Part shown: piece after piece, positions 1-47,174 of the stretch
Layout of the letters: every line of letters starts with the position of its first letter
Position numbering within the stretch: position 1 is the stretch's first letter
From: Methanobacteriota archaeon
GTDB taxonomy: Archaea > Thermoplasmatota > Poseidoniia > MGIII > CG-Epi1
Length of the DNA stretch: 47,174 bases
Direction: 5' to 3'
NCBI GenBank assembly: GCA_016845825.1
Contig: JAERSJ010000108.1
Location: 1-47,174, forward strand
Made by a program: the position numbers and the translations under genes
The notes under the pieces: model-generated
Databases searched by the model: none
Seen by the model: only the letters and a program-made list of their open reading frames with translations
What the model was told of the DNA's origin: nothing

Positions 1-2233
1 TATCAGAAATATCGATATCAATTGCATCTGATTTCGCATCATAAATCATCGAGTTTGATAGGCTTATTTCACTCGAATACAAAATATGAATAAGATCATC
101 ATAGTTAACATTATTGGAAATGCTAAGGTTAGACATATCGACCCTTTTAGAAGAATAAATAGAGAACATCCCAGTAAATACATACCCATCAAAAGTGCCA
201 CCACTACCGCCTGACATATTTGTATATTTAAAAGTCGAATCACTAGTTCCCTCACCAACGAGAGCTACAACTCCCCACGGATGTTCTCCAGCTCCAGCTC
301 TTATAAATTTAATATTTTTTTCTTGAGACCCAATAGATTTAACTCTATTTTTAAAAATAACTGATGCATCTGGGCCCAATTCGATGATTGTACCGGGCAA
401 TATAGTAATCGGCTGGTCAATGATCACTAGCTTCTCGATATAGACCGTACCCTGCCAAACCAATTCTTCGACTTCGGGTGCAAGATTCAACGGCGTATTA
501 CCTATTGCGCTGGAGTACTTTTTAAGGTCTATATCTCTCTCAGAAAGCTTAAATTCATTAGACCCAAAAAACATGACAGATACTTCTGTAACTGGAGCCG
601 CTTCATCAAGTAAGAATGAAAATATTGTGGGTTTTATTTCGAATCCAACACCAGCTTTAAACGTTGTTATCCGTGACCTATCATCTTGAGGCCTTATTCT
701 ATTTGAGGTCAAAGCAATATCAAATATAGAGCATCCATTCTGATCTACTGTACCTTCAAATAGAAGGGAGTCTTGGCTCGCTATCCAAAGCCGCTTGGGC
801 TGCGCACCGACAATTGAGCATACTTTTATTTTGTTAGTAGGTGTATAGGCGTCAATGACAAGATCTAACCTATCCCCAGTTTGCCTCCAAGAGACTAATT
901 TGGGTGATTCAAGACCTCTCTTAAGTTCACTCTCAATAAAATCTATTCTTTGCAAAAGCTTTTTGAATTCACGTTCCATAGCGCCATCAAACATCAAGCT
1001 CTTATCAAACTCATTTGTAAGGGCAAATTGAACGTGAGACGGATCATCTCTCCATGACTGCTTTATGAATTCAAAGATACGGGAAGCCTCTTTTCTTATT
1101 TCGCTATAGAAGTCCTTCTCAATAAGACTGTTCAGTATTTTATACTTTTCATAAAGGAAACTGGAGTTGTTGGTATAAACCTCGGTTAAAGCATGTGCAG
1201 CATTGTCCATTATAAATGGCTCTGTAACCAGTAAGCGGGATTTTGTATCATTGAAAATTGTGTCAAAAGCTATAGGATAAACTTCGCCTCGCCAGGGATC
1301 ACTGATAAGGTACATATTGTTTGCTTCATAGTTGTGCCAAGACTGCATAATAGTTTCATATGCAGAGAATCGGGCCCACCGCTCCACGTTAGCAATCTTT
1401 TTTAGCTTCTGTAATTTCGAGAGATCATTTACAGAGGACCTTGTTAAAGTCAAAAATTCTTCTAGATCAGAGTAATCAGACTCAGCCCGAGCATTGAACA
1501 CAGCTCTTTTTTCCCACAAATATGGGTTATTAAAAAGGTCGTTATCCTGATTAAGTGGCTTGTCTGTTCTGGAGGGAGTGCCTTTATATACGTTAACAGG
1601 CATGGAGCCAGTCATTCTTAAGAAGTTTTCATCTATATGCTGAGTCTCTAGATACAGCCCCTGGTACTTATCATTAATATACAGTTCCACAAATTGGTAC
1701 TTTGGAACTGAAATATTCATCCGCTGAGCTATGTAGTAACCCAAATAGGTATTGATGAGGGCAGTGTCTCTAGGTAAAGAATAATTGAACACCCTCATTC
1801 CATCTTTTAAATTGCTTTTCTTTCTTTTAATTCTCCAGGACTTTTTATCATGCAACCAATTATTTGGGTTATCTCCTCTGTGCTTGACACTTATTTTTTT
1901 TAGTTCACCTGCGTCAACGATAAGACCATCAACCCACTCTTTAACTGAGAGTGGAAGTTTCGCTACTAACTTCTTTTGGTTCTTCTCTGATATGTATAAC
2001 CGTACTTTTTCGACATTAGTGCTATGTGGCCGACGAATTGACTTATAAGACTTTTCGAAAGAACTAAGGACATCCATTTCAACAGAATTATATTCTCCGA
2101 GTGACTGTCCTTCTAAAATATACACTGACTTCCATAAAGCGCCAATTGAGTTAACCGAGCCCACTAGAAAAGCTATCAACACAATAATCAGCACAGATAG
2201 ACCAGTTCTTTTTTGTTGTTTTGAGAGAGTCAC
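1..2233 (-). CDS. CotH-family atypical kinase-like protein with N-terminal membrane anchor and C-terminal beta-helix-like repeats; 3' end runs off the window (not in the ORF track because it has no in-window stop)
   Basis: Manual minus-strand translation from GTG (2233-2231, 1 nt after the upstream stop) stays open to base 1 (~744 codons). N-terminus VTLSKQQKRTGLSVLIIVLIAFLVGSV is a TM anchor. CotH-like motifs: VKHRGDNPNNW..KKSWRIKRKK, LPRDTALINTYLGYYIAQRMNISVPKYQFVELYINDKYQGLYLETQHIDENFL, WHNYEANNMYLISDPWRGEVYPIAFD. Distal part (GGSGGTFDGYVF.., SNLSISNNVNYDD.., YDAKSDAIDIDISD) looks like parallel beta-helix turns. Confidence 0.75.
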   Translation of the reverse strand, partial: MTLSKQQKRTGLSVLIIVLIAFLVGSVNSIGALWKSVYILEGQSLGEYNSVEMDVLSSFEKSYKSIRRPHSTNVEKVRLYISEKNQKKLVAKLPLSVKEWVDGLIVDAGELKKISVKHRGDNPNNWLHDKKSWRIKRKKSNLKDGMRVFNYSLPRDTALINTYLGYYIAQRMNISVPKYQFVELYINDKYQGLYLETQHIDENFLRMTGSMPVNVYKGTPSRTDKPLNQDNDLFNNPYLWEKRAVFNARAESDYSDLEEFLTLTRSSVNDLSKLQKLKKIANVERWARFSAYETIMQSWHNYEANNMYLISDPWRGEVYPIAFDTIFNDTKSRLLVTEPFIMDNAAHALTEVYTNNSSFLYEKYKILNSLIEKDFYSEIRKEASRIFEFIKQSWRDDPSHVQFALTNEFDKSLMFDGAMEREFKKLLQRIDFIESELKRGLESPKLVSWRQTGDRLDLVIDAYTPTNKIKVCSIVGAQPKRLWIASQDSLLFEGTVDQNGCSIFDIALTSNRIRPQDDRSRITTFKAGVGFEIKPTIFSFLLDEAAPVTEVSVMFFGSNEFKLSERDIDLKKYSSAIGNTPLNLAPEVEELVWQGTVYIEKLVIIDQPITILPGTIIELGPDASVIFKNRVKSIGSQEKNIKFIRAGAGEHPWGVVALVGEGTSDSTFKYTNMSGGSGGTFDGYVFTGMFSIYSSKRVDMSNLSISNNVNYDDLIHILYSSEISLSNSMIYDAKSDAIDIDISD

Positions 2234-2234
2234 T

Positions 2235-3230
2235 TTAAGAATCGCAAGAGGTGGAATTATTAAGAGCTAATTTTTTAATCGTTGCTTCAATTACGACCTT
2301 ATCCGCTAAGTGATCGACAATACCCGGCAACTCAAAAAAAATATTCTCTCCCCTAGGGTTCATCGAAATAACGCTACCATCGATAAAGTAACCAGTTTCA
2401 GGGTAGAGAGAAATAGCATCTTCTTTGTAAGAGCGAAAAAGTCGGCCCTCTGAATAAAGTTGTATATTGTGAAAAGACACTTCTAATCCGCCACCTACGG
2501 CCAATCTTAAAGATGGTGAAATTAGCTGATTTTGACCTCCAAGTATAAATTCATATTTTGTCCGCTCACCCAACTGGACACCTTCATTCAAAAATAAATC
2601 TCGAACATTATCTTTCGAAAACTCCAGCGCCAATCTTCTAAAACCAATACCAAGAAGCGTTGACGACTTAGACTCTTTATAGTCTCCAAATTGCGCACTC
2701 TTGTATGCAGCGCACCATGCTTTCTTATCCTCTGTATCACTGGATTTTCGAACTATAATATTCGCCAATTGGAAAATACGCTGGTCTGAGGGAAGAATCA
2801 TCATTGCCTTATCAAGATAGCTTAAAGATTTTTCTACGTCTTTAAATTGGTAAGCACTTGCCAACATGATATTAATATCTATATGCCTCGGATTTAAAAA
2901 ATAAACTTTTTCTAAAAGATCAATAAATCTTTCTCGCTCTTCCCTTAAGACAGCCACCTCATATGCTTTCTTAACATTTTCCAACAGGCCTGGTGTGAGT
3001 CGATTGTTTTGTCCGCCATAAGAATTTGCTAAATCATATTGCCGATACAGCCATGGTAAGACTCTATCGAAATCGCGAGTAACAAGCCCACCCTTCATCG
3101 ACTGCATAAACGCAAACTCAGGAAAGTGTATGATCCCTGTAAAAATTATATGGCGTGCTTTAGGTTGCGCTAACAATGTAAGCATGCCTAGAAATACCGT
3201 AATAAATATTATTAAAATTGACTTTCTCAT
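2235..3230 (-). CDS. Exported hypothetical protein (signal peptide, TPR-like helical middle, beta-rich C-terminus); function unknown
   Basis: ORF track, 331 aa. N-terminus MRKSILIIFITVFLGMLTLLAQP resembles a signal peptide. ATGA start/stop overlap with the upstream gene. No family recognised by eye. Confidence 0.5.
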   Translation of the reverse strand: MRKSILIIFITVFLGMLTLLAQPKARHIIFTGIIHFPEFAFMQSMKGGLVTRDFDRVLPWLYRQYDLANSYGGQNNRLTPGLLENVKKAYEVAVLREERERFIDLLEKVYFLNPRHIDINIMLASAYQFKDVEKSLSYLDKAMMILPSDQRIFQLANIIVRKSSDTEDKKAWCAAYKSAQFGDYKESKSSTLLGIGFRRLALEFSKDNVRDLFLNEGVQLGERTKYEFILGGQNQLISPSLRLAVGGGLEVSFHNIQLYSEGRLFRSYKEDAISLYPETGYFIDGSVISMNPRGENIFFELPGIVDHLADKVVIEATIKKLALNNSTSCDS

Positions 3231-4213
3231 CTAGACACACCAAATAAAGTTTGTGCTGAATATTCGCTTGGAGGAACCTCGGAAAGTAACGATTCACCCC
3301 TAAAAAACCTGATAACTTCTTGCGTTGCTTCTATTTCCATACTGGATCTACAATCTACTGTCATTGAACCCATATGCGCAGTATTAATACAATTATCGCA
3401 ATACGACAGTTTTCCAAAATATGGCTCTTGTTCATAAGTATCTATAGCTGCACCCCCAATAATTCCATCCTCGAGGGCATTAAATAAGTCATCTTCGTTT
3501 ATTATCCCGCCTCTCGAAGTATTAATGATATAGGCAGATTCCTTCATCAACCTGAGTTGATCTTTCGTTATCATATTGTATGTTTTGTTAGTTAACGGTA
3601 CATGAAGGGAAATGATATCTGAGTTTGCATAAATATGTTCTTTACTGCAAACAGTAACATGGTCTCCGAAACCCTGTAAATTATCATTAATATCATTGAT
3701 AAAAATATTTTTCGAGCCAAAGCCAATGAGGTGATTTATAACCCTACGTCCAATTCGCCCACCTCCAATAATCCCTATATTAATTTGCGATAGCCTACAG
3801 CCAAAATACCTCTCCCATTTGCCGTTAAGGAAATCGGTATTCGACTTAGTAATAGATCTTGCTAATGAGAGCATTAAACCTATTGCTAACTCCGCCACAG
3901 CTGGCGCGGGCGCGTCAGGGGTGTATGATACCTTGACTTTATTCCTTTTAGCTGCACTTAAATCGACAGAGTCCAGGCCGATACCGACGCGAGATATAAA
4001 CCGTAGATTCTTTCCACGATCAAAAACTTCCTGACCTATCTCTTCTGTGCCTGCGATTATAGCATCGAAATCCGTTATTAATTCAGCTAGCTCTCCAGGC
4101 TGAAGCTTTCTATTAAGTGGGTTTATAACATATTCGATATGGTTCTCATCAAGAAGATCTAAAGGTTGAGAATTCATATTTCCAAAAGGTATTGTTGTCA
4201 CCAAAACTTTCAT
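3227..4213 (-). CDS. D-isomer-specific 2-hydroxyacid dehydrogenase (phosphoglycerate-dehydrogenase-like), NAD-dependent
   Basis: GIIGGGRIGRRV Rossmann motif, SRGGIINEDDL, and a catalytic-His region TAHMGS. Confidence 0.8.
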   Translation of the reverse strand: MKVLVTTIPFGNMNSQPLDLLDENHIEYVINPLNRKLQPGELAELITDFDAIIAGTEEIGQEVFDRGKNLRFISRVGIGLDSVDLSAAKRNKVKVSYTPDAPAPAVAELAIGLMLSLARSITKSNTDFLNGKWERYFGCRLSQINIGIIGGGRIGRRVINHLIGFGSKNIFINDINDNLQGFGDHVTVCSKEHIYANSDIISLHVPLTNKTYNMITKDQLRLMKESAYIINTSRGGIINEDDLFNALEDGIIGGAAIDTYEQEPYFGKLSYCDNCINTAHMGSMTVDCRSSMEIEATQEVIRFFRGESLLSEVPPSEYSAQTLFGVSR

Positions 4214-4225
4214 ATCAATCGATCC

Positions 4226-5659
4226 TTAGGTGCATGTATTATTAACAGCGACCGAGATCAAATATTCATATATTCGCTTGGATACATGCGAGTCTGAATA
4301 ACAATAATCACTATTTTTAATTATTTTTTGAGTAGATTCGACCCTAGGAGGGGCAAGAATACATCGCTTTAAATTTTTATAGTCGCTTATCACATTTTCG
4401 TCTGCATGGACAAACTGATTGATAAAAGGATTCCCTTTATCTGGATCTAAAAAAATAACATTTAATCCATGTCCTGCCAGCTCATAACCCATACTCGAAC
4501 CATAGGTAATGATAAATTTTGACCGGTACGCCAACTCGTAACTATCGATATTTTTCTCTAAATATGTAATACCGCTGCCCTCTATGATCTCCAACTCTTT
4601 TTTATCAAAAATCCAACTAGGGTGATGCTTTATTGCTATACGCAAGTTTTGTGACTCACTCGCGAGCTTAACTAACCACGCAACAGATTTGTAATAACCT
4701 CTCCAGTCAGTTCTTGAAGAAGTTATGGCATTTATCCCTACAAACAACACATCAATGCTTGGACTCTTCTTCAGAGTAGCTGTATCTAATTTGCGTATAG
4801 ATTTTTCCATAGCAAATGACCCAACTGGAAAAACATGATCTACCCTCCCTCCAAGAGACAGCGCATCTTGCAACGTTTTATCGCCATAGGAGAAAAAAAT
4901 ATCAATGTCATAGAACAATGCTAGACCATCATGTTGAACGATATTTTTCTGAACACATGCTGCCACAACACCACCAGACTGTTTAAACAAATGATTCTTT
5001 AACGCATTAGTTCTACCTAAATTTCTATCTTGGATCATATATTTGGCAGAAAAAATCTTGAAAAGAGAGTAGTAATATAAATAATCATTAATAAAGAATG
5101 AATGCAGATGAATCAGATTTATATTTAGCCTAAAGGAATACCAAACCAAAAAAACAAGATCCCTAAAAAAGAATCTGAGACTGCCACGCAGCAAAAGACT
5201 CCTATCATAGCCCTTTAAAATCTCACGAGAAATGACAACACTGGTATCTGATTTAATATTCCTAGATTTAGCAACGTAAACAGTTTGCGGGGATGTAAAC
5301 TCCTGCTCCAATGAATACCATCTATCAAGCTCATTCTGCTGTTGAATATCATCAATCAATAATGAAAACTTTTGACTCTTCCCTATTATTTTCTTTGAAA
5401 ATACAAAAACTGAAAGCATAAGCCCAAGATATTTGATGATGGATACAATTAGATAATTTAAGGAAAGAGCCCGGTTAAATTTAGATAACTTCAAATCATA
5501 GTTAGAAGCTATTCTTTGTTTTATATACTGTGAACTTACCTTATGCGGGACACCAAATCTGTCTGAGTAAAAAGAACCAATCTCCTCTCCAACCTGATCG
5601 GTAAACATAGAGGTAATTTTTAATTCCAAAATTTTTACGGTCGCAAAACTTTTACTCAT
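4226..5659 (-). CDS. Membrane-anchored putative TagF-like phosphotransferase / GT-B-fold transferase
   Basis: 477 aa with one hydrophobic helix (LNYLIVSIIKYLGLMLSVFVFS). C-terminal IAIKHHPSW ... FIITYGSSMGYELAGHGLNVIFLDPD resembles the K-HP ... ITDYSS ... P-I-F pattern of CDP-glycerol glycerophosphotransferases. By-eye resemblance only. Confidence 0.35.
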   Translation of the reverse strand: MSKSFATVKILELKITSMFTDQVGEEIGSFYSDRFGVPHKVSSQYIKQRIASNYDLKLSKFNRALSLNYLIVSIIKYLGLMLSVFVFSKKIIGKSQKFSLLIDDIQQQNELDRWYSLEQEFTSPQTVYVAKSRNIKSDTSVVISREILKGYDRSLLLRGSLRFFFRDLVFLVWYSFRLNINLIHLHSFFINDYLYYYSLFKIFSAKYMIQDRNLGRTNALKNHLFKQSGGVVAACVQKNIVQHDGLALFYDIDIFFSYGDKTLQDALSLGGRVDHVFPVGSFAMEKSIRKLDTATLKKSPSIDVLFVGINAITSSRTDWRGYYKSVAWLVKLASESQNLRIAIKHHPSWIFDKKELEIIEGSGITYLEKNIDSYELAYRSKFIITYGSSMGYELAGHGLNVIFLDPDKGNPFINQFVHADENVISDYKNLKRCILAPPRVESTQKIIKNSDYCYSDSHVSKRIYEYLISVAVNNTCT

Positions 5660-5690
5660 TCTAACATCTCCCTAACCCTAGCCTAGAATG

Positions 5691-6155
5691 CTAGTGATCA
5701 CTTCCGACGTTAACTTTGATTGTAACTTTTTTAATAAACTCTGCAGTACCGTCACAATGTTTAGGAGAATGCCCGTCCTTTTCAAAAAAAATGGCGAAAA
5801 TACCATTTCCAATGTCAGCATATGTTGATTGGCTATGTGGACTTGTGAAATAAGTTCGGTCCTCTTCGTCTTGATATGGGACTTCTGTATCCATACCTTC
5901 AATCGGCGACCACAAAACTTTTTCTATTCCATAAATTGGGTACTGTATATCTATTACTCTCTTATGAGACTCAAATAGAATACTGCTTTGATCTGACGTC
6001 ATGTACTCCTCAACAATTGCTTTGACGTTATCATTTATAGTGTAAACACCTAATTCGACATCAGGTTTCATGTCCTTTAAAAACAAAAGGCCCTTATAGA
6101 TATCAGGCGATAGATTCTTATAAATCTCTATATTGCTGAGGGTGTCTATTATCAT
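5691..6155 (-). CDS. YhcH/YjgK/YiaL (DUF386, NanQ-like) cupin, sialic-acid anomerase family
   Basis: Aligns by eye with E. coli YhcH: [21 protein letters not shown] vs [47 protein letters not shown] vs GMFAVFMPGEPHKPGC..EIKKVVVKV. Confidence 0.7.
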   Translation of the reverse strand: [154 protein letters not shown]

Positions 6156-6182
6156 TCTATATTATCCAATAATATCGGTAAA

Positions 6183-7142
6183 TCAAACCGTCTTCCTTAA
6201 AAACACTCTATAATGATCACCCAACAAAAGATCATTTAAAGTATCCTGCATATTAATGATTCTCTCAGTGATATCTACCTCAAATTCTTCTAAAAGGATA
6301 GTTTGTAAATCCAAGCCATTTGTTTCGATTGATACTATCTCCAGATCAAAATCCTGAGCAATTTTTTCTATTACCGTCTTTGAAAAAAATATGTTATGCC
6401 TACCACTTTCTATGTACCGAGTGGGGGAAAAAGGAACCTTTTTTAAATATTCACTAATAAAGCAATTTGCAGACGGAACCTCAAAAACAATCATTCCAGA
6501 AGGGTCTAATACTTCACATGCTTTTTTTACAGCTAAAACAGGATCTGAAAGATGTTCAAGTACTCCCCAGAAGGTGACAACATCAAATTTTTTTTCAAAA
6601 CTCATTTCATTGAAATCACCATGATGAATTGTAATATTGTGCGTACTAGTTGAGTTAGGGGAGGGATCCACGCCTTCTGAATTCCATCCATTTTCATTAC
6701 ATATGTCGAGGAAAGTGCCACTGCCGCAACCGACATCCAACAAATCAACTTCATCTTTTTCTAGTAATACTCGAATTTGCTCGAATTTTCTCTGCTCAAG
6801 TATGCCTTTTCTTAATTTGCTCCCTTTTTTTACTAGATTATCCTGATAGTATTGATAAGTTCCATCACTATATAACGACTCCAACACCCCATCTCTCAAA
6901 TGAGGTTTTGTATAAAGGGAGTTGCATGATAAACAGCGATGGTAGGCAAAATTATCAATCTCGAATTCTTCAACACTTAGCTCTGCTTGACATATGGGAC
7001 ATGCTCTGACGTGAAAGTATTCAGCCTTAGGCGAACCATCCTTGGTGAACCATTTTTTTATACTTTTTGAAAAAAACTCATGTACGCTTACCAAGTCTTG
7101 TTTTGACTTTAAGAGAAATAAGTCCAATTTTATTTTATCCAT
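6183..7142 (-). CDS. Class I SAM-dependent methyltransferase with N-terminal CxxC...CxxC zinc ribbon
   Basis: CPICQ...CLSCN; motif I LLDVGCGSGTFL; VTFWGVLEHL. Confidence 0.8.
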   Translation of the reverse strand: MDKIKLDLFLLKSKQDLVSVHEFFSKSIKKWFTKDGSPKAEYFHVRACPICQAELSVEEFEIDNFAYHRCLSCNSLYTKPHLRDGVLESLYSDGTYQYYQDNLVKKGSKLRKGILEQRKFEQIRVLLEKDEVDLLDVGCGSGTFLDICNENGWNSEGVDPSPNSTSTHNITIHHGDFNEMSFEKKFDVVTFWGVLEHLSDPVLAVKKACEVLDPSGMIVFEVPSANCFISEYLKKVPFSPTRYIESGRHNIFFSKTVIEKIAQDFDLEIVSIETNGLDLQTILLEEFEVDITERIINMQDTLNDLLLGDHYRVFLRKTV

Positions 7143-7170
7143 TTTACTTACTGACCTTTACAAGTTGGCT

Positions 7171-7845
7171 TTAATTATCGTTCTTAGCGAATAGACGTTT
7201 AAACATTAATTCGCAAAAATCAAAATCTTCTTGAGTATCAATATCCCAAGAACTTAACTTATCCATATAATAGAAACTGGGTGAACTCCCGACACAAGAG
7301 CCCCACTTAATCATATCAGTTCTTTTGAGAATATTTATCGCAAAGGTTAAAGAACATAACCCATGAAGATCTTGAGATCTTGGCCAAGGATTTGGAACAA
7401 AATTGACGGGTACGCCATTGTAAAAAATATTTTCTTGGACATTAATAGCACTCAGAAGACAGTCATAACTAGTTTCCATCTCACGATATAACTCTACTGC
7501 TTTAGAATAAACATGTGAATCCGATAGAGGATTTGTCGCGTTTATCCAAGCAATATTATCACCCTCAATCTCAGATGCGATAAAAGAATACACTTCGCTC
7601 ATCGGGATGTCGCTTGTTGAGTACTTAGGGTCACGTTCATGAATATCAAATCCATTAGCGATCGCAATATCCAAGACTTTCGGGCTCTCAGACGAGACAA
7701 TTAATTTATCAAAACCTTCAGCTCTGGATAGCTGATCTAGCTTTACTTCTAGTAAAGATTTGCCATGAAACTCTCTTAAATTTTTATTTGGAACTCTCTC
7801 CGAAGTCCCCTTGATAGGAATCAAACCAACAATACTACCAATCAT
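7171..7845 (-). CDS. Acylneuraminate (nonulosonate) cytidylyltransferase family, NeuA/LegF-like
   Basis: N-terminal GLIPIKGTSERVPNKNL matches the CMP-sialate synthetase type motif (..PARGGSKR.P.KN.). 224 aa. Confidence 0.7.
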   Translation of the reverse strand: MIGSIVGLIPIKGTSERVPNKNLREFHGKSLLEVKLDQLSRAEGFDKLIVSSESPKVLDIAIANGFDIHERDPKYSTSDIPMSEVYSFIASEIEGDNIAWINATNPLSDSHVYSKAVELYREMETSYDCLLSAINVQENIFYNGVPVNFVPNPWPRSQDLHGLCSLTFAINILKRTDMIKWGSCVGSSPSFYYMDKLSSWDIDTQEDFDFCELMFKRLFAKNDN

Positions 7846-7924
7846 GCTGAAAACACTCCCTTAATTGAAGTAATAATTTAAAATAAATTTTTAGAACGCG
7901 CTGGTCACATCTATTTACCAATAT

Positions 7925-9655
7925 TTACGCGTCAGCTTGTCCGATTCCCTCTTCTAAAGTTTGGAACCAATCATCATCCCAACAGATGCTGCTCAACCCG
8001 AATTTCTTAAGGAAGATTCCTACCACCATCTGTACCGAATCTGAATACCACCACTCATCATAGTCATCTTTAACTTCCATAATGTGTTTTAATAAAGAGT
8101 TTTCATCATAATGCAGTACACCACACGCTCTTAACTCGTTGAAAAATTCTGCCGCCATCTGGTTCATTTCCCAATACTCTTCTCTGATAAATAAACAGGT
8201 TGGTATATTTAGCGTCAGAGCTTCTAAAAAAACTGTTGAATCATAACTAACAATAACCAACGCAGATCTCGAGAAACTTTCAATGAGAGATTGTTCGTTA
8301 GAGTATACGAAATTGGATATTCCAAATTTGCCGTATTCGATATCTAAATCCCATAAATCTCTTCCACTTTTAAGCCTGATGAGAATATCATCTTTGAAAA
8401 CTGGACCATCGAGTGTATTGAAGAATCGAGAATGTAATTCTAGGCAACCATTGAAACTAGTAGATAACGGCGAAGAATCAATATGATTACTATATCTAGA
8501 AACACTATATGGTATAAATAAAATCTTATTATCAGATTTTTTGATTTCTAAATCTCGTAACAAAGAGAGCTTGGGAGAAGGCCAATTACAGTTTCCCCAG
8601 CCCCAAGAATAAAAACGATCAGCTATCTCTTCGGTTAACTTTCCGGGTCCATTGAATAGCGCAGTACCATGATGTCCTCCATGAACCGTAACCCATAATT
8701 TAGTACCATCATTTTTTTTTCTAGCACACCACACTTTAAAGTGCTCATTAGAAAAATAAGCACCTGAAGTAACGATAAGGTCCACATTCTCTGGAAAAAT
8801 TTTCTTAGAATCTTCTTCTAAAGATCGATATCCCTCCAAATAAGAGATCGGAATATTTAATGGAATAAGCTTATCAATAAGTCGTTCAAAACCTGTGTCA
8901 TCAGAACTAGGAGTAAAAAAATTGGCGCGCATATCCCAGTTTAACTTGAACGATTTAGGCTTAGCTCTTAGGTAGTAGGCAAAAGACAAACTTTTCAATT
9001 TATAAAGTAATTTGTAAAGAAACCTCTGGGGTAAATCAACTTCCACAAACACAACTTTTCTGTCTTTATTTCTTAAAAATTTTGTCATTGCAAACAAGAA
9101 GGATTTTATTTTTGATGGCTTTCTTAGAGGATATCTTATGTTGGATGGATTCAATTTGAATGATGTTTCTTTCACTTTAACTAAGCCAGTGAATTTTATG
9201 ATTTCCGAAAATAAATAATGATTCCACTCGTCGCTATAAAATTGATAGTTAAAATCAACATAGTCTAAAGGCACCCAATCATCGCGATCATATGAAGCTA
9301 GCCTAGCGTAGTCAATGTCATAGTTTTTAGATGCAAAAGAGAGTGTTTCATAACGATCTAAAAGGATTGAGATAAAATAATGAAGCCAAGGACCAACAAT
9401 AACTCGCCAGAATTCAACAGAGTGGTTAACTTTGTGCTTTAGATTTAATGACTGAGTCATTTTTAACAAATACTTTTCATAAAGTTTCCATACCAATTGG
9501 TAATCTCTAAAAAGCTTACTTCTATCATCCCAATGGTACTCTGATATCATTGCCGTACGGTTATTAGATGGGTCACACCATGCACCTAAGAGTAGAGTAT
9601 TTAACTCAGAATCGCCCCTATCCAAAGGTGTAAGTTCTAATACGAGTTTACTCAT
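7925..9655 (-). CDS. Large cytoplasmic hypothetical transferase (GT-B-like C-terminus; from memory resembles the LIC12162-type O-antigen-locus family)
   Basis: 576 aa with no TM or signal peptide. C-terminal ALVIVSYDSTVFLEALTLNIPTCLF resembles the nucleotide-sugar-binding half of GT-B/TagF-like enzymes. Contains an A9 tract (T9 on the plus strand, 8712-8720). Confidence 0.3.
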   Translation of the reverse strand: MSKLVLELTPLDRGDSELNTLLLGAWCDPSNNRTAMISEYHWDDRSKLFRDYQLVWKLYEKYLLKMTQSLNLKHKVNHSVEFWRVIVGPWLHYFISILLDRYETLSFASKNYDIDYARLASYDRDDWVPLDYVDFNYQFYSDEWNHYLFSEIIKFTGLVKVKETSFKLNPSNIRYPLRKPSKIKSFLFAMTKFLRNKDRKVVFVEVDLPQRFLYKLLYKLKSLSFAYYLRAKPKSFKLNWDMRANFFTPSSDDTGFERLIDKLIPLNIPISYLEGYRSLEEDSKKIFPENVDLIVTSGAYFSNEHFKVWCARKKNDGTKLWVTVHGGHHGTALFNGPGKLTEEIADRFYSWGWGNCNWPSPKLSLLRDLEIKKSDNKILFIPYSVSRYSNHIDSSPLSTSFNGCLELHSRFFNTLDGPVFKDDILIRLKSGRDLWDLDIEYGKFGISNFVYSNEQSLIESFSRSALVIVSYDSTVFLEALTLNIPTCLFIREEYWEMNQMAAEFFNELRACGVLHYDENSLLKHIMEVKDDYDEWWYSDSVQMVVGIFLKKFGLSSICWDDDWFQTLEEGIGQADA

Positions 9656-10485
9656 GTATTCAGGGAATTCTTATCAATACAATAATAAGGATTTTCTCTA
9701 ATTCTAGCCATATAGAAATCTACAGATTCTTTAACGGATATCATCCTACTGGGATAATATCCAAACTGTTTTTGAACTAACAACCCGCTTGATTCGACTT
9801 CTTCCCCATAAGATGAATAGTCCTCCTCCACGGGAAATTTAAAACATCTATTTTCCGAATTTCCACCATTCTCAAGATACTCAGCTTCAGAAAAACATCT
9901 GACTAATTGCGTAACTCGTCTATCCGAACCATCAGGGCTACAAAATGTCTTAACGTAACGATGAGGCACTCCAACCTTTTGCTGCGCATAATGTATGAAT
10001 GTTGATCTATATTTGACATCATTAAATGCCCCTCCTAGTAGGAGAATCCAAGCTCTGTTTTTTTGTCCGTACTCCACCACTTTACTAAAAATTGATTTAT
10101 CTCCAAAGCAATCATCGCCCACATTAAGAAAGTGATCTGCTAGTGGCTGGTTATAATCATTGACTCTGATTGAAACAGAAAAATTGGGGTTGCTAGATCT
10201 TTTATAGTTAGACTTACCCAAAACATAGTTCGAAAAATTACCCATCTCTGGACATTCTGTATCTTTATTAAATTTTTGACCTTGACTCCAGCTATAACTA
10301 AAGGTGGGAATAATGAGGGTTCCTTTTGGAAGAGCTTCTTCAATAGCTCCTTCAATTGTAGCTAATCCATTTTCAAGCCTCCCCAAACCGAATAAACCAG
10401 TGAACATAAACACAAGATCATCAGGCCGGATGCCCAAATCTTTAATGAAGTGAGCTGCAAGATTTGATTGGGTAGTCGTGAACAT
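9652..10485 (-). CDS. AAC(3)-fold (Antibiotic_NAT family) acetyl-CoA-dependent N-acetyltransferase, probably acting on an amino sugar
   Basis: N-terminus LGIRPDDLVFMFTGLFGLGRLENGLATIEGAIEEALPKGTLIIPTFSY matches the family pattern (LGI..GD.l.VHsS...G.v.GG...vi.aL.......GTL.mPt.s). Sits in a glycan operon. Confidence 0.6.
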   Translation of the reverse strand: MFTTTQSNLAAHFIKDLGIRPDDLVFMFTGLFGLGRLENGLATIEGAIEEALPKGTLIIPTFSYSWSQGQKFNKDTECPEMGNFSNYVLGKSNYKRSSNPNFSVSIRVNDYNQPLADHFLNVGDDCFGDKSIFSKVVEYGQKNRAWILLLGGAFNDVKYRSTFIHYAQQKVGVPHRYVKTFCSPDGSDRRVTQLVRCFSEAEYLENGGNSENRCFKFPVEEDYSSYGEEVESSGLLVQKQFGYYPSRMISVKESVDFYMARIRENPYYCIDKNSLNT

Positions 10486-10486
10486 A

Positions 10487-10885
10487 TTAAGTTAGGATGT
10501 TAAACTCAACAATACCAATACCGACGATTTTATAGAAACTTACAATATTGCACTGCTCGGTTGGTGAGGGTTCAGGTAAGGTCAAGCGAATTCCAAGTCG
10601 GTTCTTCAAAATGAAGTTATGCAGCTTTTGTAGTAATTCTTTAGACTCAATATCGTAACAGACATGATTAAAACCAAGTTTATGTGCTGCAGCTCTTCCC
10701 TCATTTGTGATGTATTCCCTATGTACTTGCATAAGCTCATCCCACACAAAGCATACTGAAACGCCCTGGATAGTATCTTCTATAAAACAATTACCAGATT
10801 CTTTCTCGATCATTCGCTTCATCTTCGGATTAATTATGATGCCAATATGATTAATTTTTAATTCACTCAATAAATTGTCAATCAC
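10487..10885 (-). CDS. VOC/glyoxalase-fold protein (methylmalonyl-CoA-epimerase-like)
   Basis: 132 aa; N-terminal INHIGIII motif typical of VOC-fold epimerases/dioxygenases. By eye only. Confidence 0.5.
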   Translation of the reverse strand: MIDNLLSELKINHIGIIINPKMKRMIEKESGNCFIEDTIQGVSVCFVWDELMQVHREYITNEGRAAAHKLGFNHVCYDIESKELLQKLHNFILKNRLGIRLTLPEPSPTEQCNIVSFYKIVGIGIVEFNILT

Positions 10886-11696
10886 AACACTCTCCTTTTT
10901 TTGTGACCCCTAACTCTTCGAGTTGATTAAACAAACTCACATCCATAGTCGCAATCACAGCCTTATCATCAAGAGATGCCTCTTCTCCGTTATAAAAATT
11001 AATCAACGAACCAAAGTTTTTAATAAAAGCGAACGCAGGTGCCACATCATAGATTTCAGTGCTATGCCAAATACGACAACTTAACTTTCCGAGCACAATC
11101 ATGGCAATATCAAATACGGCTGATCCAGATATTCTAGCAGTGAAAGCATTGTCCACAATTAAATCAAAGTTCTTTTTAGAATTTTTGGGATCCTTATAAA
11201 ACTGATTATCAAATGCTATCATTTGCTGAGATATTGGTAATTCTGTCTCTGAAACATCGACTACTTGACCTGAGTCGTCTTTATCAAGGGAATAAAGCGT
11301 GATTTCTCCATCATAAAATGAAATTAAGATACTCAACATCGGTAGGCCAATATAGCTTTCGATTGCTACTTTTGACTCTGAAAAAACGGTGTAAGACAAT
11401 CCCCACATTGGGATTCCGTATAGATAATTATGGGTCCCATCAAGGGGGTCAATTACAACCATACTCTCTTTATGGTCACTAATATTCTGATAATTATCCA
11501 ACTCCTCTGAAATGACTACGCAATTAGGATGATATTTGCTTGCGATCTCTACTAATCGACTTTGAGAGAAAACATCAGTTTCTAATACATATTCTCTTAC
11601 GCCAACAACAAGTTTTTCGTTATCGATTATGGGCGCCTCTGTTCTATACTGCTTCTTTAAATCATTAAGTAAAATTTTTAAATCATCTACAATCAT
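10878..11696 (-). CDS. Inositol monophosphatase / CysQ-family phosphatase
   Basis: DPLDGTHNY metal-binding motif and YDVAPAFAF (the WD.AAG-type motif). Confidence 0.7.
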   Translation of the reverse strand: MIVDDLKILLNDLKKQYRTEAPIIDNEKLVVGVREYVLETDVFSQSRLVEIASKYHPNCVVISEELDNYQNISDHKESMVVIDPLDGTHNYLYGIPMWGLSYTVFSESKVAIESYIGLPMLSILISFYDGEITLYSLDKDDSGQVVDVSETELPISQQMIAFDNQFYKDPKNSKKNFDLIVDNAFTARISGSAVFDIAMIVLGKLSCRIWHSTEIYDVAPAFAFIKNFGSLINFYNGEEASLDDKAVIATMDVSLFNQLEELGVTKKGECCD

Positions 11697-13140
11697 GGTT
11701 ATCCAGTATCCGTCTTACTTCTTTTCTTTTGAGTTTTCCGCTATGAGTTTTGGGAAGAGTCTCTAGAAAAATTATGTCTACAGGGTGTTTATAAGATGAT
11801 AGTTTCTGCGATAATAATCCATATAGTTCTGACTTAATACTTTCTTGATCTGAGAGTTCATCTTTTAAGGTTACAGCTGAAATAATGTCCTCCCCATGAA
11901 TGTCATGAGATATTCCAACAACAACTGCTTCCTGAACTGATGGGTGCGTATAGAGGATTTCTTCTAGTTCGGCGGGTACTATGTTTATCCCGCCTTTTAT
12001 TATTAAATCTTTAGCACGATCTTTATATACATACTTATTATTCTCATAGCTAACAATATCCCCTGTACTGAACCAACCATCCTTCACAACCTCTTGATAG
12101 AGCTTGTGATTTTTATAATATCCCAAGAATACATTTCTTCCCTTTATTTGCAATTCAGAGTTTTCTGAAATCTTACACTGATTTACATCAAGAGCGAGCC
12201 CAATTGTACCTGGCTTCCATTGCGCACTCCTAGGATCATCAATATGAGTAGGACCAGTTTCAGATAAGCCGTATAAGTTACCAATTTTTATACCATATTG
12301 CTTCTCAAACTGCATTTGAGATTCCAAAGGCAGAATAGATGATCCGCATCCAAGAAACATCAAAGAGCTAAAATCTAAACTCTGTGTTTGATATCTTATC
12401 TTTAGAAGCATGTAGACAATAGTAGGGACGATCTGAGCGTAATTGATTTTTTCATCCGATAAAATTCTAAAAAATCTAGATGCTATATTGGAGAAACTAT
12501 CTGCTAAAACCAGATTGGAACGATTAAACAAGCAAGGGAAAATATTATAATTAATGGACGCTGTATGTCCAAATGGCAAAATTGCTAAGTGCTTCGTATC
12601 TTCGTTAAAGCCAAAACCTCTGTTAATTGATTCTATTAAATAAAAGATATTATCGTGTGAATATAAAACACCTTTTGGACTACCTGTAGTACCTGAAGAG
12701 TAATACAGCGCTGCGACGTCGCTGCCACCCGCGCTACTCTCGGTGAGAGTAACTATCTCTTTAGATACATCTGTATAATTTTGGGGATTCAATACATGTA
12801 ACCTTGGAGTAAACTTTTGAACTACATCTCGAGTAGTGATAACCATCTTTGGCTCAATGTATTCAAAGATTCTCTCTAATTCTTCGTCAGAGGTAAAAAA
12901 AGGAATTGGGTTAAATATGTTACCTGTTAACAAACAAGCAATTAACACTTCTATGTATTCGATCGAATTAGGAAGCACGACTGATATCACTTCTTTATGA
13001 TACTTCCCAAATACATTAGAGAATCTTAGAGATGACTGATAAATATCAGAATAGCTTTTAAAGCTATCTCCGCTTATATCTTTAACTCCCGATCCATGAG
13101 CATCATGAAGTTCCCTAATTTTATTTTGAAGTTGTGACAA
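11683..13140 (-). CDS. Adenylate-forming acyl-CoA/acyl-carrier-protein ligase (ANL family)
   Basis: YYSSGTTGSPKGV AMP-binding motif, DGWFSTGD, and C-terminal LPKTHSGKLKR. TTG start per the ORF track. Confidence 0.85.
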   Translation of the reverse strand: MSQLQNKIRELHDAHGSGVKDISGDSFKSYSDIYQSSLRFSNVFGKYHKEVISVVLPNSIEYIEVLIACLLTGNIFNPIPFFTSDEELERIFEYIEPKMVITTRDVVQKFTPRLHVLNPQNYTDVSKEIVTLTESSAGGSDVAALYYSSGTTGSPKGVLYSHDNIFYLIESINRGFGFNEDTKHLAILPFGHTASINYNIFPCLFNRSNLVLADSFSNIASRFFRILSDEKINYAQIVPTIVYMLLKIRYQTQSLDFSSLMFLGCGSSILPLESQMQFEKQYGIKIGNLYGLSETGPTHIDDPRSAQWKPGTIGLALDVNQCKISENSELQIKGRNVFLGYYKNHKLYQEVVKDGWFSTGDIVSYENNKYVYKDRAKDLIIKGGINIVPAELEEILYTHPSVQEAVVVGISHDIHGEDIISAVTLKDELSDQESIKSELYGLLSQKLSSYKHPVDIIFLETLPKTHSGKLKRKEVRRILDNHDCR

Positions 13141-13186
13141 TTTACTTATTACTCTAGCTAATTAATGAAAAATGATCATTTTTCTC

Positions 13187-14479
13187 TTAAAAAGACTCAA
13201 TCGGCGTAATCAAATCCTCTGATATTAGTGATTGAATAATAGGAATTAAATCGAGTGCATATATTCCCACTTCTTCAGCCAAATCAACTATATCCATACT
13301 TCCATCACAACATGTCATTATATTTAAAATCAATTGCGCAGAATCACTATCAGCATTTTGCTTACCTCCAATAATCATATAGTTTTTACCTCTTTTAGAC
13401 AGAAAAGGTTCGCCCAAAACATTAGTATGATATTTGAAATTGTTTTCTAAAATTTCTATGCATGCCTTATGAACATTAAATGAGTGTTCCAAGCCGAAGG
13501 GGGTTATAAATTCCATATTATCAAGCGAAGTATGATACTCAGGAAACTCACCATATTTTGACTTCATGATAGAAACCATAGGCAAATCAACGCCTGGCGA
13601 GCAATACTGTCGCTCGTCACTCCCCCTATCATTCATAAAACTATATTCTTTATATGACTCTATTTGATTTGCCATAACATGTCTCGCTACCTTGTCAGAG
13701 ATAGTATTACCTTTTCTTGATGGCATAAAAGAAAATGCGCGATCATCACCCACGCAAGTCAGATTAAACGCTGCATGAATATTTTGTAATTTATCAAAAT
13801 TCTTCGAGATATATGCAACACTACCAATTGTTTCCGGAGTGAAACAAAATCTATATGTATAACGATTAGACCGGCCTGATAACCACTTAGCTAAATATGT
13901 TGCAACCGCAGGTCCAGATAATTCATTGTTTGCCATTTGAGGATGGCAAATATATGTGGAAAAGAAGATTTCTTTCTGCTCTTTGCCTTCAATCACTAAG
14001 TCAGCATAGGTTAAGCTTCCTACACTCTTTTGAGAATCGATATAAACATGGTAGCTCTCCTGCTTTAATTGATCCCGCTGGTTTTGAGATAAGCAGAATC
14101 CCCAAGTATCATCATAATAGGACGTTACATAGGGAATAGCATTTGGCTGATCGGGTAACGAATAAAGGTGTTTGTTCAGCTCTTTGAGGGAAACATGTTT
14201 ATCCACGGAATCACTGTACCCCAAAACATGTAAATTAGTATCTGCGAGGGTAATTACTTTCTCACCTTTTGAATTTTTAATGTAAGCATCAACAATATTC
14301 CATTCCTTAGGTACCACCCAGTCTTCTATTACGGTACCTGTTGGGATTTCATACATCTGCAAAGCAAGAAGGTGGTCGTTTTTTATCCTTTCGAGACTTA
14401 ATCTTACTCCATCCCCAGTTATACTCCGAGGAATAGTAATTAGACTCTCTATGAAACTATACATCAACTGCCCGATCAT
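13187..14479 (-). CDS. DUF4910 / aminopeptidase-like (M28-fold) polysaccharide-locus protein with C-terminal winged-helix-like tail
   Basis: 430 aa. N-terminal ..LITIPRSITGDGVRLSLERIK.. is typical of the aminopeptidase-like domain proteins found in glycan loci. By-eye recognition. Confidence 0.5.
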   Translation of the reverse strand: MIGQLMYSFIESLITIPRSITGDGVRLSLERIKNDHLLALQMYEIPTGTVIEDWVVPKEWNIVDAYIKNSKGEKVITLADTNLHVLGYSDSVDKHVSLKELNKHLYSLPDQPNAIPYVTSYYDDTWGFCLSQNQRDQLKQESYHVYIDSQKSVGSLTYADLVIEGKEQKEIFFSTYICHPQMANNELSGPAVATYLAKWLSGRSNRYTYRFCFTPETIGSVAYISKNFDKLQNIHAAFNLTCVGDDRAFSFMPSRKGNTISDKVARHVMANQIESYKEYSFMNDRGSDERQYCSPGVDLPMVSIMKSKYGEFPEYHTSLDNMEFITPFGLEHSFNVHKACIEILENNFKYHTNVLGEPFLSKRGKNYMIIGGKQNADSDSAQLILNIMTCCDGSMDIVDLAEEVGIYALDLIPIIQSLISEDLITPIESF

Positions 14480-14483
14480 ATTA

Positions 14484-15143
14484 CTAAACTTTTTTTTGAA
14501 GACATAATTTAAAAAATATATACATTACTCTGCTAATTTTTATAAACGACGCCAAAGCACCCCCAAATCGGGATTCTCCATCTCTCTTTTGAACATTAAC
14601 ACGCGTTTCCTTAATGCTAATATTGTCTCTGATGGCCAATGCAAGTAGCTCGGTTCCAATCATTTTTTGTTTGTCAAAAAAACCATACCTTTTATAAAAG
14701 TCAGAAGAATACCCTTTCATTCCGCACAATGGATCATGAATACCAAAGGCTAGAGAGGAAAGTAAGCCAAATATATATTCAATAAATCTATTCTTGGTAT
14801 TTCTTCTGCCTACAACCATAGAGAAGTTTTCTCTGAGTAATGATAACACCTTCTTGATACCCCCAGATTTTAACTCGCCATCAGCATCAGTAGTAATGAT
14901 AAATCGATATCCCTCTCTTACTGCATGCCCGATACCAGTAGACAGAGCACTTTCGTAGCCCATTTTACTTCCATGGGTGAGTATAGTCGCGGAGGTTCCG
15001 GCTGCAAGGGCAACCGTTGAATCAAAAGATCCATCATCTACAATAATCACGTCACCATACTGTTGAACGTCATTGATAACTGTAACGATCGATACTTCTT
15101 CATTGAATGCTGGGATAATTATTGCTAGGTCAGATCTTCCCAA
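14484..15143 (-). CDS. Family 2 glycosyltransferase (small, DPM1/GtrB-like catalytic domain)
   Basis: IIIPAFNEE, VDDGSFDST and TTDADGE (DXD) motifs. Start overlaps the upstream stop by 19 nt. Confidence 0.8.
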   Translation of the reverse strand: MGRSDLAIIIPAFNEEVSIVTVINDVQQYGDVIIVDDGSFDSTVALAAGTSATILTHGSKMGYESALSTGIGHAVREGYRFIITTDADGELKSGGIKKVLSLLRENFSMVVGRRNTKNRFIEYIFGLLSSLAFGIHDPLCGMKGYSSDFYKRYGFFDKQKMIGTELLALAIRDNISIKETRVNVQKRDGESRFGGALASFIKISRVMYIFFKLCLQKKV

Positions 15144-16189
15144 CTTATAGCATCCCCTTTTTTTATGTCATTTTTTAATGTTTGGCCGAGGAGACTTTCC
15201 ATTTCATAGGGTGCGAATGCACCCTCTGGACAAGGCCTCAAAGAGATAAGATCTCCATGGCTAATTGTATCACCAGCAATAAGATCTGTTTTGACTCTCA
15301 ACGCTCTTCGTTGAAGAACCACAGTTTGTTTTTCATTTTCTTCTACTACCTTTATCCCATTTCCCAATGAAAACTCTAACTCTCGAGTGCGATCAACCAT
15401 TTCTCTCCATGATTTCGGGTCCATTGAGAATTTGTGGTCTGGTCCTTCTCTATTATTACTATCCGTGAAATGCTTCTCGACTGCCCTAGCCCCCAAAGCC
15501 ACAGACCCTAAAACGGTTGCACATCCTGGAGTGTGGTCACTAAGGCCTAATATAACATCAGGATACCTCTCTCTGAATGTTTTTAAGACATTAAGATTAA
15601 TATACTTAAAATTCTCTAGTAACCCAGTATAGTTTGTATTGCACTGCATCAGTACAACAGGATTTTTACTCTTTGAAAGAACGGCCATAGCGCGATCGAC
15701 GTCCGACAATGAAGAAGCTCCAGTAGCTAGGAAAACAGGCTTACCTTTCGCTGCTATGTGCTCAATGATATCCAACCAACTTATATCCCCAGAGCCTATC
15801 TTGTATGCCGTAACAAATTCATCCACATAATCAACTAAATCTTTGGAGTATGGACTAGTCATAAAAACTATACCCGCTTGATCACAAGTGTTTTTTAACT
15901 CCATTGTCCAGTCTTGATTTAAGCTTGCTTCTTGGTAAACCTCATAAACGCTTTTTTTCCAAGATGCCTGATGAGATTGTTGACTCACTAAATTTTTGAA
16001 CCCGAAGTCACTGACAATAGTGTCTGCTGTGAAATGCTGAAATTTGGCACAATCTGCACCGGCTTCAGCAGCTTGCCAGATCAAATCTTTTGCTCTACTA
16101 AGATCTCCATCATGGTTTGCCGCAACATCAGCAATAAAGAACACTGGGTTTTGTTCACCAATTTTATAATCATTTATTTTTATATTCAT
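15125..16189 (-). CDS. Nonulosonic acid synthase (NeuB/PseI/LegI family) with C-terminal SAF domain
   Basis: NPVFFIADVAANHDGDLSRAKDLI, CAKFQHF, and C-terminal ..IAGDTISHGDLISLRP.. (SAF/antifreeze-like domain). Confidence 0.85.
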   Translation of the reverse strand: MNIKINDYKIGEQNPVFFIADVAANHDGDLSRAKDLIWQAAEAGADCAKFQHFTADTIVSDFGFKNLVSQQSHQASWKKSVYEVYQEASLNQDWTMELKNTCDQAGIVFMTSPYSKDLVDYVDEFVTAYKIGSGDISWLDIIEHIAAKGKPVFLATGASSLSDVDRAMAVLSKSKNPVVLMQCNTNYTGLLENFKYINLNVLKTFRERYPDVILGLSDHTPGCATVLGSVALGARAVEKHFTDSNNREGPDHKFSMDPKSWREMVDRTRELEFSLGNGIKVVEENEKQTVVLQRRALRVKTDLIAGDTISHGDLISLRPCPEGAFAPYEMESLLGQTLKNDIKKGDAISWEDLT

Positions 16190-16191
16190 AA

Positions 16192-17058
16192 TTAATCCTT
16201 TATACCTTCTAAGTGAGCCTTGATCTCTGATTCTAAAGTCGGGAGAGAGACATTAAAAGATTCCTCAAATTTCGAAACATCCATTAACATCCCTTTTGGC
16301 CTAACGGCAGAAAAACCTAAATCTTCAACCGATATCTCAGTTGAACACAACTGACTTCCTCCAATCAACTTGGCTAGCATATTAGCAAATTCAGCTTTAC
16401 TCATACCATCTCTACTCCCTAGATTATAGACTCCCGGGTTAAATTTATTAATTACATGGGCAATCATTTTAACTAACGTGCCAGTAGACAATGGAGAGAA
16501 ATAGACATCACGAAATAGATTGACTGGAGTTTTGCTTTTAATCTGTAGTTCTAGCCAATCAGAAAAACTCTGTCGATGGCCAATCTGAGCTTTTCCAAAA
16601 AAATTAGTTCTTAAAACTGCACCCTCGACACCGAGTGCAACTCTCTCGGCACAATACTTTGTCGCAGCATATACATTTCTAAAGACGACTCTATTTTCTG
16701 AATTATTACCCGGAGCATCGTATACATGATCCGTAGAGACTTGTATTAATTTGGTATTAGCTTCGCGAAGCTGGATCCAAGCCGCTATATTTTCAACCGG
16801 CCTAACATTTAATCTATAAGCTAAATCTTGTTCTTTCTCATTCCTTTCAACGTCAGACAGACAAACTAGATTGACAATAAAATCCGGCTTAACGATATCA
16901 AGTAACTTAATAACAGCTGCTGAATCTGTTAGATCAACCTTAACATCCGCAGAATTTTTAAATCCATGAACGACAACTTGGCAATCAAGTGTCTTTAAAT
17001 ATTTAGAAAGGATAGAGCCCAACATTCCTGTTCCGCCTGCAACAAATATGGTTATCAC
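16192..17058 (-). CDS. RmlD-like NAD(P)H-dependent sugar reductase (extended SDR)
   Basis: VAGGTGMLGS Rossmann motif and YAATKYCAE (YxxxK). GTG start preceded by GAGG. Confidence 0.7.
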   Translation of the reverse strand: MITIFVAGGTGMLGSILSKYLKTLDCQVVVHGFKNSADVKVDLTDSAAVIKLLDIVKPDFIVNLVCLSDVERNEKEQDLAYRLNVRPVENIAAWIQLREANTKLIQVSTDHVYDAPGNNSENRVVFRNVYAATKYCAERVALGVEGAVLRTNFFGKAQIGHRQSFSDWLELQIKSKTPVNLFRDVYFSPLSTGTLVKMIAHVINKFNPGVYNLGSRDGMSKAEFANMLAKLIGGSQLCSTEISVEDLGFSAVRPKGMLMDVSKFEESFNVSLPTLESEIKAHLEGIKD

Positions 17059-17061
17059 TAG

Positions 17062-17820
17062 CTATACCTCTTCGTCATATTTTTGAGACTCTATAAGACC
17101 AGCATTTCTGAAAAATTTAGAGTTCAATGACTTTAGTAAGGGATCTTTATCGAGTAGTGCATATACATCATCAGTTGTGAAACTGGGGTTCTTTAAATAC
17201 AGGGCATTATAAATTTGCTCAATAAGTCGAAAATCCTCTTCATAATCAACGGTCCAGCGTAACTTAGAATCATCCCTTTTTTGCCGAAAATGGTATACAT
17301 TAAAGTCACTATTCTCAGCAAATATATAAGGCGTTACATGCTCTCTTTGTGATTGTAACCTAGCTCCGCTCCATGCTTTCTTTAAAGCTTTAAATGATAA
17401 AATCGTTGCATCCAAACCCTCTGGGTAAGTCGGCTGAAAGCTATTTGATAAAGCATCACAGCCTTCAATCAGCATCTTGTTAATCATTCTGTCGACTAAT
17501 TCAGGATCACTTAATGGGTCATCACCTGTTAACCTTACAATATACTCAGCATCATATTTACGAGCTGCTTGATAATAACGATCCAAAACATCATTCTCAC
17601 TTCCTCTAAAACATGGAACCTCAATTAAAGAGCAAAGATTTTCGACTGCATTGTCCAGGGGACTTTCTGTAGTCGCAACAACTAATTGATCCATCAGCTT
17701 TGATCGCTTCAAGCGCTCAATTTGAAGCTGCAATAGCGGTCTTCCAAGAATTTCCATCAAAACTTTGCCTGGCAGTCGAGTTGAGCCCATTCTTGCTTGA
17801 AGAATTCCAACAATCACCAA
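17062..17820 (-). CDS. SpsF/PseF-type cytidylyltransferase (CMP-nonulosonate synthetase family)
   Basis: N-terminal GILQARMGSTRLPGKVL, typical of the SpsF/FlmC/PseF group. Confidence 0.7.
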   Translation of the reverse strand: MVIVGILQARMGSTRLPGKVLMEILGRPLLQLQIERLKRSKLMDQLVVATTESPLDNAVENLCSLIEVPCFRGSENDVLDRYYQAARKYDAEYIVRLTGDDPLSDPELVDRMINKMLIEGCDALSNSFQPTYPEGLDATILSFKALKKAWSGARLQSQREHVTPYIFAENSDFNVYHFRQKRDDSKLRWTVDYEEDFRLIEQIYNALYLKNPSFTTDDVYALLDKDPLLKSLNSKFFRNAGLIESQKYDEEV

Positions 17821-18699
17821 TTAAATCCGCCACATTGATGGGTTAATCATATTACAATCACAAACAGCAAAATTTTCGTAATCAATCGAGATGGATGGAG
17901 CCCGCAGAGAATCGAGGGTATCAGCTAACTGGCGCCGATCTTGGACTCCAAAAATAACAGCATCTACCTCTTCCACCTGTTTAACGTAGTTTAAAGCTCC
18001 CTCAACCTGGCTCAATCCAGCATTTTTGAGAAACTCTGTATATTTGGCAATAAGAGGCTTTATTGGATCGAAATAAGAGTTTATATCGATATCCTGCATG
18101 AGTAAAAGACCTTGCAGGAAAACTGACCGAGCATGAAGCTCAACACCTTGCTTTTTTAAAATTTTCAGTAGACCTGATTTGTCAAATGTCTGATCAAAGA
18201 CATTAAGAGGGAACTGCAGCACACCTATTGGGTATTTAGCACAAACTTGCTCAGCTTCTTCGACGGTATAAACAGAGACACCAATCTTCTTGGCTAAACC
18301 AGAATCTTTAATTCCCTGCAAAGCTCTATATATTTCCTCACCGTCTTGACCTGCAATATCCTTCAAATTATGAATTAAAAGCACATCAACTGCACTACGT
18401 TTCATTTTTTTTAAGGACTTTTTAAGCTCACTATTAATTAATCTGATATTTCCCTTAACGCAATTTTCTGGTTTTGTATGTGTAATCTTAGTAATAAGTC
18501 CAAATGCCTTTGTTAATTCGCACATTTCTCCAATTCTAATTTCTGAATCCCCATAAACATTGGCTGTATCAAGATACTGAACTCCATATTTCCTAGCATA
18601 GTCCAAAATTCTGGAAAGTTCGTCATCGCTAATCTCCCCACCGCTGTTGGATACCCCATAATCTAACCCAAACTGAGCAGTTCCTAAGATATATTTCAT
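17821..18699 (-). CDS. Aldo/keto reductase
   Basis: MKYILGTAQFGLDYG.. N-terminus, ..YLDTANVYGDSE.., typical of the AKR superfamily. Confidence 0.8.
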   Translation of the reverse strand: MKYILGTAQFGLDYGVSNSGGEISDDELSRILDYARKYGVQYLDTANVYGDSEIRIGEMCELTKAFGLITKITHTKPENCVKGNIRLINSELKKSLKKMKRSAVDVLLIHNLKDIAGQDGEEIYRALQGIKDSGLAKKIGVSVYTVEEAEQVCAKYPIGVLQFPLNVFDQTFDKSGLLKILKKQGVELHARSVFLQGLLLMQDIDINSYFDPIKPLIAKYTEFLKNAGLSQVEGALNYVKQVEEVDAVIFGVQDRRQLADTLDSLRAPSISIDYENFAVCDCNMINPSMWRI

Positions 18700-18704
18700 A
18701 TTTG

Positions 18705-19862
18705 TCAGCTAAAGAAATTAATAGTTTGTTTTAAAATTTTTGCCTGTTTTTCAGCATCACTCCAGATCCAGTAATTGGTTTTGAACTGTAAGAGCGTTTT
18801 TTGGAGCTCCTCTGCGACCGGACAATTTGGATTCTCATCTTTGTCATCAAGATTTTTATAAAAAGGCTCTTGGTAAGTTAACTTCCATGGCGCATAGATA
18901 CCATCTCCGCCAAAATCTTGATATTTATTTCTAAAAGTTAGCCAATCAATGTCTTCATGCGTGAGCTTCACCACGAACGTCCAATAGCTATTTACACAAT
19001 GTTCAGGCGTAAACTGAGATTCTAACCATTTGGTATCTTTCACTACCTCTAAAAATAAGTTAGCAACATCAATTCTGCGTGATACTAATTCATCGACTCG
19101 CTCAATCTGCCCTAATGCTACAGCTGCACAAAGTTCTGGCATACGATAGTTAAAGCCTGGGGAGACATGCCGAAAGTAGTGGGGCGATTGAATATCATTT
19201 TTTGTAATTTTTCCTTTACCTGATGAAACTCCAGAATAACCTAAACTACTTATTCGTCGAACGGCCAGAGCAAGCTGCTCATCATCAGTTATGACTATGC
19301 CTCCTTCTCCAGCTGTTAAATGTTTAGAACTTTGAAAGCTGAAACTAGCTGCGTGCCCAAGAGTACCCGCAAGTTTATCTTTATAATAACTCAACATAGT
19401 TTCAGCATTATCTTCTAGTACGAATAATCCAAATTCATCAGCCAAATCCATTATGTCAGTCATTTCCGGACTTAAACCGTAAAGCGCAACCGTAATAATT
19501 GCTTTTGTTTTAGGTGTAATCTTATCTTTTATGCTTTTGGGATCTATTTGGAATGATTTAGCATCCACATCTGCATAAACTGGAGTAGCTCCAACTTGAA
19601 GCACTGCAAAAGTTGTACTGGCCATTGTTAGTGGTGGAACTATGACTTCATCACCTTTTCTAATGCCTGCTGCAAGTAAAATTGTATGCATGGTTGCAGT
19701 TCCATTTACAAAGGTCACTGCATACTTTGTACCATAGCGAGCTGCAAAAGCTTTTTCTAGCCGGGTATTCATCTTACTTCCAGATGAAGTCGCAAACTGA
19801 CCATCAAGAACCTCATTTACGTAAGCTCTTTCTTTCTCCGAAATTCTATTAATATTCTTCAT
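18705..19862 (-). CDS. DegT/DnrJ/EryC1/StrS PLP-dependent sugar aminotransferase (PseC-like position)
   Basis: GDEVIVPPLTMASTTFAV, and SFQSSKHLTAGEGG with the PLP lysine. Immediately downstream of PseB. Confidence 0.8.
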   Translation of the reverse strand: MKNINRISEKERAYVNEVLDGQFATSSGSKMNTRLEKAFAARYGTKYAVTFVNGTATMHTILLAAGIRKGDEVIVPPLTMASTTFAVLQVGATPVYADVDAKSFQIDPKSIKDKITPKTKAIITVALYGLSPEMTDIMDLADEFGLFVLEDNAETMLSYYKDKLAGTLGHAASFSFQSSKHLTAGEGGIVITDDEQLALAVRRISSLGYSGVSSGKGKITKNDIQSPHYFRHVSPGFNYRMPELCAAVALGQIERVDELVSRRIDVANLFLEVVKDTKWLESQFTPEHCVNSYWTFVVKLTHEDIDWLTFRNKYQDFGGDGIYAPWKLTYQEPFYKNLDDKDENPNCPVAEELQKTLLQFKTNYWIWSDAEKQAKILKQTINFFS

Positions 19863-19937
19863 TTAATTCCTATTGATGATAAGGGTTGACACAAGGATGG
19901 TGAGAAAGATTTCAATGTAATCTTTAACTGAAATCAG

Positions 19938-22690
<2,753 letters not shown>

Positions 22691-22766
22691 AGAAAGTGCT
22701 TACTTTGTACTTCACTTAAATAAAAAATTAAAAATACCCATCAAAAACAGTCTTAAACTTTACTCA

Positions 22767-23894
22767 TTAAGTTAACTTTGAAGTAAAATTAGTTTTATTT
22801 TCCAACGGCGTCGTTTTAGGTCTTCCGATATCAGATCTAAATCCTTTTTTAACTCTAATTTCAAAAAATATTGGACCTTTGAGGCTCTCTATTCTTATTA
22901 GCGTTTCTAAAATAGCTTCTTCAGTTTCACATGAAAATACATACGGATAACCTGAGCTCTTCGCTATCGCACTTAACTCAATATCAAGTCCTGCGGTATC
23001 CTGACCACCCACTGAGTCATGGGCTCCGTTGTTTAACACAATATGTATCAGATTCTGCGGCTTAATCGTGCCGATAAGAGGGATTGCTCCCATCTGCATA
23101 ATAATTGCACCATCTCCATCTAAGCATATAACACGTCTGCTAGGTTGATTTAGCGCTAAACCTAGGGCAATTTGATTTGCATGCCCCATTCCCCCAACAA
23201 CCAAAAAATCGTGCGAGTGGTCTTTGCATGTATTACTACGATATTCATATAACTCTCTCGAAGTCAGACCAGTTGTCGCCACAATTAATTCATCATTCCA
23301 ATGGCTTGCGACTAACTGGATTGCTTTTTCCCTTGTTAACTCATACTCCGACTCATAACTTTGCTTAGGAGCATATTTCTCAAAGAAATCTTTTTTAACA
23401 ACTAAAGCATGCACACGACTCTCAGATCTAGCAGACGCAGCACAGTGACTAACTGCATCCAGTACCTCAGTTTTAGACATATCGTTACTTAAAATAGTAT
23501 ATGGCACCTCCATAGTACTAAGGAGCTCCAAAGTGACTCTACCTTGCTTTTTATGCTGCGGCTCATCAGAGACTCCCGGCTCTCCTCGCCAACCAATGAG
23601 CAAAATCGCAGGTGTCGCATACACTTCTGTGTCTGTAAGAGATAGTAATGGATTAACAAGGTTCCCAAGGCCCGAATTTTGTAAGTAGACTAAAGGTACT
23701 TGGCCAGTACCCAAATGGTATCCCATTGCCAAAGCCAATGCCCCTCCTTCATTTGCTGCAATAATATGATTTTCGCTAGACACATTGTCATCAACATAAT
23801 AGCAAAAGTTCTTTAACAGAGAGTCAGGGACACCACTATAAAAAGTTACACCACACTTTACTAATTTGTCATGAAATAACTGAGGACTAAACAA
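22767..23894 (-). CDS. Phosphonopyruvate decarboxylase (ThDP-dependent)
   Basis: N-terminus ..LVKCGVTFYSGVPDSLLK.. and ThDP motif LDGDGAIIMQMG...LNNGAHDS. TTG start with AAGGAG 9 nt upstream. Confidence 0.8.
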   Translation of the reverse strand: MFSPQLFHDKLVKCGVTFYSGVPDSLLKNFCYYVDDNVSSENHIIAANEGGALALAMGYHLGTGQVPLVYLQNSGLGNLVNPLLSLTDTEVYATPAILLIGWRGEPGVSDEPQHKKQGRVTLELLSTMEVPYTILSNDMSKTEVLDAVSHCAASARSESRVHALVVKKDFFEKYAPKQSYESEYELTREKAIQLVASHWNDELIVATTGLTSRELYEYRSNTCKDHSHDFLVVGGMGHANQIALGLALNQPSRRVICLDGDGAIIMQMGAIPLIGTIKPQNLIHIVLNNGAHDSVGGQDTAGLDIELSAIAKSSGYPYVFSCETEEAILETLIRIESLKGPIFFEIRVKKGFRSDIGRPKTTPLENKTNFTSKLT

Positions 23895-23936
23895 ACTCTA
23901 AATCTCCTTATTTATCATAAATTTTAAAAATAAATG

Positions 23937-24812
23937 CTAATTTTCTGAGACTTCAGATAGCTCTGAAATTAGCTCCAAAATACCTTGGCCAATATCAATA
24001 TATTCACTCGAGATAAGCTTAGTGGAACTCTTCGGTACATATTGGTAAGGGGTGAGCTTGTAATGGGCATGACTAGTCATGGACTCTGGATTAAATGAAA
24101 TAGATACGTCAGTCCCTAAAATCTCTTTAATCATTTTAAGGAGTTCTGATTGCGTCAATACTTGTATTCCAGTTAAGGTAATGGCTTTGGACAAATACGC
24201 AGAGCTTAAAAGATCTACGCTCATTCGAGCGGCGTCGACTACGTTGATATACTCTCTTTTTTCTTCTCCAGTACCACCAAACTCTATCTTATTATTGTTT
24301 ATCATTTCACTTACAATTCTTCTCAAACCGTTCCATGACTGAGCTCTGGGTCCATACAACGAACCAAATCTAAGTATTGTGTACTGCAAAGCCTTTTGCT
24401 CATGAAAGACCTCAATTAACGTTTCAACTGCCTGTTTAGACGCTCTATAAAATGAGCCGTGCTTGCTATACACATACATAGTAGAGCCGTACATTAACCT
24501 GACCGAATGCTTAGCACATAGGTCAATAACCTTTGCGCTACCCATTATATTATCCGAAATTGTGACTAATGGATCAGCCTCAGCTTTTGCTATATCTGCG
24601 ACACCCGCCATGTGGTATACAACATCAGACTTTTTGATTTCTCTCTCAAGTGAACACTCATCGGATATATTCCCAACCACAACTATTTGGGAGCTACTTG
24701 CCCAAACAGATGGTTTAATATCAAATATTGTTACGGTGTGATTGGCTGCTGACAGCGCATCCGCAATATGACTACCTAGAAATCCAGATCCACCTATCAC
24801 TAGAACATTCAT
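23937..24812 (-). CDS. NAD-dependent epimerase/dehydratase family SDR
   Basis: VIGGSGFLGSHI and YRASKQAVE (YxxxK). Confidence 0.8.
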   Translation of the reverse strand: MNVLVIGGSGFLGSHIADALSAANHTVTIFDIKPSVWASSSQIVVVGNISDECSLEREIKKSDVVYHMAGVADIAKAEADPLVTISDNIMGSAKVIDLCAKHSVRLMYGSTMYVYSKHGSFYRASKQAVETLIEVFHEQKALQYTILRFGSLYGPRAQSWNGLRRIVSEMINNNKIEFGGTGEEKREYINVVDAARMSVDLLSSAYLSKAITLTGIQVLTQSELLKMIKEILGTDVSISFNPESMTSHAHYKLTPYQYVPKSSTKLISSEYIDIGQGILELISELSEVSEN

Positions 24813-24872
24813 AGAGATTACAACCTATTTTCTATCATTCATTGAACCGAAAATTTTAGCCTTCAAACAACC

Positions 24873-26414
24873 CTACCGGGATGATTTTTTTTGATTTGCG
24901 ATGTGACTACCCAGTCTTAAAGACAAGGCAATAATAGTATATGTTGGATTAACGATAGAGGAGGAAGGAAATACAGAACTACCCGAAATAAAAAGATTGC
25001 TTAACCCAAAGATCTTTAAATTAGAGTCAACAACACCATGCTCCAGACACTTAGCCATCCTTGTAGTGCCAATATGATGGTTAACTGGATCGTCCTGCTT
25101 AAATATCTCTTTACTTTGCAGACCTTGTGAAATCCTACAAATTCCAACATTGGTTAGCATTGCTTCTCTACCAACAGCCTTAGCTGCCTCAAAAACTGTT
25201 TTCATTTCTCGATCACTTACTGAATCCCAAAAAATCTCTACCTTGCTCCTACCATGGCGATCCTTATCTTTCGAAAGCTTAATATAGTTGCTCATCCTTG
25301 GCTCCTGCTCTACAGAAATATGCAGATCCCAGAGTTTTGAATCGAGCCGACCTCCCACCAACTTACACCAAGCTTTGTTAGAATAATTCATTAATAATTC
25401 AATATTATTCTTCAGAGCTGCATACGTGGATGCATTTTCTTTAATCACCTTAACATCAGTTGACGGCGATAAATGAATATTGTGTCTTAGCGCATTAATT
25501 TTAGAACGCTCAGATGTATTCATTTCAAAACCAAAATCCCAGCCTAAATTATCGCCAATATTCTCACATTTAGTTAGAAAACCCTCTTTAGTCAGAGTCG
25601 CTGCACCCCTAAAAGCTGGATGACTCATAAAGCAAGCTCCAACAAATTTATTGTTCTTGATCTCTGTACTAATTGATGAATCTAGTAAAACTCTTGGATT
25701 CTCGATCGCCCCAGCGCAGAGTACAAAAGTTTTCGCTCTAACATTAACTTCTTTGCCGGAGAAGGACTTAATCACTACATATTCCACTATATCTTTTTCT
25801 GACTGTACTATATTGGTGACAGTAGCATTAGTTAGAAAAGTACAGTTTTTGTCTTTAAACAAAACATCCTGATATAAATTGCTTAGATCACGATTTTTAC
25901 TCGAAGATCGTTGGTACTGAACCCCACGTAAAATTCCTTTGGTTCCAGCAAAGCTACTAAAACTTTCAGCTAACTGGGACGCTTCCCTCCAATCCTCCGT
26001 AAAAAACTTTTCGTAGCTAATTCCAAGAACTGAAGCCGCTTCCTTATAGTATTTTTCGATATCGCCATAGCTGATTGGCCACCCTTTAAAATCACCCCCC
26101 ACCCCGCCATCAAATTCTTCTGGATCAAAAGGTCTGCAAACTCCAGCCCATAATTTCCCAGCTCCACCAACACACCGCAGCCGTGAATTTACTAAATCTA
26201 ATCTTCTTGGTCCTATGCTATACCCTTCATTTAACTCCCTAAACTGCTGATTGGGATTGACCTCACCAGATTCCAATATTATAAACTTTATGCCTTTATT
26301 AATCAGTTTGGATGCAACAGCCAAGCCAGCTGGACCAGAACCGACAATACATACATCGTACTCACCAAGCTTATCAATATTGTCCAAGTCTTCATGCATA
26401 ATACTGACTCGCAC
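24873..26414 (-). CDS. GMC-family FAD-dependent oxidoreductase
   Basis: DVCIVGSGPAGLAVA FAD motif; C-terminal HHIGTTRMA ... ISGSSVFPSS. The true start may be the internal Met (MHEDLDN). Confidence 0.85.
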   Translation of the reverse strand: MRVSIMHEDLDNIDKLGEYDVCIVGSGPAGLAVASKLINKGIKFIILESGEVNPNQQFRELNEGYSIGPRRLDLVNSRLRCVGGAGKLWAGVCRPFDPEEFDGGVGGDFKGWPISYGDIEKYYKEAASVLGISYEKFFTEDWREASQLAESFSSFAGTKGILRGVQYQRSSSKNRDLSNLYQDVLFKDKNCTFLTNATVTNIVQSEKDIVEYVVIKSFSGKEVNVRAKTFVLCAGAIENPRVLLDSSISTEIKNNKFVGACFMSHPAFRGAATLTKEGFLTKCENIGDNLGWDFGFEMNTSERSKINALRHNIHLSPSTDVKVIKENASTYAALKNNIELLMNYSNKAWCKLVGGRLDSKLWDLHISVEQEPRMSNYIKLSKDKDRHGRSKVEIFWDSVSDREMKTVFEAAKAVGREAMLTNVGICRISQGLQSKEIFKQDDPVNHHIGTTRMAKCLEHGVVDSNLKIFGLSNLFISGSSVFPSSSIVNPTYTIIALSLRLGSHIANQKKSSR

Positions 26415-26709
26415 AATAAAGCTTAAATTCAGTTTCAGACAATACTATACCCTCAATAAGCGCCACTCTATTTTCAACATAATCTAACTCTATCTGGCCT
26501 AATAAATATTCTGAGAACTCTCTAGAATTTGATATGTTCGGCATACTTCTAATCCATTGATCTACAAAAGTTATCTCCATTCGGCTTAGATCTTCAAAAG
26601 GATTTACAATTTGACTTAGAAATAGGTCGATACTGTAGTTCTGAGATCTAATATTGCCTAAAGGAGCAAGTAAAACTAAGGCCAATGAGACAAACTTTCT
26701 TCGATTCAT
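26392..26709 (-). CDS. Small protein with twin-arginine-like signal; possible small subunit for the GMC dehydrogenase (gluconate 2-dehydrogenase subunit-3-like role)
   Basis: MNRRKFVSLALVLLAPLGNIRS has RRxF followed by a hydrophobic core. Overlaps the GMC gene start by up to 23 nt. Confidence 0.4.
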   Translation of the reverse strand: MNRRKFVSLALVLLAPLGNIRSQNYSIDLFLSQIVNPFEDLSRMEITFVDQWIRSMPNISNSREFSEYLLGQIELDYVENRVALIEGIVLSETEFKLYCASQYYA

Positions 26710-26722
26710 ATTGCTCTCATAA

Positions 26723-28027
26723 TCAGAGATTAATCGCTATTCTATCAGTGATCGCTAAAGCATCAGAATGGATCTCTCCAAAATGACAAATCACGGAACC
26801 TGTCAATTCTGAGCGAGGTGAATATAGAACAATATTAGAATCAAGCGGAATTACTTCACCTTCTAAATAAGTACATAACAATGGTTGATTACCAGCACGG
26901 ACGAGGTTCGGCCACGTGTTTAAAACTTTGTTTTTACTATTTATCACACGCTGTCTAAGTTTATCATGATGATTCATTACTCCAAAAAGAGATGCTATCG
27001 CATGATATGGACCGGTCACCATCTTTTTCAATTGAGTCTCGATATTAAAATAAAAATACTTGGATGATTCTGGCACTAAGTGCCTCTTATGAGCCACAAA
27101 GCATGCTCCAGTTAAACCGAACAATCCTTTGCAGGAACTAAATGCCATAACATCTGCCAAATCATGGTCGTCTTCCAACCCAATTGAACCTGTAGCATCG
27201 ACGTATAACTTCGCCCCACAATCATCTGCCTTAGCTTTTATAACGGTTAAATTCACCTTAAACGCTATTGAGGTCTCCGTATATGCACACAGAATCCAAT
27301 CAAAATTGCCTTCGATGTCTAGAATTTCGTCATAGCTACAAATTGTTACCTCACAACCACTAGGCAAAAGTCTTTGCAGTCGGGCACTGTAATAACCTGT
27401 TGAAATGAGCAGTACTTTTCCTTTGACAAAAGTGTGCGCTGCCAACTCTAGAGCAAATGTAGCCGAACCCTGTGCCACAACCAACTCGTCTTGACCACTT
27501 AACCGTTTTATCCACTCACTCACTTTCTCAATAATATTAGTGAATTCTCTATCACCACGACCAAATATTGGCTTTAAATACTGCAAGTTCTCTTGCAGAA
27601 CTACTGCCGGACCGGGAGTAAGCATCAGCTTTCCATTATTGATGTCCGTTATTGTTCGCTGCACCAAATATCTTATTTCAGAACTACTAACTCCTTCAGT
27701 ACGCGGCAGTATTTTCAACTTTGTTTTGTCTATTGAGTTTACGTTATCATCACCATGAACTAGAAGGTCAATATCGTGGCTGTCTAAAACACTTTCATTT
27801 ATAAGCCAAGGTGTAGCAACAACTTCATCGACATATGTTATTGATTCTAATATTTCCTTACGAAACTCAAAAGCTAGCTCAGGCTTGTAATGTTTTTTAG
27901 ACTCAATTTCATCATCAGTAGTGAGCCCAACAATAACTGAGCCATATTCCGACGCCTTTTTAAGCAACCGTATATGCCCGTGATGTATGAGCGTAGCCGA
28001 CATATCTACCATAATACGCTTAGTCAT
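26723..28027 (-). CDS. Fusion: N-terminal HxGH cytidylyltransferase domain + class V aminotransferase (2-aminoethylphosphonate:pyruvate transaminase-like)
   Basis: LIHHGHIRLL and RTEGVSSSEIR (TagD-type CT motifs) in the first ~125 aa, then MLTPGP and FSSCKGL (PLP Lys) in the aminotransferase part. Confidence 0.75.
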   Translation of the reverse strand: MTKRIMVDMSATLIHHGHIRLLKKASEYGSVIVGLTTDDEIESKKHYKPELAFEFRKEILESITYVDEVVATPWLINESVLDSHDIDLLVHGDDNVNSIDKTKLKILPRTEGVSSSEIRYLVQRTITDINNGKLMLTPGPAVVLQENLQYLKPIFGRGDREFTNIIEKVSEWIKRLSGQDELVVAQGSATFALELAAHTFVKGKVLLISTGYYSARLQRLLPSGCEVTICSYDEILDIEGNFDWILCAYTETSIAFKVNLTVIKAKADDCGAKLYVDATGSIGLEDDHDLADVMAFSSCKGLFGLTGACFVAHKRHLVPESSKYFYFNIETQLKKMVTGPYHAIASLFGVMNHHDKLRQRVINSKNKVLNTWPNLVRAGNQPLLCTYLEGEVIPLDSNIVLYSPRSELTGSVICHFGEIHSDALAITDRIAINL

Positions 28028-28034
28028 TTATAAG

Positions 28035-29333
28035 TTACCTTGTTCCTGGAATAATTTCTAAAATCTCTTTGATTGACATACAATCAGGCTCTGCTTGCTG
28101 ACTCCTTCCGTTAACCAATATGGATTTTGCAACTTTTAACATAGCCGGATAAGCTGATCTAAGCATATGATTGGCTGAAATCACAACATTCACGCCAAGA
28201 TCAATGAACTCATCAACGGTTACTGAATTAAAGCTAGTAGGGACAACAACCACAGGACTTTTCTTATCTGAAGCTCTAAATTTTGTCATGAATTCTATAA
28301 TTTCAGCCGGATCCTTGTGTCGAGAGTGGATCATAATTCCGTCCGCACCCGCCTTTAAATATTCATGAGCTCTCATTAACGCATCCTCCATCCCAGCCTC
28401 TAAAATAAGGGACTCTACTCGAGCGATAATCATGAAGTCGTCACTAACTTGAGCTGCCTTACCCGCCTTTATTTTAAGACAAAAGTTCTCAACAGAGTCT
28501 TGAGTCTGTTTGACCTCGTTACCGAATAGTGAATTTTTCTTTAACCCTTTTTTATCCTCAATAACGACAGCACTCACTCCAGTCCTCTCTAAACTTTTGA
28601 CTGTGAACTCGAAATGCTCGAGCTTCCCTCCAGTATCTCCATCAAATATCATTGGTTTAGTCGTAACTTCAAAAATTTCGTTTACCGCACCAAGCCGAGC
28701 GGTGATGTCCACAGCCTCAATATCTGGCTTACCTTTTGATGTTGAGTCAGTCAACGAGCTTGACCAAACCCCGTCGAAGCTTATTTTTTCGCCATTTTTA
28801 ACTACCACAGTATTTTCCGCAATCAAAGCGCTCAACGCATTGTGAGCTTCCAAGATGAGCACAATGTCTTTAGTTTGAATAAGACTCTTCAAACGTTGTA
28901 ATCGCGTGGCGGTGGTCACTCCCAACTTCATTAATTGATTTTTTATATTCTGATCGCTAATTTCAGAGCTATATGCTGGCTCTATTAATTCGCCACCCCA
29001 CTGGTCTAACAAATCAAGTACTTCTTGCCTATATTTGGACTGATCTCCTTCAATCCAATCATCTCCATGCACAACATAGGCTGGCTTAATATTTAATAGA
29101 TTTTCACGGTAGCTTGCAGTTTGTTGGGGTACCACCTGTGACACCATTGACAGATTCTGAATTACACCCAATCTTTGGTTGTATTTTAGATATGCAGAAT
29201 CCCCTAACTCATTAATCGCAGTGGATGTTAGTAGCCCTACAACAACATCCCCGTACATACTGGCTTCCTTTAGAATAGCTATATGGCCAACATGAAGTAA
29301 ATCCGCAATTAACGACACGTATACTTTTTTCAT
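28035..29333 (-). CDS. pepM: Fusion: N-terminal HxGH cytidylyltransferase domain + phosphoenolpyruvate phosphomutase (Fom1-like architecture)
   Basis: LLHVGHIAIL in the first ~130 aa. The PEP mutase hallmark EDKxxxxxNS is present as VIEDKKGLKKNSL. Confidence 0.85.
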   Translation of the reverse strand: MKKVYVSLIADLLHVGHIAILKEASMYGDVVVGLLTSTAINELGDSAYLKYNQRLGVIQNLSMVSQVVPQQTASYRENLLNIKPAYVVHGDDWIEGDQSKYRQEVLDLLDQWGGELIEPAYSSEISDQNIKNQLMKLGVTTATRLQRLKSLIQTKDIVLILEAHNALSALIAENTVVVKNGEKISFDGVWSSSLTDSTSKGKPDIEAVDITARLGAVNEIFEVTTKPMIFDGDTGGKLEHFEFTVKSLERTGVSAVVIEDKKGLKKNSLFGNEVKQTQDSVENFCLKIKAGKAAQVSDDFMIIARVESLILEAGMEDALMRAHEYLKAGADGIMIHSRHKDPAEIIEFMTKFRASDKKSPVVVVPTSFNSVTVDEFIDLGVNVVISANHMLRSAYPAMLKVAKSILVNGRSQQAEPDCMSIKEILEIIPGTR

Positions 29334-29393
29334 AAAACTTTAATTCCTATCTAACAGTAACATTGAATCAACCAGATGACCTTGACAATCGAA

Positions 29394-30680
29394 TTACAAT
29401 ATAACCTTATTAGAGATTAATATTCGATAATAAATCAAATACAGCCACCACAAATTAAAAATAGAACTAAACATCAAAAACAACAGCGCTGAAACAGCAT
29501 AAGAATCTACAACTACTGTCGAACTGTCTCTGTTAAAAAATAGCCGCTTTGCTGAACGAAATTGGGCGTGGAACACACATAATACAAAAAACAAACCCAT
29601 GGCTCCGAAAGGAATCAAAAAATCTACATAAGTATTATGGGGACTAAGTTTCCAACCCCTCCCAACCTTAATTTGGAAACTCTTAATCTCTTTAGCTAAT
29701 AAACTATTTAAATCGCCATCTTTAGTGTCACCATCTGAAAATTTAGCTTTAATAGTATTTTCATTCATGAGGAACGTCTGACTACCCGGGCCCGCACCAA
29801 AAGGAAAAACCTCTTGGAATAACTCATAGGAACGTATACTTATAGTTATCCTATGAAGCGTAGACTTATATGAATCAAAACTCCCAGACACAATATTTTG
29901 ATATTGCGCAATAGCGAAAAACAAAGTAGCGGGCAGAAGTAACGTTAGAACAATGGATTTTCTAAAATTGAATTCAAAGGGTGACGCACCAAAACCAGTT
30001 CGAAACCAAAGGATTGCTAGAATGATTAATAGCGAGCCAATACTCGTCCTATCTCCGGTCGCAACTATTCCAACCACAAACAAAAGTACTGCGGCAAAAA
30101 GCTTTGCTGGAGTAGCTTTCGGATTTAATAAAACATGAGCAACGAAGCCTGCAATTATAAGCTGCCCAGTAATGATATATGAATTGATACCCCCATTGTA
30201 TCTATTTCCAGATAGAGCATCTGATGATAAAAAACTCCAACCCAATGGCATCATCAAGAAATACAAAAGAGATCCAAATACAATAACGTATGAGAAATTT
30301 TTTATAATTGAAACACTCTTGATTATTCGGTCAATCGGACTAATTATTATGGCTATAGATGCAGTTATTATCGATAGAAACTTAGCGAAACTAGCCATAC
30401 TCCACCAAGAAGAACTCTCCTTGGAGAAAATTTCTACCTCAAAAAGCAAGAAGATAAATGATGCATAAGTTAACAGTGCAAAATGGAGTAAAAACACGCT
30501 CTTGTTCGCAGAATTTAAACCATGCCCTGAAGCCAGTCTTGAGACTATATAAAAACTGCCATACGTCAAAAACAGCGTATAGGTAAAGTACAAAGGCAAT
30601 CCAAAATTCGTTAAAAACAGGTTGCTAAAGTATATTATTACAAAGACTGGTGCTCCTGAGAGCCCCGATAGTTTTACCAT
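29394..30680 (-). CDS. O-antigen polymerase/ligase family (Wzy_C-type) polytopic membrane protein
   Basis: About 10 hydrophobic segments, ATGDRTSIGSLL, and a loop followed by SPHNTYVDFLIPFGAMG. Confidence 0.7.
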   Translation of the reverse strand: MVKLSGLSGAPVFVIIYFSNLFLTNFGLPLYFTYTLFLTYGSFYIVSRLASGHGLNSANKSVFLLHFALLTYASFIFLLFEVEIFSKESSSWWSMASFAKFLSIITASIAIIISPIDRIIKSVSIIKNFSYVIVFGSLLYFLMMPLGWSFLSSDALSGNRYNGGINSYIITGQLIIAGFVAHVLLNPKATPAKLFAAVLLFVVGIVATGDRTSIGSLLIILAILWFRTGFGASPFEFNFRKSIVLTLLLPATLFFAIAQYQNIVSGSFDSYKSTLHRITISIRSYELFQEVFPFGAGPGSQTFLMNENTIKAKFSDGDTKDGDLNSLLAKEIKSFQIKVGRGWKLSPHNTYVDFLIPFGAMGLFFVLCVFHAQFRSAKRLFFNRDSSTVVVDSYAVSALLFLMFSSIFNLWWLYLIYYRILISNKVIL

Positions 30681-30693
30681 ACGTTCTTACAGA

Positions 30694-30939
30694 CTATTTT
30701 TCAGTTTTATTGAGAATAATTTCGACTATAGATTCGATTGAATCAAAATCGTTAATATTTTCTTCGGTAATAAATATCCCGTAACTCACTTCTATTTCCG
30801 AAAGGATCGCCATATACGCCAAAGAGTCCCACTGAGGCAGATTTTGCGTTGAGGAAGACTTATCTACTATGGCACATCTAGTTACATTTTTAACAATTTT
30901 TACAACATCTTTAGTAAGTTCGTCATCTTTATGATTCAT
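30694..30939 (-). CDS. Acyl carrier protein
   Basis: QWDSLAYMAILSEIE carries the DSL phosphopantetheine-attachment serine. I prefer ATG at 30939 over the track's TTG at 30951. Overlaps the upstream stop. Confidence 0.75.
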   Translation of the reverse strand: MNHKDDELTKDVVKIVKNVTRCAIVDKSSSTQNLPQWDSLAYMAILSEIEVSYGIFITEENINDFDSIESIVEIILNKTEK

Positions 30940-32071
30940 AAATAGCACCAATGTTAATATAGTTTACTTCATCATTCCCCACGTAACCAATATGAGAATC
31001 CTCTAGTACTATTATATGTTTAATATTCAAATTGGTGATTCTATCAGGACTCACGATTGGAATTCTACCATTACACAACGATCTACCTATTTTCCCATTA
31101 TCACTGTCTACAGCAAACGAAACTCGGTCAATTAAGAAAGGGTAATTATACAAAAATAGGGTTGATGCGCCGCCGCCACCGAAGATGGCGATAGCTCCAT
31201 TCTCAATCTTATTGATTAAAGTCTTTAACTTTGAAAGACATTTTCTGATGTTTGAATCGACAATCGATAAATGCTCGAGGCTATGCATTATGTGATTTGG
31301 AGGTAGAGCACTGGCTCCTAAACGAAACTCTACCAACAATACCTCATCCTTTTTAATGACATCAACACAACGAAATCCATGCCGCATCATCAAACTCATC
31401 AGACTAGTCTGTGTAAATAAACTGATATGCATATGAAAAATTGTGTAATGCGGTCGAAGCTCACTTTCAAGACCAAAATTAGGAACTTCGATAATGATTT
31501 TACCTTCACTATTCAGTAATCTCTTTGCTTTTTTTAAAGCCATGCTAGGATCGTTAAAGTGCTCTAACACATGAAACATGAAGATATAATCAAAATCACT
31601 CTCTGTAATCTCGGCTTCAACGAAGTCACCGATAAACACCCCATCCACTTCAGCCTGGACTATTTTGTCTACGTTGAAATCAGCAACCCATTTCTCCGAA
31701 CTATCTGGTAAAAGCCCCAAAAATGTGTTTCGCCCGCCCCCAACCTCGAGAGCTTTGGTTTTCTCAAACTTTTGTTTGTCATCAGCAGTTAACAACGTTA
31801 ATCGCTCATATTTCTCCTGACGATTCTCTACATTAAATGCTTCATCCCGGTAAATTTCTGATATTGTCTCGTCATCCATATTCTGTAATTGCATGTAGCC
31901 ACAGTCACTGCAAATGTATACGTGGATATCTTTTAATATCGTCCGTTTCATTTCTGGTAATGGCCAAATATAGAGAGGAAATTTATAACGAGCACTACAG
32001 ACTTCAATCGAACTCGATTTACACGCTCGACAATTAGGTAACGACACTTCTATTCCACCATTTTTCAGCAT
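30929..32071 (-). CDS. SAM-dependent methyltransferase of the NDP-sugar C-methyltransferase architecture (N-terminal Zn ribbon + MT core + C-terminal Methyltransf_14-like domain)
   Basis: CRACKS...CSDCGYMQL, ALEVGGG, FHVLEHFNDP; C-terminal AIFGGGGASTLFLY...VDSDNGKIGRSLCNGRIPIVSP. Confidence 0.65.
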   Translation of the reverse strand: MLKNGGIEVSLPNCRACKSSSIEVCSARYKFPLYIWPLPEMKRTILKDIHVYICSDCGYMQLQNMDDETISEIYRDEAFNVENRQEKYERLTLLTADDKQKFEKTKALEVGGGRNTFLGLLPDSSEKWVADFNVDKIVQAEVDGVFIGDFVEAEITESDFDYIFMFHVLEHFNDPSMALKKAKRLLNSEGKIIIEVPNFGLESELRPHYTIFHMHISLFTQTSLMSLMMRHGFRCVDVIKKDEVLLVEFRLGASALPPNHIMHSLEHLSIVDSNIRKCLSKLKTLINKIENGAIAIFGGGGASTLFLYNYPFLIDRVSFAVDSDNGKIGRSLCNGRIPIVSPDRITNLNIKHIIVLEDSHIGYVGNDEVNYINIGAIYES

Positions 32072-32077
32072 AAACTA

Positions 32078-33091
32078 CTATGCCTGTCCACTGATACGGA
32101 GGGATATAAAATTAGTTAAATCAAAGAATCTGTTAACTGAATTTTCATTATCAAAATACGCCTGAAGATATAGATTGCTCCCTCTTATAAAACTATTTTC
32201 TTTAATAATAATCGAAGAGTAGCTAGAATTTTGGTGCGCTGCGGGACCTGTGTCAGAGTTTTGCACAGCATATAACCCTTTCAGATCCCCGATCTCACAT
32301 TCACTCTCCAAAATACTCCAAACCTCTTCATCCAAGGGGGACTCTAGAGTATACCGATAATCGATTATAGATACTCCAGTGTAGGGAATCAGCGTATAGT
32401 TGACATTGAAATTTTCATCCGTAACACACTCCAGTAATTTAGGTGCTACTTGCGACAAAGTGCATCCTTTTCGTTTCATCGCAACTTTTTCTAATCCTGG
32501 GGTTTGGATAAATCCGTTATGGAGTTGATATTCTGGGACATTATGGATTACGTTTACATCAGAAGAAGAAACTCCAAACAGTTTATCTAAGCGACTTGTC
32601 AACTGCACATAAGCATTGACGGTGCATGATCCATAAGAAATTACATCACTATCTGGGCTATAATCTAAGTGATTAAACCCATATACCAACATCTGGTCAG
32701 CGTTCATCGAAGTAGCTGAAATCAAGACCTTTTTAGTTCTTCCTTTCTTTAAAGACCGAGCATTATTCGCATCAGTGTATTTTCCTGAACACTCTAGGAA
32801 AATATCAGGTGAGCCAAGCCACTCAATATTATCACTATGGTCATTAGTATACTTAATTTTGATGGAGTCATTAAATACCAAGAATTCACCATCACTAGAT
32901 ACTGAAAAATTTTTATGTATCTCAACGTAAGGATCATTTTTAATAATCCCTAAAGCATGATCTATACTCAACATATCATCGTTGATATATTTCAGTTCAA
33001 ATTCACTTTTCTCTAATGAATTTAAATAATAACTCAAAAGATGTAAACCAAACCTACCAAACCCATTAATCCCACAAACTACTTTTGACAT
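32078..33091 (-). CDS. Divergent glyceraldehyde-3-phosphate-dehydrogenase-family protein (not housekeeping GapA)
   Basis: GINGFGRFG (canonical INGFGRIGR), SYGSCTVNA (canonical SCTTNC, catalytic Cys kept), AYFDNENS (canonical WYDNE). The rest is strongly diverged. Confidence 0.7.
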   Translation of the reverse strand: MSKVVCGINGFGRFGLHLLSYYLNSLEKSEFELKYINDDMLSIDHALGIIKNDPYVEIHKNFSVSSDGEFLVFNDSIKIKYTNDHSDNIEWLGSPDIFLECSGKYTDANNARSLKKGRTKKVLISATSMNADQMLVYGFNHLDYSPDSDVISYGSCTVNAYVQLTSRLDKLFGVSSSDVNVIHNVPEYQLHNGFIQTPGLEKVAMKRKGCTLSQVAPKLLECVTDENFNVNYTLIPYTGVSIIDYRYTLESPLDEEVWSILESECEIGDLKGLYAVQNSDTGPAAHQNSSYSSIIIKENSFIRGSNLYLQAYFDNENSVNRFFDLTNFISLRISGQA

Positions 33092-33135
33092 ACTTTCACC
33101 TCAAATAAAAAACCATAGCTAACTCATCACTGCGT

Positions 33136-35064
33136 TCAGCCTCTAACTGAACTCGAAATTGCCTCTTGAGCAGAATCAATGTCAAATTTTGTATTATTAA
33201 AGCTAATCATTCGACTTTCTGCGAACTCTACACTCTCCCCAATCAAACTGGATAACTTAGTCAGATAACTGGCCATCTGGTCGTCAGTGCCATGAGCCTT
33301 GAAAACCTCCAGTCGTTTAATTGAGCCCAACTTCAATAGCAAGTCTTCTGGCTCAATTTCATCACTACGCGACGCGACCAGTCGATTATCTTTAAATGCA
33401 ACTAGATAATCTCCAATAGCGAGATAATCCATACACCCTTCCAGCAGGTGCTCTACCGCTTGGCGCGGAGTAGAAATAGTTGCTATGCCATGCCTGTTAA
33501 AGCTGGTGTTCAGTAGCACCGGGATACCCGTCAATTTCTTAAATTCGTTAATCAATTCCCAATACAGAGAATTCTCTGATTTTCTAACCGAATGAACTCT
33601 TGATGTACCATCAACATGAACAGCTGAAGGAACTTTATCAACCATTGTGCTTTTCATATTAAATGCAACTTGCATATACGGGGAATAATGTTCCTGCTCC
33701 ACCCAATTGGAGCACTCTTCCTCCAGTATGGACGGAGCATAAGGCATGAACCAATCACGTTTTTTCAGCAACTGATTGATTTTTTCTTTAGATCTAATAT
33801 CTCTTGGGTCCGCCACGAGAGATCGCGCACCGAGTGAACGCGGTCCAAACTCTGCCTTCCCTTGAAACCATCCAACCGATGCGCCCTCACTAAGTTTTTT
33901 TGCGACAACTTTTGTGATATCAGAACATGAGGTATAAACCAGTCTATGCCTAACTAGTACCTCTTCAATTTCTGTCGACGAGAAAGACGGACCTATAAAT
34001 GCTGACAACACTTCCGCTGGCTTCCAGTTAGAGCGATTCTTGACGTGTAAGGCTGCCCCCAATGAAAGTCCAGAATCCGACGGCCCAGAAGGGAAGTAAA
34101 CATTATCAAAACCCGCATCTAAGAGCGCTTTATTTAATGCGACGTTTTGGAACAATCCCCCACTAAACACAATATTTTTGCTTTCAGTCTCCTCTCGCAG
34201 TAATTCAACCAATTTAAGAACAGACTCCTGCAGAATTTGCTCCCCTGTGGCAGCAATATCATGTGGTAGATATTCAATACCAAAACGCAGCATATTAGTA
34301 TCACTTGGATATTGACTAAATATTTTAGTTCTGTCATAGGAATCAGCACGAATTTTAGCCAAATTAACTTGAGTTTGACTAAAACGCTTTCGATCAAATG
34401 TTGCGCCACCTTCCTTGGTTATTGAAATCAGCTTTGAAATTTCTTTCTTTAAATCTGGCTGGACTTCTCCGTAAGACGCAAGGCCGGAGGTTTTACCATT
34501 ATCATCACCCGAAAAACCCAAGGAATCAGTTAACAGCGAATGAAAATTAGCAATAGTATTCACCCCTGTCGCCTCAAATTTTACATTAAATTTATTATTT
34601 ACAAAGTCCCCAAATACGTAACCACGGGGATCTCCAAAATCTCCCCCTCCATCCATACATAAAAAGGCGCATTCAGAAAACCCTGAACCGTAAGCCGCCA
34701 AAGAGGCATGACTCAACTGATGATCAACAAATTCAACATGCTCATAAAACCACCTTTCAAAATCATCTAATGTTCCGGTATATGCCTTAAAAAACCAACT
34801 AAAGAATGTATGATAATCCTTAAGTTTAATTTGAGATTTTGGAGTAGGAAAAACCCATTTTTCTACTTGATCGGGAGTTATACCTAGCTCCTTAAAACCA
34901 AGCATTAGGGTTCTCTCCGGAAATTTGGATGTCCCGTCATTCTTAACTGTGGTGACCTTTCCTTCCTCGTAGGAAAAAACTTGCTCGCCATTTAAAATAC
35001 TTGCATTAAATTCATGTCTATCCTGAACATCAAAAGGGCAAGGATATAAGGACGCGATTATCAT
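33136..35064 (-). CDS. NodU/CmcH-family carbamoyltransferase
   Basis: HQLSHASLAAYGSGF, FGPRSLGARSLVADPR, LLNTSFNRHG. I prefer ATG 35064 (GGAG 9 nt upstream) to the track's TTG 35079, which overlaps that SD. Confidence 0.85.
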   Translation of the reverse strand: MIIASLYPCPFDVQDRHEFNASILNGEQVFSYEEGKVTTVKNDGTSKFPERTLMLGFKELGITPDQVEKWVFPTPKSQIKLKDYHTFFSWFFKAYTGTLDDFERWFYEHVEFVDHQLSHASLAAYGSGFSECAFLCMDGGGDFGDPRGYVFGDFVNNKFNVKFEATGVNTIANFHSLLTDSLGFSGDDNGKTSGLASYGEVQPDLKKEISKLISITKEGGATFDRKRFSQTQVNLAKIRADSYDRTKIFSQYPSDTNMLRFGIEYLPHDIAATGEQILQESVLKLVELLREETESKNIVFSGGLFQNVALNKALLDAGFDNVYFPSGPSDSGLSLGAALHVKNRSNWKPAEVLSAFIGPSFSSTEIEEVLVRHRLVYTSCSDITKVVAKKLSEGASVGWFQGKAEFGPRSLGARSLVADPRDIRSKEKINQLLKKRDWFMPYAPSILEEECSNWVEQEHYSPYMQVAFNMKSTMVDKVPSAVHVDGTSRVHSVRKSENSLYWELINEFKKLTGIPVLLNTSFNRHGIATISTPRQAVEHLLEGCMDYLAIGDYLVAFKDNRLVASRSDEIEPEDLLLKLGSIKRLEVFKAHGTDDQMASYLTKLSSLIGESVEFAESRMISFNNTKFDIDSAQEAISSSVRG

Positions 35065-35574
35065 AATTGCTAACTCCAAATTTATCTAAAAGAGATTACT
35101 AAAACGGGTAAAATTGACAATATCTAATAGCTCAGCTACCCACTCCAATCAGACTAAGTCACTTTCAACTGACTCAGCGTTATCAAATACGCAATATCTT
35201 GCATTCCAAATATGGCAACCCAGCTATTACTCTCACTTTGCACCCAAACGGGAGGCATTTTTAGAGCTTATTCCATGGGATCTAACGAACTCTCTTCCCG
35301 CCCGCAAGGTAGAAATATTAACGATTGCACCACGACCTGTTAAACCAAAAGTCAGGAGCGCCAAAAGAGCAATAACCAAGTGTTTTTGAGCATACTCTTA
35401 CTCGGGATATTGGTAGGCCTCTAAAGCTATCTCGAAAAACCTATATTTTACAAGAACTTCGTGCTTTCAGCCATTAATTTTGCAATCAACAAACCGACAA
35501 TCGTTACTTTTAATATTTACGTTAGGCTCACCCCGTCGTAACAACTTACTTGTAACACGTATCTGTATAAACCC

Positions 35575-35727
35575 TTACAGCGTCAATCGACTTGGTGCGT
35601 TAAAATTTCCCACGACAGGCACATCGAACCCAGACGTAATAGCTTTTTTAGACAGCTTGGACACGCCGCTGACACCCCAAAGCATTAGAAGCATTCCAAC
35701 AAGCAGTATCAATGAGAATCTGTTCAT
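35575..35727 (-). CDS. Possible 50-aa small hydrophobic/exported peptide (below the ORF-track size cut-off)
   Basis: Manual translation: MNRFSLILLVGMLLMLWGVSGVSKLSKKAITSGFDVPVVGNFNAPSRLTL*. Starts 12 nt after the galU stop. No convincing SD. Confidence 0.25.
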   Translation of the reverse strand: MNRFSLILLVGMLLMLWGVSGVSKLSKKAITSGFDVPVVGNFNAPSRLTL

Positions 35728-35739
35728 AGGGTCAACTAT

Positions 35740-36636
35740 CTACCAGGCGTTTGATTCAAAGAGTTTCTTTATGACTGATTTAGTTTCAGCATCTCTCATA
35801 CCCACCGCCAGGTTTGCACCCAAGAATCCCTGCTTGTTTCCACAGTCATGGATCTCGGCATCCGTCTCAAGGGCGTTCAAACCCTCAAGCTTAAGAAGCT
35901 CATCCAGTGCATCGGTCAGCTGAATCTCTCCACCCACACCAGGAGTCGTACTCTCAAGAAGCTCAAGCACCCTAGAGGGCAATACATAACGACCCAGTAC
36001 CGCCAAGTTGGATGGCGCATCCTTTAGTGAGGGCTTCTCAACGAGCCCATTAACAGGCTGACTTTTAAAGGGCTCGGCTAACTCACCGTTCAGGTCCGCA
36101 ATGCCGTAGCTCTCCACGGCATCAGGCTGGACACGCTCGACCATGACCTGGCCTGTGCCCGTCTTATCCCAAGCCTTTACCAGCTGGGCGAAACTATAGT
36201 TATTGTCCCTTGACTCTTGGTCAAGGACCAACACATCCGGCAACAGGACAGCGAAGGGCTCGTTATTTAAAAGGTGCTTGGCACAAAGAACCGCATGGCC
36301 CAGGCCCAACGCATCACTCTGTCTAACCGAGAAGATTTTAATACCCTCAGGAACAACATTCTTCACCGTGCCCAGAATCGTTTCCTTACCCTTTCTCTCC
36401 AGACGGTGCTCAAGCTCGTAGTGCGCATCAAAGTGGTTCTCGATGGCCTCTTTGCCACTTCGTGTCACAAAAATAATCTCCGTAACACCGCCCGCGATGG
36501 CCTCCTTGACCACATGCTCAATAATCGGGCGGTCAAATACGGGGAGCAACTCCTTGGGTATGGCCTTTGTCGCAGGCAGCATGCGCGTGCCAAGGCCCGC
36601 GACAGGGATGACTGCTTTTTTTATTTTAGCTACCAT
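35740..36636 (-). CDS. galU: UTP--glucose-1-phosphate uridylyltransferase
   Basis: KAVIPVAGLGTRMLPATKAIPKELLPV and full-length GalU-like sequence. Confidence 0.95.
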   Translation of the reverse strand: MVAKIKKAVIPVAGLGTRMLPATKAIPKELLPVFDRPIIEHVVKEAIAGGVTEIIFVTRSGKEAIENHFDAHYELEHRLERKGKETILGTVKNVVPEGIKIFSVRQSDALGLGHAVLCAKHLLNNEPFAVLLPDVLVLDQESRDNNYSFAQLVKAWDKTGTGQVMVERVQPDAVESYGIADLNGELAEPFKSQPVNGLVEKPSLKDAPSNLAVLGRYVLPSRVLELLESTTPGVGGEIQLTDALDELLKLEGLNALETDAEIHDCGNKQGFLGANLAVGMRDAETKSVIKKLFESNAW

Positions 36637-36686
36637 GGCTTACCCTTTAGATTCAAAACAGTGAATGCTACTGATTATCAACAGCA

Positions 36687-37682
36687 CTATATATCAAATT
36701 TTGTCTTAATAAGATCGAATTCCTGCGCCTCAAGTCGAGGCCCAAATTGTGCAACCACCCTGGCGGCACAGTCATTGGCCAAGTCAGCCGCCCAGCCATA
36801 ACTTCTACCTGAGGTGATGGCATACAGGAAGGCACCTGCAAACATATCACCCGCGCCATTGGTATCAATGGCCTCTGCCTTAACACCCTCAGACTGATTA
36901 AGAGAGTTACCATCAAAGGTAACGGCACCCTTAGCGCCATCGGTGATGGCGAAGGTCTTTGTGTACCGCTTAAGGCTCTCTGCGGCCGCGTCTAAGGTCT
37001 CGGTACCAGTAAAGGCCATGGCCTCGTCCTTATTACAAAAGATCAGATCCACCCCATCCCCTATCACTTGCCTCAGGGCATCACCAAAGACTGACACCAC
37101 AAAGGGGTCTGACAGGCTGATTGCAACCTTAACACCATTAGCCTTGGCTAGCTCAACGGCAGCTTTTGTGGCCGCTGTTCTTGCCTCGTCGGTGACCAAG
37201 TAACCCTCAACATAGAACCACTCTGAATTTACTAGCGCGGCCTGATCAATCTCACGTGCTGATAAGTCCTCGCCCGCGCCTAAGAAGGTGCTCATGGTTC
37301 GCTCAGCATCATCGGTCACCATGACCAGACACTTGCCGGTAATGCCTGGCTCCTGGCCTGCAGAATGAAAGTCGACACCTGCCTCTTTTAAGTCATCAAT
37401 ATAAAGCTGACCATCAGTATCATCAGCCACCTTGCCACTAAAAAAAGTTTGAGCGCCCAAACTACTGGCGCCTACAACCGAGTTACAGACAGAGCCACCA
37501 CACTTGCGGAGCATGGAACCAGTCTCAGCTGAAAGAGCTCCTAGCAGTTCAGTCTGTCGAGCCTCATCAACCAATGTCATGACGCCCTTATCAATGCTTG
37601 CATTGGCCAGAAAAGCATCAGACACCTCAACCTCCGTGTCCACCAGTGCCGCGCCAATGCCATAGATATCGTACTTTGTCAT
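36687..37682 (-). CDS. PfkB-family carbohydrate/nucleoside kinase (adenosine-kinase-like)
   Basis: GIGAALVDTE N-terminus and DTNGAGDMFAGAFLYA (PfkB motif 2). Confidence 0.8.
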   Translation of the reverse strand: MTKYDIYGIGAALVDTEVEVSDAFLANASIDKGVMTLVDEARQTELLGALSAETGSMLRKCGGSVCNSVVGASSLGAQTFFSGKVADDTDGQLYIDDLKEAGVDFHSAGQEPGITGKCLVMVTDDAERTMSTFLGAGEDLSAREIDQAALVNSEWFYVEGYLVTDEARTAATKAAVELAKANGVKVAISLSDPFVVSVFGDALRQVIGDGVDLIFCNKDEAMAFTGTETLDAAAESLKRYTKTFAITDGAKGAVTFDGNSLNQSEGVKAEAIDTNGAGDMFAGAFLYAITSGRSYGWAADLANDCAARVVAQFGPRLEAQEFDLIKTKFDI

Positions 37683-38020
37683 TTCTTATTCATCTCTTGC
37701 TGTTGACGAACCTCTTCCTGTAAATGGGCGATTTCTTGCTGTAGCTCGTTATATTCCCTCTGCTTTCTCACCAAGAACCGAGCCGTGATGGCGGCCTTCT
37801 CCGCGATACCCATGGGCGTGAGCAGGTAGGCATAGCCCCACTTATTATCGGACTTTTGAAAGTTATCCAGCTTAACCCAGCCCACATCAATTAGAGACTT
37901 AACCAGGTAATGGGTTTTACCCAAGCTAATACCCAGCTCCTTAGCTAGCTGGCGCTGAGTAAGATCAGGTTGCTGCTCAAGGATCTTGAGCGCGCGATAT
38001 TCGAGCTCTTGGTTTGACAT
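37679..38020 (-). CDS. EPS-associated MarR-family transcriptional regulator
   Basis: 113 aa with winged helix LTQRQLAKELGISLGKTHYLVKSLIDVGWVKLDNF..NKWGYAYLLTPMGI, typical of the EPS-locus MarR subgroup. Confidence 0.8.
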   Translation of the reverse strand: MSNQELEYRALKILEQQPDLTQRQLAKELGISLGKTHYLVKSLIDVGWVKLDNFQKSDNKWGYAYLLTPMGIAEKAAITARFLVRKQREYNELQQEIAHLQEEVRQQQEMNKK

Positions 38021-38053
38021 AAATAAGGAGGATGAGTCGTTTATAGTTTCAGG

Positions 38054-38065
38054 CAGGCTACCGCA
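38054..38065 (-). promoter_or_regulatory. ops-like (RfaH-recruitment/JUMPstart-type) element
   Basis: Minus strand reads TGCGGTAGCCTG versus the ops consensus GGCGGTAGnnTG (core GCGGTAG and the TG intact, first G mismatched). Preceded on the RNA by a possible 8-bp hairpin (38066-38087, includes 3 G-U pairs). Lies 34 nt upstream of the MarR start. Confidence 0.4.
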
Positions 38066-38126
38066 GGACCCTGTGGCAACAGAACCCTACATGACGAAAA
38101 ACATCACACATCACGGGTCTTTCGCG

Positions 38127-38172
38127 TGTTCATATAATGAACAAGATAGCATAAGTGAATAAGATTACAAGT
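38127..38172 (-). promoter_or_regulatory. Promoter-like module 1 with palindrome (putative operator)
   Basis: Minus strand: TTGTAA-16 nt-TGcTATCTT followed directly by the palindrome GTTCATTATATGAAC. About 80% identical to module 2, which lies 89 bp away. Confidence 0.4.
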
Positions 38173-38215
38173 TTGAAGCACCAATATACGAACTATATTA
38201 TCGCTTACTCTGGAA

Positions 38216-38262
38216 TGTTCACTCTATGAACAACATATCATAAATGAATAATATTACAAATA
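38216..38262 (-). promoter_or_regulatory. Promoter-like module 2 with palindrome (putative operator)
   Basis: Minus strand: TTGTAA-16 nt-TGaTATGTT followed directly by GTTCATAGAGTGAAC (GTTCA-N5-TGAAC). A third partial copy (GGAATGTTAAC) sits at 38271-38281. Confidence 0.4.
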
Positions 38263-38293
38263 TAAAGTATCGGAATGTTAACTAGGTACGCTT

Positions 38294-39400
38294 TTATTGG
38301 GAATTATTTGAGGGTTTTCCGGCACTGATAAAGATCAAGCCATAGAGACCACACTGAGCCAGAAAAACAAAAAACCAGAGATTGCTTGAGATTGGGATTA
38401 AACCACCGACATAGCCTCCCAACGCAACCCCAGAACTGCCTAAAGCTATTGATAAACCCGTGGCAGAATTTGCCATGTTTTTAGACTTAAACAGGGACTT
38501 AAAGTATGCATGAACACGATTATGGAGGTGATCATTATCTGGCGCCATCATGGGTTGGCCATCAAGGCGCCTGCGAATGATACTGACAATGAAATCAAAG
38601 CAAGGGTAGAAAAACAGAACTGCCAAGAATGAGAGGGACACCGCCCCCTCACTAAAGGCGGTCAAGCCAGTGAGCAGCATGGCCGAACCAATGCCATAGG
38701 CTCCAGCATCACCCAGAAATAGACGCCCTGAGACCACGTTAAAGATTAGAAATAAACTCGCCCCGTACAAGCCTGCGGGGAGTGCGATTCCATCCATCTC
38801 TGCAGTGAATATGTAACAATTAATGACAAAAATACCAACCACCAAACCATTGGCACCATCAACCGTGTTCACCGCATTGATAAACCCTACGGAGAAAAAA
38901 AGACAAACCACGAAAGCAACAAAAGGAATACTCAGCAACCAATCTACACCAGGCAATCCGATACCGCTAGGTACCAGTTGTGGCGCTAATAAGAAAACGA
39001 CCACTAGCACCAAGGCCTTGCTGATCAATCGAAATCTGGGGGATAAACTGTTATTGCGCAGGTCTTCAATCAAACCAAGGGCAAAGCATCCAGCCGCACC
39101 TAACCATATGGGCCAGTTGCCCTGCACCTGAGAAAAAACCTCTGGCGCTGTGTCAGCATTGAACATAAAAAGGGCCAAGGATATTAAGACACCCAGCACC
39201 AGAGCCACCCCGCCTAGGCGCGAGGCTTGCACCTCTGCAATGCCATGCTTGTCCACAGCATCTGATGCATAACTCTGCAACGTCATCCACTGCATGAGCA
39301 AGATAATAATTAAACCGCCAACACCAAAAGCCGCGGTTGCCAAAAGAGACATTACCGCAAGCTTAGAGAGCTCGCGCCCGGAGAGAGTGAATAAGTTCAA
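38294..39400 (-). CDS. MraY/WecA-family (GT4) polyprenyl-phosphate N-acetylhexosamine-1-phosphate transferase, paralogue 2
   Basis: Polytopic. IEDLRNN, INAVNTVDGANGL, FLGDAGAYGIG. TTG start per the ORF track. Confidence 0.8.
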   Translation of the reverse strand: MNLFTLSGRELSKLAVMSLLATAAFGVGGLIIILLMQWMTLQSYASDAVDKHGIAEVQASRLGGVALVLGVLISLALFMFNADTAPEVFSQVQGNWPIWLGAAGCFALGLIEDLRNNSLSPRFRLISKALVLVVVFLLAPQLVPSGIGLPGVDWLLSIPFVAFVVCLFFSVGFINAVNTVDGANGLVVGIFVINCYIFTAEMDGIALPAGLYGASLFLIFNVVSGRLFLGDAGAYGIGSAMLLTGLTAFSEGAVSLSFLAVLFFYPCFDFIVSIIRRRLDGQPMMAPDNDHLHNRVHAYFKSLFKSKNMANSATGLSIALGSSGVALGGYVGGLIPISSNLWFFVFLAQCGLYGLIFISAGKPSNNSQ

Positions 39401-39513
39401 TGCTTAAATCCCTATCAATTTAAAGGCAATCTGAGTCCTGTCAGAGAGCTATTTGAAACTGCATAGAAGTATATCTTCTTTATAGCTTATTATCCAGCGA
39501 ACAAACTAAATAA

Positions 39514-40641
39514 TCAAAGCCTAAGCTCATATTGAACGTTCACGCGGCCTAAACCTGTTAGATAAAAGACGGTCCAGTAACCAATACACTGGAATAGGAA
39601 AAGCCAAGCCCAGAGGTCGCTAGTCACTGGCCACCACTGATAAATGTACCCCACAGCAGTTAACCCAGAGGATGAGGCCACCACAAGGCCACCAGTCATA
39701 GAGTTAGCCAAGGTTTTTGATGGTAGCCAACGCTGGAAGTGATAGTGAATACGATTGTGCAAATGATCATTATCAGGCAAGAAGATTGACCGGCCCGCCC
39801 CATAGCGGCGTGCCAAGGTCATGATAAAATCAATGCAAGGGTAAGCGAAAAGACAGGCCAAAAAAGCAGCAGAGAAAATATCATCGTAAAAAAGATACAA
39901 CCCTGAAATCGCCAGAGAGGCGCCAAGGCCATAGGCCCCGGCATCGCCTAAAAAGAGTCGCCCTGAGATGACGTTGAAAATAGTAAACACTGCACACGCG
40001 GTCATCATGGCGGCATAAACAAATTCACCCGTACTCACATAAAAAAGGCTGAAGGCGATGGTCATTACGCCCGCTATGAGCCCGTTAGCGCCATCTGCCA
40101 TATTGATCGAATTAACAAATCCTACACAGAATATTACCGTCAGTAGCCAGCCAATAACTGGCAACCCCATAAGGACGTGAAGACCGGGAATACCCAAATC
40201 AACAGGAATTAACGCGGGCCATACCGCTATAGTCACGGCGAATATTCCAAACTCTGCATACAACCGAAACCGAGGACTCAAGTAATTGTTGTGCAGATCT
40301 TCTACCAGCCCAAGGAAGGCACAGCACCCCACGGCGATCCAATCAACCCAGTAAGGGCCGGCCGGCCCACCAGAGGCATCACCAAAGTAGTCACTAAAAT
40401 AGCCGGCAACCGACAGGCCTAACCAGCTCGCAAATATTGCCGCACCACCAAGCCGGGAAGCAGAAACGCGCGAAATACCGTGCTTATCAACAGCGTCATG
40501 AGCATAACTTTGTCGAGTAATCCACTGCAAAAAAATCATGATCATCAGGCCAGATAGACCGAAGAATATCACGGCAAGAAGCATCATCACTGAGAGCTTA
40601 GCAAGATCCATCTCTGTGAGCACGAAAAGGGGTTTAGTCAT
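39514..40641 (-). CDS. MraY/WecA-family (GT4) polyprenyl-phosphate N-acetylhexosamine-1-phosphate transferase, paralogue 1
   Basis: Polytopic. VEDLHNN, VNSINMADGANGL, FLGDAGAYGLG. Co-linear with paralogue 2 over its full length. Confidence 0.8.
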   Translation of the reverse strand: MTKPLFVLTEMDLAKLSVMMLLAVIFFGLSGLMIMIFLQWITRQSYAHDAVDKHGISRVSASRLGGAAIFASWLGLSVAGYFSDYFGDASGGPAGPYWVDWIAVGCCAFLGLVEDLHNNYLSPRFRLYAEFGIFAVTIAVWPALIPVDLGIPGLHVLMGLPVIGWLLTVIFCVGFVNSINMADGANGLIAGVMTIAFSLFYVSTGEFVYAAMMTACAVFTIFNVISGRLFLGDAGAYGLGASLAISGLYLFYDDIFSAAFLACLFAYPCIDFIMTLARRYGAGRSIFLPDNDHLHNRIHYHFQRWLPSKTLANSMTGGLVVASSSGLTAVGYIYQWWPVTSDLWAWLFLFQCIGYWTVFYLTGLGRVNVQYELRL

Positions 40642-40749
40642 GCATTTTTACGATGTTAATAGAAGTACATCCTCCATCAAACATTGCGTTAAGCCGAGTA
40701 TAAATCCACCAAGCATCCTAGATTTGCAGACGCAAGAAGCCATAAAGAT

Positions 40750-41697
40750 CTATCTGAATACAGCTATTACCTGTCGCCCATAATGCATTACCAACACGAG
40801 CATAATCGACAGCATACCGCCGAGTAAAGTACCAAATATACATATAGAAGCACGTTTGGGCTGCGATTTTTTTTCTGGGATCATGCTAGGGCTTATTGCC
40901 ACAAAGGCATAGTCAGGGCTCGCCTCGGCTAGCATTTTGTTTTTAATTTGCTCTTCAATGATAGTGTAGAGCACCTCTTGCATCTCGGTGATAGACGTTT
41001 TTTCTATCTGGGCCTTAAGGTATTCAATGTTATTGCTAACCTTGGCCACCTGACGCTCTTGCATGTGCTTATTAATCGCCGAGATATATAAGTCCAACCA
41101 CTGTTTGGCAATCTGAGGGGAATAGTGTTCTACAGAAACCGACACTAATCCGTACTGCTCATCCTCCGCAACCGTAATTCTCTTTGAGAACGCCTCAAAC
41201 AACTGCCAGCTGCTTGGAGGCCCCACGACACCAGAGTCATCCTCAATTAACCACTGGTTATTTTCGGCATCGTAAGCCTCTTGATTAATCTGTAATTCAT
41301 TTGACCCTTTACTCCAGCCTTCGGCCGCATAAACCTCAACAGCAAGGTCATTGTCAGCAATGAAACCCTCAATAAAACTCCATGAAGTCATTATTTGTTG
41401 AGCAGTATGAGCCTTACCACCACCATCACCGCCCAGACCAAGACCAGCTATCGACGCAAGACCACCAAGTCGACTTACGGCTCCTGAAAGCCCACCTCCA
41501 TCGTCAGATTGAGCTGGAGCCAAGAGAGTAATAGCCTTATATTGATTAGGTATTGACAGAGCATACACAACTGAACCAATAGCACACAACGCCGTCAGAA
41601 GGATTACCTTTATTTTACCAGCCCAGAGAACGGCAAATAGTTCTCGCAGGTCTATTTCATCATCGTACTGATCGCTGATTTGAGTATTATTTTCCAA
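40750..41697 (-). CDS. wzz: Wzz-type polysaccharide chain-length determinant (no C-terminal tyrosine-kinase domain)
   Basis: DDEIDLRELFAVLWAGKIKVILLTALCAIGSVVYAL (Wzz N-terminus plus TM1), a long coiled periplasmic part, and C-terminal TM ICIFGTLLGGMLSIMLVLVM. Confidence 0.8.
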   Translation of the reverse strand: MENNTQISDQYDDEIDLRELFAVLWAGKIKVILLTALCAIGSVVYALSIPNQYKAITLLAPAQSDDGGGLSGAVSRLGGLASIAGLGLGGDGGGKAHTAQQIMTSWSFIEGFIADNDLAVEVYAAEGWSKGSNELQINQEAYDAENNQWLIEDDSGVVGPPSSWQLFEAFSKRITVAEDEQYGLVSVSVEHYSPQIAKQWLDLYISAINKHMQERQVAKVSNNIEYLKAQIEKTSITEMQEVLYTIIEEQIKNKMLAEASPDYAFVAISPSMIPEKKSQPKRASICIFGTLLGGMLSIMLVLVMHYGRQVIAVFR

Positions 41698-41742
41698 GAG
41701 CCTATTCCTTAAACTATTAATTACCGTTGATTCAAAAAGATT

Positions 41743-44244
41743 TTAATTGTTTTTAAAGGTGTTGATCGCCGCGGCACCCAAAGACAACTGATAAATAATT
41801 TGCGACGCCTCAGCCAGCAATGCCATGGGCCTGATTTTTTCATCATCAGTATCAAGAGGCACCACAATCGTGTCACCGGGGCCTATCACTGCCTGGGCCG
41901 ATCTAAATTTGAAAAGCCCACGAGTCGGCTTAATCACTCGACCATTGGCTTTTACCACATAAATACCCTTCTCATCTGCACTGATCTTGAGTCCACCACT
42001 CTGATCTATATAGTCTGCTTGATCAAGATCAGGATCAAACAAATAAGAGATAGGCCTGTGCACCTCACCTATGACCGTCACCTCTTGGCTAAATTTAGGC
42101 ACCATTAAACGATCGTTTTCTCGTAAGAGAATATCTTCAGCAGCAGAGCTCATAATGGCATCAAGGGGAATAACCAAACGCCCTATGGCCTCTAAAGACC
42201 CAAGATCTTCAAGCGCCTTCTCTTGCAATGCCACCTGTTCTTGGTCAATATCAATATCAGCGTTGGTTTCCCTTAGGTTTTGTGATTGCAGCTCTTCCTG
42301 AAGGGTTTCTGTTAGGCGCTCTAACTCTTTCTGCTCACGCTCTCTTAGAGATTCCCTTAAGAATACTGATCCACCTGAAAAAGCCTCATCAGTAAAGCCC
42401 CCTGCCCTTTGAATAACCGAGGTAAGTGTCTCGCCCTTATCAAAGGCGTAGACCCCTGGAAACACAAATTCACCCTCAAGGGAGATAGTTTGAGTTTCTC
42501 TAAACCCTGGGACAGTTCGGAACTCCACATAATCAGATGGCTCCAATCGGATAACAGATCCACTATTCAGAGAGGTCAAGACAATCGCGCTGGCCGCACG
42601 GGTTGGGTTTGACATATCAATCCGCGCTATTTCTGCAGACTGTGAGTAGGCAGAGTCCATCAGGCCTCCCGCTACCTCAATTAAATCTCCTATGGACATT
42701 CCTTCAATGAGTGGATATTCCCCTGGGAAGCGCACTGTGCCCTCTGCAGTCACTACTTTTGGCAAGCGCCCCAATTCAACTTGACGCTTGAGTTTGGTGA
42801 CATAGGGAGCTAGTTCTGCAACTCGGTCACCGTAGGCGGACAGCACGACAATGAGGTCACGAGACATTAATTCAAGGTTGTCGTTGGTTTTTGCGCCAGA
42901 GAGCACATTACTGGGATTAAAACTAAGAACTCTAATATCGACGCTGTTTGCGAACTCTCGAACCACAAGAGCAATACTCATATCTGTATCAGGGTTTAAC
43001 TGATCATTCTCGGAAATAACATCAGAGATACGCATGCCTTCACGCCACGCAAAGTCACCCTCGTGCCTTACATTGCCTAGTAGAGATACAACATCTTTCT
43101 TATAATCAGTTATGGCGCCAACCGTCAAATGGTCACCATCGTGCAGGGGAAGCTCTTTGTCTGCTGATTGAGTCAAGTCAATATCAAGTGCGGTCATAAA
43201 GCCATCTGCATTAATTCTTTCCAACATTCCGCTTTCAGCGAAGGCCTTAGGGCCTAAACCACCAGCTAAATCAATCAGATCTTGAGCAGACTCACCACCC
43301 TTCAACTCGTAGATTGCTGGTCTCAAAACCTCACCTTCGATAGACGCTAGATCACCAACAGTAGGTATATAGATGACATCAGAGGCTTGTACGCGGACGT
43401 CGTTACTCGTATCCCCAGCCAGCAAAAGATCATATAAGTCCAATGTCGCGATGAGCTTGCCCTGACGCTTTAGCTGAATGTTTCGCAGTGAACCAATATC
43501 GCTCACACCGCCACTGCTCACCAGTGCATGAGTGATGGTCGAGAGTGAAGACACCGTGTAAGCACCCGGCTTGAATGCCTCACCCAGAACAAATATCTGC
43601 ATTGATCTCAAAGAACCCATGCTAATACTGACCTGGGTGCCAATGATCTGCGCAGAAATTCTGGCCTGCAGCATCTCCTTGGCCTCTCCATAGGTCAGTC
43701 CTGCCAGACCGACGGGGCCCAATTCAGGAAAATCTACAAAACCCTCTCGATTGATCTCGAGTGAGAAAGTGTTATTTGTTTTACCGTAAAAGAGGATATC
43801 TAATGTATCACCTGGGCCTAAAAGATAATCTCCTGATACAGGTATACTTGCGGCAGGGGCATAGGTTGTTGGTGCATTAGCAAAAAGATCATAGCCAAAG
43901 GGTTTCAGGTCCTCGGCTGCCTCCTCAACACCAGCAACGGCAACGGGTGCTACTGCCGTAGCTACACCACCCGTGGAAGAGGCTGTGCTTCTCGGAACCA
44001 TTGGCTCAGGTTGGATAACTCCTTTATCAGTTCCTGCCTCTGCTACCTCACCACAGAGTGCATCAAGATCATAGCCAGCCTGTTGGGCCATCGCCTTATT
44101 TGCGGCAGTGAGATTACCGCAGAGCTGTTTTGCTTGAGCAAGATCCTGAGAGTAACCTGCACTGGCGCATAACATGATGGCTAAGGCAAAAACAGAGCGC
44201 CAAATATTTGTGGTTTTTACAAGTTTCATAGTCCTTTTTCTCAC
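41743..44244 (-). CDS. wza: Large Wza/OtnA-type outer-membrane polysaccharide export protein with multiple SLBB-like repeats
   Basis: Signal peptide, GPGDTLDILFYGK (Poly_export motif), and repeated V.V.GEV..PG.Y-type SLBB segments. 833 aa. Confidence 0.85.
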   Translation of the reverse strand: MRKRTMKLVKTTNIWRSVFALAIMLCASAGYSQDLAQAKQLCGNLTAANKAMAQQAGYDLDALCGEVAEAGTDKGVIQPEPMVPRSTASSTGGVATAVAPVAVAGVEEAAEDLKPFGYDLFANAPTTYAPAASIPVSGDYLLGPGDTLDILFYGKTNNTFSLEINREGFVDFPELGPVGLAGLTYGEAKEMLQARISAQIIGTQVSISMGSLRSMQIFVLGEAFKPGAYTVSSLSTITHALVSSGGVSDIGSLRNIQLKRQGKLIATLDLYDLLLAGDTSNDVRVQASDVIYIPTVGDLASIEGEVLRPAIYELKGGESAQDLIDLAGGLGPKAFAESGMLERINADGFMTALDIDLTQSADKELPLHDGDHLTVGAITDYKKDVVSLLGNVRHEGDFAWREGMRISDVISENDQLNPDTDMSIALVVREFANSVDIRVLSFNPSNVLSGAKTNDNLELMSRDLIVVLSAYGDRVAELAPYVTKLKRQVELGRLPKVVTAEGTVRFPGEYPLIEGMSIGDLIEVAGGLMDSAYSQSAEIARIDMSNPTRAASAIVLTSLNSGSVIRLEPSDYVEFRTVPGFRETQTISLEGEFVFPGVYAFDKGETLTSVIQRAGGFTDEAFSGGSVFLRESLREREQKELERLTETLQEELQSQNLRETNADIDIDQEQVALQEKALEDLGSLEAIGRLVIPLDAIMSSAAEDILLRENDRLMVPKFSQEVTVIGEVHRPISYLFDPDLDQADYIDQSGGLKISADEKGIYVVKANGRVIKPTRGLFKFRSAQAVIGPGDTIVVPLDTDDEKIRPMALLAEASQIIYQLSLGAAAINTFKNN

Positions 44245-44274
44245 TTTGTATTATTTAATTCAATTTCAATAGTG

Positions 44275-44790
44275 TTAATTTAGCTTGGTTAGTGTCAGCG
44301 CGTTATATCTATCATCAACAACTTGTCGAATCACGCGGATACTCCCATCTTCAGCAACGAGGATGCTGTTGCTATAAGCTTTAACATCTTCACAGTACTG
44401 AGAAAATTGTTTCTTCCCTGATTGCTGCTTTTGCTTCCATTTATCACAATTATGTACGGCTAATGTTCGGCTACCTCGCGTAAAAGTCCGCTCGTCCTCA
44501 ATATCACTGTTTTGATACTCTTGTCCTCGCAGACCCAAACCACTCACCCGCCGCACTGACCAGCCGTCAAACAAAACCTGGTCACCTGCTTTGTTAGAAA
44601 ACAAGGTGCCCTGAGGCATGGTAACAGGATAAACTATAGCCTCATAATTTGCATATTTCACTGACCAGCTATTTAAAGATATATCCGCCGCTGGCGTCTT
44701 AAAAAGACCCATCACTGCAGACAGTTGACTGGATTGGACGCTACAACCACTAAACAGTAACAGACACGTCAAAATACTGAGTATTCTCAT
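44275..44790 (-). CDS. Lipoprotein, possibly YjbF/GfcB-like
   Basis: Lipobox LLFSGC|S; size and position next to the YjbH-like gene. Sequence similarity to YjbF is weak by eye. Confidence 0.45.
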   Translation of the reverse strand: MRILSILTCLLLFSGCSVQSSQLSAVMGLFKTPAADISLNSWSVKYANYEAIVYPVTMPQGTLFSNKAGDQVLFDGWSVRRVSGLGLRGQEYQNSDIEDERTFTRGSRTLAVHNCDKWKQKQQSGKKQFSQYCEDVKAYSNSILVAEDGSIRVIRQVVDDRYNALTLTKLN

Positions 44791-46838
44791 GGGCTTAACC
44801 TCCCGGTCATTTCACTAAAGGCATCATACCTCGCTCCTCGGGTGTCCCACCAAATATTAGCACTAAAATCTTCTAAACGCTGACCACCATCACGCTGAAT
44901 AGGACGAAGTCGTGTACTGTAATTACTTCTGCTACTGGTTCCAAGCAGGCCATTGAACGGAATCCTAAAATACATGCCCTTATCAAAGCTTCCTTCGCCA
45001 AAATCCTCGGCAGAGACATCGGTTTTTGTTGCCCACAAACCCACTGACCAACCATTGTGAAAAGTTCGTCTGACTTCTAAGGTTGCTCCTACATCTTTGG
45101 CTAAATATTTACCCGCATGGACCGCAACGTCAAAGTTGTAAAAAGGGGTTGCCCAGTAAATACTGGCAAAGGCTGTAGACGTTTTGTAATCCAAGTGTTT
45201 GAAGCTTTTATCGTAATCCCGTTGTTGCACCCAGTTGGCGCTGACACCATAGGCCAGACGAGACTGGTATGGCTGGTATAAAACCTCACCACCGAAGCCG
45301 CTGAACATTGACTCCAGAACACCGCCAAAAACTCGGTAGTGAACATCATTGAACGTGGTGCCACGCTTTTCTACGTAAAGTGAATCAAGCCCAGTATCAC
45401 CCTCTGTTAGGTATTTAACGATATCTGAGCGAACTCGGGGCAATACTGAGCCTGAATTAATCCGATTACTCTCATCAAAATTATTTGTAATATCAAAGCC
45501 ATAGGCGCCAGTTAGCAACCAAGATTTTGGCAAGGCTAAACTTACCCCCACTTTGGTATAAAGTTGGTATCGTGCCGGGTCATCAGGGTCAAACAGCTGA
45601 AGACGATTCGATAGGTTTACATCAAAGAATACCTTTTTTTGCACAAAATCCGTTTTATGCTGAACAAAACTCAATGGTTTAACAGGTTGCACCCTAATTT
45701 CACGCTCAACTAATTGACCAATTTGGCCATAAGTCAGTGATGGGCGACGCATGACTATGGAATGCAATCGATGCCCTTCTTCCTCAATGACAATGTTAAA
45801 GGTATTTACCGTAGTGGGTAGGTGTAAGTCTGCCAAATTAGCCATGGTGGCAACCGCATCTGCCCATACAGGGTACGCTAAGTTACCCATGACAATCGTG
45901 GCGCTGTGGGAGGTTTCATCTACGGTGGCTTCTAACAATAGAATCCCCGAGCGCTCAACGTCAAACAACAGAGTGTCGTACCAGCTAAGCGGGTTGATTC
46001 CCGCAGGGAGCTCATCAACGGGGTAATCCAGACTTGAGCGAAATACTCGATTAGACGGCTTTGCTGGCAATGACTTGGTGCCAAGGGCCGCTGAGAGCTC
46101 GATACCCCACTCTTCATTGTGTTGATGTGACAGCGTGAGTGAGACTCCGGGTAGAGCATCCCACTTTACTGCTGCGGTAATAGGGCTTTTGGGTCTTTCT
46201 CCCCCTCTTTGAGAGCTAAAATCATATTGATCGGGGTTGTACTCCATCATTGCGGTGAGTGGCAGTCCTGGCACGTCATAACTAATTCCACCAAAAAGGC
46301 CTACCTTTTCCCCGCTAAACCACATATCAGTCGAAAGTTCACCGCCCCGCCCAAAATCGTTTTCGCGAACAGAGAAAGTATCTGAGAGCCAGGTCATAGG
46401 ATTTTCAAAATCACCTTTACCCGCCAAGCGACCCCAACCCATGCCTAGGGTAACATCAAAATTTCCTACTTCTTTGGATGCAACAAGATACTCAGAACCC
46501 CAAAGACCTGTTCCAACCAAATCCCTTATTCCCACCGCCACCTGAGGAAGGTAACGCTGCTCTTCCCAAAGCCTAATTTTTGCCTCGTAATTCCGATCAT
46601 AACTAAAAATAGCCCTATTAAAACCCGTGTATCGGAAGGTTCCCTCAAGCCATGGCGTTACTTGGTAGGTAATAGAATAAGATTTTGTTCGAGATTGAAT
46701 CGCGGCGGTAGTGGTGAGCGTGCCATCTGAGGACATGCGAGCTGTAGGGATATCGATTAGTCCGGTGGTGCCAAAATCTGATGCCATTGACGGCACTGCA
46801 ATACAAACACATAAACATGGCAGTACTAGTCGATTCAT
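44787..46838 (-). CDS. YjbH/GfcD-family exopolysaccharide outer-membrane beta-barrel protein
   Basis: MNRLVLPCLCVCIAVPSMA|SDFGTTGLIDIPTARM... parallels the YjbH N-terminus (SDFGGVGLLQTPTARM). Start moved to ATG 46838 because the track's TTG 46916 extension runs through a terminator hairpin. Confidence 0.8.
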   Translation of the reverse strand: MNRLVLPCLCVCIAVPSMASDFGTTGLIDIPTARMSSDGTLTTTAAIQSRTKSYSITYQVTPWLEGTFRYTGFNRAIFSYDRNYEAKIRLWEEQRYLPQVAVGIRDLVGTGLWGSEYLVASKEVGNFDVTLGMGWGRLAGKGDFENPMTWLSDTFSVRENDFGRGGELSTDMWFSGEKVGLFGGISYDVPGLPLTAMMEYNPDQYDFSSQRGGERPKSPITAAVKWDALPGVSLTLSHQHNEEWGIELSAALGTKSLPAKPSNRVFRSSLDYPVDELPAGINPLSWYDTLLFDVERSGILLLEATVDETSHSATIVMGNLAYPVWADAVATMANLADLHLPTTVNTFNIVIEEEGHRLHSIVMRRPSLTYGQIGQLVEREIRVQPVKPLSFVQHKTDFVQKKVFFDVNLSNRLQLFDPDDPARYQLYTKVGVSLALPKSWLLTGAYGFDITNNFDESNRINSGSVLPRVRSDIVKYLTEGDTGLDSLYVEKRGTTFNDVHYRVFGGVLESMFSGFGGEVLYQPYQSRLAYGVSANWVQQRDYDKSFKHLDYKTSTAFASIYWATPFYNFDVAVHAGKYLAKDVGATLEVRRTFHNGWSVGLWATKTDVSAEDFGEGSFDKGMYFRIPFNGLLGTSSRSNYSTRLRPIQRDGGQRLEDFSANIWWDTRGARYDAFSEMTGRLSP

Positions 46839-46868
46839 AAATAAGATGTTAACTCGTTTTGAGCCATT

Positions 46869-46897
46869 AAAAAAGGGCATCAGAGATGCCCTTTTTA
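46869..46897 (-). terminator. Rho-independent terminator/attenuator hairpin after the Thr-rich gene
   Basis: Minus strand GGGCATC-TCT-GATGCCC followed by TTTTTT. A T5 run on the plus-strand side makes it formally bidirectional. Confidence 0.6.
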
Positions 46898-46912
46898 TTA
46901 CTGTGACGCACA

Positions 46913-47174
46913 TCAACTACCAGAAGTACCCGTCGTTGTAGTCGTTGTGGTTGTCGTAGTCCCCGTGGTACCGGTAGTACCCGTGGTCGTAGTAGTTGTG
47001 GTTGTGGTAGCCGCCTCATCAGTCGTAGTTGTGGTAGCCGCCTCATCAGTCGTGGTTGTCGTCGTAGGCGTTGGCGTTGGCGTTGGCGTTGGCGTTGCGG
47101 TTCGTGTGGGTGTCGGCGTCTCCGTCAGCGTCACCCGTGGCACAGTGGCGGCCGTGGACATTGGATCGCGGACA
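46913..47174 (-). CDS. Threonine-rich YjbE/GfcA-like protein (5' end probably beyond the window)
   Basis: ..TPTPTRTATPTPTPTPTPTTTTTTDEAATTTTTDEAATTTTTTTTTGTTGTTGTT..GTSGS*. The frame stays open upstream of the track's ATG to the window edge, and no signal peptide follows that ATG. Confidence 0.55.
   Translation of the reverse strand, partial: VRDPMSTAATVPRVTLTETPTPTRTATPTPTPTPTPTTTTTTDEAATTTTTDEAATTTTTTTTTGTTGTTGTTTTTTTTTTGTSGS
47001..47053. repeat. Two tandem copies of a 27-nt unit inside the Thr-rich gene (encodes DEAATTTTT twice)
   Basis: gtggtagccgcctcatcagtcgt occurs at 47004-47026 and again at 47031-47053. Confidence 0.85.
47067..47096. repeat. (GGCGTT)x5 hexanucleotide microsatellite (encodes the (TP)n stretch)
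   Basis: Five perfect tandem ggcgtt units read directly in the sequence. Confidence 0.9.

Follow-up and report, generated by a model that had tools for sequence, protein, structure and literature searches.

Gene content and composition of the block

The window analysed here, 47,174 nt of DNA, is an entire contig, and the locus is therefore cut within its CotH gene, with the left boundary of the island lying beyond the window. Positions 1–35079 hold 32 genes, 31 complete and one, the CotH gene, cut by the left end; all of them, like the junction and backbone genes described below, lie on the minus strand. Neighbouring genes overlap by 4, 4, 8, 14, 19 or 23 nt, and the remaining gaps are at most 79 nt, with a gene for an 80–81-aa ACP-like protein (30694–30939) filling what would be a 248-nt gap. 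The overlap of this gene with that of a methyltransferase is 8–11 nt, as set by the ACP start chosen (30936 for the longest ORF, 30939 as called in L001, in which the same reads were assembled a second time). On the plus strand, ORFs reach 90 aa or more only within minus-strand genes (20494–20781, 24463–24741, 28510–28845 and 30172–30468). The original prediction had described about 33 minus-strand genes with tiny gaps or overlaps and no opposite-strand gene; the arrangement holds, and the count is 32. Its statement that the block is AT-richer than the flank also holds, and its spot counts on single lines (13/60, 26/60 and 32/60 G+C) are exact on recount. The G+C content is 0.375 over 1–35079 and 0.473 over 35740–47174 (37.5% versus 47%), the ranges in 500-nt windows are disjoint (0.314–0.422 in the block, 0.426–0.530 in the flank; Mann-Whitney p = 1.8e-12), and G+C at third codon positions is 0.28–0.37 in the block and 0.41–0.59 in the flank. 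These data support a surface-glycan cassette of foreign composition, with its genes tightly packed on one strand in a layout consistent with a single operon. Domain searches recovered all of the predicted NeuB, PseB, DegT, PepM, Ppd, ANL ligase, carbamoyltransferase, GAPDH-like, GMC and CotH proteins; the transaminase and ACP were found as an AEP-transaminase-like domain and a weak ACP match.

The sugar core includes PseB, an inverting UDP-GlcNAc 4,6-dehydratase (19938–20948; TIGR03589 524 bits, cut-off 408), and a PseC/LegC-like sugar aminotransferase of the DegT family (18705–19862; DegT 278 bits), which scores 212 bits with the LegC model and 211 bits with the PseC model, both under cut-off. 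The NeuB-family nonulosonate synthase (15125–16189; NeuB 243 bits plus SAF) reaches 271 bits with the NeuB model and 240 bits with the PseI model, again under both cut-offs, and is equidistant from NeuB and PseI in the PDB. The NeuB and DegT scores do not assign the sugar type. Between synthase and aminotransferase lie an RmlD-like SDR reductase (16192–17058; RmlD_sub_bind 120 bits), a KdsB/NeuA-like CTP_transf_3 cytidylyltransferase, the second of its kind (17062–17820; 126 bits), and an aldo/keto reductase (17821–18699; Aldo_ket_red 131 bits). The other CTP_transf_3 protein (7171–7845; 53 bits) resembles CMP-ulosonic-acid synthetases and is weakly PseF-like, covering the PseF model over its full length at 67 bits, under the cut-off of 206. 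A DUF386 protein of the YhcH/YjgK/YiaL type (5691–6155; Pfam DUF386 101 bits; TIGR00022 61.8 bits, cut-off 45.5) is related to sialic-acid anomerases. Domain and family searches of the block recognised no homologue of the canonical Pse steps PseH (GNAT) and PseG (hydrolase).

Several genes point to remodelling of an N-acyl group. An aminopeptidase-like polysaccharide-biosynthesis protein with DUF4910, DUF2172 and wHTH domains (13187–14479; Pfam DUF4910 316 bits; PDB 3k9t, E 5e-100) is, by analogy with Cj1295 (PMC3068675), a candidate de-N-acetylase. It is accompanied by an ANL-superfamily acyl-CoA/ACP ligase (11683–13140; AMP-binding 179 bits plus AMP-binding_C), an inositol-monophosphatase-family phosphatase (10878–11696; Inositol_P 63 bits), a conserved 132-aa protein (10487–10885) that has no significant family match and keeps its position at 63–70% identity in L083–L085, and an AAC(3)-family N-acyltransferase (9652–10485; Antibiotic_NAT 64 bits). 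The ACP-like protein has weak ACP matches (22 bits) and a DSL serine motif (WDSLAY); it is 59–62% identical in relatives, and its gene is called in L001. Both the ACP and the ANL ligase of the original prediction are thus present, but they lie 17 kb apart and are unpaired.

The phosphonate genes start with phosphonopyruvate decarboxylase, Ppd (22767–23894; TIGR03297 468 bits, cut-off 312), and an SDR of the NAD-dependent epimerase/dehydratase family (23937–24812; Epimerase 124 bits), which accompanies Ppd and PepM in both locus groups. A GMC-family FAD oxidoreductase (24873–26414; GMC_oxred_C 69 bits) is paired, as predicted, with a 105-aa protein (26392–26709) whose N-terminus, MNRRKFVSLAL, carries a Tat-like NRRKF motif; the partner gene is kept upstream of the GMC gene in L005, L006, L011 and L090. 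The next protein (26723–28027; CTP_transf_like) fuses a TagD/ECT/Fom1-type cytidylyltransferase to an AEP-transaminase-like class-V aminotransferase. Its PDB matches are TagD (1e-16), ethanolamine-phosphate cytidylyltransferase (2e-15), the Fom1 CyTase (6.5e-12) and the AEP transaminase 7e7g (2e-7), and the AEP-transaminase assignment is weak (TIGR03301 53 bits, cut-off 361). It is followed by a fusion of a cytidylyltransferase with PEP mutase, PepM/Ppm (28035–29333; TIGR02320 418 bits, cut-off 320), in which EDKKGLKKNS at residue 259 fits the EDKxxxxxNS motif. Neither LicD nor a recognised phosphonate transferase is present within the window. Taken together, the gene families support a capacity for a NeuB-family nonulosonate and a PepM/Ppd-derived phosphonate, as well as predicted acyl-carrier, ligase, methyl-transfer and carbamoyl-transfer functions.

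The remaining genes concern assembly, tailoring and late steps. The first gene of the island encodes a NodU/CmcH-family carbamoyltransferase (33136–35079; Carbam_trans_C 201 bits, Carbam_trans_N 89 bits), which starts at ATG 35064 in the gene call of L001 or at TTG 35079 in the longest ORF. A divergent GAPDH-family dehydrogenase (32078–33091; Gp_dh_N 37 bits; GAPDH-I model 109 bits, under cut-off) retains the catalytic Cys and His (GSCTVNA and VIHNV motifs). Two SAM-dependent methyltransferases are encoded, one with a Cys-rich N-terminus and a C-terminal domain of the C-methyltransferase type (30929–32071; Methyltransf_23 64 bits, Methyltransf_14 24 bits) and one at 6183–7142 (Methyltransf_23 93 bits). 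The Wzy_C-domain membrane protein (29394–30680; Wzy_C 36 bits, cut-off 31.7) has about 10 hydrophobic segments and no PDB sequence match; it is predicted to be of the O-antigen polymerase, ligase or O-oligosaccharyltransferase type, as sequence cannot separate Wzy, WaaL and PglL. No Wzx is present in the block. A half-size ABC exporter with TMD and NBD (20960–22690; ABC_tran; about 8 hydrophobic segments) has as its top match the model of PglK-type lipid-linked-oligosaccharide flippases (259 bits, under cut-off). The gene for a small GT2-family glycosyltransferase of 219 aa (14484–15143; Glycos_transf_2 61 bits) overlaps the NeuB gene by 19 nt, and this pair is kept in L005, L012, L083 and L085. 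A LIC12162-family transferase (7925–9655; TIGR04331 353 bits, cut-off 225), whose homologues carry PF27859 LIC12162, is a candidate nonulosonate transferase. The 477-aa protein at 4226–5659 has no Pfam match and 44 metagenome homologues, all unannotated; the homologue alignment reveals an invariant K-H-H at 344–346. Its AF2 model (pLDDT 89.6) matches UDP-GlcNAc 2-epimerases and TarL and TagF-like polymerases in Foldseek (TM about 0.45), and the protein is, according to this model, a member of an uncharacterised transferase family of GT-B fold. At the left end lie a D-2-hydroxyacid dehydrogenase resembling PGDH and glyoxylate reductase (3227–4213; Pfam 2-Hacid_dh_C 159 bits, under every NCBIfam equivalog cut-off) and a 331-aa protein with an N-terminal hydrophobic segment (2235–3230). 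The latter has no match in Pfam, NCBIfam or the PDB, is always found directly ahead of CotH (56–70% identity at the same position in L083–L086), and has an identical copy in two other sequencing runs. The CotH-family kinase-like protein (1–2235; Pfam CotH 73 bits; PDB CotH 5jd9, E 6e-7) has an N-terminal TM helix and a GTG start at 2233–2235, placed by alignment with homologues of 890–893 aa; its C-terminus is lost at the contig end, leaving about 744 of about 890 aa.

The junction with a conserved backbone

Upstream of the island lies a conserved backbone (35740–46916), identified with Pfam and NCBIfam and also present in L092 and L094. It has the order yjbH-wza-wzz-GT4-GT4-marR-pfkB-galU, with the island directly downstream of galU. 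YjbH passes its curated family cut-off, the Wza/SLBB exporter has 833 aa, the GT4 pair are WecA/MraY-family initiating transferases, the MarR protein is EPS-associated and the kinase belongs to the pfkB family; a 171-aa lipoprotein is also encoded. Backbone DNA matches L092, L093 and L094 at 67–92% identity as far as about 35241–35447 in the window, and homology with relatives reaches about 35160–35240, which places the right junction about 100–160 nt upstream of the island's first gene. In the junction region (35163–35739), blastn and tblastn against L092–L094 revealed degraded backbone genes, namely an 80-aa ORF in shortened form and a GT4 gene of which the two ends are left but the middle is gone. 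After galU, L092, L093 and L094 hold three different gene sets, and in clusters at 90% identity the backbone proteins have 210–365 members and the island proteins 1–3. The second assembly (L001, run SRR13374102) takes in galU together with 10 kb of island sequence, is 100% identical over 11,165 nt and supports the junction. One named GalU relative (Porticoccaceae) of 85% identity makes a marine gammaproteobacterium resembling Porticoccaceae the probable host.

Recurrence and reshuffling in marine relatives

A synteny search for the predicted gene combination recovered the full set, CotH included, in collinear order on an independent 63 kb environmental contig, and parts of it on many others. 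On the 63 kb contig, which L090 and L083 form through an identical 5030-nt overlap, 30 of the 32 island genes have a homologue, in unchanged order and at 27–82% amino-acid identity. L012 has 17 genes, from the carbamoyltransferase through GT2, at 50–79% identity, L084 has 14 island genes at 66–85% identity, and the Tara Oceans scaffolds L085 and L086 are collinear with the island. P0073, a homologue of the GT-B protein, lies on 18 contigs, and near-identical copies occur in other datasets. Beyond the point where the window ends, genes for VTC, DUF4956 and CDP-OH_P_transf proteins and further genes come after CotH in the relatives. Most island relatives have a G+C content of 31–33%, and the cassette appears to move among low-G+C marine bacteria too. 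Its gene-for-gene recurrence in ocean metagenomes marks it as a conserved, though uncharacterised, variant within a known type of locus, and the collinear recurrence of the whole set argues for co-selection of the modules.

Sub-modules are also found apart. L018-type loci hold PepM, Ppd, SDR and GMC genes with a 2HADH/CT3/GT-B/MT set and are without the NeuB/PseB core within 10 kb, L088 has the CT3/GT-B/MT and DUF4910/AAC3/ANL/ACP sets without PepM, and L094 has NeuB without PepM. Modules thus reassort between loci, and their products need not share one repeat unit. Of the proposal that the block encodes one heavily decorated repeat unit, the nonulosonate and phosphonate capacity stands, and the single unit stays conjectural.

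Proposed pathway and alternative explanations

We consider the block, with a probability of about 0.75, to be a horizontally exchanged 'glycotype' island of a surface-polysaccharide locus, a conserved multi-module cassette that acts through the pathway outlined here. We infer its steps, except for the identities of PseB, PepM and Ppd, which are shown by family thresholds. PseB and the DegT aminotransferase would convert UDP-GlcNAc to a 4-amino-6-deoxy-hexosamine, and the NeuB-family synthase would condense the freed sugar with PEP to a 5,7-diamino nonulosonate, with the SDR and aldo/keto reductases probably fixing a configuration that departs from the canonical one. The CMP-sugar could come from either CTP_transf_3 enzyme or from both. 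The Cj1295-like aminopeptidase-fold protein and the AAC(3)-like N-acyltransferase may swap an N-acetyl for an unusual acyl group supplied by the ANL ligase and ACP, possibly a methylated or carbamoylated hydroxyacyl, for instance glyceroyl; the GAPDH-like and 2-hydroxyacid dehydrogenases, the phosphatase, the methyltransferases and the carbamoyltransferase are its putative makers. PepM, Ppd and the AEP-transaminase-like domain would yield 2-aminoethylphosphonate, which the two fused TagD/Fom1-type cytidylyltransferase domains would activate to CMP-AEP. The LIC12162-family and GT-B proteins may then move CMP-activated units onto a lipid-linked acceptor primed by the backbone GT4 enzymes, and the PglK-like ABC protein would flip the lipid-linked glycan, to be polymerised by the Wzy_C protein or ligated by it to lipid A-core or protein. 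The Tat-partnered GMC oxidoreductase and the membrane-anchored CotH-like kinase would act after export. The CDP-alcohol phosphotransferase, seen only in relatives, after CotH, VTC and DUF4956, is the best candidate for phosphonate attachment.

It is possible, if speculative, that the island serves general protein O-glycosylation, in which the PglK-like flippase and a PglL-type O-oligosaccharyltransferase (the Wzy_C protein) would place a short phosphonylated, nonulosonate-capped glycan on surface proteins instead of building an O-antigen or capsule polymer. The top match of the ABC protein is PglK, the Wzy_C domain is common to PglL/PilO oligosaccharyltransferases, and glycosyltransferases are few (GT2, LIC12162 and the GT-B protein). 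In addition, phosphonate was found in the protein fraction of Prochlorococcus SB, where a gene of the Wzy_C type immediately precedes pepM (Acker et al., 10.1101/2020.11.04.368217). However, the backbone that carries the island encodes Wzz, Wza and YjbH, proteins for polymer length control and export, and the Wzy, WaaL and PglL functions are inseparable by sequence here. This reading is a sub-variant of the glycotype island and not an exclusive rival.

We find it unlikely that the block is a mosaic of co-located independent pathways with separate products, such as a nonulosonate glycan, a phosphonolipid or phosphonoglycan unconnected with it, and a CotH/VTC system distinct from both. The sub-modules found apart in L018-type loci, L088 and L094 favour such a mosaic, CDP-alcohol phosphotransferases beside AEP genes typify predicted phosphonolipid clusters (PMC8942020), and CotH, polyP polymerase and DUF4956 form a portable accessory set in unrelated pel operons (bioRxiv 10.1101/768473). 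Yet 30 genes hold their order and orientation despite 20–70% protein divergence and 6 G+C points between genomes, the phosphonate genes are flanked by those for the Wzy_C protein and the flippase, and the whole block has just one of each.

A small-molecule cluster for a phosphonate antibiotic or acylated aminosugar, with the ABC protein as exporter, is very improbable: the ANL ligase, ACP, NodU-type carbamoyltransferase, C-methyltransferase-like domain and PepM/Ppd are known from secondary-metabolite clusters, and fosfomycin biosynthesis provided the first examples of Fom1-type CyTase-Ppm fusions (PMC6697681), but the domain search of the block found no PKS, NRPS or condensation domains, the block instead encodes Wzy_C, LIC12162, GT2, NeuB, PseB and CMP-sugar synthetases, and it lies inside an EPS/O-antigen export locus where relatives hold other sugar gene sets. 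We give equally little credence to a mis-join of a low-G+C block and a higher-G+C flank by assembly or binning error, which the abrupt composition step at about 35.1–35.7 kb and the low G+C of most island relatives, unlike the flank, might suggest, against the independent assembly of SRR13374102 across the junction, decayed remnants of the kind expected from an old replacement event, and backbone relatives that all change to variable sugar genes at the same site.

Comparison with known systems

The glycotype island shares conserved flanks, a low-G+C variable centre of sugar genes, content that varies among close relatives, and assemblies that break there with hypervariable O-antigen and capsule loci and marine replacement flexible genomic islands. 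There is no difference in principle, but the island is unusually long (>35 kb) and rich in tailoring chemistry. In relatives, a polysaccharide operon closes with CotH, directly followed by VTC and DUF4956, an arrangement that resembles the Gram-positive pel set (bioRxiv 10.1101/768473), whereas the setting here is Gram-negative, marine and non-Pel, and the window holds CotH only.

With the canonical pseudaminic-acid pathway (PseB, C, H, G, I, F) the block has in common PseB above the equivalog cut-off and DegT, NeuB-family and CTP_transf_3 proteins. It differs in having no recognisable GNAT PseH or PseG-type hydrolase, a synthase that scores higher with the NeuB than with the PseI model (both under cut-off), and additional RmlD-like and aldo/keto reductases and a second cytidylyltransferase. 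PseB with a PseC-type aminotransferase, a Cj1295-family protein and an adjacent N-acetyltransferase also characterise Cj1293–Cj1297 of Campylobacter jejuni NCTC 11168. ACP and methyltransferase genes are presumably close by in that flagellin-glycosylation locus as well. Cj1295 is needed for Pse5(2,3-di-O-methylglyceroyl)7Ac in C. jejuni (PMC3068675), and the likeness of the 13187–14479 protein to it rests on a common Pfam architecture and PDB 3k9t. There, flagellin is glycosylated in the cytoplasm via Maf proteins, whereas the block has no Maf genes and combines a flippase and a Wzy_C protein in an export locus.

Regarding the phosphonate genes, the fusion class of PF01467 cytidylyltransferase and Ppm with EDKxxxxxNS has already been described (Rice et al. 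2019, PMC6697681), as has a second PntC (Li and Horsman 2022, PMC8942020). The block resembles this Pnt pathway in that fusion, in a second cytidylyltransferase nearby and in an AEP-type Ppm/Ppd/aminotransferase core. Its second cytidylyltransferase is, however, a PF01467 domain fused to the aminotransferase, whereas the characterised PntC-AEPT uses LicC/PF12804. Nonulosonate coupling was not found in these two Pnt inventories, and the terms 'sialic', 'NeuB' and 'nonulosonic' are absent from PMC8942020.

The marine pepM islands of Prochlorococcus SB and SAR11 (HTCC7217, RS40) likewise combine PepM and Ppd in a laterally exchanged island with capsule or glycan-assembly neighbours and a Wzy_C/O-OTase gene directly upstream of pepM (Acker et al., bioRxiv 10.1101/2020.11.04.368217). 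Those islands are described with Pdh (HEP route), whereas an AEP-transaminase-like fusion is found here together with the NeuB/PseB core, the acyl-remodelling set, the carbamoyltransferase and CotH; sialic or pseudaminic acid is not mentioned by Acker et al. (10.1101/2020.11.04.368217). The original prediction did not recognise the combination as a described locus type, and neither a characterised locus nor a solved glycan for these genes turned up in the searchable literature, but the combination is not confined to this genome. In the cassette, a sialic-acid-like sugar pathway stands beside a phosphonate pathway in one recurring marine locus, of a kind already outlined by Acker et al. and Rice et al.

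Gene organization and composition of the island

Across the whole 47,174-nt NCBI contig that forms the window, all sizeable open reading frames (ORFs) lie on the minus strand, and the few plus-strand ORFs of at least 90 aa are each nested within minus-strand genes. Positions 1–35079 hold 32 genes, of which 31 are complete and one, coding for a CotH protein, is cut by the left contig end. The original prediction had counted about 33 minus-strand genes separated by tiny gaps or overlaps; the strand and the spacing stand, and the count becomes 32. The genes overlap by 4, 4, 8, 14, 19 and 23 nt, the methyltransferase and acyl carrier protein (ACP) genes additionally by 8–11 nt, and after placing the small ACP gene at 30694–30939 the intergenic gaps are 79 nt or less. 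That the block is AT-richer than its flank was correctly noted, down to three exact spot counts: the block has a G+C of 0.375 against 0.473 for the flank, with disjoint ranges in 500-nt windows (p = 1.8e-12), and third-position G+C is 0.28–0.37 and 0.41–0.59, respectively. Every gene family that had been named was detected in the block, whereas the proposed pairing of the ACP with an ANL ligase fails, the two genes being 17 kb apart.

A single transcript for the island is plausible, since all 32 genes are co-directional and no terminator-like site was seen in the island's intergenic gaps by scans that run at background level. Over the window, promoter and terminator site counts were not above those of shuffles, so that internal transcription units are neither defined nor excluded. 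Rfam gave no match at the gathering threshold in the whole window nor at permissive E-values in 34900–35900, and hence no JUMPstart/ops-type leader; the leader sequence GTGGGTAGCTG differs from the ops consensus by two mismatches when compared by eye, and is not counted as an ops element.

Backbone, junction and host

From the right window end towards the island, the backbone (35740–46916) encodes YjbH (PF06082, 557 bits, above its curated threshold), then a 171-aa lipoprotein, an 833-aa Wza/SLBB exporter, Wzz, two WecA/MraY-family GT4 proteins, an EPS-type MarR, a PfkB kinase and GalU. The gene for the C-terminal 86 aa of a further protein (46913–47173, minus strand) is cut by the right end; nearly all of this sequence consists of Thr/Pro/Ala low-complexity repeats (TPTPTPTP..., TTTTTDEAATTTT...), it has no family match, and its stop codon overlaps the yjbH start. 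The GT4 genes at 38294–39400 and 39514–40641 (minus strand) are tandem paralogues, present besides a decayed third copy, and the strong AT skew of this region (0.20–0.28) is consistent with T-rich codons for membrane proteins on the coding strand. The sole terminator-like site in the backbone intergenic gaps, an 11-bp stem hairpin with a U-rich tail (36664–36688, minus strand), is in the gap that separates the pfkB-family gene from galU.

In three relatives sharing the backbone (L092, L093 and L094) its DNA is 67–92% identical to the window down to approximately 35241–35447; past that point, after galU and a GT4 gene, they carry three different sets of sugar genes. This combination of a conserved flank and variable gene content in close relatives is seen on the right side; on the left, the window ends inside the island. 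The 660-nt 'intergenic' leader at 35080–35739 contains decayed backbone genes, with remnants at 35163–35739 (minus strand): an 80-aa ORF that follows galU in relatives is shortened by a premature stop, and a third GT4 initiating-transferase gene has kept aa 22–72 and aa 342–369 and lost its middle. Clustered at 90% identity, backbone proteins have 210–365 members and island proteins 1–3. From the shared backbone followed by divergent sugar genes, the decayed remnants and the contrast in cluster size, the island bears the sequence signature of a replacement-type flexible island, that is, a putative glycotype locus.

A second, independent assembly of the same run (SRR13374102) reads from galU into the island with 100% identity to the window, and this bridging argues against the junction being a chimera. 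A phage or mobile element was rejected as an explanation for the block, as tRNA, integrase and repeats are all absent at the junction.

GalU relatives at 81–94% identity abound in marine metagenomes, and one of them (85% identity) bears the name of a Porticoccaceae MAG; the host of the island may be uncultured. Most contigs with close GalU relatives are just 1–5 kb long, so that assemblies appear to break at the galU site, as expected beside a hypervariable region.

Predicted nonulosonate core and N-acyl remodelling

We infer all functions beyond family membership from sequence. PseB exceeds its cut-off (TIGR03589, 524 bits, cut-off 408). The DegT protein scores 211 bits with the PseC model and 212 bits with the LegC model (both cut-offs ~420), and the NeuB-family synthase scores 271 bits with the NeuB model (cut-off 400) and 240 bits with the PseI model (cut-off 340) and is equally distant from NeuB and PseI in the PDB; NCBIfam and PDB scores thus do not discriminate NeuB from PseI or LegC from PseC. 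A 224-aa CMP-synthetase-like protein reaches 67 bits with the PseF model (cut-off 206). At the domain level, the island encodes NeuB with SAF, DegT, two CTP_transf_3 proteins, an RmlD-like SDR and an aldo/keto reductase (AKR), together with an AAC(3)-type acyltransferase (Antibiotic_NAT), the ANL ligase, an IMPase-family phosphatase, a 2-hydroxyacid dehydrogenase and a NodU-type carbamoyltransferase. A YhcH-family protein scores above its curated threshold, the ACP has a weak family match with the DSL serine present, and one of the two methyltransferases has a C-terminal domain of the C-methyltransferase type. None of the 32 proteins has a GNAT or a Glyco_tran_28_C domain, the domains looked for as PseH and the UDP-sugar hydrolase PseG; the AAC(3)-type acyltransferase, the GT2 and the GT-B-fold proteins might substitute for them. 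The core would convert UDP-GlcNAc to a 4-keto sugar and on to a 4-amino sugar, and NeuB-type condensation would yield a 5,7-diamino nonulosonate for CMP activation.

By Pfam architecture, the PseB/DegT locus also includes a Cj1295-type set, namely an aminopeptidase-like DUF2172/DUF4910 protein and the Antibiotic_NAT N-acyltransferase. On these grounds, and with a match to PDB 3k9t (E-value 5e-100), the former is likened to Cj1295, whose family is covered by PMC3068675; according to that paper, C. jejuni 11168 needs Cj1295 to make its 5-N-(2,3-di-O-methylglyceroyl) pseudaminic acid. The Cj1295-like and AAC(3)-like pair is predicted to swap the N-acetyl group for an ACP-delivered acyl group. Glyceroyl is a possible candidate for this group, although on the unlikely side of even, given the glycerate-type dehydrogenases, the phosphatase, the methyltransferases and the C. 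jejuni precedent. A divergent GAPDH-family protein (32078–33091, minus strand), always encoded beside the ACP and the methyltransferase, retains the catalytic residues Cys (GSCTVNA) and His (VIHNV); conceivably it acts as a thioester-forming aldehyde dehydrogenase that passes its acyl group on to the ACP. A PDB sequence search with the 132-aa protein of the locus gave nothing useful, and permissive Pfam searches gave non-significant hints only (for this protein, Glyoxalase_4 at E 0.22).

Predicted phosphonate branch and CotH end

The PEP mutase (TIGR02320, 418 bits, cut-off 320) carries the catalytic motif EDKxxxxxNS as EDKKGLKKNS at residue 259, and the phosphonopyruvate decarboxylase Ppd scores 468 bits (TIGR03297, cut-off 312). 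A 434-aa fusion protein has a C-terminal aminotransferase domain with a weak TIGR03301 score (53 bits, cut-off 361), an E-value of 2e-7 to the PDB 2-aminoethylphosphonate (AEP) transaminase 7e7g and a visible SSCK lysine motif. Both this protein and PepM bear a PF01467 domain, which matches the Fom1 CyTase, TagD and ethanolamine-phosphate cytidylyltransferases. A predicted cytidylyltransferase is thus fused to Ppm, as in an AEP-type pathway with nucleotidyl activation, and PF01467–Ppm fusions and a second cytidylyltransferase are common in phosphonate clusters (PMC6697681; PMC8942020). The branch would run from PEP via phosphonopyruvate, phosphonoacetaldehyde and AEP to CMP-AEP. Its genes are placed mid-pathway in the nonulosonate glycan set, between the Wzy_C and flippase genes, an arrangement that is conserved across divergent marine genomes.

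Family profiles detected no phosphonate-attaching transferase of the LicD or CDP-alcohol phosphotransferase type within the window; in relatives a CDP-OH_P_transf gene sits three genes past CotH, and the window contig ends short of that position. In all the collinear relatives (L083–L086) CotH is full length (887–892 aa) and is followed, in order, by VTC (a polyphosphate-polymerase domain), DUF4956, the CDP-alcohol phosphotransferase, a 190-aa protein, an APH/RIO1-like kinase, a HAD hydrolase and a Polysacc_synt_2 dehydratase. Of the CotH, VTC and DUF4956 genes seen there, the window holds only the cut CotH gene. Since the relatives continue past CotH, the window shows just part of the cassette.

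Predicted transfer, flipping and polymerization

Predicted counterparts of the Wzy-type polymerase, of Wzz, of the outer-membrane exporter and of the initiating transferase of a Wzx/Wzy-type locus are all present: Wzy_C scores 36 bits (cut-off 31.7), and the backbone contributes Wzz, Poly_export/SLBB and two Glycos_transf_4 proteins. No Wzx of the MOP/Polysacc_synt family was found among the window proteins, and the lone multi-pass transporter is a PglK-like ABC protein, which would flip the lipid-linked glycan. The Wzy_C protein would then polymerize or ligate it; a PDB sequence search with this protein gave nothing useful, and Wzy, WaaL and PglL roles are not separable by sequence. Activated units would be transferred by the LIC12162-family protein (7925–9655, minus strand; 353 bits, cut-off 225) and by a 477-aa protein (4226–5659, minus strand). 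PDB sequence searches with the 477-aa, a 576-aa and a 331-aa protein gave nothing useful. The 477-aa protein is without a family; modelled with AlphaFold from 39 homologues (pLDDT 89.6), it adopts a GT-B fold closest to UDP-GlcNAc 2-epimerases and TagF/TarL-type polymerases, and it has an invariant K-H-H. An MpnS/HEPD-type oxygenase was rejected for this protein, there being no sequence match and the fold being GT-B. A GT2 and a GMC protein with a Tat-like partner were recognized in the island at the domain or motif level; the GMC/Tat pair and CotH would act late.

Recurrence of the cassette in marine metagenomes

The original prediction had called for a co-occurrence and synteny search. Scanning metagenomes with Ppd and then comparing all window proteins by tblastn showed that the combination is not unique to the window. 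One locus (L012) has 17 genes from the carbamoyltransferase to the GT2 in window order at 50–79% identity, and five others (L005, L006, L011, L004 and L009) have collinear parts of the cassette. A 63,084-nt contig, ena:ERZ1694383:k99_10541597, was reached via homologues of the 477-aa and ABC proteins; read as two pieces with an identical 5030-nt overlap and covered over 4673–42786, it has 30 of the 32 island genes in window order at 27–82% identity. The order is GAPDH-like, methyltransferase, ACP, Wzy_C, cytidylyltransferase–PepM, cytidylyltransferase–aminotransferase, small Tat protein, GMC, SDR, Ppd, ABC, PseB, DegT, AKR and CTP_transf_3, then RmlD-like, NeuB, GT2, DUF4910, ANL, phosphatase, 132-aa protein, AAC(3), LIC12162, CTP_transf_3, methyltransferase, GT-B protein, 2-hydroxyacid dehydrogenase, 331-aa protein and CotH. 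A closer relative (L084, G+C 0.37) shows 66–85% identity across 14 genes, Tara Oceans scaffolds share the gene order of the window, and one GT-B protein homologue occurs on 18 contigs. Searches of named reference genomes with the ABC protein gave one irrelevant match (25% identity) and none with the cassette.

Near-identical copies of window parts are found in a JGI metagenome (98% DNA identity, 12.2 kb) and in two other runs. The JGI contig (3300047382, Ga0494416_0000174), which corresponds to window 20533–32693, has shorter gene calls for a methyltransferase (321 vs 380 aa) and the Wzy_C protein (286 vs 428 aa); these reflect either genuine frameshifts in a sister strain or errors of assembly.

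Modularity and the predicted product

Sub-sets of the cassette also occur apart. Seven loci (L018, L019, L020, L022, L024, L025 and L076; G+C 0.28–0.35) form a second, lower-G+C group, which joins cytidylyltransferase–PepM, Ppd, SDR and GMC to homologues of window genes 3227–7845 (2-hydroxyacid dehydrogenase, GT-B protein, YhcH, methyltransferase and CTP_transf_3); the NeuB/PseB core is absent within 10 kb. In this group, L018 further encodes an Fe-alcohol dehydrogenase, a B12 radical-SAM enzyme, a CDP-alcohol phosphotransferase and LicD, a gene content suggestive of a variant of the hydroxyethylphosphonate (HEP) type with no nearby NeuB. Another locus, L088, keeps the CTP_transf_3/GT-B/methyltransferase and DUF4910/AAC(3)/ANL/ACP sets with radical-SAM enzymes and a sulfotransferase, and lacks PepM. 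The island is therefore built from portable modules. The single decorated repeat unit that had been proposed is weakened by this portability, whereas the strict collinearity of the modules in window-type cassettes argues for a joint product, although it is not proof. Overall, the feature is real and had been observed correctly, and its interpretation holds in part: the island is best described as a predicted hypervariable surface-glycan island with phosphonate tailoring.

A large part of the high-molecular-weight dissolved organic phosphorus in the sea consists of phosphonates, whose carrier molecules are poorly defined. We hypothesize, with a probability of about 0.3, that the product of the cassette is a surface glycan of a class not described before, an N-acyl-remodelled nonulosonate unit with AEP. 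The candidate assemblers would be the 477-aa GT-B family, LIC12162, the CotH–VTC–DUF4956 set and the Tat-partnered GMC oxidase. As the cassette is widespread in abundant marine bacteria, Tara Oceans scaffolds included, this glycan could be one of the actual molecules from which the ocean's phosphonate-bearing high-molecular-weight organic matter derives. A replacement glycotype island is moreover documented here in an abundant marine lineage and is relevant to interactions with phages and grazers.

Comparison with known systems

Targeted full-text searches, incomplete in coverage and so not proof of absence, found no locus or glycan combining phosphonate and nonulosonate, nor a description of a NeuB/PseB core, a Cj1295-type acyl set and phosphonate/CotH elements in one conserved cassette. 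Each module is individually familiar and its function predicted, yet the cassette is conserved and widespread in ocean metagenomes and includes several enzyme families with putative roles. For the Cj1295 problem, the exchange of N-acyl groups on nonulosonates, it offers candidate enzymes. The CotH/polyphosphate-polymerase/DUF4956 triad is an accessory set, of unknown function, of Gram-positive pel operons (bioRxiv 10.1101/768473). Published genomics ties pepM to glycan-assembly genes in general terms only, and the window provides a defined gene set and candidate enzymes for the phosphonate-attachment step. The original view that the combination is not a described locus type agrees with the literature found, but its kind has been described: the nearest is the marine pepM island beside glycan-assembly genes, in which pepM has a Wzy_C-type gene directly upstream in Prochlorococcus SB and in SAR11 strains (bioRxiv 10.1101/2020.11.04.368217).

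Follow-up and report, generated by a model that had tools for sequence, protein, structure and literature searches.

In Bacillus, CotH is made in the mother cell, with ATP present, as a soluble spore-coat protein of 360 aa. Kinases that are separated from the cytoplasm by a membrane are found in the eukaryotic secretory pathway, where Fam20B, Fam20C and POMK reside in the Golgi/ER lumen, with ATP present there, and some of them phosphorylate sugars. In B. subtilis CotH, Asp228 is catalytic and Asp251 binds metal, and a D228Q mutant is inactive (Nguyen et al. 2016, in the account given by PMC7821199). A second setting for CotH is the Gram-positive pel operon, in which cotH, a polyphosphate-polymerase (VTC) gene and a DUF4956 gene form an accessory trio (Whitfield et al., bioRxiv 10.1101/768473; PMC7112168). 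The S. intermedius trio is SIR_1594/1593/1592, and its single cotH, VTC and DUF4956 deletions left Pel production and aggregation intact, with a small drop in the DUF4956 mutant only (bioRxiv 10.1101/2024.04.20.589940). The eukaryotic VTC complex combines the Vtc4 polymerase with membrane subunits (PMC9911596).

The locus described here resembles each of these systems in part. The stretch of DNA that we analysed, hereafter the window, is the whole of contig JAERSJ010000108.1 (47,174 nucleotides), and its base 1 is a contig end at which a gene encoding a CotH domain fused to a beta-helix runs off (Table 1). A sequence-only reading of this DNA had proposed that a long minus-strand frame from GTG 2233, missing from the list of ORFs, was a gene. 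The proposal holds: in translation (from the open-ended ORF listing) the frame runs without a stop to base 2 through 744 codons, and only two listed ORFs overlap it, both short (64 and 87 aa). A close counterpart of the sequence to the left of the window, which that reading had wanted to see, is found on an independent metagenome contig, L007, which matches window positions 1–7473 without gaps at 97.98% nucleotide identity. L007 carries the same frame uninterrupted as a full 891-codon gene, including the ~147 codons that, together with the genes that follow, are absent from the window because the contig ends. Since the match is gapless and pN/pS between the two copies is ~0.29 across the 744 codons, the frame is a real gene, under selection and broken only by assembly. 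A pseudogene or assembly artefact might have been suspected from the incompleteness of the frame in the window and from a contig that is seemingly mis-binned (see below), but the intact copy at 98% identity and the low pN/pS already contradict that reading, as does the retention of all 56 family positions conserved at ≥90% within the fragment; we give it next to no weight.

Table 1. Features of the CotH–beta-helix gene and its upstream partner in the window (residue numbers refer to the window protein)
Feature	Position	Strand	Basis or remark
CotH–beta-helix gene, 5′ part	2..2233	-	744 of about 891 codons; GTG start 2233; cut by contig end
Single N-terminal membrane helix, residues about 9–33	2135..2209	-	Hydropathy, flank charges; AF2 helix 5–38 in P0002
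CotH kinase-fold domain, residues 117–412	998..1885	-	Pfam PF08757, 5JD9 profile, Foldseek 5JDA
N-lobe motif RHRGDNPNNWLHDKKSWR	1832..1879	-	Lys130/Lys131 align to 'EKKS' of B. cereus CotH; 94–97% conserved, 150 representatives
Catalytic loop Q297-SWHNYEANNMYLISDP...PIAFD324	1262..1345	-	Family H-x-D replaced by His300, Tyr302, Glu303; Asn306, Asp312, Asp324 retained
Beta-sandwich linker, residues about 446–560	554..898	-	AF2 secondary structure; Cys counts
Right-handed beta-helix, first half, residues about 590–744	2..466	-	Remaining rungs past contig end
Partner gene, 331 aa	2235..3230	-	Stop 1 nt before GTG of CotH–beta-helix gene

The encoded protein is predicted to be a single-pass, N-in inner-membrane protein whose outside part consists of a CotH fold, a beta-sandwich and a beta-helix. 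It has one hydrophobic segment, with a flank charge of +3 on the N-terminal side and −1 on the C-terminal side, and by the positive-inside rule the bulk of the protein is predicted to lie outside the cytoplasm, in support of the topology first proposed. Unlike Bacillus CotH, it is thus ~891 aa long, membrane-anchored, predicted to be extracytoplasmic, and fused to two further domains. The structural comparisons below use P0002, a full-length homologue that is 97% identical to the window protein, for which the AlphaFold model has a pLDDT of 88.4 and a pTM of 0.86. A Cys472/Cys501 pair in the beta-sandwich linker is conserved in the close clade only.

Membership in the CotH family is secured by both sequence and fold. 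PF08757 scores 73.5 bits over residues 117–412, the curated Pfam threshold being 23.8 (E=2.8e-20; 76.2 bits on the DNA), and an NCBIfam search of the window protein returned no family. The sole sequence relative in the PDB is B. cereus CotH (5JD9/5JDA), of which 5JD9 is matched in a profile search at E=1.2e-17 and 5JDA, in a Foldseek search with the P0002 model, at E=1.4e-14 and a TM score of 0.83. Two motifs are common to the window protein and Bacillus CotH, 'RG...KKS' in the N-lobe and 'DENFL', as are the Asn of the catalytic loop and the Asp that binds metal. The sequence-only reading had noted clear CotH motifs and had named an HMM search and a structure prediction as checks; both confirm the assignment. 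The likeness to Fam20B, Fam20C and POMK is limited to the presence of a kinase fold across a membrane from the cytoplasm, as no sequence or Foldseek match to these kinases was found and CotH was the only kinase fold matched.

Examination of the catalytic residues gives a mixed picture. Among 150 family representatives, K130/K131, N306, D312 and D324 are 94–100% conserved, with Asn306 at 100% and the metal-binding Asp324 at 97%, and the window protein contains both; E202 is also among the conserved phosphate- or metal-binding residues of the domain. The catalytic positions were taken from the account in PMC7821199 and placed on the 5JD9 chain by their 23-residue spacing. In three independent alignments (phmmer, hmmsearch and hhalign), His300 lies opposite B. 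subtilis Asp228. The family loop reads H-x-D-x-x-H-N, whereas that of the window clade reads H-N-Y-E-A-N-N. The aspartate of the family H-x-D, at position 302, is present in 53% of representatives overall and is Tyr, with Glu303 adjacent, in 19 of the 19 closest; in about a fifth of the representatives, none of positions 301–304 is acidic. By alignment, then, the canonical catalytic Asp is lost in the window clade, and consequently any chemistry would either be altered or use a different base, His300 or Glu303. The original kinase proposal, which was to fall if the catalytic residues were absent on alignment, is weakened and stands in part: the Lys pair, Asn306 and Asp324 are kept, but the equivalent of Asp228 is His300, and the H-x-D aspartate is Tyr302.

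These residues bear directly on one functional reading, that of an extracytoplasmic protein kinase which, like Bacillus CotH, would act on Ser/Thr, here in proteins of the envelope or of polysaccharide assembly, with its beta-helix serving for localisation only. The only characterised relatives, the CotH proteins of B. subtilis and B. cereus, are protein kinases, and a role in protein phosphorylation has been put forward for the streptococcal homologue in the Pel papers. However, the window protein lacks the catalytic Asp. The periplasm contains no ATP, and the beta-helix groove is too highly conserved to point to localisation alone. Nor does any candidate substrate co-vary with the protein, except for the product of the gene immediately upstream. 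This 331-aa partner, in which two Cys are invariant, combines a membrane helix with helical repeats of TPR-like type and ends in a beta-sandwich; Foldseek returned generic TPR matches only, and the gene adjoins the CotH–beta-helix gene only in closer relatives. We therefore consider a protein kinase improbable.

The C-terminal beta-helix of the sequence-only reading is borne out by relatives and by structure. PF13229 scores only 12.5 bits on the window fragment, below its threshold of 25.9, and the P0002 beta-helix alone has no Pfam match, but more distant family members reach 43–53 bits and additionally match NosD PF05048. The P0002 model shows regular short strands from ~590 to 885, mostly with pLDDT >90, that form a beta-helix. 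Foldseek matches of this region include GH87, PL6, alginate and fucoidan lyases, capsule depolymerases, tailspikes, GH28, AlgE4 and NosD; the matches are generic, with E values of 1e-6 to 1e-3 and low TM scores, and no known catalytic motif was found. In conservation the beta-helix equals or exceeds the CotH domain: 42 of its positions reach ≥90%, among them a ladder that places Asp, Lys and Glu on successive rungs, and the half encoded in the window includes the conserved D712, D713, H716, D736, D739 and D741. The earlier description of the beta-helix as of carbohydrate-binding type agrees with its fold, which is that of glycan enzymes, but the conservation of its residues suggests that its role probably goes beyond binding.

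This conservation, together with the range of glycan enzymes matched, raises the possibility that the beta-helix is the working part, a lyase, hydrolase or epimerase of the periplasm by which an acidic polysaccharide would be trimmed, released or remodelled, and that the CotH domain, as a pseudokinase, serves only to bind a ligand or a partner. Such an arrangement would fit a catalytic Asp that is missing in the window clade and variable across the family, and in Gram-positive pel loci the trio is accompanied by a glycoside hydrolase encoded separately. On the other hand, conservation of K130/K131, N306, D312 and D324 at the level reported above would be unusual in a dead kinase, the generic Foldseek matches identify no catalytic motif for the beta-helix, and the near-obligate neighbours described next would be left unexplained. 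We regard this alternative as unlikely overall, albeit a serious one.

By sequence comparison, the ~900-aa CotH–beta-helix architecture is that of a large uncharacterised family. A search at E<=1e-30 recovered 204 representatives (clusters at 50% identity), nearly all of 860–960 aa, and GTDB species genomes contain at least 571 relatives in the Proteobacteria, Planctomycetota, Verrucomicrobiota, Gemmatimonadota and other phyla; Roseovarius aestuarii KCTC 22174 and Saltatorellus ferox Poly30 are among the carriers that can be cultured. The family is common in abundant ocean bacteria of the SAR11, SAR116 and SAR92 types. The sequence-only reading had placed the gene at the distal end of its operon, and here it was mistaken. 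In L007 a VTC-domain gene lies directly downstream, of which the first 91 residues are present, and in three more distant contigs (L002, L003 and L004) the CotH–beta-helix gene is followed directly by VTC, DUF4956 and then further genes; on the P0032 contig the order is rearranged, with VTC and DUF4956 upstream. Across 79 genome loci (L008–L086), a VTC ORF lies within 2.5 kb in 62 and a DUF4956 ORF in 57, and many of the 17 loci without VTC are cut by a contig end. In control genomes, VTC occurs only where CotH is also present. The neighbouring VTC gene encodes a full VTC catalytic domain (E=4.4e-37), and in VTC neighbours the tunnel has kept its basic and acidic residues. DUF4956, which crosses the membrane several times, has a tail of MgtC/ACT-like type. 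Neither gene is in the window, and for the window gene both are extrapolated from L007, which has the start of VTC only, and from the more distant relatives. On this basis, we predict a conserved module of three parts, in which the CotH–beta-helix protein is extracytoplasmic and is joined by a cytoplasmic, polyphosphate-polymerase-like enzyme of the VTC (triphosphate-tunnel) type and by a DUF4956 membrane protein.

The trio itself is already published beside Gram-positive pel operons, and it is the beta-helix fusion and the altered loop, among other features, that set the window protein apart. Both systems combine a secreted or anchored CotH, a cytoplasmic VTC-like protein and a multi-pass DUF4956 protein, and in both an exopolysaccharide pathway adjoins. 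The streptococcal CotH is fused to FN3, reportedly keeps its catalytic residues and has a separate TIM-barrel hydrolase alongside, whereas the window CotH has a beta-helix fusion, an altered catalytic loop, Gram-negative Wzy/OPX-type loci and a TPR/beta-sandwich partner. Moreover, the pel preprint describes the trio inside pel operons only; here it is found at 60 or more loci in many, mostly diderm phyla, counted regardless of pel genes. Our literature search found no tested activity for the CotH–beta-helix family, for bacterial VTC or for DUF4956 proteins, and on CotH with VTC/DUF4956, or on bacterial VTC function, it returned only the Pel papers and a genome survey.

The VTC linkage also admits a reading in which polyphosphate is the product: VTC and DUF4956 would make and export it, and the CotH–beta-helix protein would take it up on the outer side of the membrane and anchor it, trim it or attach it to the envelope or capsule. 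The frequency of VTC at these loci and its intact tunnel residues are consistent with this, and in the yeast VTC complex the polymer is moved across the membrane as it is made. The resemblance to the eukaryotic complex extends to the full catalytic domain, the tunnel and the presence of a membrane-protein partner, but the SPX domain is absent, the gene is outside the window, and DUF4956, whose only weak similarity is to MgtC, does not have Vtc1-type helices and is not homologous to VTC membrane subunits. The streptococcal VTC deletion has no phenotype, and the search above found no assayed bacterial VTC. Polyphosphate as the end product thus seems quite improbable.

The setting of the gene in a surface-polysaccharide locus is supported by OPX/Wza, Wzz and YjbH, all encoded on the same contig, and these genes also speak for the predicted outside location of the protein. 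The gene lies within the variable part of a capsule/EPS locus that is predicted to make a nonulosonic-acid glycan, in contrast to the spore-coat setting of Bacillus CotH. The bin is archaeal, but the contig resembles a Porticoccaceae/SAR92 capsule locus (its YjbH is 94% identical to a Porticoccaceae YjbH) and so appears to be mis-binned; the owner of the locus is most probably a Porticoccaceae/SAR92-type gammaproteobacterium. A search of the contig's own genome bin for the missing C-terminus and VTC found neither, and 45 genomes of the bin's order yielded no VTC or CotH beyond the window contig. Given an archaeal bin and a contig that is probably foreign to it, neither negative is informative. 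In a phmmer search with the window's glycan enzymes, a method too insensitive across phyla to weigh either way, glycan-gene matches were found at just 11 of 79 distant loci; a glycan substrate may hold for the window clade only. Two further roles, that of an adhesin or invasin (as for fungal CotH) and that of a spore-coat protein, were dropped for a protein that is tethered to the inner membrane of a diderm that does not form spores.

Taken together, the explanation that we favour, tentatively and with somewhat less than even confidence, is that of a real envelope gene in a three-part module whose CotH domain handles phosphoryl groups on a glycan held by the beta-helix. The beta-helix groove would hold a nascent acidic glycan in the periplasm; the CotH domain, with its retained nucleotide/phosphate- and metal-binding residues, would transfer or otherwise handle a phosphoryl group on that glycan; and the phosphoryl donor would depend on the VTC/DUF4956 pair across the membrane. 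Among the points against it are the intact Pel production and aggregation of the S. intermedius deletion mutants, the absence of the residue that inactivates B. subtilis CotH when mutated, and the lack of ATP in the periplasm, as no CotH-fold kinase is known to use another donor.

A bolder form of this explanation is a periplasmic glycan kinase that works independently of ATP. The VTC-like enzyme would make a phosphate chain that DUF4956 passes through the inner membrane, the CotH domain would use it as donor, perhaps with His300 as base or phospho-histidine carrier, and the substrate would be the nascent nonulosonic-acid capsule on the beta-helix groove. We consider this proposal a long shot.

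Little is new in the window itself, as its gene is truncated, the key partners are off the contig and the module is already in print. A kinase-fold protein that is predicted to be anchored on the outside, with its gene almost always beside those for a cytoplasmic polyphosphate-polymerase-like enzyme and a membrane protein, is one of few genomic leads to how bacteria carry out energy-rich-phosphate chemistry beyond their cytoplasmic membrane. As to a phosphoryl donor outside the cytoplasm, a point that the original kinase proposal leaves aside, the sole lead is the conserved pair of VTC and DUF4956 neighbours. If it exists, an ATP-independent glycan kinase would offer a general solution to the phosphorylation of bacterial surface polymers in a compartment that lacks ATP. 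CotH–beta-helix genes lie in variable surface-sugar islands, which shape interactions with phages and grazers.

The sequence-only reading had proposed an open minus-strand frame at the left end of the window, and an ORF listing with open-ended frames, together with translation, confirmed it: the frame runs for 744 codons from its GTG start to base 2, and only two short ORFs overlap it. It ends there because the assembly ends, the window being the whole of contig C108. The upstream gene terminates 1 nt ahead of this GTG, and homologues begin at the corresponding position with either ATG or GTG. L007, an independent metagenome contig, matches window positions 1–7473 at 97.98% nucleotide identity with zero gaps and carries the complete 891-codon gene, ∼147 codons of which are absent from the window. 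The intact frame in L007 and a pN/pS of ∼0.29 between the two strains establish that this CotH–β-helix gene is real, whole in the population and subject to purifying selection.

In the window, the gene is the last visible member of a long glycan operon whose genes all point the same way. Also encoded there are a PseB-like dehydratase, a DegT aminotransferase, NeuB and two cytidylyltransferases; a GT2, a methyltransferase and an acyl-activation set; an ABC exporter, a Wzy-like protein and two WecA-type transferases; and Wzz, an OPX/Wza protein and YjbH. Two large proteins of the window have no significant Pfam-A match (see table); precomputed matches on relatives' contigs place the 576-aa protein in PF27859 (LIC12162) and give none for the 477-aa protein. 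The CotH–β-helix gene had been taken as the operon's distal end, a view contradicted by L007 and more distant contigs, where further genes follow. In L007, the next ORF begins 5 nt past the stop and covers residues 1–91 of a VTC-domain (polyphosphate-polymerase-like) protein. Three more distant contigs (L002, L003 and L004) share the order 331-aa protein, CotH–β-helix, VTC (PF09359, E = 4.4e-37) and DUF4956 membrane protein (PF16316). A fourth contig has the order VTC, DUF4956, an unknown gene and CotH–β-helix, and the linkage of the trio thus outlasts rearrangement. After DUF4956, L002, L003 and L004 encode a CDP-alcohol-phosphatidyltransferase-like protein, a small unknown protein and a weakly matching APH/RIO-like kinase-fold protein. 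A HAD hydrolase gene comes after the APH-like gene in L002 and L003; in L004 it is found upstream of both the 331-aa and CotH genes. These genes would constitute a further phospho-group cassette, falling past the end of the window contig.

Features of the CotH–β-helix locus, its protein and related contigs
Feature	Position	Strand	Source
CotH–β-helix gene (truncated)	2–2233	-	window
331-aa protein gene, directly upstream	2235–3230	-	window
Large protein	4226–5659	-	window
Large protein	7925–9655	-	window
Long N-terminal helix	N-terminus		AlphaFold model of homologue
α/β domain	residues about 70 to 442		AlphaFold model of homologue
β-sandwich	residues about 446 to 560		AlphaFold model of homologue
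Regular β-helix	residues about 590 to 885		AlphaFold model of homologue
Downstream shared genes	14154–16259		L002
Downstream shared genes	14138–16252		L003
Downstream shared genes	12222–14261		L004

No Pfam family was found for the 331-aa protein, whose conservation is limited to the closer, mostly marine clade, where its gene sits directly upstream of CotH–β-helix at 28 loci. Its confident structural model comprises a membrane helix, TPR-like repeats and a β-sandwich, with two invariant cysteines; it is possibly a periplasmic adaptor of the module.

At E ≤ 1e-3 the CotH part alone retrieved 1994 representatives, and at E ≤ 1e-30 it retrieved 204; the ∼900-aa architecture is shared by nearly all of the best 150. 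Scanning one genome per species returned at least 571 relatives. The 79 best loci (L008–L086) come from alpha-, gamma- and deltaproteobacteria (including Pelagibacter and Puniceispirillaceae), Planctomycetota, Verrucomicrobiota and Gemmatimonadota, a few Clostridia and CPR bacteria, and one archaeal MAG. We searched six-frame ORFs of these loci against profiles built from the neighbor genes. A VTC ORF lies within 2.5 kb at 62 of the 79, nearly always co-directional, and a DUF4956 ORF at 57. At many of the 17 loci with neither gene the contig stops beside CotH, and about nine are genuine exceptions. Control genomes contain VTC only where CotH is also present. The VTC neighbors retain a complete complement of conserved Arg, Lys and Glu residues, as a triphosphate-tunnel enzyme should. 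Some genomes encode two CotH–β-helix paralogues (L021 and L044 in one MAG; L032 and L037 in one deltaproteobacterial MAG), and in the L032/L037 pair VTC/DUF4956 lie beside one copy and not the other.

Pfam bears out the assignment to CotH (PF08757, 73.5 bits, residues 117–412); a β-helix family match at the C-terminus is sub-threshold. Relatives of full length span 860–960 aa. AlphaFold, given 26 family sequences, modelled a 97% identical homologue with confidence (pLDDT 88.4, pTM 0.86). The model's top Foldseek match in the PDB is B. cereus CotH (E = 1.4e-14, TM 0.83 on target), and CotH is also the protein's sole PDB relative by sequence. The next matches are polysaccharide-acting β-helix enzymes (GH87 glucanase, alginate/fucoidan/PL6 lyases, capsule depolymerases, tailspikes, GH28 and AlgE4 epimerase), and NosD is also among the β-helix matches. 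The single hydrophobic segment (residues about 9–33) is preceded by three positive charges and followed by a slightly negative flank, which indicates the N-in, C-out anchor previously proposed.

The bin is archaeal, with ribosomal protein S3Ae on contig C121, and a search of it found no tmRNA, LpxC, BamA or TolC. Among 201 genomes sampled from its phylum, this bin alone has an OPX gene; a second of its contigs, C171, also carries one. The window's YjbH shares 94% identity with a Porticoccaceae protein and 72% with a SAR92 protein. The first 35.5 kb have a bin-like 37.5% G+C, and the 35.5–47 kb part, at 47%, stands out from the bin in tetranucleotide composition. This 47% end (35500–47174) holds export and initiation genes (Wza, Wzz, YjbH, WecA-type, PfkB and NTP-transferase), and the 35-kb block at 37.5% is biosynthetic. 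Either a low-G+C serotype-specific region in a host of higher G+C or a chimeric join would fit this break. The contig is probably a capsule locus of a gammaproteobacterium that was binned by mistake with an archaeal MAG; a variable region of low G+C is usual for such loci. Mis-binning would explain why the missing C-terminus, VTC and DUF4956 were not found in the bin, and why neither CotH nor VTC was found in relatives of its order. Given a gammaproteobacterial origin, the outside compartment would be the periplasm.

The proposed kinase activity fares unevenly when catalytic residues are aligned. B. subtilis CotH mutants D228Q and D251A are inactive, according to PMC7821199; judged by their 23-residue spacing, these residues correspond to Asp224 ('NFDG') and Asp247 ('PWD') in the B. 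cereus 5JD9 chain. Across 150 full-length representatives, the N-lobe 'RGD...KKS.R' motif, Glu202 of 'DENFLR', Asn306 (100%), Asp312 (99%) and Asp324 (97%) are conserved, and the metal-binding CotH Asp aligns with Asp324. Opposite 5JD9 Asp224, phmmer, the family profile and hhalign all place His300. The family consensus is Q-S-W-H-N-D-x-x-H-N-M-R-L-x-x-D-P, with H-x-D four residues before the invariant Asn; this pattern also holds across the 79 genome loci, and Asp302 may therefore be the true equivalent of the catalytic Asp, via a small indel. Asp302 occurs in 53% of representatives overall and 52–68% in more distant groups, and about a fifth lack an acidic residue at positions 301–304. Each of the 19 representatives that share at least 50% identity with the window protein carries Tyr302 and Glu303 in succession, with Asn rather than His at 305. 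Under either alignment, the window protein lacks the canonical catalytic Asp, but its phosphate- and metal-binding residues are intact. The catalytic-loop motif is the same in loci with and without VTC. Since this clade has lost the catalytic Asp, a pseudokinase CotH domain joined to an active β-helix glycanase is a serious rival to phosphoryl handling by CotH; a protein-kinase role and receipt of exported polyphosphate are less likely.

Positions conserved at ≥90% number 42 in the β-helix, 29 in the CotH domain and 0 in the sandwich; by this count the β-helix is no less conserved than the CotH domain. A conserved ladder occupies successive rungs (D712, D713, H716, D736, D739, D741, N757, D758, D761, D779, K780, E786, K807, D808, K831, W833 and Y835), with only the first six residues inside the window. 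We found no known catalytic motif matching it. Such a ladder marks an active site or specific ligand groove, rather than a passive carbohydrate-binding module. Of the sequence-only reading, the open frame stands, the distal end does not, and the interpretation is partly supported.

Genes for CotH, a polyphosphate polymerase and DUF4956 have been reported from streptococci, clostridia and bifidobacteria as an accessory set adjoining pel operons (bioRxiv 10.1101/768473 = PMC7112168). In S. intermedius, CotH carries an FN3 fusion, and Pel and aggregation persisted when any one of the three genes was deleted, with a slight drop in the DUF4956 mutant only; the trio was reported inside pel operons only (bioRxiv 10.1101/2024.04.20.589940). 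We find it at ∼60 loci, counted by their VTC and DUF4956 ORFs irrespective of pel genes, in many other, mostly diderm phyla. Our literature search found no activity for CotH, VTC or DUF4956 of the trio in bacteria. From the family, fold, predicted outside topology, conserved phosphate- and metal-binding residues, β-helix groove, near-obligate VTC/DUF4956 neighbors and glycan locus, we infer that the protein would act on a nascent acidic glycan in the periplasm, with the CotH domain handling a phosphoryl group and the VTC/DUF4956 partners solving the donor problem across the membrane. The membrane anchor, β-helix fusion, altered catalytic loop and diderm glycan loci are new in a known, functionally unexplained module. 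The window holds only a truncated CotH–β-helix copy without its partners, and the module is already in print; it nonetheless presents an attractive open problem.

Follow-up and report, generated by a model that had tools for sequence, protein, structure and literature searches.

About 60% of PEP mutases (Ppm, here PepM) bear a nucleotidyltransferase (Rice et al. 2019, PMC6697681), and clusters for 2-aminoethylphosphonate (AEP) with two such enzymes, the first attached to Ppm and the second fused to or neighbouring the AEP transaminase (AEPT), are published and common (PMC6697681; PMC8942020). The closest characterised analogue of the locus described here is the PntC-AEPT fusion Tde1415 of Treponema denticola (PDB 6PD1/6PD2), which holds an N-terminal cytidylyltransferase and a C-terminal AEPT-type class-V aminotransferase in one polypeptide, acts with both domains on free AEP/PnAA and stems from clusters with phosphonopyruvate decarboxylase (Ppd) and a Ppm that also has a nucleotidyltransferase (PMC6697681). 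Ppm-Ppd-AEPT cores with two cytidylyltransferases, one of them Ppm-fused, are likewise found in the Burkholderiales 'CDP-OH' AEP clusters and in other two-PntC AEPT neighbourhoods (Li and Horsman 2022, PMC8942020). Among further phosphonate pathways, Fom1 of fosfomycin biosynthesis (PDB 5X3D) joins a cytidylyltransferase (CyTase) domain to PEP mutase, and FrbH of FR-900098 biosynthesis joins a PF12804 nucleotidyltransferase to a PLP-dependent decarboxylase acting on a CMP-tethered substrate (summarised in PMC8976061).

We compared these systems with a gene cluster in the window, by which we mean the whole analysed stretch of 47,174 nucleotides. The genes concerned are the following, CT standing for a cytidylyltransferase and AT for an aminotransferase domain.

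20960-22690, minus strand: PglK/MsbA-like ABC exporter directly downstream of Ppd (NF050066 PglK 259 bits, below cut-off; ABC_tran)
22767-23894, minus strand: Ppd (TIGR03297, 467.8 bits against a cut-off of 312.5; TPP_enzyme_N and TPP_enzyme_C)
23937-24812, minus strand: SDR/NAD-epimerase-family protein between CT-AT and Ppd (PF01370)
24873-26414, minus strand: GMC-family FAD dehydrogenase, an insertion within the phosphonate operon (GMC_oxred_C and GMC_oxred_N)
26392-26709, minus strand: 105-aa protein with a twin-arginine-like signal (MNRRKFV..., from the translation)
26723-28027, minus strand: CT-AT fusion gene, 434 aa, cytidylyltransferase and AEPT-like aminotransferase (ORF, translation, homologues)
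28035-29333, minus strand: CT-PepM fusion gene, 432 aa, Fom1-type architecture (ORF, translation, PF01467, PF13714, TIGR02320)
29394-30680, minus strand: ten-segment membrane protein with a Wzy_C domain of polymerase, ligase or O-oligosaccharyltransferase type (PF04932; hydrophobic segments)

An earlier note on this DNA had claimed that a PEP mutase and an AEP-type transaminase are each fused to a cytidylyltransferase, with Ppd encoded nearby. The first of these fusions is borne out. The product of 28035-29333 matches PF01467 with 33 bits (cut-off 21) and PEP_mutase PF13714 with 199 bits in the Pfam search, and it scores 418.3 bits against a cut-off of 319.55 for the PEP mutase equivalog TIGR02320 in the NCBIfam search; more than 8000 homologues have the same two Pfam domains. 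Its parts are as follows.

28929-29333, minus strand: CT1, PF01467 cytidylyltransferase domain, aa 1-135 of CT-PepM (full-length match to the Fom1 CyTase domain, PDB 5x3d)
29283-29294, minus strand: HVGH of CT1 (aa 14-17)
29196-29207, minus strand: LGDS of CT1 (YKRL in Fom1)
28950-28973, minus strand: YSSEISDQ of CT1 (YTPGISST in Fom1)
28041-28892, minus strand: PEP mutase domain, aa 148-431 (TIGR02320; PEP mutase PDB 1m1b, E=7e-46)
28530-28559, minus strand: EDKKGLKKNS, aa 259-268 of CT-PepM, the PEP mutase hallmark

The motif EDKxxxxxNS, which serves to part Ppm from the rest of the isocitrate-lyase superfamily (PMC6697681), is present here and in 60/62 full-length relatives, and we regard the PEP mutase domain as bona fide on these sequence criteria. 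The Ppd assignment likewise holds at equivalog level and with both TPP domains.

The fusion of a cytidylyltransferase to an aminotransferase in the product of 26723-28027 is confirmed as well, with the motifs HHGH, RTEGVSSS, TPGP and SSCKG located within it.

27662-28027, minus strand: CT2, GCT/ECT-type cytidylyltransferase domain, aa 1-122 of CT-AT (end-to-end alignment with TagD 1coz and ECT 3elb)
27974-27985, minus strand: HHGH of CT2 (aa 15-18)
27890-27901, minus strand: SKKH of CT2 with the invariant K45
27680-27703, minus strand: RTEGVSSS of CT2 (aa 109-116)
26726-27637, minus strand: AEPT-like class-V PLP aminotransferase domain, aa 131-434 (family profile, AF2 model, Foldseek, invariant residues)
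27608-27619, minus strand: TPGP of the AT domain (aa 137-140)
27458-27472, minus strand: QGSAT of the AT domain
27185-27199, minus strand: DATGS of the AT domain
27125-27139, minus strand: SSCKG of the AT domain (aa 297-301) with the PLP lysine K300
26810-26824, minus strand: YSPRS of the AT domain

PF01467 (52 bits) is the sole nucleotidyltransferase family that this protein matches in the Pfam search; PF12804, the family of the Tde1415 type, is not matched. Along its whole length CT2 aligns with TagD 1COZ (E=1e-16) and also with ECT 3ELB, and it shares with them HxGH, the conserved lysine and a RTEGISTT-like motif. Among its homologues HxGH is present in 88/88 and RTxG[VI]S in 76/88, and K45 is invariant. 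By these motifs CT2 is a canonical GCT/ECT-type class-I cytidylyltransferase. TagD and ECT, however, are stand-alone or tandem enzymes that act on phosphate esters, whereas CT2 is fused to an aminotransferase and lies in a C-P pathway. At least 1757 homologues of CT-AT and 236 metagenomic loci were found, and public annotations of the fusion differ, naming it AEPT, glycerol-3-phosphate cytidylyltransferase or giving it the pepM KEGG number.

The claim of an AEP-type transaminase stands in part. The AT domain stays below the cut-offs of all AEPT models (TIGR03301 53.5/360.8, TIGR02326 34.2/400.8 and NF010006 37.5/296 bits, score/cut-off), and Pfam Aminotran_5 (PF00266) has no match in the window CT-AT protein at E<=0.01 and only weak ones in 6/21 family members. 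In contrast, the class-V hallmarks K300 (PLP lysine), D277 (PLP-ring Asp), QGSAT (phosphate loop) and the N-terminal TPGP do not vary among relatives, whether fused or stand-alone. The family profile has its best match in the AEPT 7e7g (E=7e-25, hallmark motifs aligned) and also matches Tde1415 (6pd1), with about 240 of 325 profile positions aligning to solved AEPTs; this alignment ends before an invariant arginine of the C-terminal sub-domain, R405 in YSPRS. An AF2 model of CT-AT (pLDDT 80.7) has as top Foldseek matches PntC-AEPT 6pd2/6pd1 and AEPT 7e7g/9kka/1m32 (TMt 0.64-0.67). At about 305 aa the domain is shorter than AEP transaminases (about 365 aa). By profile and by predicted fold, AEPT thus appears to be its nearest relative, and we take it to be a divergent yet intact AEPT-like PLP aminotransferase, the only AEPT candidate in the window. 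Since the domain scores far below the AEPT cut-offs and only about 240/325 positions align, it possibly uses a different amino acceptor.

Set against the known systems, the pairing of two CT fusions is not new in kind. What differs from Tde1415 is the transferase, LicC/MobA-like PF12804 there and the unrelated HxGH PF01467 fold here, along with the length (624 versus 434 aa) and the AT domains, which are about 13-16% identical; new are both the PF01467 fold of an aminotransferase-linked CT and an aminotransferase domain below the Pfam Aminotran_5 and NCBIfam AEPT cut-offs. The PMC8942020 clusters differ in that their second transferase is a separate gene and their AEPT a standard PF00266 protein, and in that theirs is a phospholipid setting, whereas the window has a polysaccharide locus and no CDP-OH transferase. 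FrbH is alike in fusing a nucleotidyltransferase to a PLP-dependent enzyme within a phosphonate pathway.

Marine metagenomes often contain the trio of CT-PepM, CT-AT and Ppd; among its carriers are SAR86, SAR116, SAR202-type, Methylophilaceae and other plankton lineages. Of the related loci, 39 are flanked by 3 kb or more of sequence on either side; in 34 of these CT-PepM lies at most 3 kb from CT-AT, and in 36 a Ppd-like gene does; hence the CT-PepM/CT-AT arrangement is not a chance juxtaposition. Gaps between the cassette genes measure 7 and 13 nt. When 1231 ORFs of 90 loci were clustered all against all, no further family proved universal beside the trio, its subset neighbours being a CDP-OH transferase (8 loci), a sulfatase-family membrane protein (7 loci), a carbamoyltransferase and nonulosonic-acid genes. 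Viral contigs gave a single match, covering the CT domain alone. The CDP-alcohol phosphatidyltransferase, which these eight marine loci have in common with the PMC8942020 clusters, is encoded directly after CT-AT and is consistent with a CMP-phosphonate product. In one locus (L094), Ppd is followed by a stand-alone AT and a stand-alone PF01467 CT 61% identical to CT2, and in two others (L096/L097) CT-PepM is kept and a PF12804 (PntC-type) nucleotidyltransferase adjoins a stand-alone AT. These split and fold-swapped versions indicate that the AT-associated transferase has kept its function through two folds, as one would predict for an AEP cytidylyltransferase.

Other loci deviate from the trio. 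In three SAR202-type loci and one other, neither PepM nor Ppd lies within 4-10 kb of CT-AT, and in the SAR202-type L004, L062 and L064 it stands alongside Gfo/Idh/MocA oxidoreductases. These three loci, the closeness of CT2 to the phosphate-ester enzymes TagD and ECT and the AT scores below the AEPT cut-offs would fit a CT-AT that does not act on phosphonates at all, but aminates a keto-phosphate ester, for instance turning dihydroxyacetone phosphate into serinol phosphate, and supplies a glycan with a CDP-amino-alcohol, sharing no more than a glycan island with PepM. We consider this highly improbable, as the adjacency to PepM and Ppd is tight in 34-36/39 loci despite variable gene order and unrelated lineages, the trio would otherwise have no enzyme that consumes phosphonoacetaldehyde, and the AT domain matches AEPT best in both profile and fold comparisons.

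Starting from the domain assignments, conserved motifs, synteny and split or fold-swapped variants reported here, we infer a pathway, its substrates, the order of its steps and a glycan as acceptor. The PepM domain would convert PEP to phosphonopyruvate, Ppd would decarboxylate this to phosphonoacetaldehyde, the C-terminal PLP domain of the 26723-28027 product would turn phosphonoacetaldehyde into AEP, and the N-terminal CT2 would condense AEP with CTP, which would make CT-AT a functional analogue of Tde1415 with another cytidylyltransferase fold. CT2-AT most likely makes CMP-AEP for a surface glycoconjugate. On balance, and with some confidence, we favour the view that the genes form a compact cassette, horizontally mobile and set into a surface-polysaccharide locus, whose product is a CMP-activated phosphonate, CMP-2-aminoethylphosphonate being the most likely one.

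The earlier note had concluded from the two CT domains that either two phosphonates are activated or the pathway runs on CMP-tethered intermediates; this does not follow, since two nucleotidyltransferases per AEP cluster are common, as set out above. In the second case, similar to the Fom3/FomD and FrbH steps, an early intermediate, e.g. phosphonoacetaldehyde, would be cytidylylated and the PLP domain would transaminate the conjugate to give CMP-AEP directly. Fom1 does make a transient CMP conjugate, cytidylylation precedes the PLP-dependent step in the fusion FrbH (summarised in PMC8976061), and a shorter AT divergent from free-AEP transaminases could reflect a bulkier substrate. Tde1415, however, uses free AEP/PnAA in both domains (PMC6697681), the stand-alone ATs of L094 and L096 argue for a diffusible substrate and no FomD-type hydrolase is evident, which leaves this route very unlikely.

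CT1 aligns over its full length (aa 4-132) with the Fom1 CyTase domain 5x3d (E=1e-33, 45% identity), and CT-PepM shares with Fom1 the order of its two domains and, in CT1, a Tyr for the Arg of RTEGISTT. Yet the basic Fom1 pocket YKR / QRK / YTPGISST is replaced by acidic or neutral LGD / QRL / YSSEISDQ. This swap is likewise new: 175/180 CT1 relatives lack a basic residue at the Fom1 K-R position, HxGH being kept. The Fom1 K-R positions lost in CT1 align with Lys44/Lys46 of TagD, which we take to be catalytically important; in 175/180 relatives, Gly/Asn, Asp, Asp and Gln stand where TagD has these lysines and RTEGISTT its two final threonines. The motifs expected by the earlier note were thus found as HxGH in both CT domains and RTEGVSSS in CT2, but not in the YSSEISDQ of CT1, and its analogy to Fom1 holds for the architecture but not for the distinguishing pocket residues, nor was a known PnAA reductase (PF00465 or PF00107 type) found in the window. 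The window cluster moreover has an aminotransferase and no Fom3, FomC or FomD. Given the change of the pocket from basic to acidic or neutral, CT1 probably does not act on hydroxyethylphosphonate (HEP) as Fom1 does; most plausibly its substrate is a cationic aminophosphonate, AEP itself or a modified form of it, or else it acts on the same product elsewhere in the pathway.

Lacking the basic residues at the Fom1 K-R positions, CT1 may also be inactive or have another role. It could have ceased to be a cytidylyltransferase and instead bind CTP or a CMP-phosphonate to regulate PEP mutase or to serve as a scaffold for it, controlling its activity or its location, e.g. by end-product feedback. This would agree with the replaced lysine and threonine equivalents, with L007 and L008, where CT-AT is paired with PepM-like proteins without any CT domain and CT1 is hence dispensable for the module, and with a mean pairwise identity of 74% for CT1 versus 85.5% for the PepM domain, a faster evolution for which we compared domain-wise protein identity instead of dN/dS, since proteins that are only about 75% identical have saturated synonymous sites. 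HxGH, GDDW and a conserved Arg are nevertheless invariant among CT1 relatives, which is unusual in a pseudo-enzyme, the substituted positions show high conservation of their own, arguing for a new specificity rather than decay, and Fom1 is active although it lacks the Arg of RTEGISTT. We hold such a regulatory role to be improbable; CT1 rather appears to be a second nucleotide-binding domain derived from the Fom1 type that is still constrained.

The 45% full-length identity to the HEP-specific Fom1 domain could instead point to two activated phosphonates and two glycan decorations, CT2 making CMP-AEP and CT1 activating a second, phosphonoacetaldehyde-derived one, e.g. SDR-made 2-hydroxyethylphosphonate or N-methylated or hydroxylated AEP. 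The two CT families are conserved next to each other, and the second nucleotidyltransferase persists despite the fold swap; an SDR lies between CT-AT and Ppd here and, with 68-72% identical copies at the same position, in 9 related loci; methyltransferases are nearby; and HEP esters are reported to be a major constituent of marine polysaccharide (cited in PMC8942020 and PMC13576164). However, the Fom1 K-R, R-K and ISST pocket residues are lost, this SDR occurs in only 9/88 loci while CT1 is nearly universal, and no PnAA reductase of the PhpC/FomC (PF00465 Fe-ADH) or PbfG type (PF00107 zinc-ADH) was found among the window ORFs of 100 aa or longer, all of them covered by Pfam, NCBIfam or both, and some by NCBIfam alone. 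Two activated phosphonates therefore seem unlikely.

The cassette favoured above lies in a large surface-polysaccharide locus with Wza, Wzz, WecA-like and Wzy_C proteins, the PglK-like ABC flippase and nonulosonic-acid genes. The Wzy_C gene directly upstream of CT-PepM has the same position in 8 related loci. The GMC dehydrogenase has as best PDB match the FAD-glucose dehydrogenase catalytic subunit 6a2u; the 105-aa protein is its probable small partner subunit, and the pair was found again in four loci (L017, L053, L055, L073). At about 36 kb, the GC content jumps from about 37% to 45-51%, which suggests a glycan island within a higher-GC, gammaproteobacterium-like genome. Promoter and terminator scans of the window were not above shuffled expectation, and an Rfam scan of it gave no matches. 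The phosphonoglycan proposed earlier as end point is reasonable from this gene context, at least as a phosphonate-decorated glycoconjugate, but no CMP-phosphonate transferase of the LicD, CDP-OH or sulfatase type was recognisable in the window. A 477-aa protein (4226-5659) considered as a TagF-like transferase had no Pfam, NCBIfam or PDB sequence match. The LIC12162-family protein (7925-9655) was rejected as a phosphonate-specific candidate: it adjoins the trio in L013, L034, L038 and L041, but in L100-L102, where PepM is absent, NeuB and CMP-sugar synthetase genes flank its homologues, and its high-confidence model (pLDDT 91.7) shows a GT-B glycosyltransferase fold of generic kind.

In the ocean phosphorus cycle phosphonates make up a large pool, and little is known about which genes link them to macromolecules. 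The acid-swapped, Fom1-derived CT1 might represent a new specificity class of phosphonate cytidylyltransferases that, together with CT2, loads two phosphonates (e.g. AEP and a hydroxy- or methyl-modified C2 phosphonate) onto an exported polysaccharide. We judge this quite unlikely, but if true, the cassette would be a main biosynthetic source of polysaccharide-bound phosphonates in marine dissolved organic matter. The AT domain is invisible to the Pfam PF00266 rule of the main phosphonate-pathway inventory, and such clusters would therefore be counted as 'Ppm + Ppd, unclassified' and not as AEP producers. Our data also sharpen the question raised by Rice et al., why so many phosphonate clusters need two nucleotidyltransferases: the second transferase remains tied to the aminotransferase even when its fold changes, and the PepM-fused one has a remodelled pocket, which provides concrete residues and constructs to test.

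The long same-strand gene run of the window holds the phosphonate genes. The two open reading frames (ORFs) picked out in the earlier note, together with all motifs quoted for them, were found in the corresponding translations:

28035-29333, minus strand: CT-PepM, a cytidylyltransferase domain (CT1) followed by a PEP mutase (PepM, Ppm); 7 nt gap to the CT-AT ORF
26723-28027, minus strand: CT-AT, a second cytidylyltransferase domain (CT2) followed by an aminotransferase (AT) domain resembling 2-aminoethylphosphonate (AEP) transaminase (AEPT); 13 nt gap to the next ORF, 26392-26709
22767-23894: phosphonopyruvate decarboxylase (Ppd); TIGR03297 468 bits versus a cut-off of 312

The double-fusion architecture described for these genes proved accurate. 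PF01467 matched both products, at residues 11–107 of CT-PepM, which also has a PEP_mutase match, and at residues 13–104 of CT-AT (52 bits). CT-PepM reached 418 bits with TIGR02320 (cut-off 320) and contains the Ppm-specific motif EDKKGLKKNS. The C-terminal 300 residues of CT-AT matched the AEPT model only weakly (TIGR03301, 53 bits versus a cut-off of 361), and Pfam Aminotran_5 gave no match in CT-AT at E ≤ 0.01; by score, the AT domain lies outside the curated AEPT families.

An exhaustive homology search across 1.84 billion representatives returned 78 clusters at E ≤ 1e-30, among them roughly a dozen fusions of full length and numerous stand-alone proteins (320–330 aa, 40–47% identical to the C-terminal domain). 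In an alignment that took in 20 stand-alone relatives, the G-P of TPGP, the G-S of QGSAT, E-T, the Asp of LDATxS, SSCKG with its lysine and the C-terminal Y-x-P-R are invariant. The profile of this alignment matched best to the P. aeruginosa AEPT 7e7g (E = 7e-25), followed by other PhnW structures, AGXT-type enzymes and Tde1415 (6pd1), a fusion of the AEP cytidylyltransferase PntC with AEPT. The AlphaFold model of CT-AT (pLDDT 80.7, mostly above 85 in the AT domain, with a disordered linker at residues 110–141) had 6pd2/6pd1, the AEPT 7e7g, 9kka and 1m32 as its top Foldseek matches. On the basis of the invariant residues and of the profile and Foldseek matches, the AT domain is predicted to be an intact class-V PLP enzyme with AEP transaminases as its nearest characterised relatives.

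The two cytidylyltransferase domains share only 32% identity. CT2 aligns end to end with the glycerol-3-phosphate cytidylyltransferase TagD of B. subtilis (1coz, E = 1e-16) and also with human ethanolamine-phosphate cytidylyltransferase, and it possesses HHGH, RTEGVSSS and the family-invariant lysine K45; among its full-length relatives, HxGH is found in 88 of 88 and RTxG[VI]S in 76 of 88. Over its whole length, CT1 shares 45% identity with the CyTase domain of the fosfomycin CyTase-PepM Fom1 (5x3d, E = 1e-33), and the two share a Tyr in place of the Arg that other family members have in RTEGISTT. The multiple alignment places the following residues at three further positions, the first of which corresponds to important residues of TagD.

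Residues of Fom1 and of the window's CT1 in the multiple alignment
Position aligned with TagD Lys44/Lys46: Fom1 YKR; CT1 LGD
Position after the conserved Arg: Fom1 QRK; CT1 QRL
End of the RTEGISTT motif: Fom1 YTPGISST; CT1 YSSEISDQ

The K-R position lacks a basic residue in 175 of 180 marine CT-PepM sequences, all of which have HxGH, and a minority of CT-PepM proteins, such as that of the related locus L016, retain the Fom1 residues. Since mean pairwise identity is 74% for CT1 as for CT2 (85.5% for the PepM domain) and the substituted positions are at least 90% conserved, CT1 is not decaying. The earlier note had named the loss of essential residues from one of the domains as evidence against its reading; only half of this is seen, because HxGH is intact in both. 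In CT1, the lysines and the second motif show a systematic, conserved alteration. These residues point to a conserved remodelling of the CT1 pocket, which goes beyond what the earlier note had envisaged. That CT1 activates a second phosphonate is unlikely in our estimation, and for 2-hydroxyethylphosphonate the case is weaker because no known phosphonoacetaldehyde reductase, of the PhpC or PbfG type (PMC13576164), is present; the conserved SDR may be a reductase. It is likewise improbable that CT1 serves as a non-catalytic nucleotide-binding regulator.

The arrangement of these domains varies between related loci. In L094, Ppd is followed by a stand-alone AT protein (46% identical to the C-terminal domain) and a stand-alone PF01467 cytidylyltransferase (61% identical to CT2), while L096 and L097 contain Ppd, CT-PepM, a methyltransferase, a PF12804 (PntC-type) nucleotidyltransferase and a stand-alone AT protein. 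Hence, the AT-associated transferase is kept through fusion, fission and even replacement of its fold, a persistence not foreseen by the earlier note, and PepM keeps its own cytidylyltransferase domain. The PepM-like partner of CT-AT in L007 and L008 lacks such a domain. Taken together, the split, swapped and CT-less loci argue that CT2 would carry the PntC-equivalent activity, converting AEP to CMP-AEP, and that the role of CT1 would be separate and not strictly required. The PepM-like proteins, encoded upstream of CT-AT in a gammaproteobacterial MAG (L007:6756-7982) and a SAR116 single-cell genome (L008:6704-7990), comprise 408–428 aa, reach only 79–86 bits with TIGR02320, have ESKRFPKVNS in place of EDKxxxxxNS and are extended at the C-terminus by a further region of about 200 aa.

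At 90% clustering, CT-AT homologues number at least 1757, and most come from marine metagenomes. Among reference genomes, the fusion occurs at 40–68% identity in SAR86, SAR116, a Dehalococcoidia MAG, Thioalkalispiraceae, other Gammaproteobacteria and Methylophilaceae, a taxonomic spread that indicates horizontal transfer. We compared 88 loci with full-length CT-AT, 39 of which have at least 3 kb on both sides. Within this well-flanked set, CT-PepM (at least 50% identical) lies no more than 3 kb from CT-AT in 34 loci and a Ppd-like gene is present in 36; direct adjacency of CT-PepM and CT-AT was seen in 48 of the 88. Ppd is of the window type in 12 loci and of a divergent 354–362-aa type (TIGR03297 195 bits, under the cut-off) in 51. 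The order of the three genes varies (PepM-AT-Ppd, PepM-Ppd-AT, Ppd-PepM-AT), which shows that their proximity is under selection rather than one operon being inherited. No gene outside the trio is universal in the related loci, and the trio is a cassette inserted into many different glycan loci.

The next gene after CT-AT encodes a CDP-alcohol phosphatidyltransferase in eight loci, which would be the expected consumer of a CMP-phosphonate by analogy with the Burkholderiales phosphonolipid clusters (PMC8942020). In L012, L024–L026, L076, L077 and L084, a 550-aa protein with a PF00884 sulfatase-family domain is encoded on the downstream side of CT-AT, two to three genes away and behind a carbamoyltransferase. 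PF00884 is the family of phosphoethanolamine transferases. Neither LicD nor a CDP-alcohol transferase or sulfatase-type transferase was found in the window. CT-AT occurs without PepM or Ppd within 4–10 kb in L004, L062, L064 and L059. In the Dehalococcoidia (SAR202-type) loci it lies after two Gfo/Idh/MocA oxidoreductases and before genes for an amidohydrolase and a flavin oxidoreductase. The SAR202-type protein may use a different substrate, or PepM may be encoded at another place in the genome. The SAR202-type loci, with no PepM nearby, also suggest that CT-AT might act on a phosphate ester and not a phosphonate, which we regard as highly improbable. A stand-alone 119-aa cytidylyltransferase, 56% identical to CT2, is encoded on an IMG/VR predicted viral contig (L099:7998-8357), 5 kb downstream of a carbamoyltransferase-like gene.

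The window, 47 kb long, is a surface-polysaccharide locus of Gram-negative type. It contains export and initiation genes (YjbH, a Wza-like exporter, Wzz, two WecA-like initiating transferases, a MarR-EPS regulator and GalU), a carbamoyltransferase and methyltransferases for modification, and a PseB/PseC/NeuB-type nonulosonic-acid pathway with CMP-sugar synthetases. For assembly, it has a Wzy_C membrane protein encoded immediately upstream of CT-PepM and, next to Ppd on the downstream side, a PglK-like ABC exporter. GC content is 35–39% at 1–36 kb (glycan-specific genes) and 45–51% at 36–47 kb (GalU, sugar kinase, MarR-EPS regulator, WecA-like, Wzz, Wza-like, YjbH), with a step at about 36000, and the low-GC block has the look of a variable polysaccharide island gained by horizontal transfer. 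Genes at 2235-13140 are syntenic with the SAR116 (Puniceispirillaceae) locus L100. Three genes separate CT-AT from Ppd, encoding a 105-aa protein with a twin-arginine-like signal, a GMC FAD dehydrogenase and an SDR. The first two form a pair (24873-26709, minus strand), in which the first (MNRRKFVSLALVLL...) overlaps the start of the second. In the PDB, the dehydrogenase is best matched by FAD-glucose dehydrogenase (catalytic subunit), which has a small partner with a TAT signal. The two together resemble a periplasmic sugar dehydrogenase inserted into the phosphonate operon, and they adjoin CT-AT again in L017, L053, L055 and L073. The LIC12162-family protein at 7925-9655 (minus strand; TIGR04331), also seen in L013, L034, L038, L041 and L100–L102, is confidently modelled with a GT-B glycosyltransferase fold (pLDDT 91.7). 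It is probably a nonulosonic-acid-related transferase, since it consistently adjoins NeuB and CMP-sugar synthetase genes. An 85-aa ORF (30694-30951, minus strand) contains WDSLAYM, reminiscent of the DSL phosphopantetheine site of acyl carrier proteins, and with the AMP-dependent ligase elsewhere in the locus (11683-13140, minus strand) may serve acyl modification of a sugar.

The earlier interpretation is supported in part. The double-cytidylyltransferase architecture is real, but the pattern is already known in kind, as published Ppm–nucleotidyltransferase fusions and Tde1415 demonstrate. Rice et al. 2019 found 59.5% of Ppm proteins to be nucleotidyltransferase-fused (33% PF12804, 23.6% PF01467), called the meaning of this cytidylyltransferase enrichment unclear, and solved and assayed Tde1415, whose N-terminal PntC and C-terminal AEPT both act on free AEP (PMC6697681). 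A CMP-tethered, FrbH-like route with the PLP step on the conjugate, the other option raised earlier, is very unlikely. The best-supported scheme remains that PepM, Ppd and the AT domain would make AEP, CT2 would convert it to CMP-AEP and some transferase would attach AEP to a glycan (to a lipid in some of the loci), with CT1 as a constrained, putatively Fom1-derived domain with a new pocket. The form of the pattern seen here, which uses another transferase fold and an aminotransferase that is divergent, is widespread among marine plankton. Neither a fusion of PF01467 to AEPT nor the CT-PepM subgroup with the acidic pocket was found to be described in the searchable literature, whose coverage is incomplete and thus no proof of absence. 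A published phosphonate-pathway inventory, in which marine sequences are under-represented, classed AEPT by PF00266, whereas CT-AT does not match PF00266. Public labels of CT-AT are inconsistent: a single protein cluster (CT-AT homologues P0391–P0399) bears '2-aminoethylphosphonate-pyruvate transaminase', 'glycerol-3-phosphate cytidylyltransferase' or COG0615/K01841. K01841 is the KEGG number of pepM, and if this label is typical, KEGG-based counts of pepM in metagenomes may include CT-AT, a gene that is not PepM.
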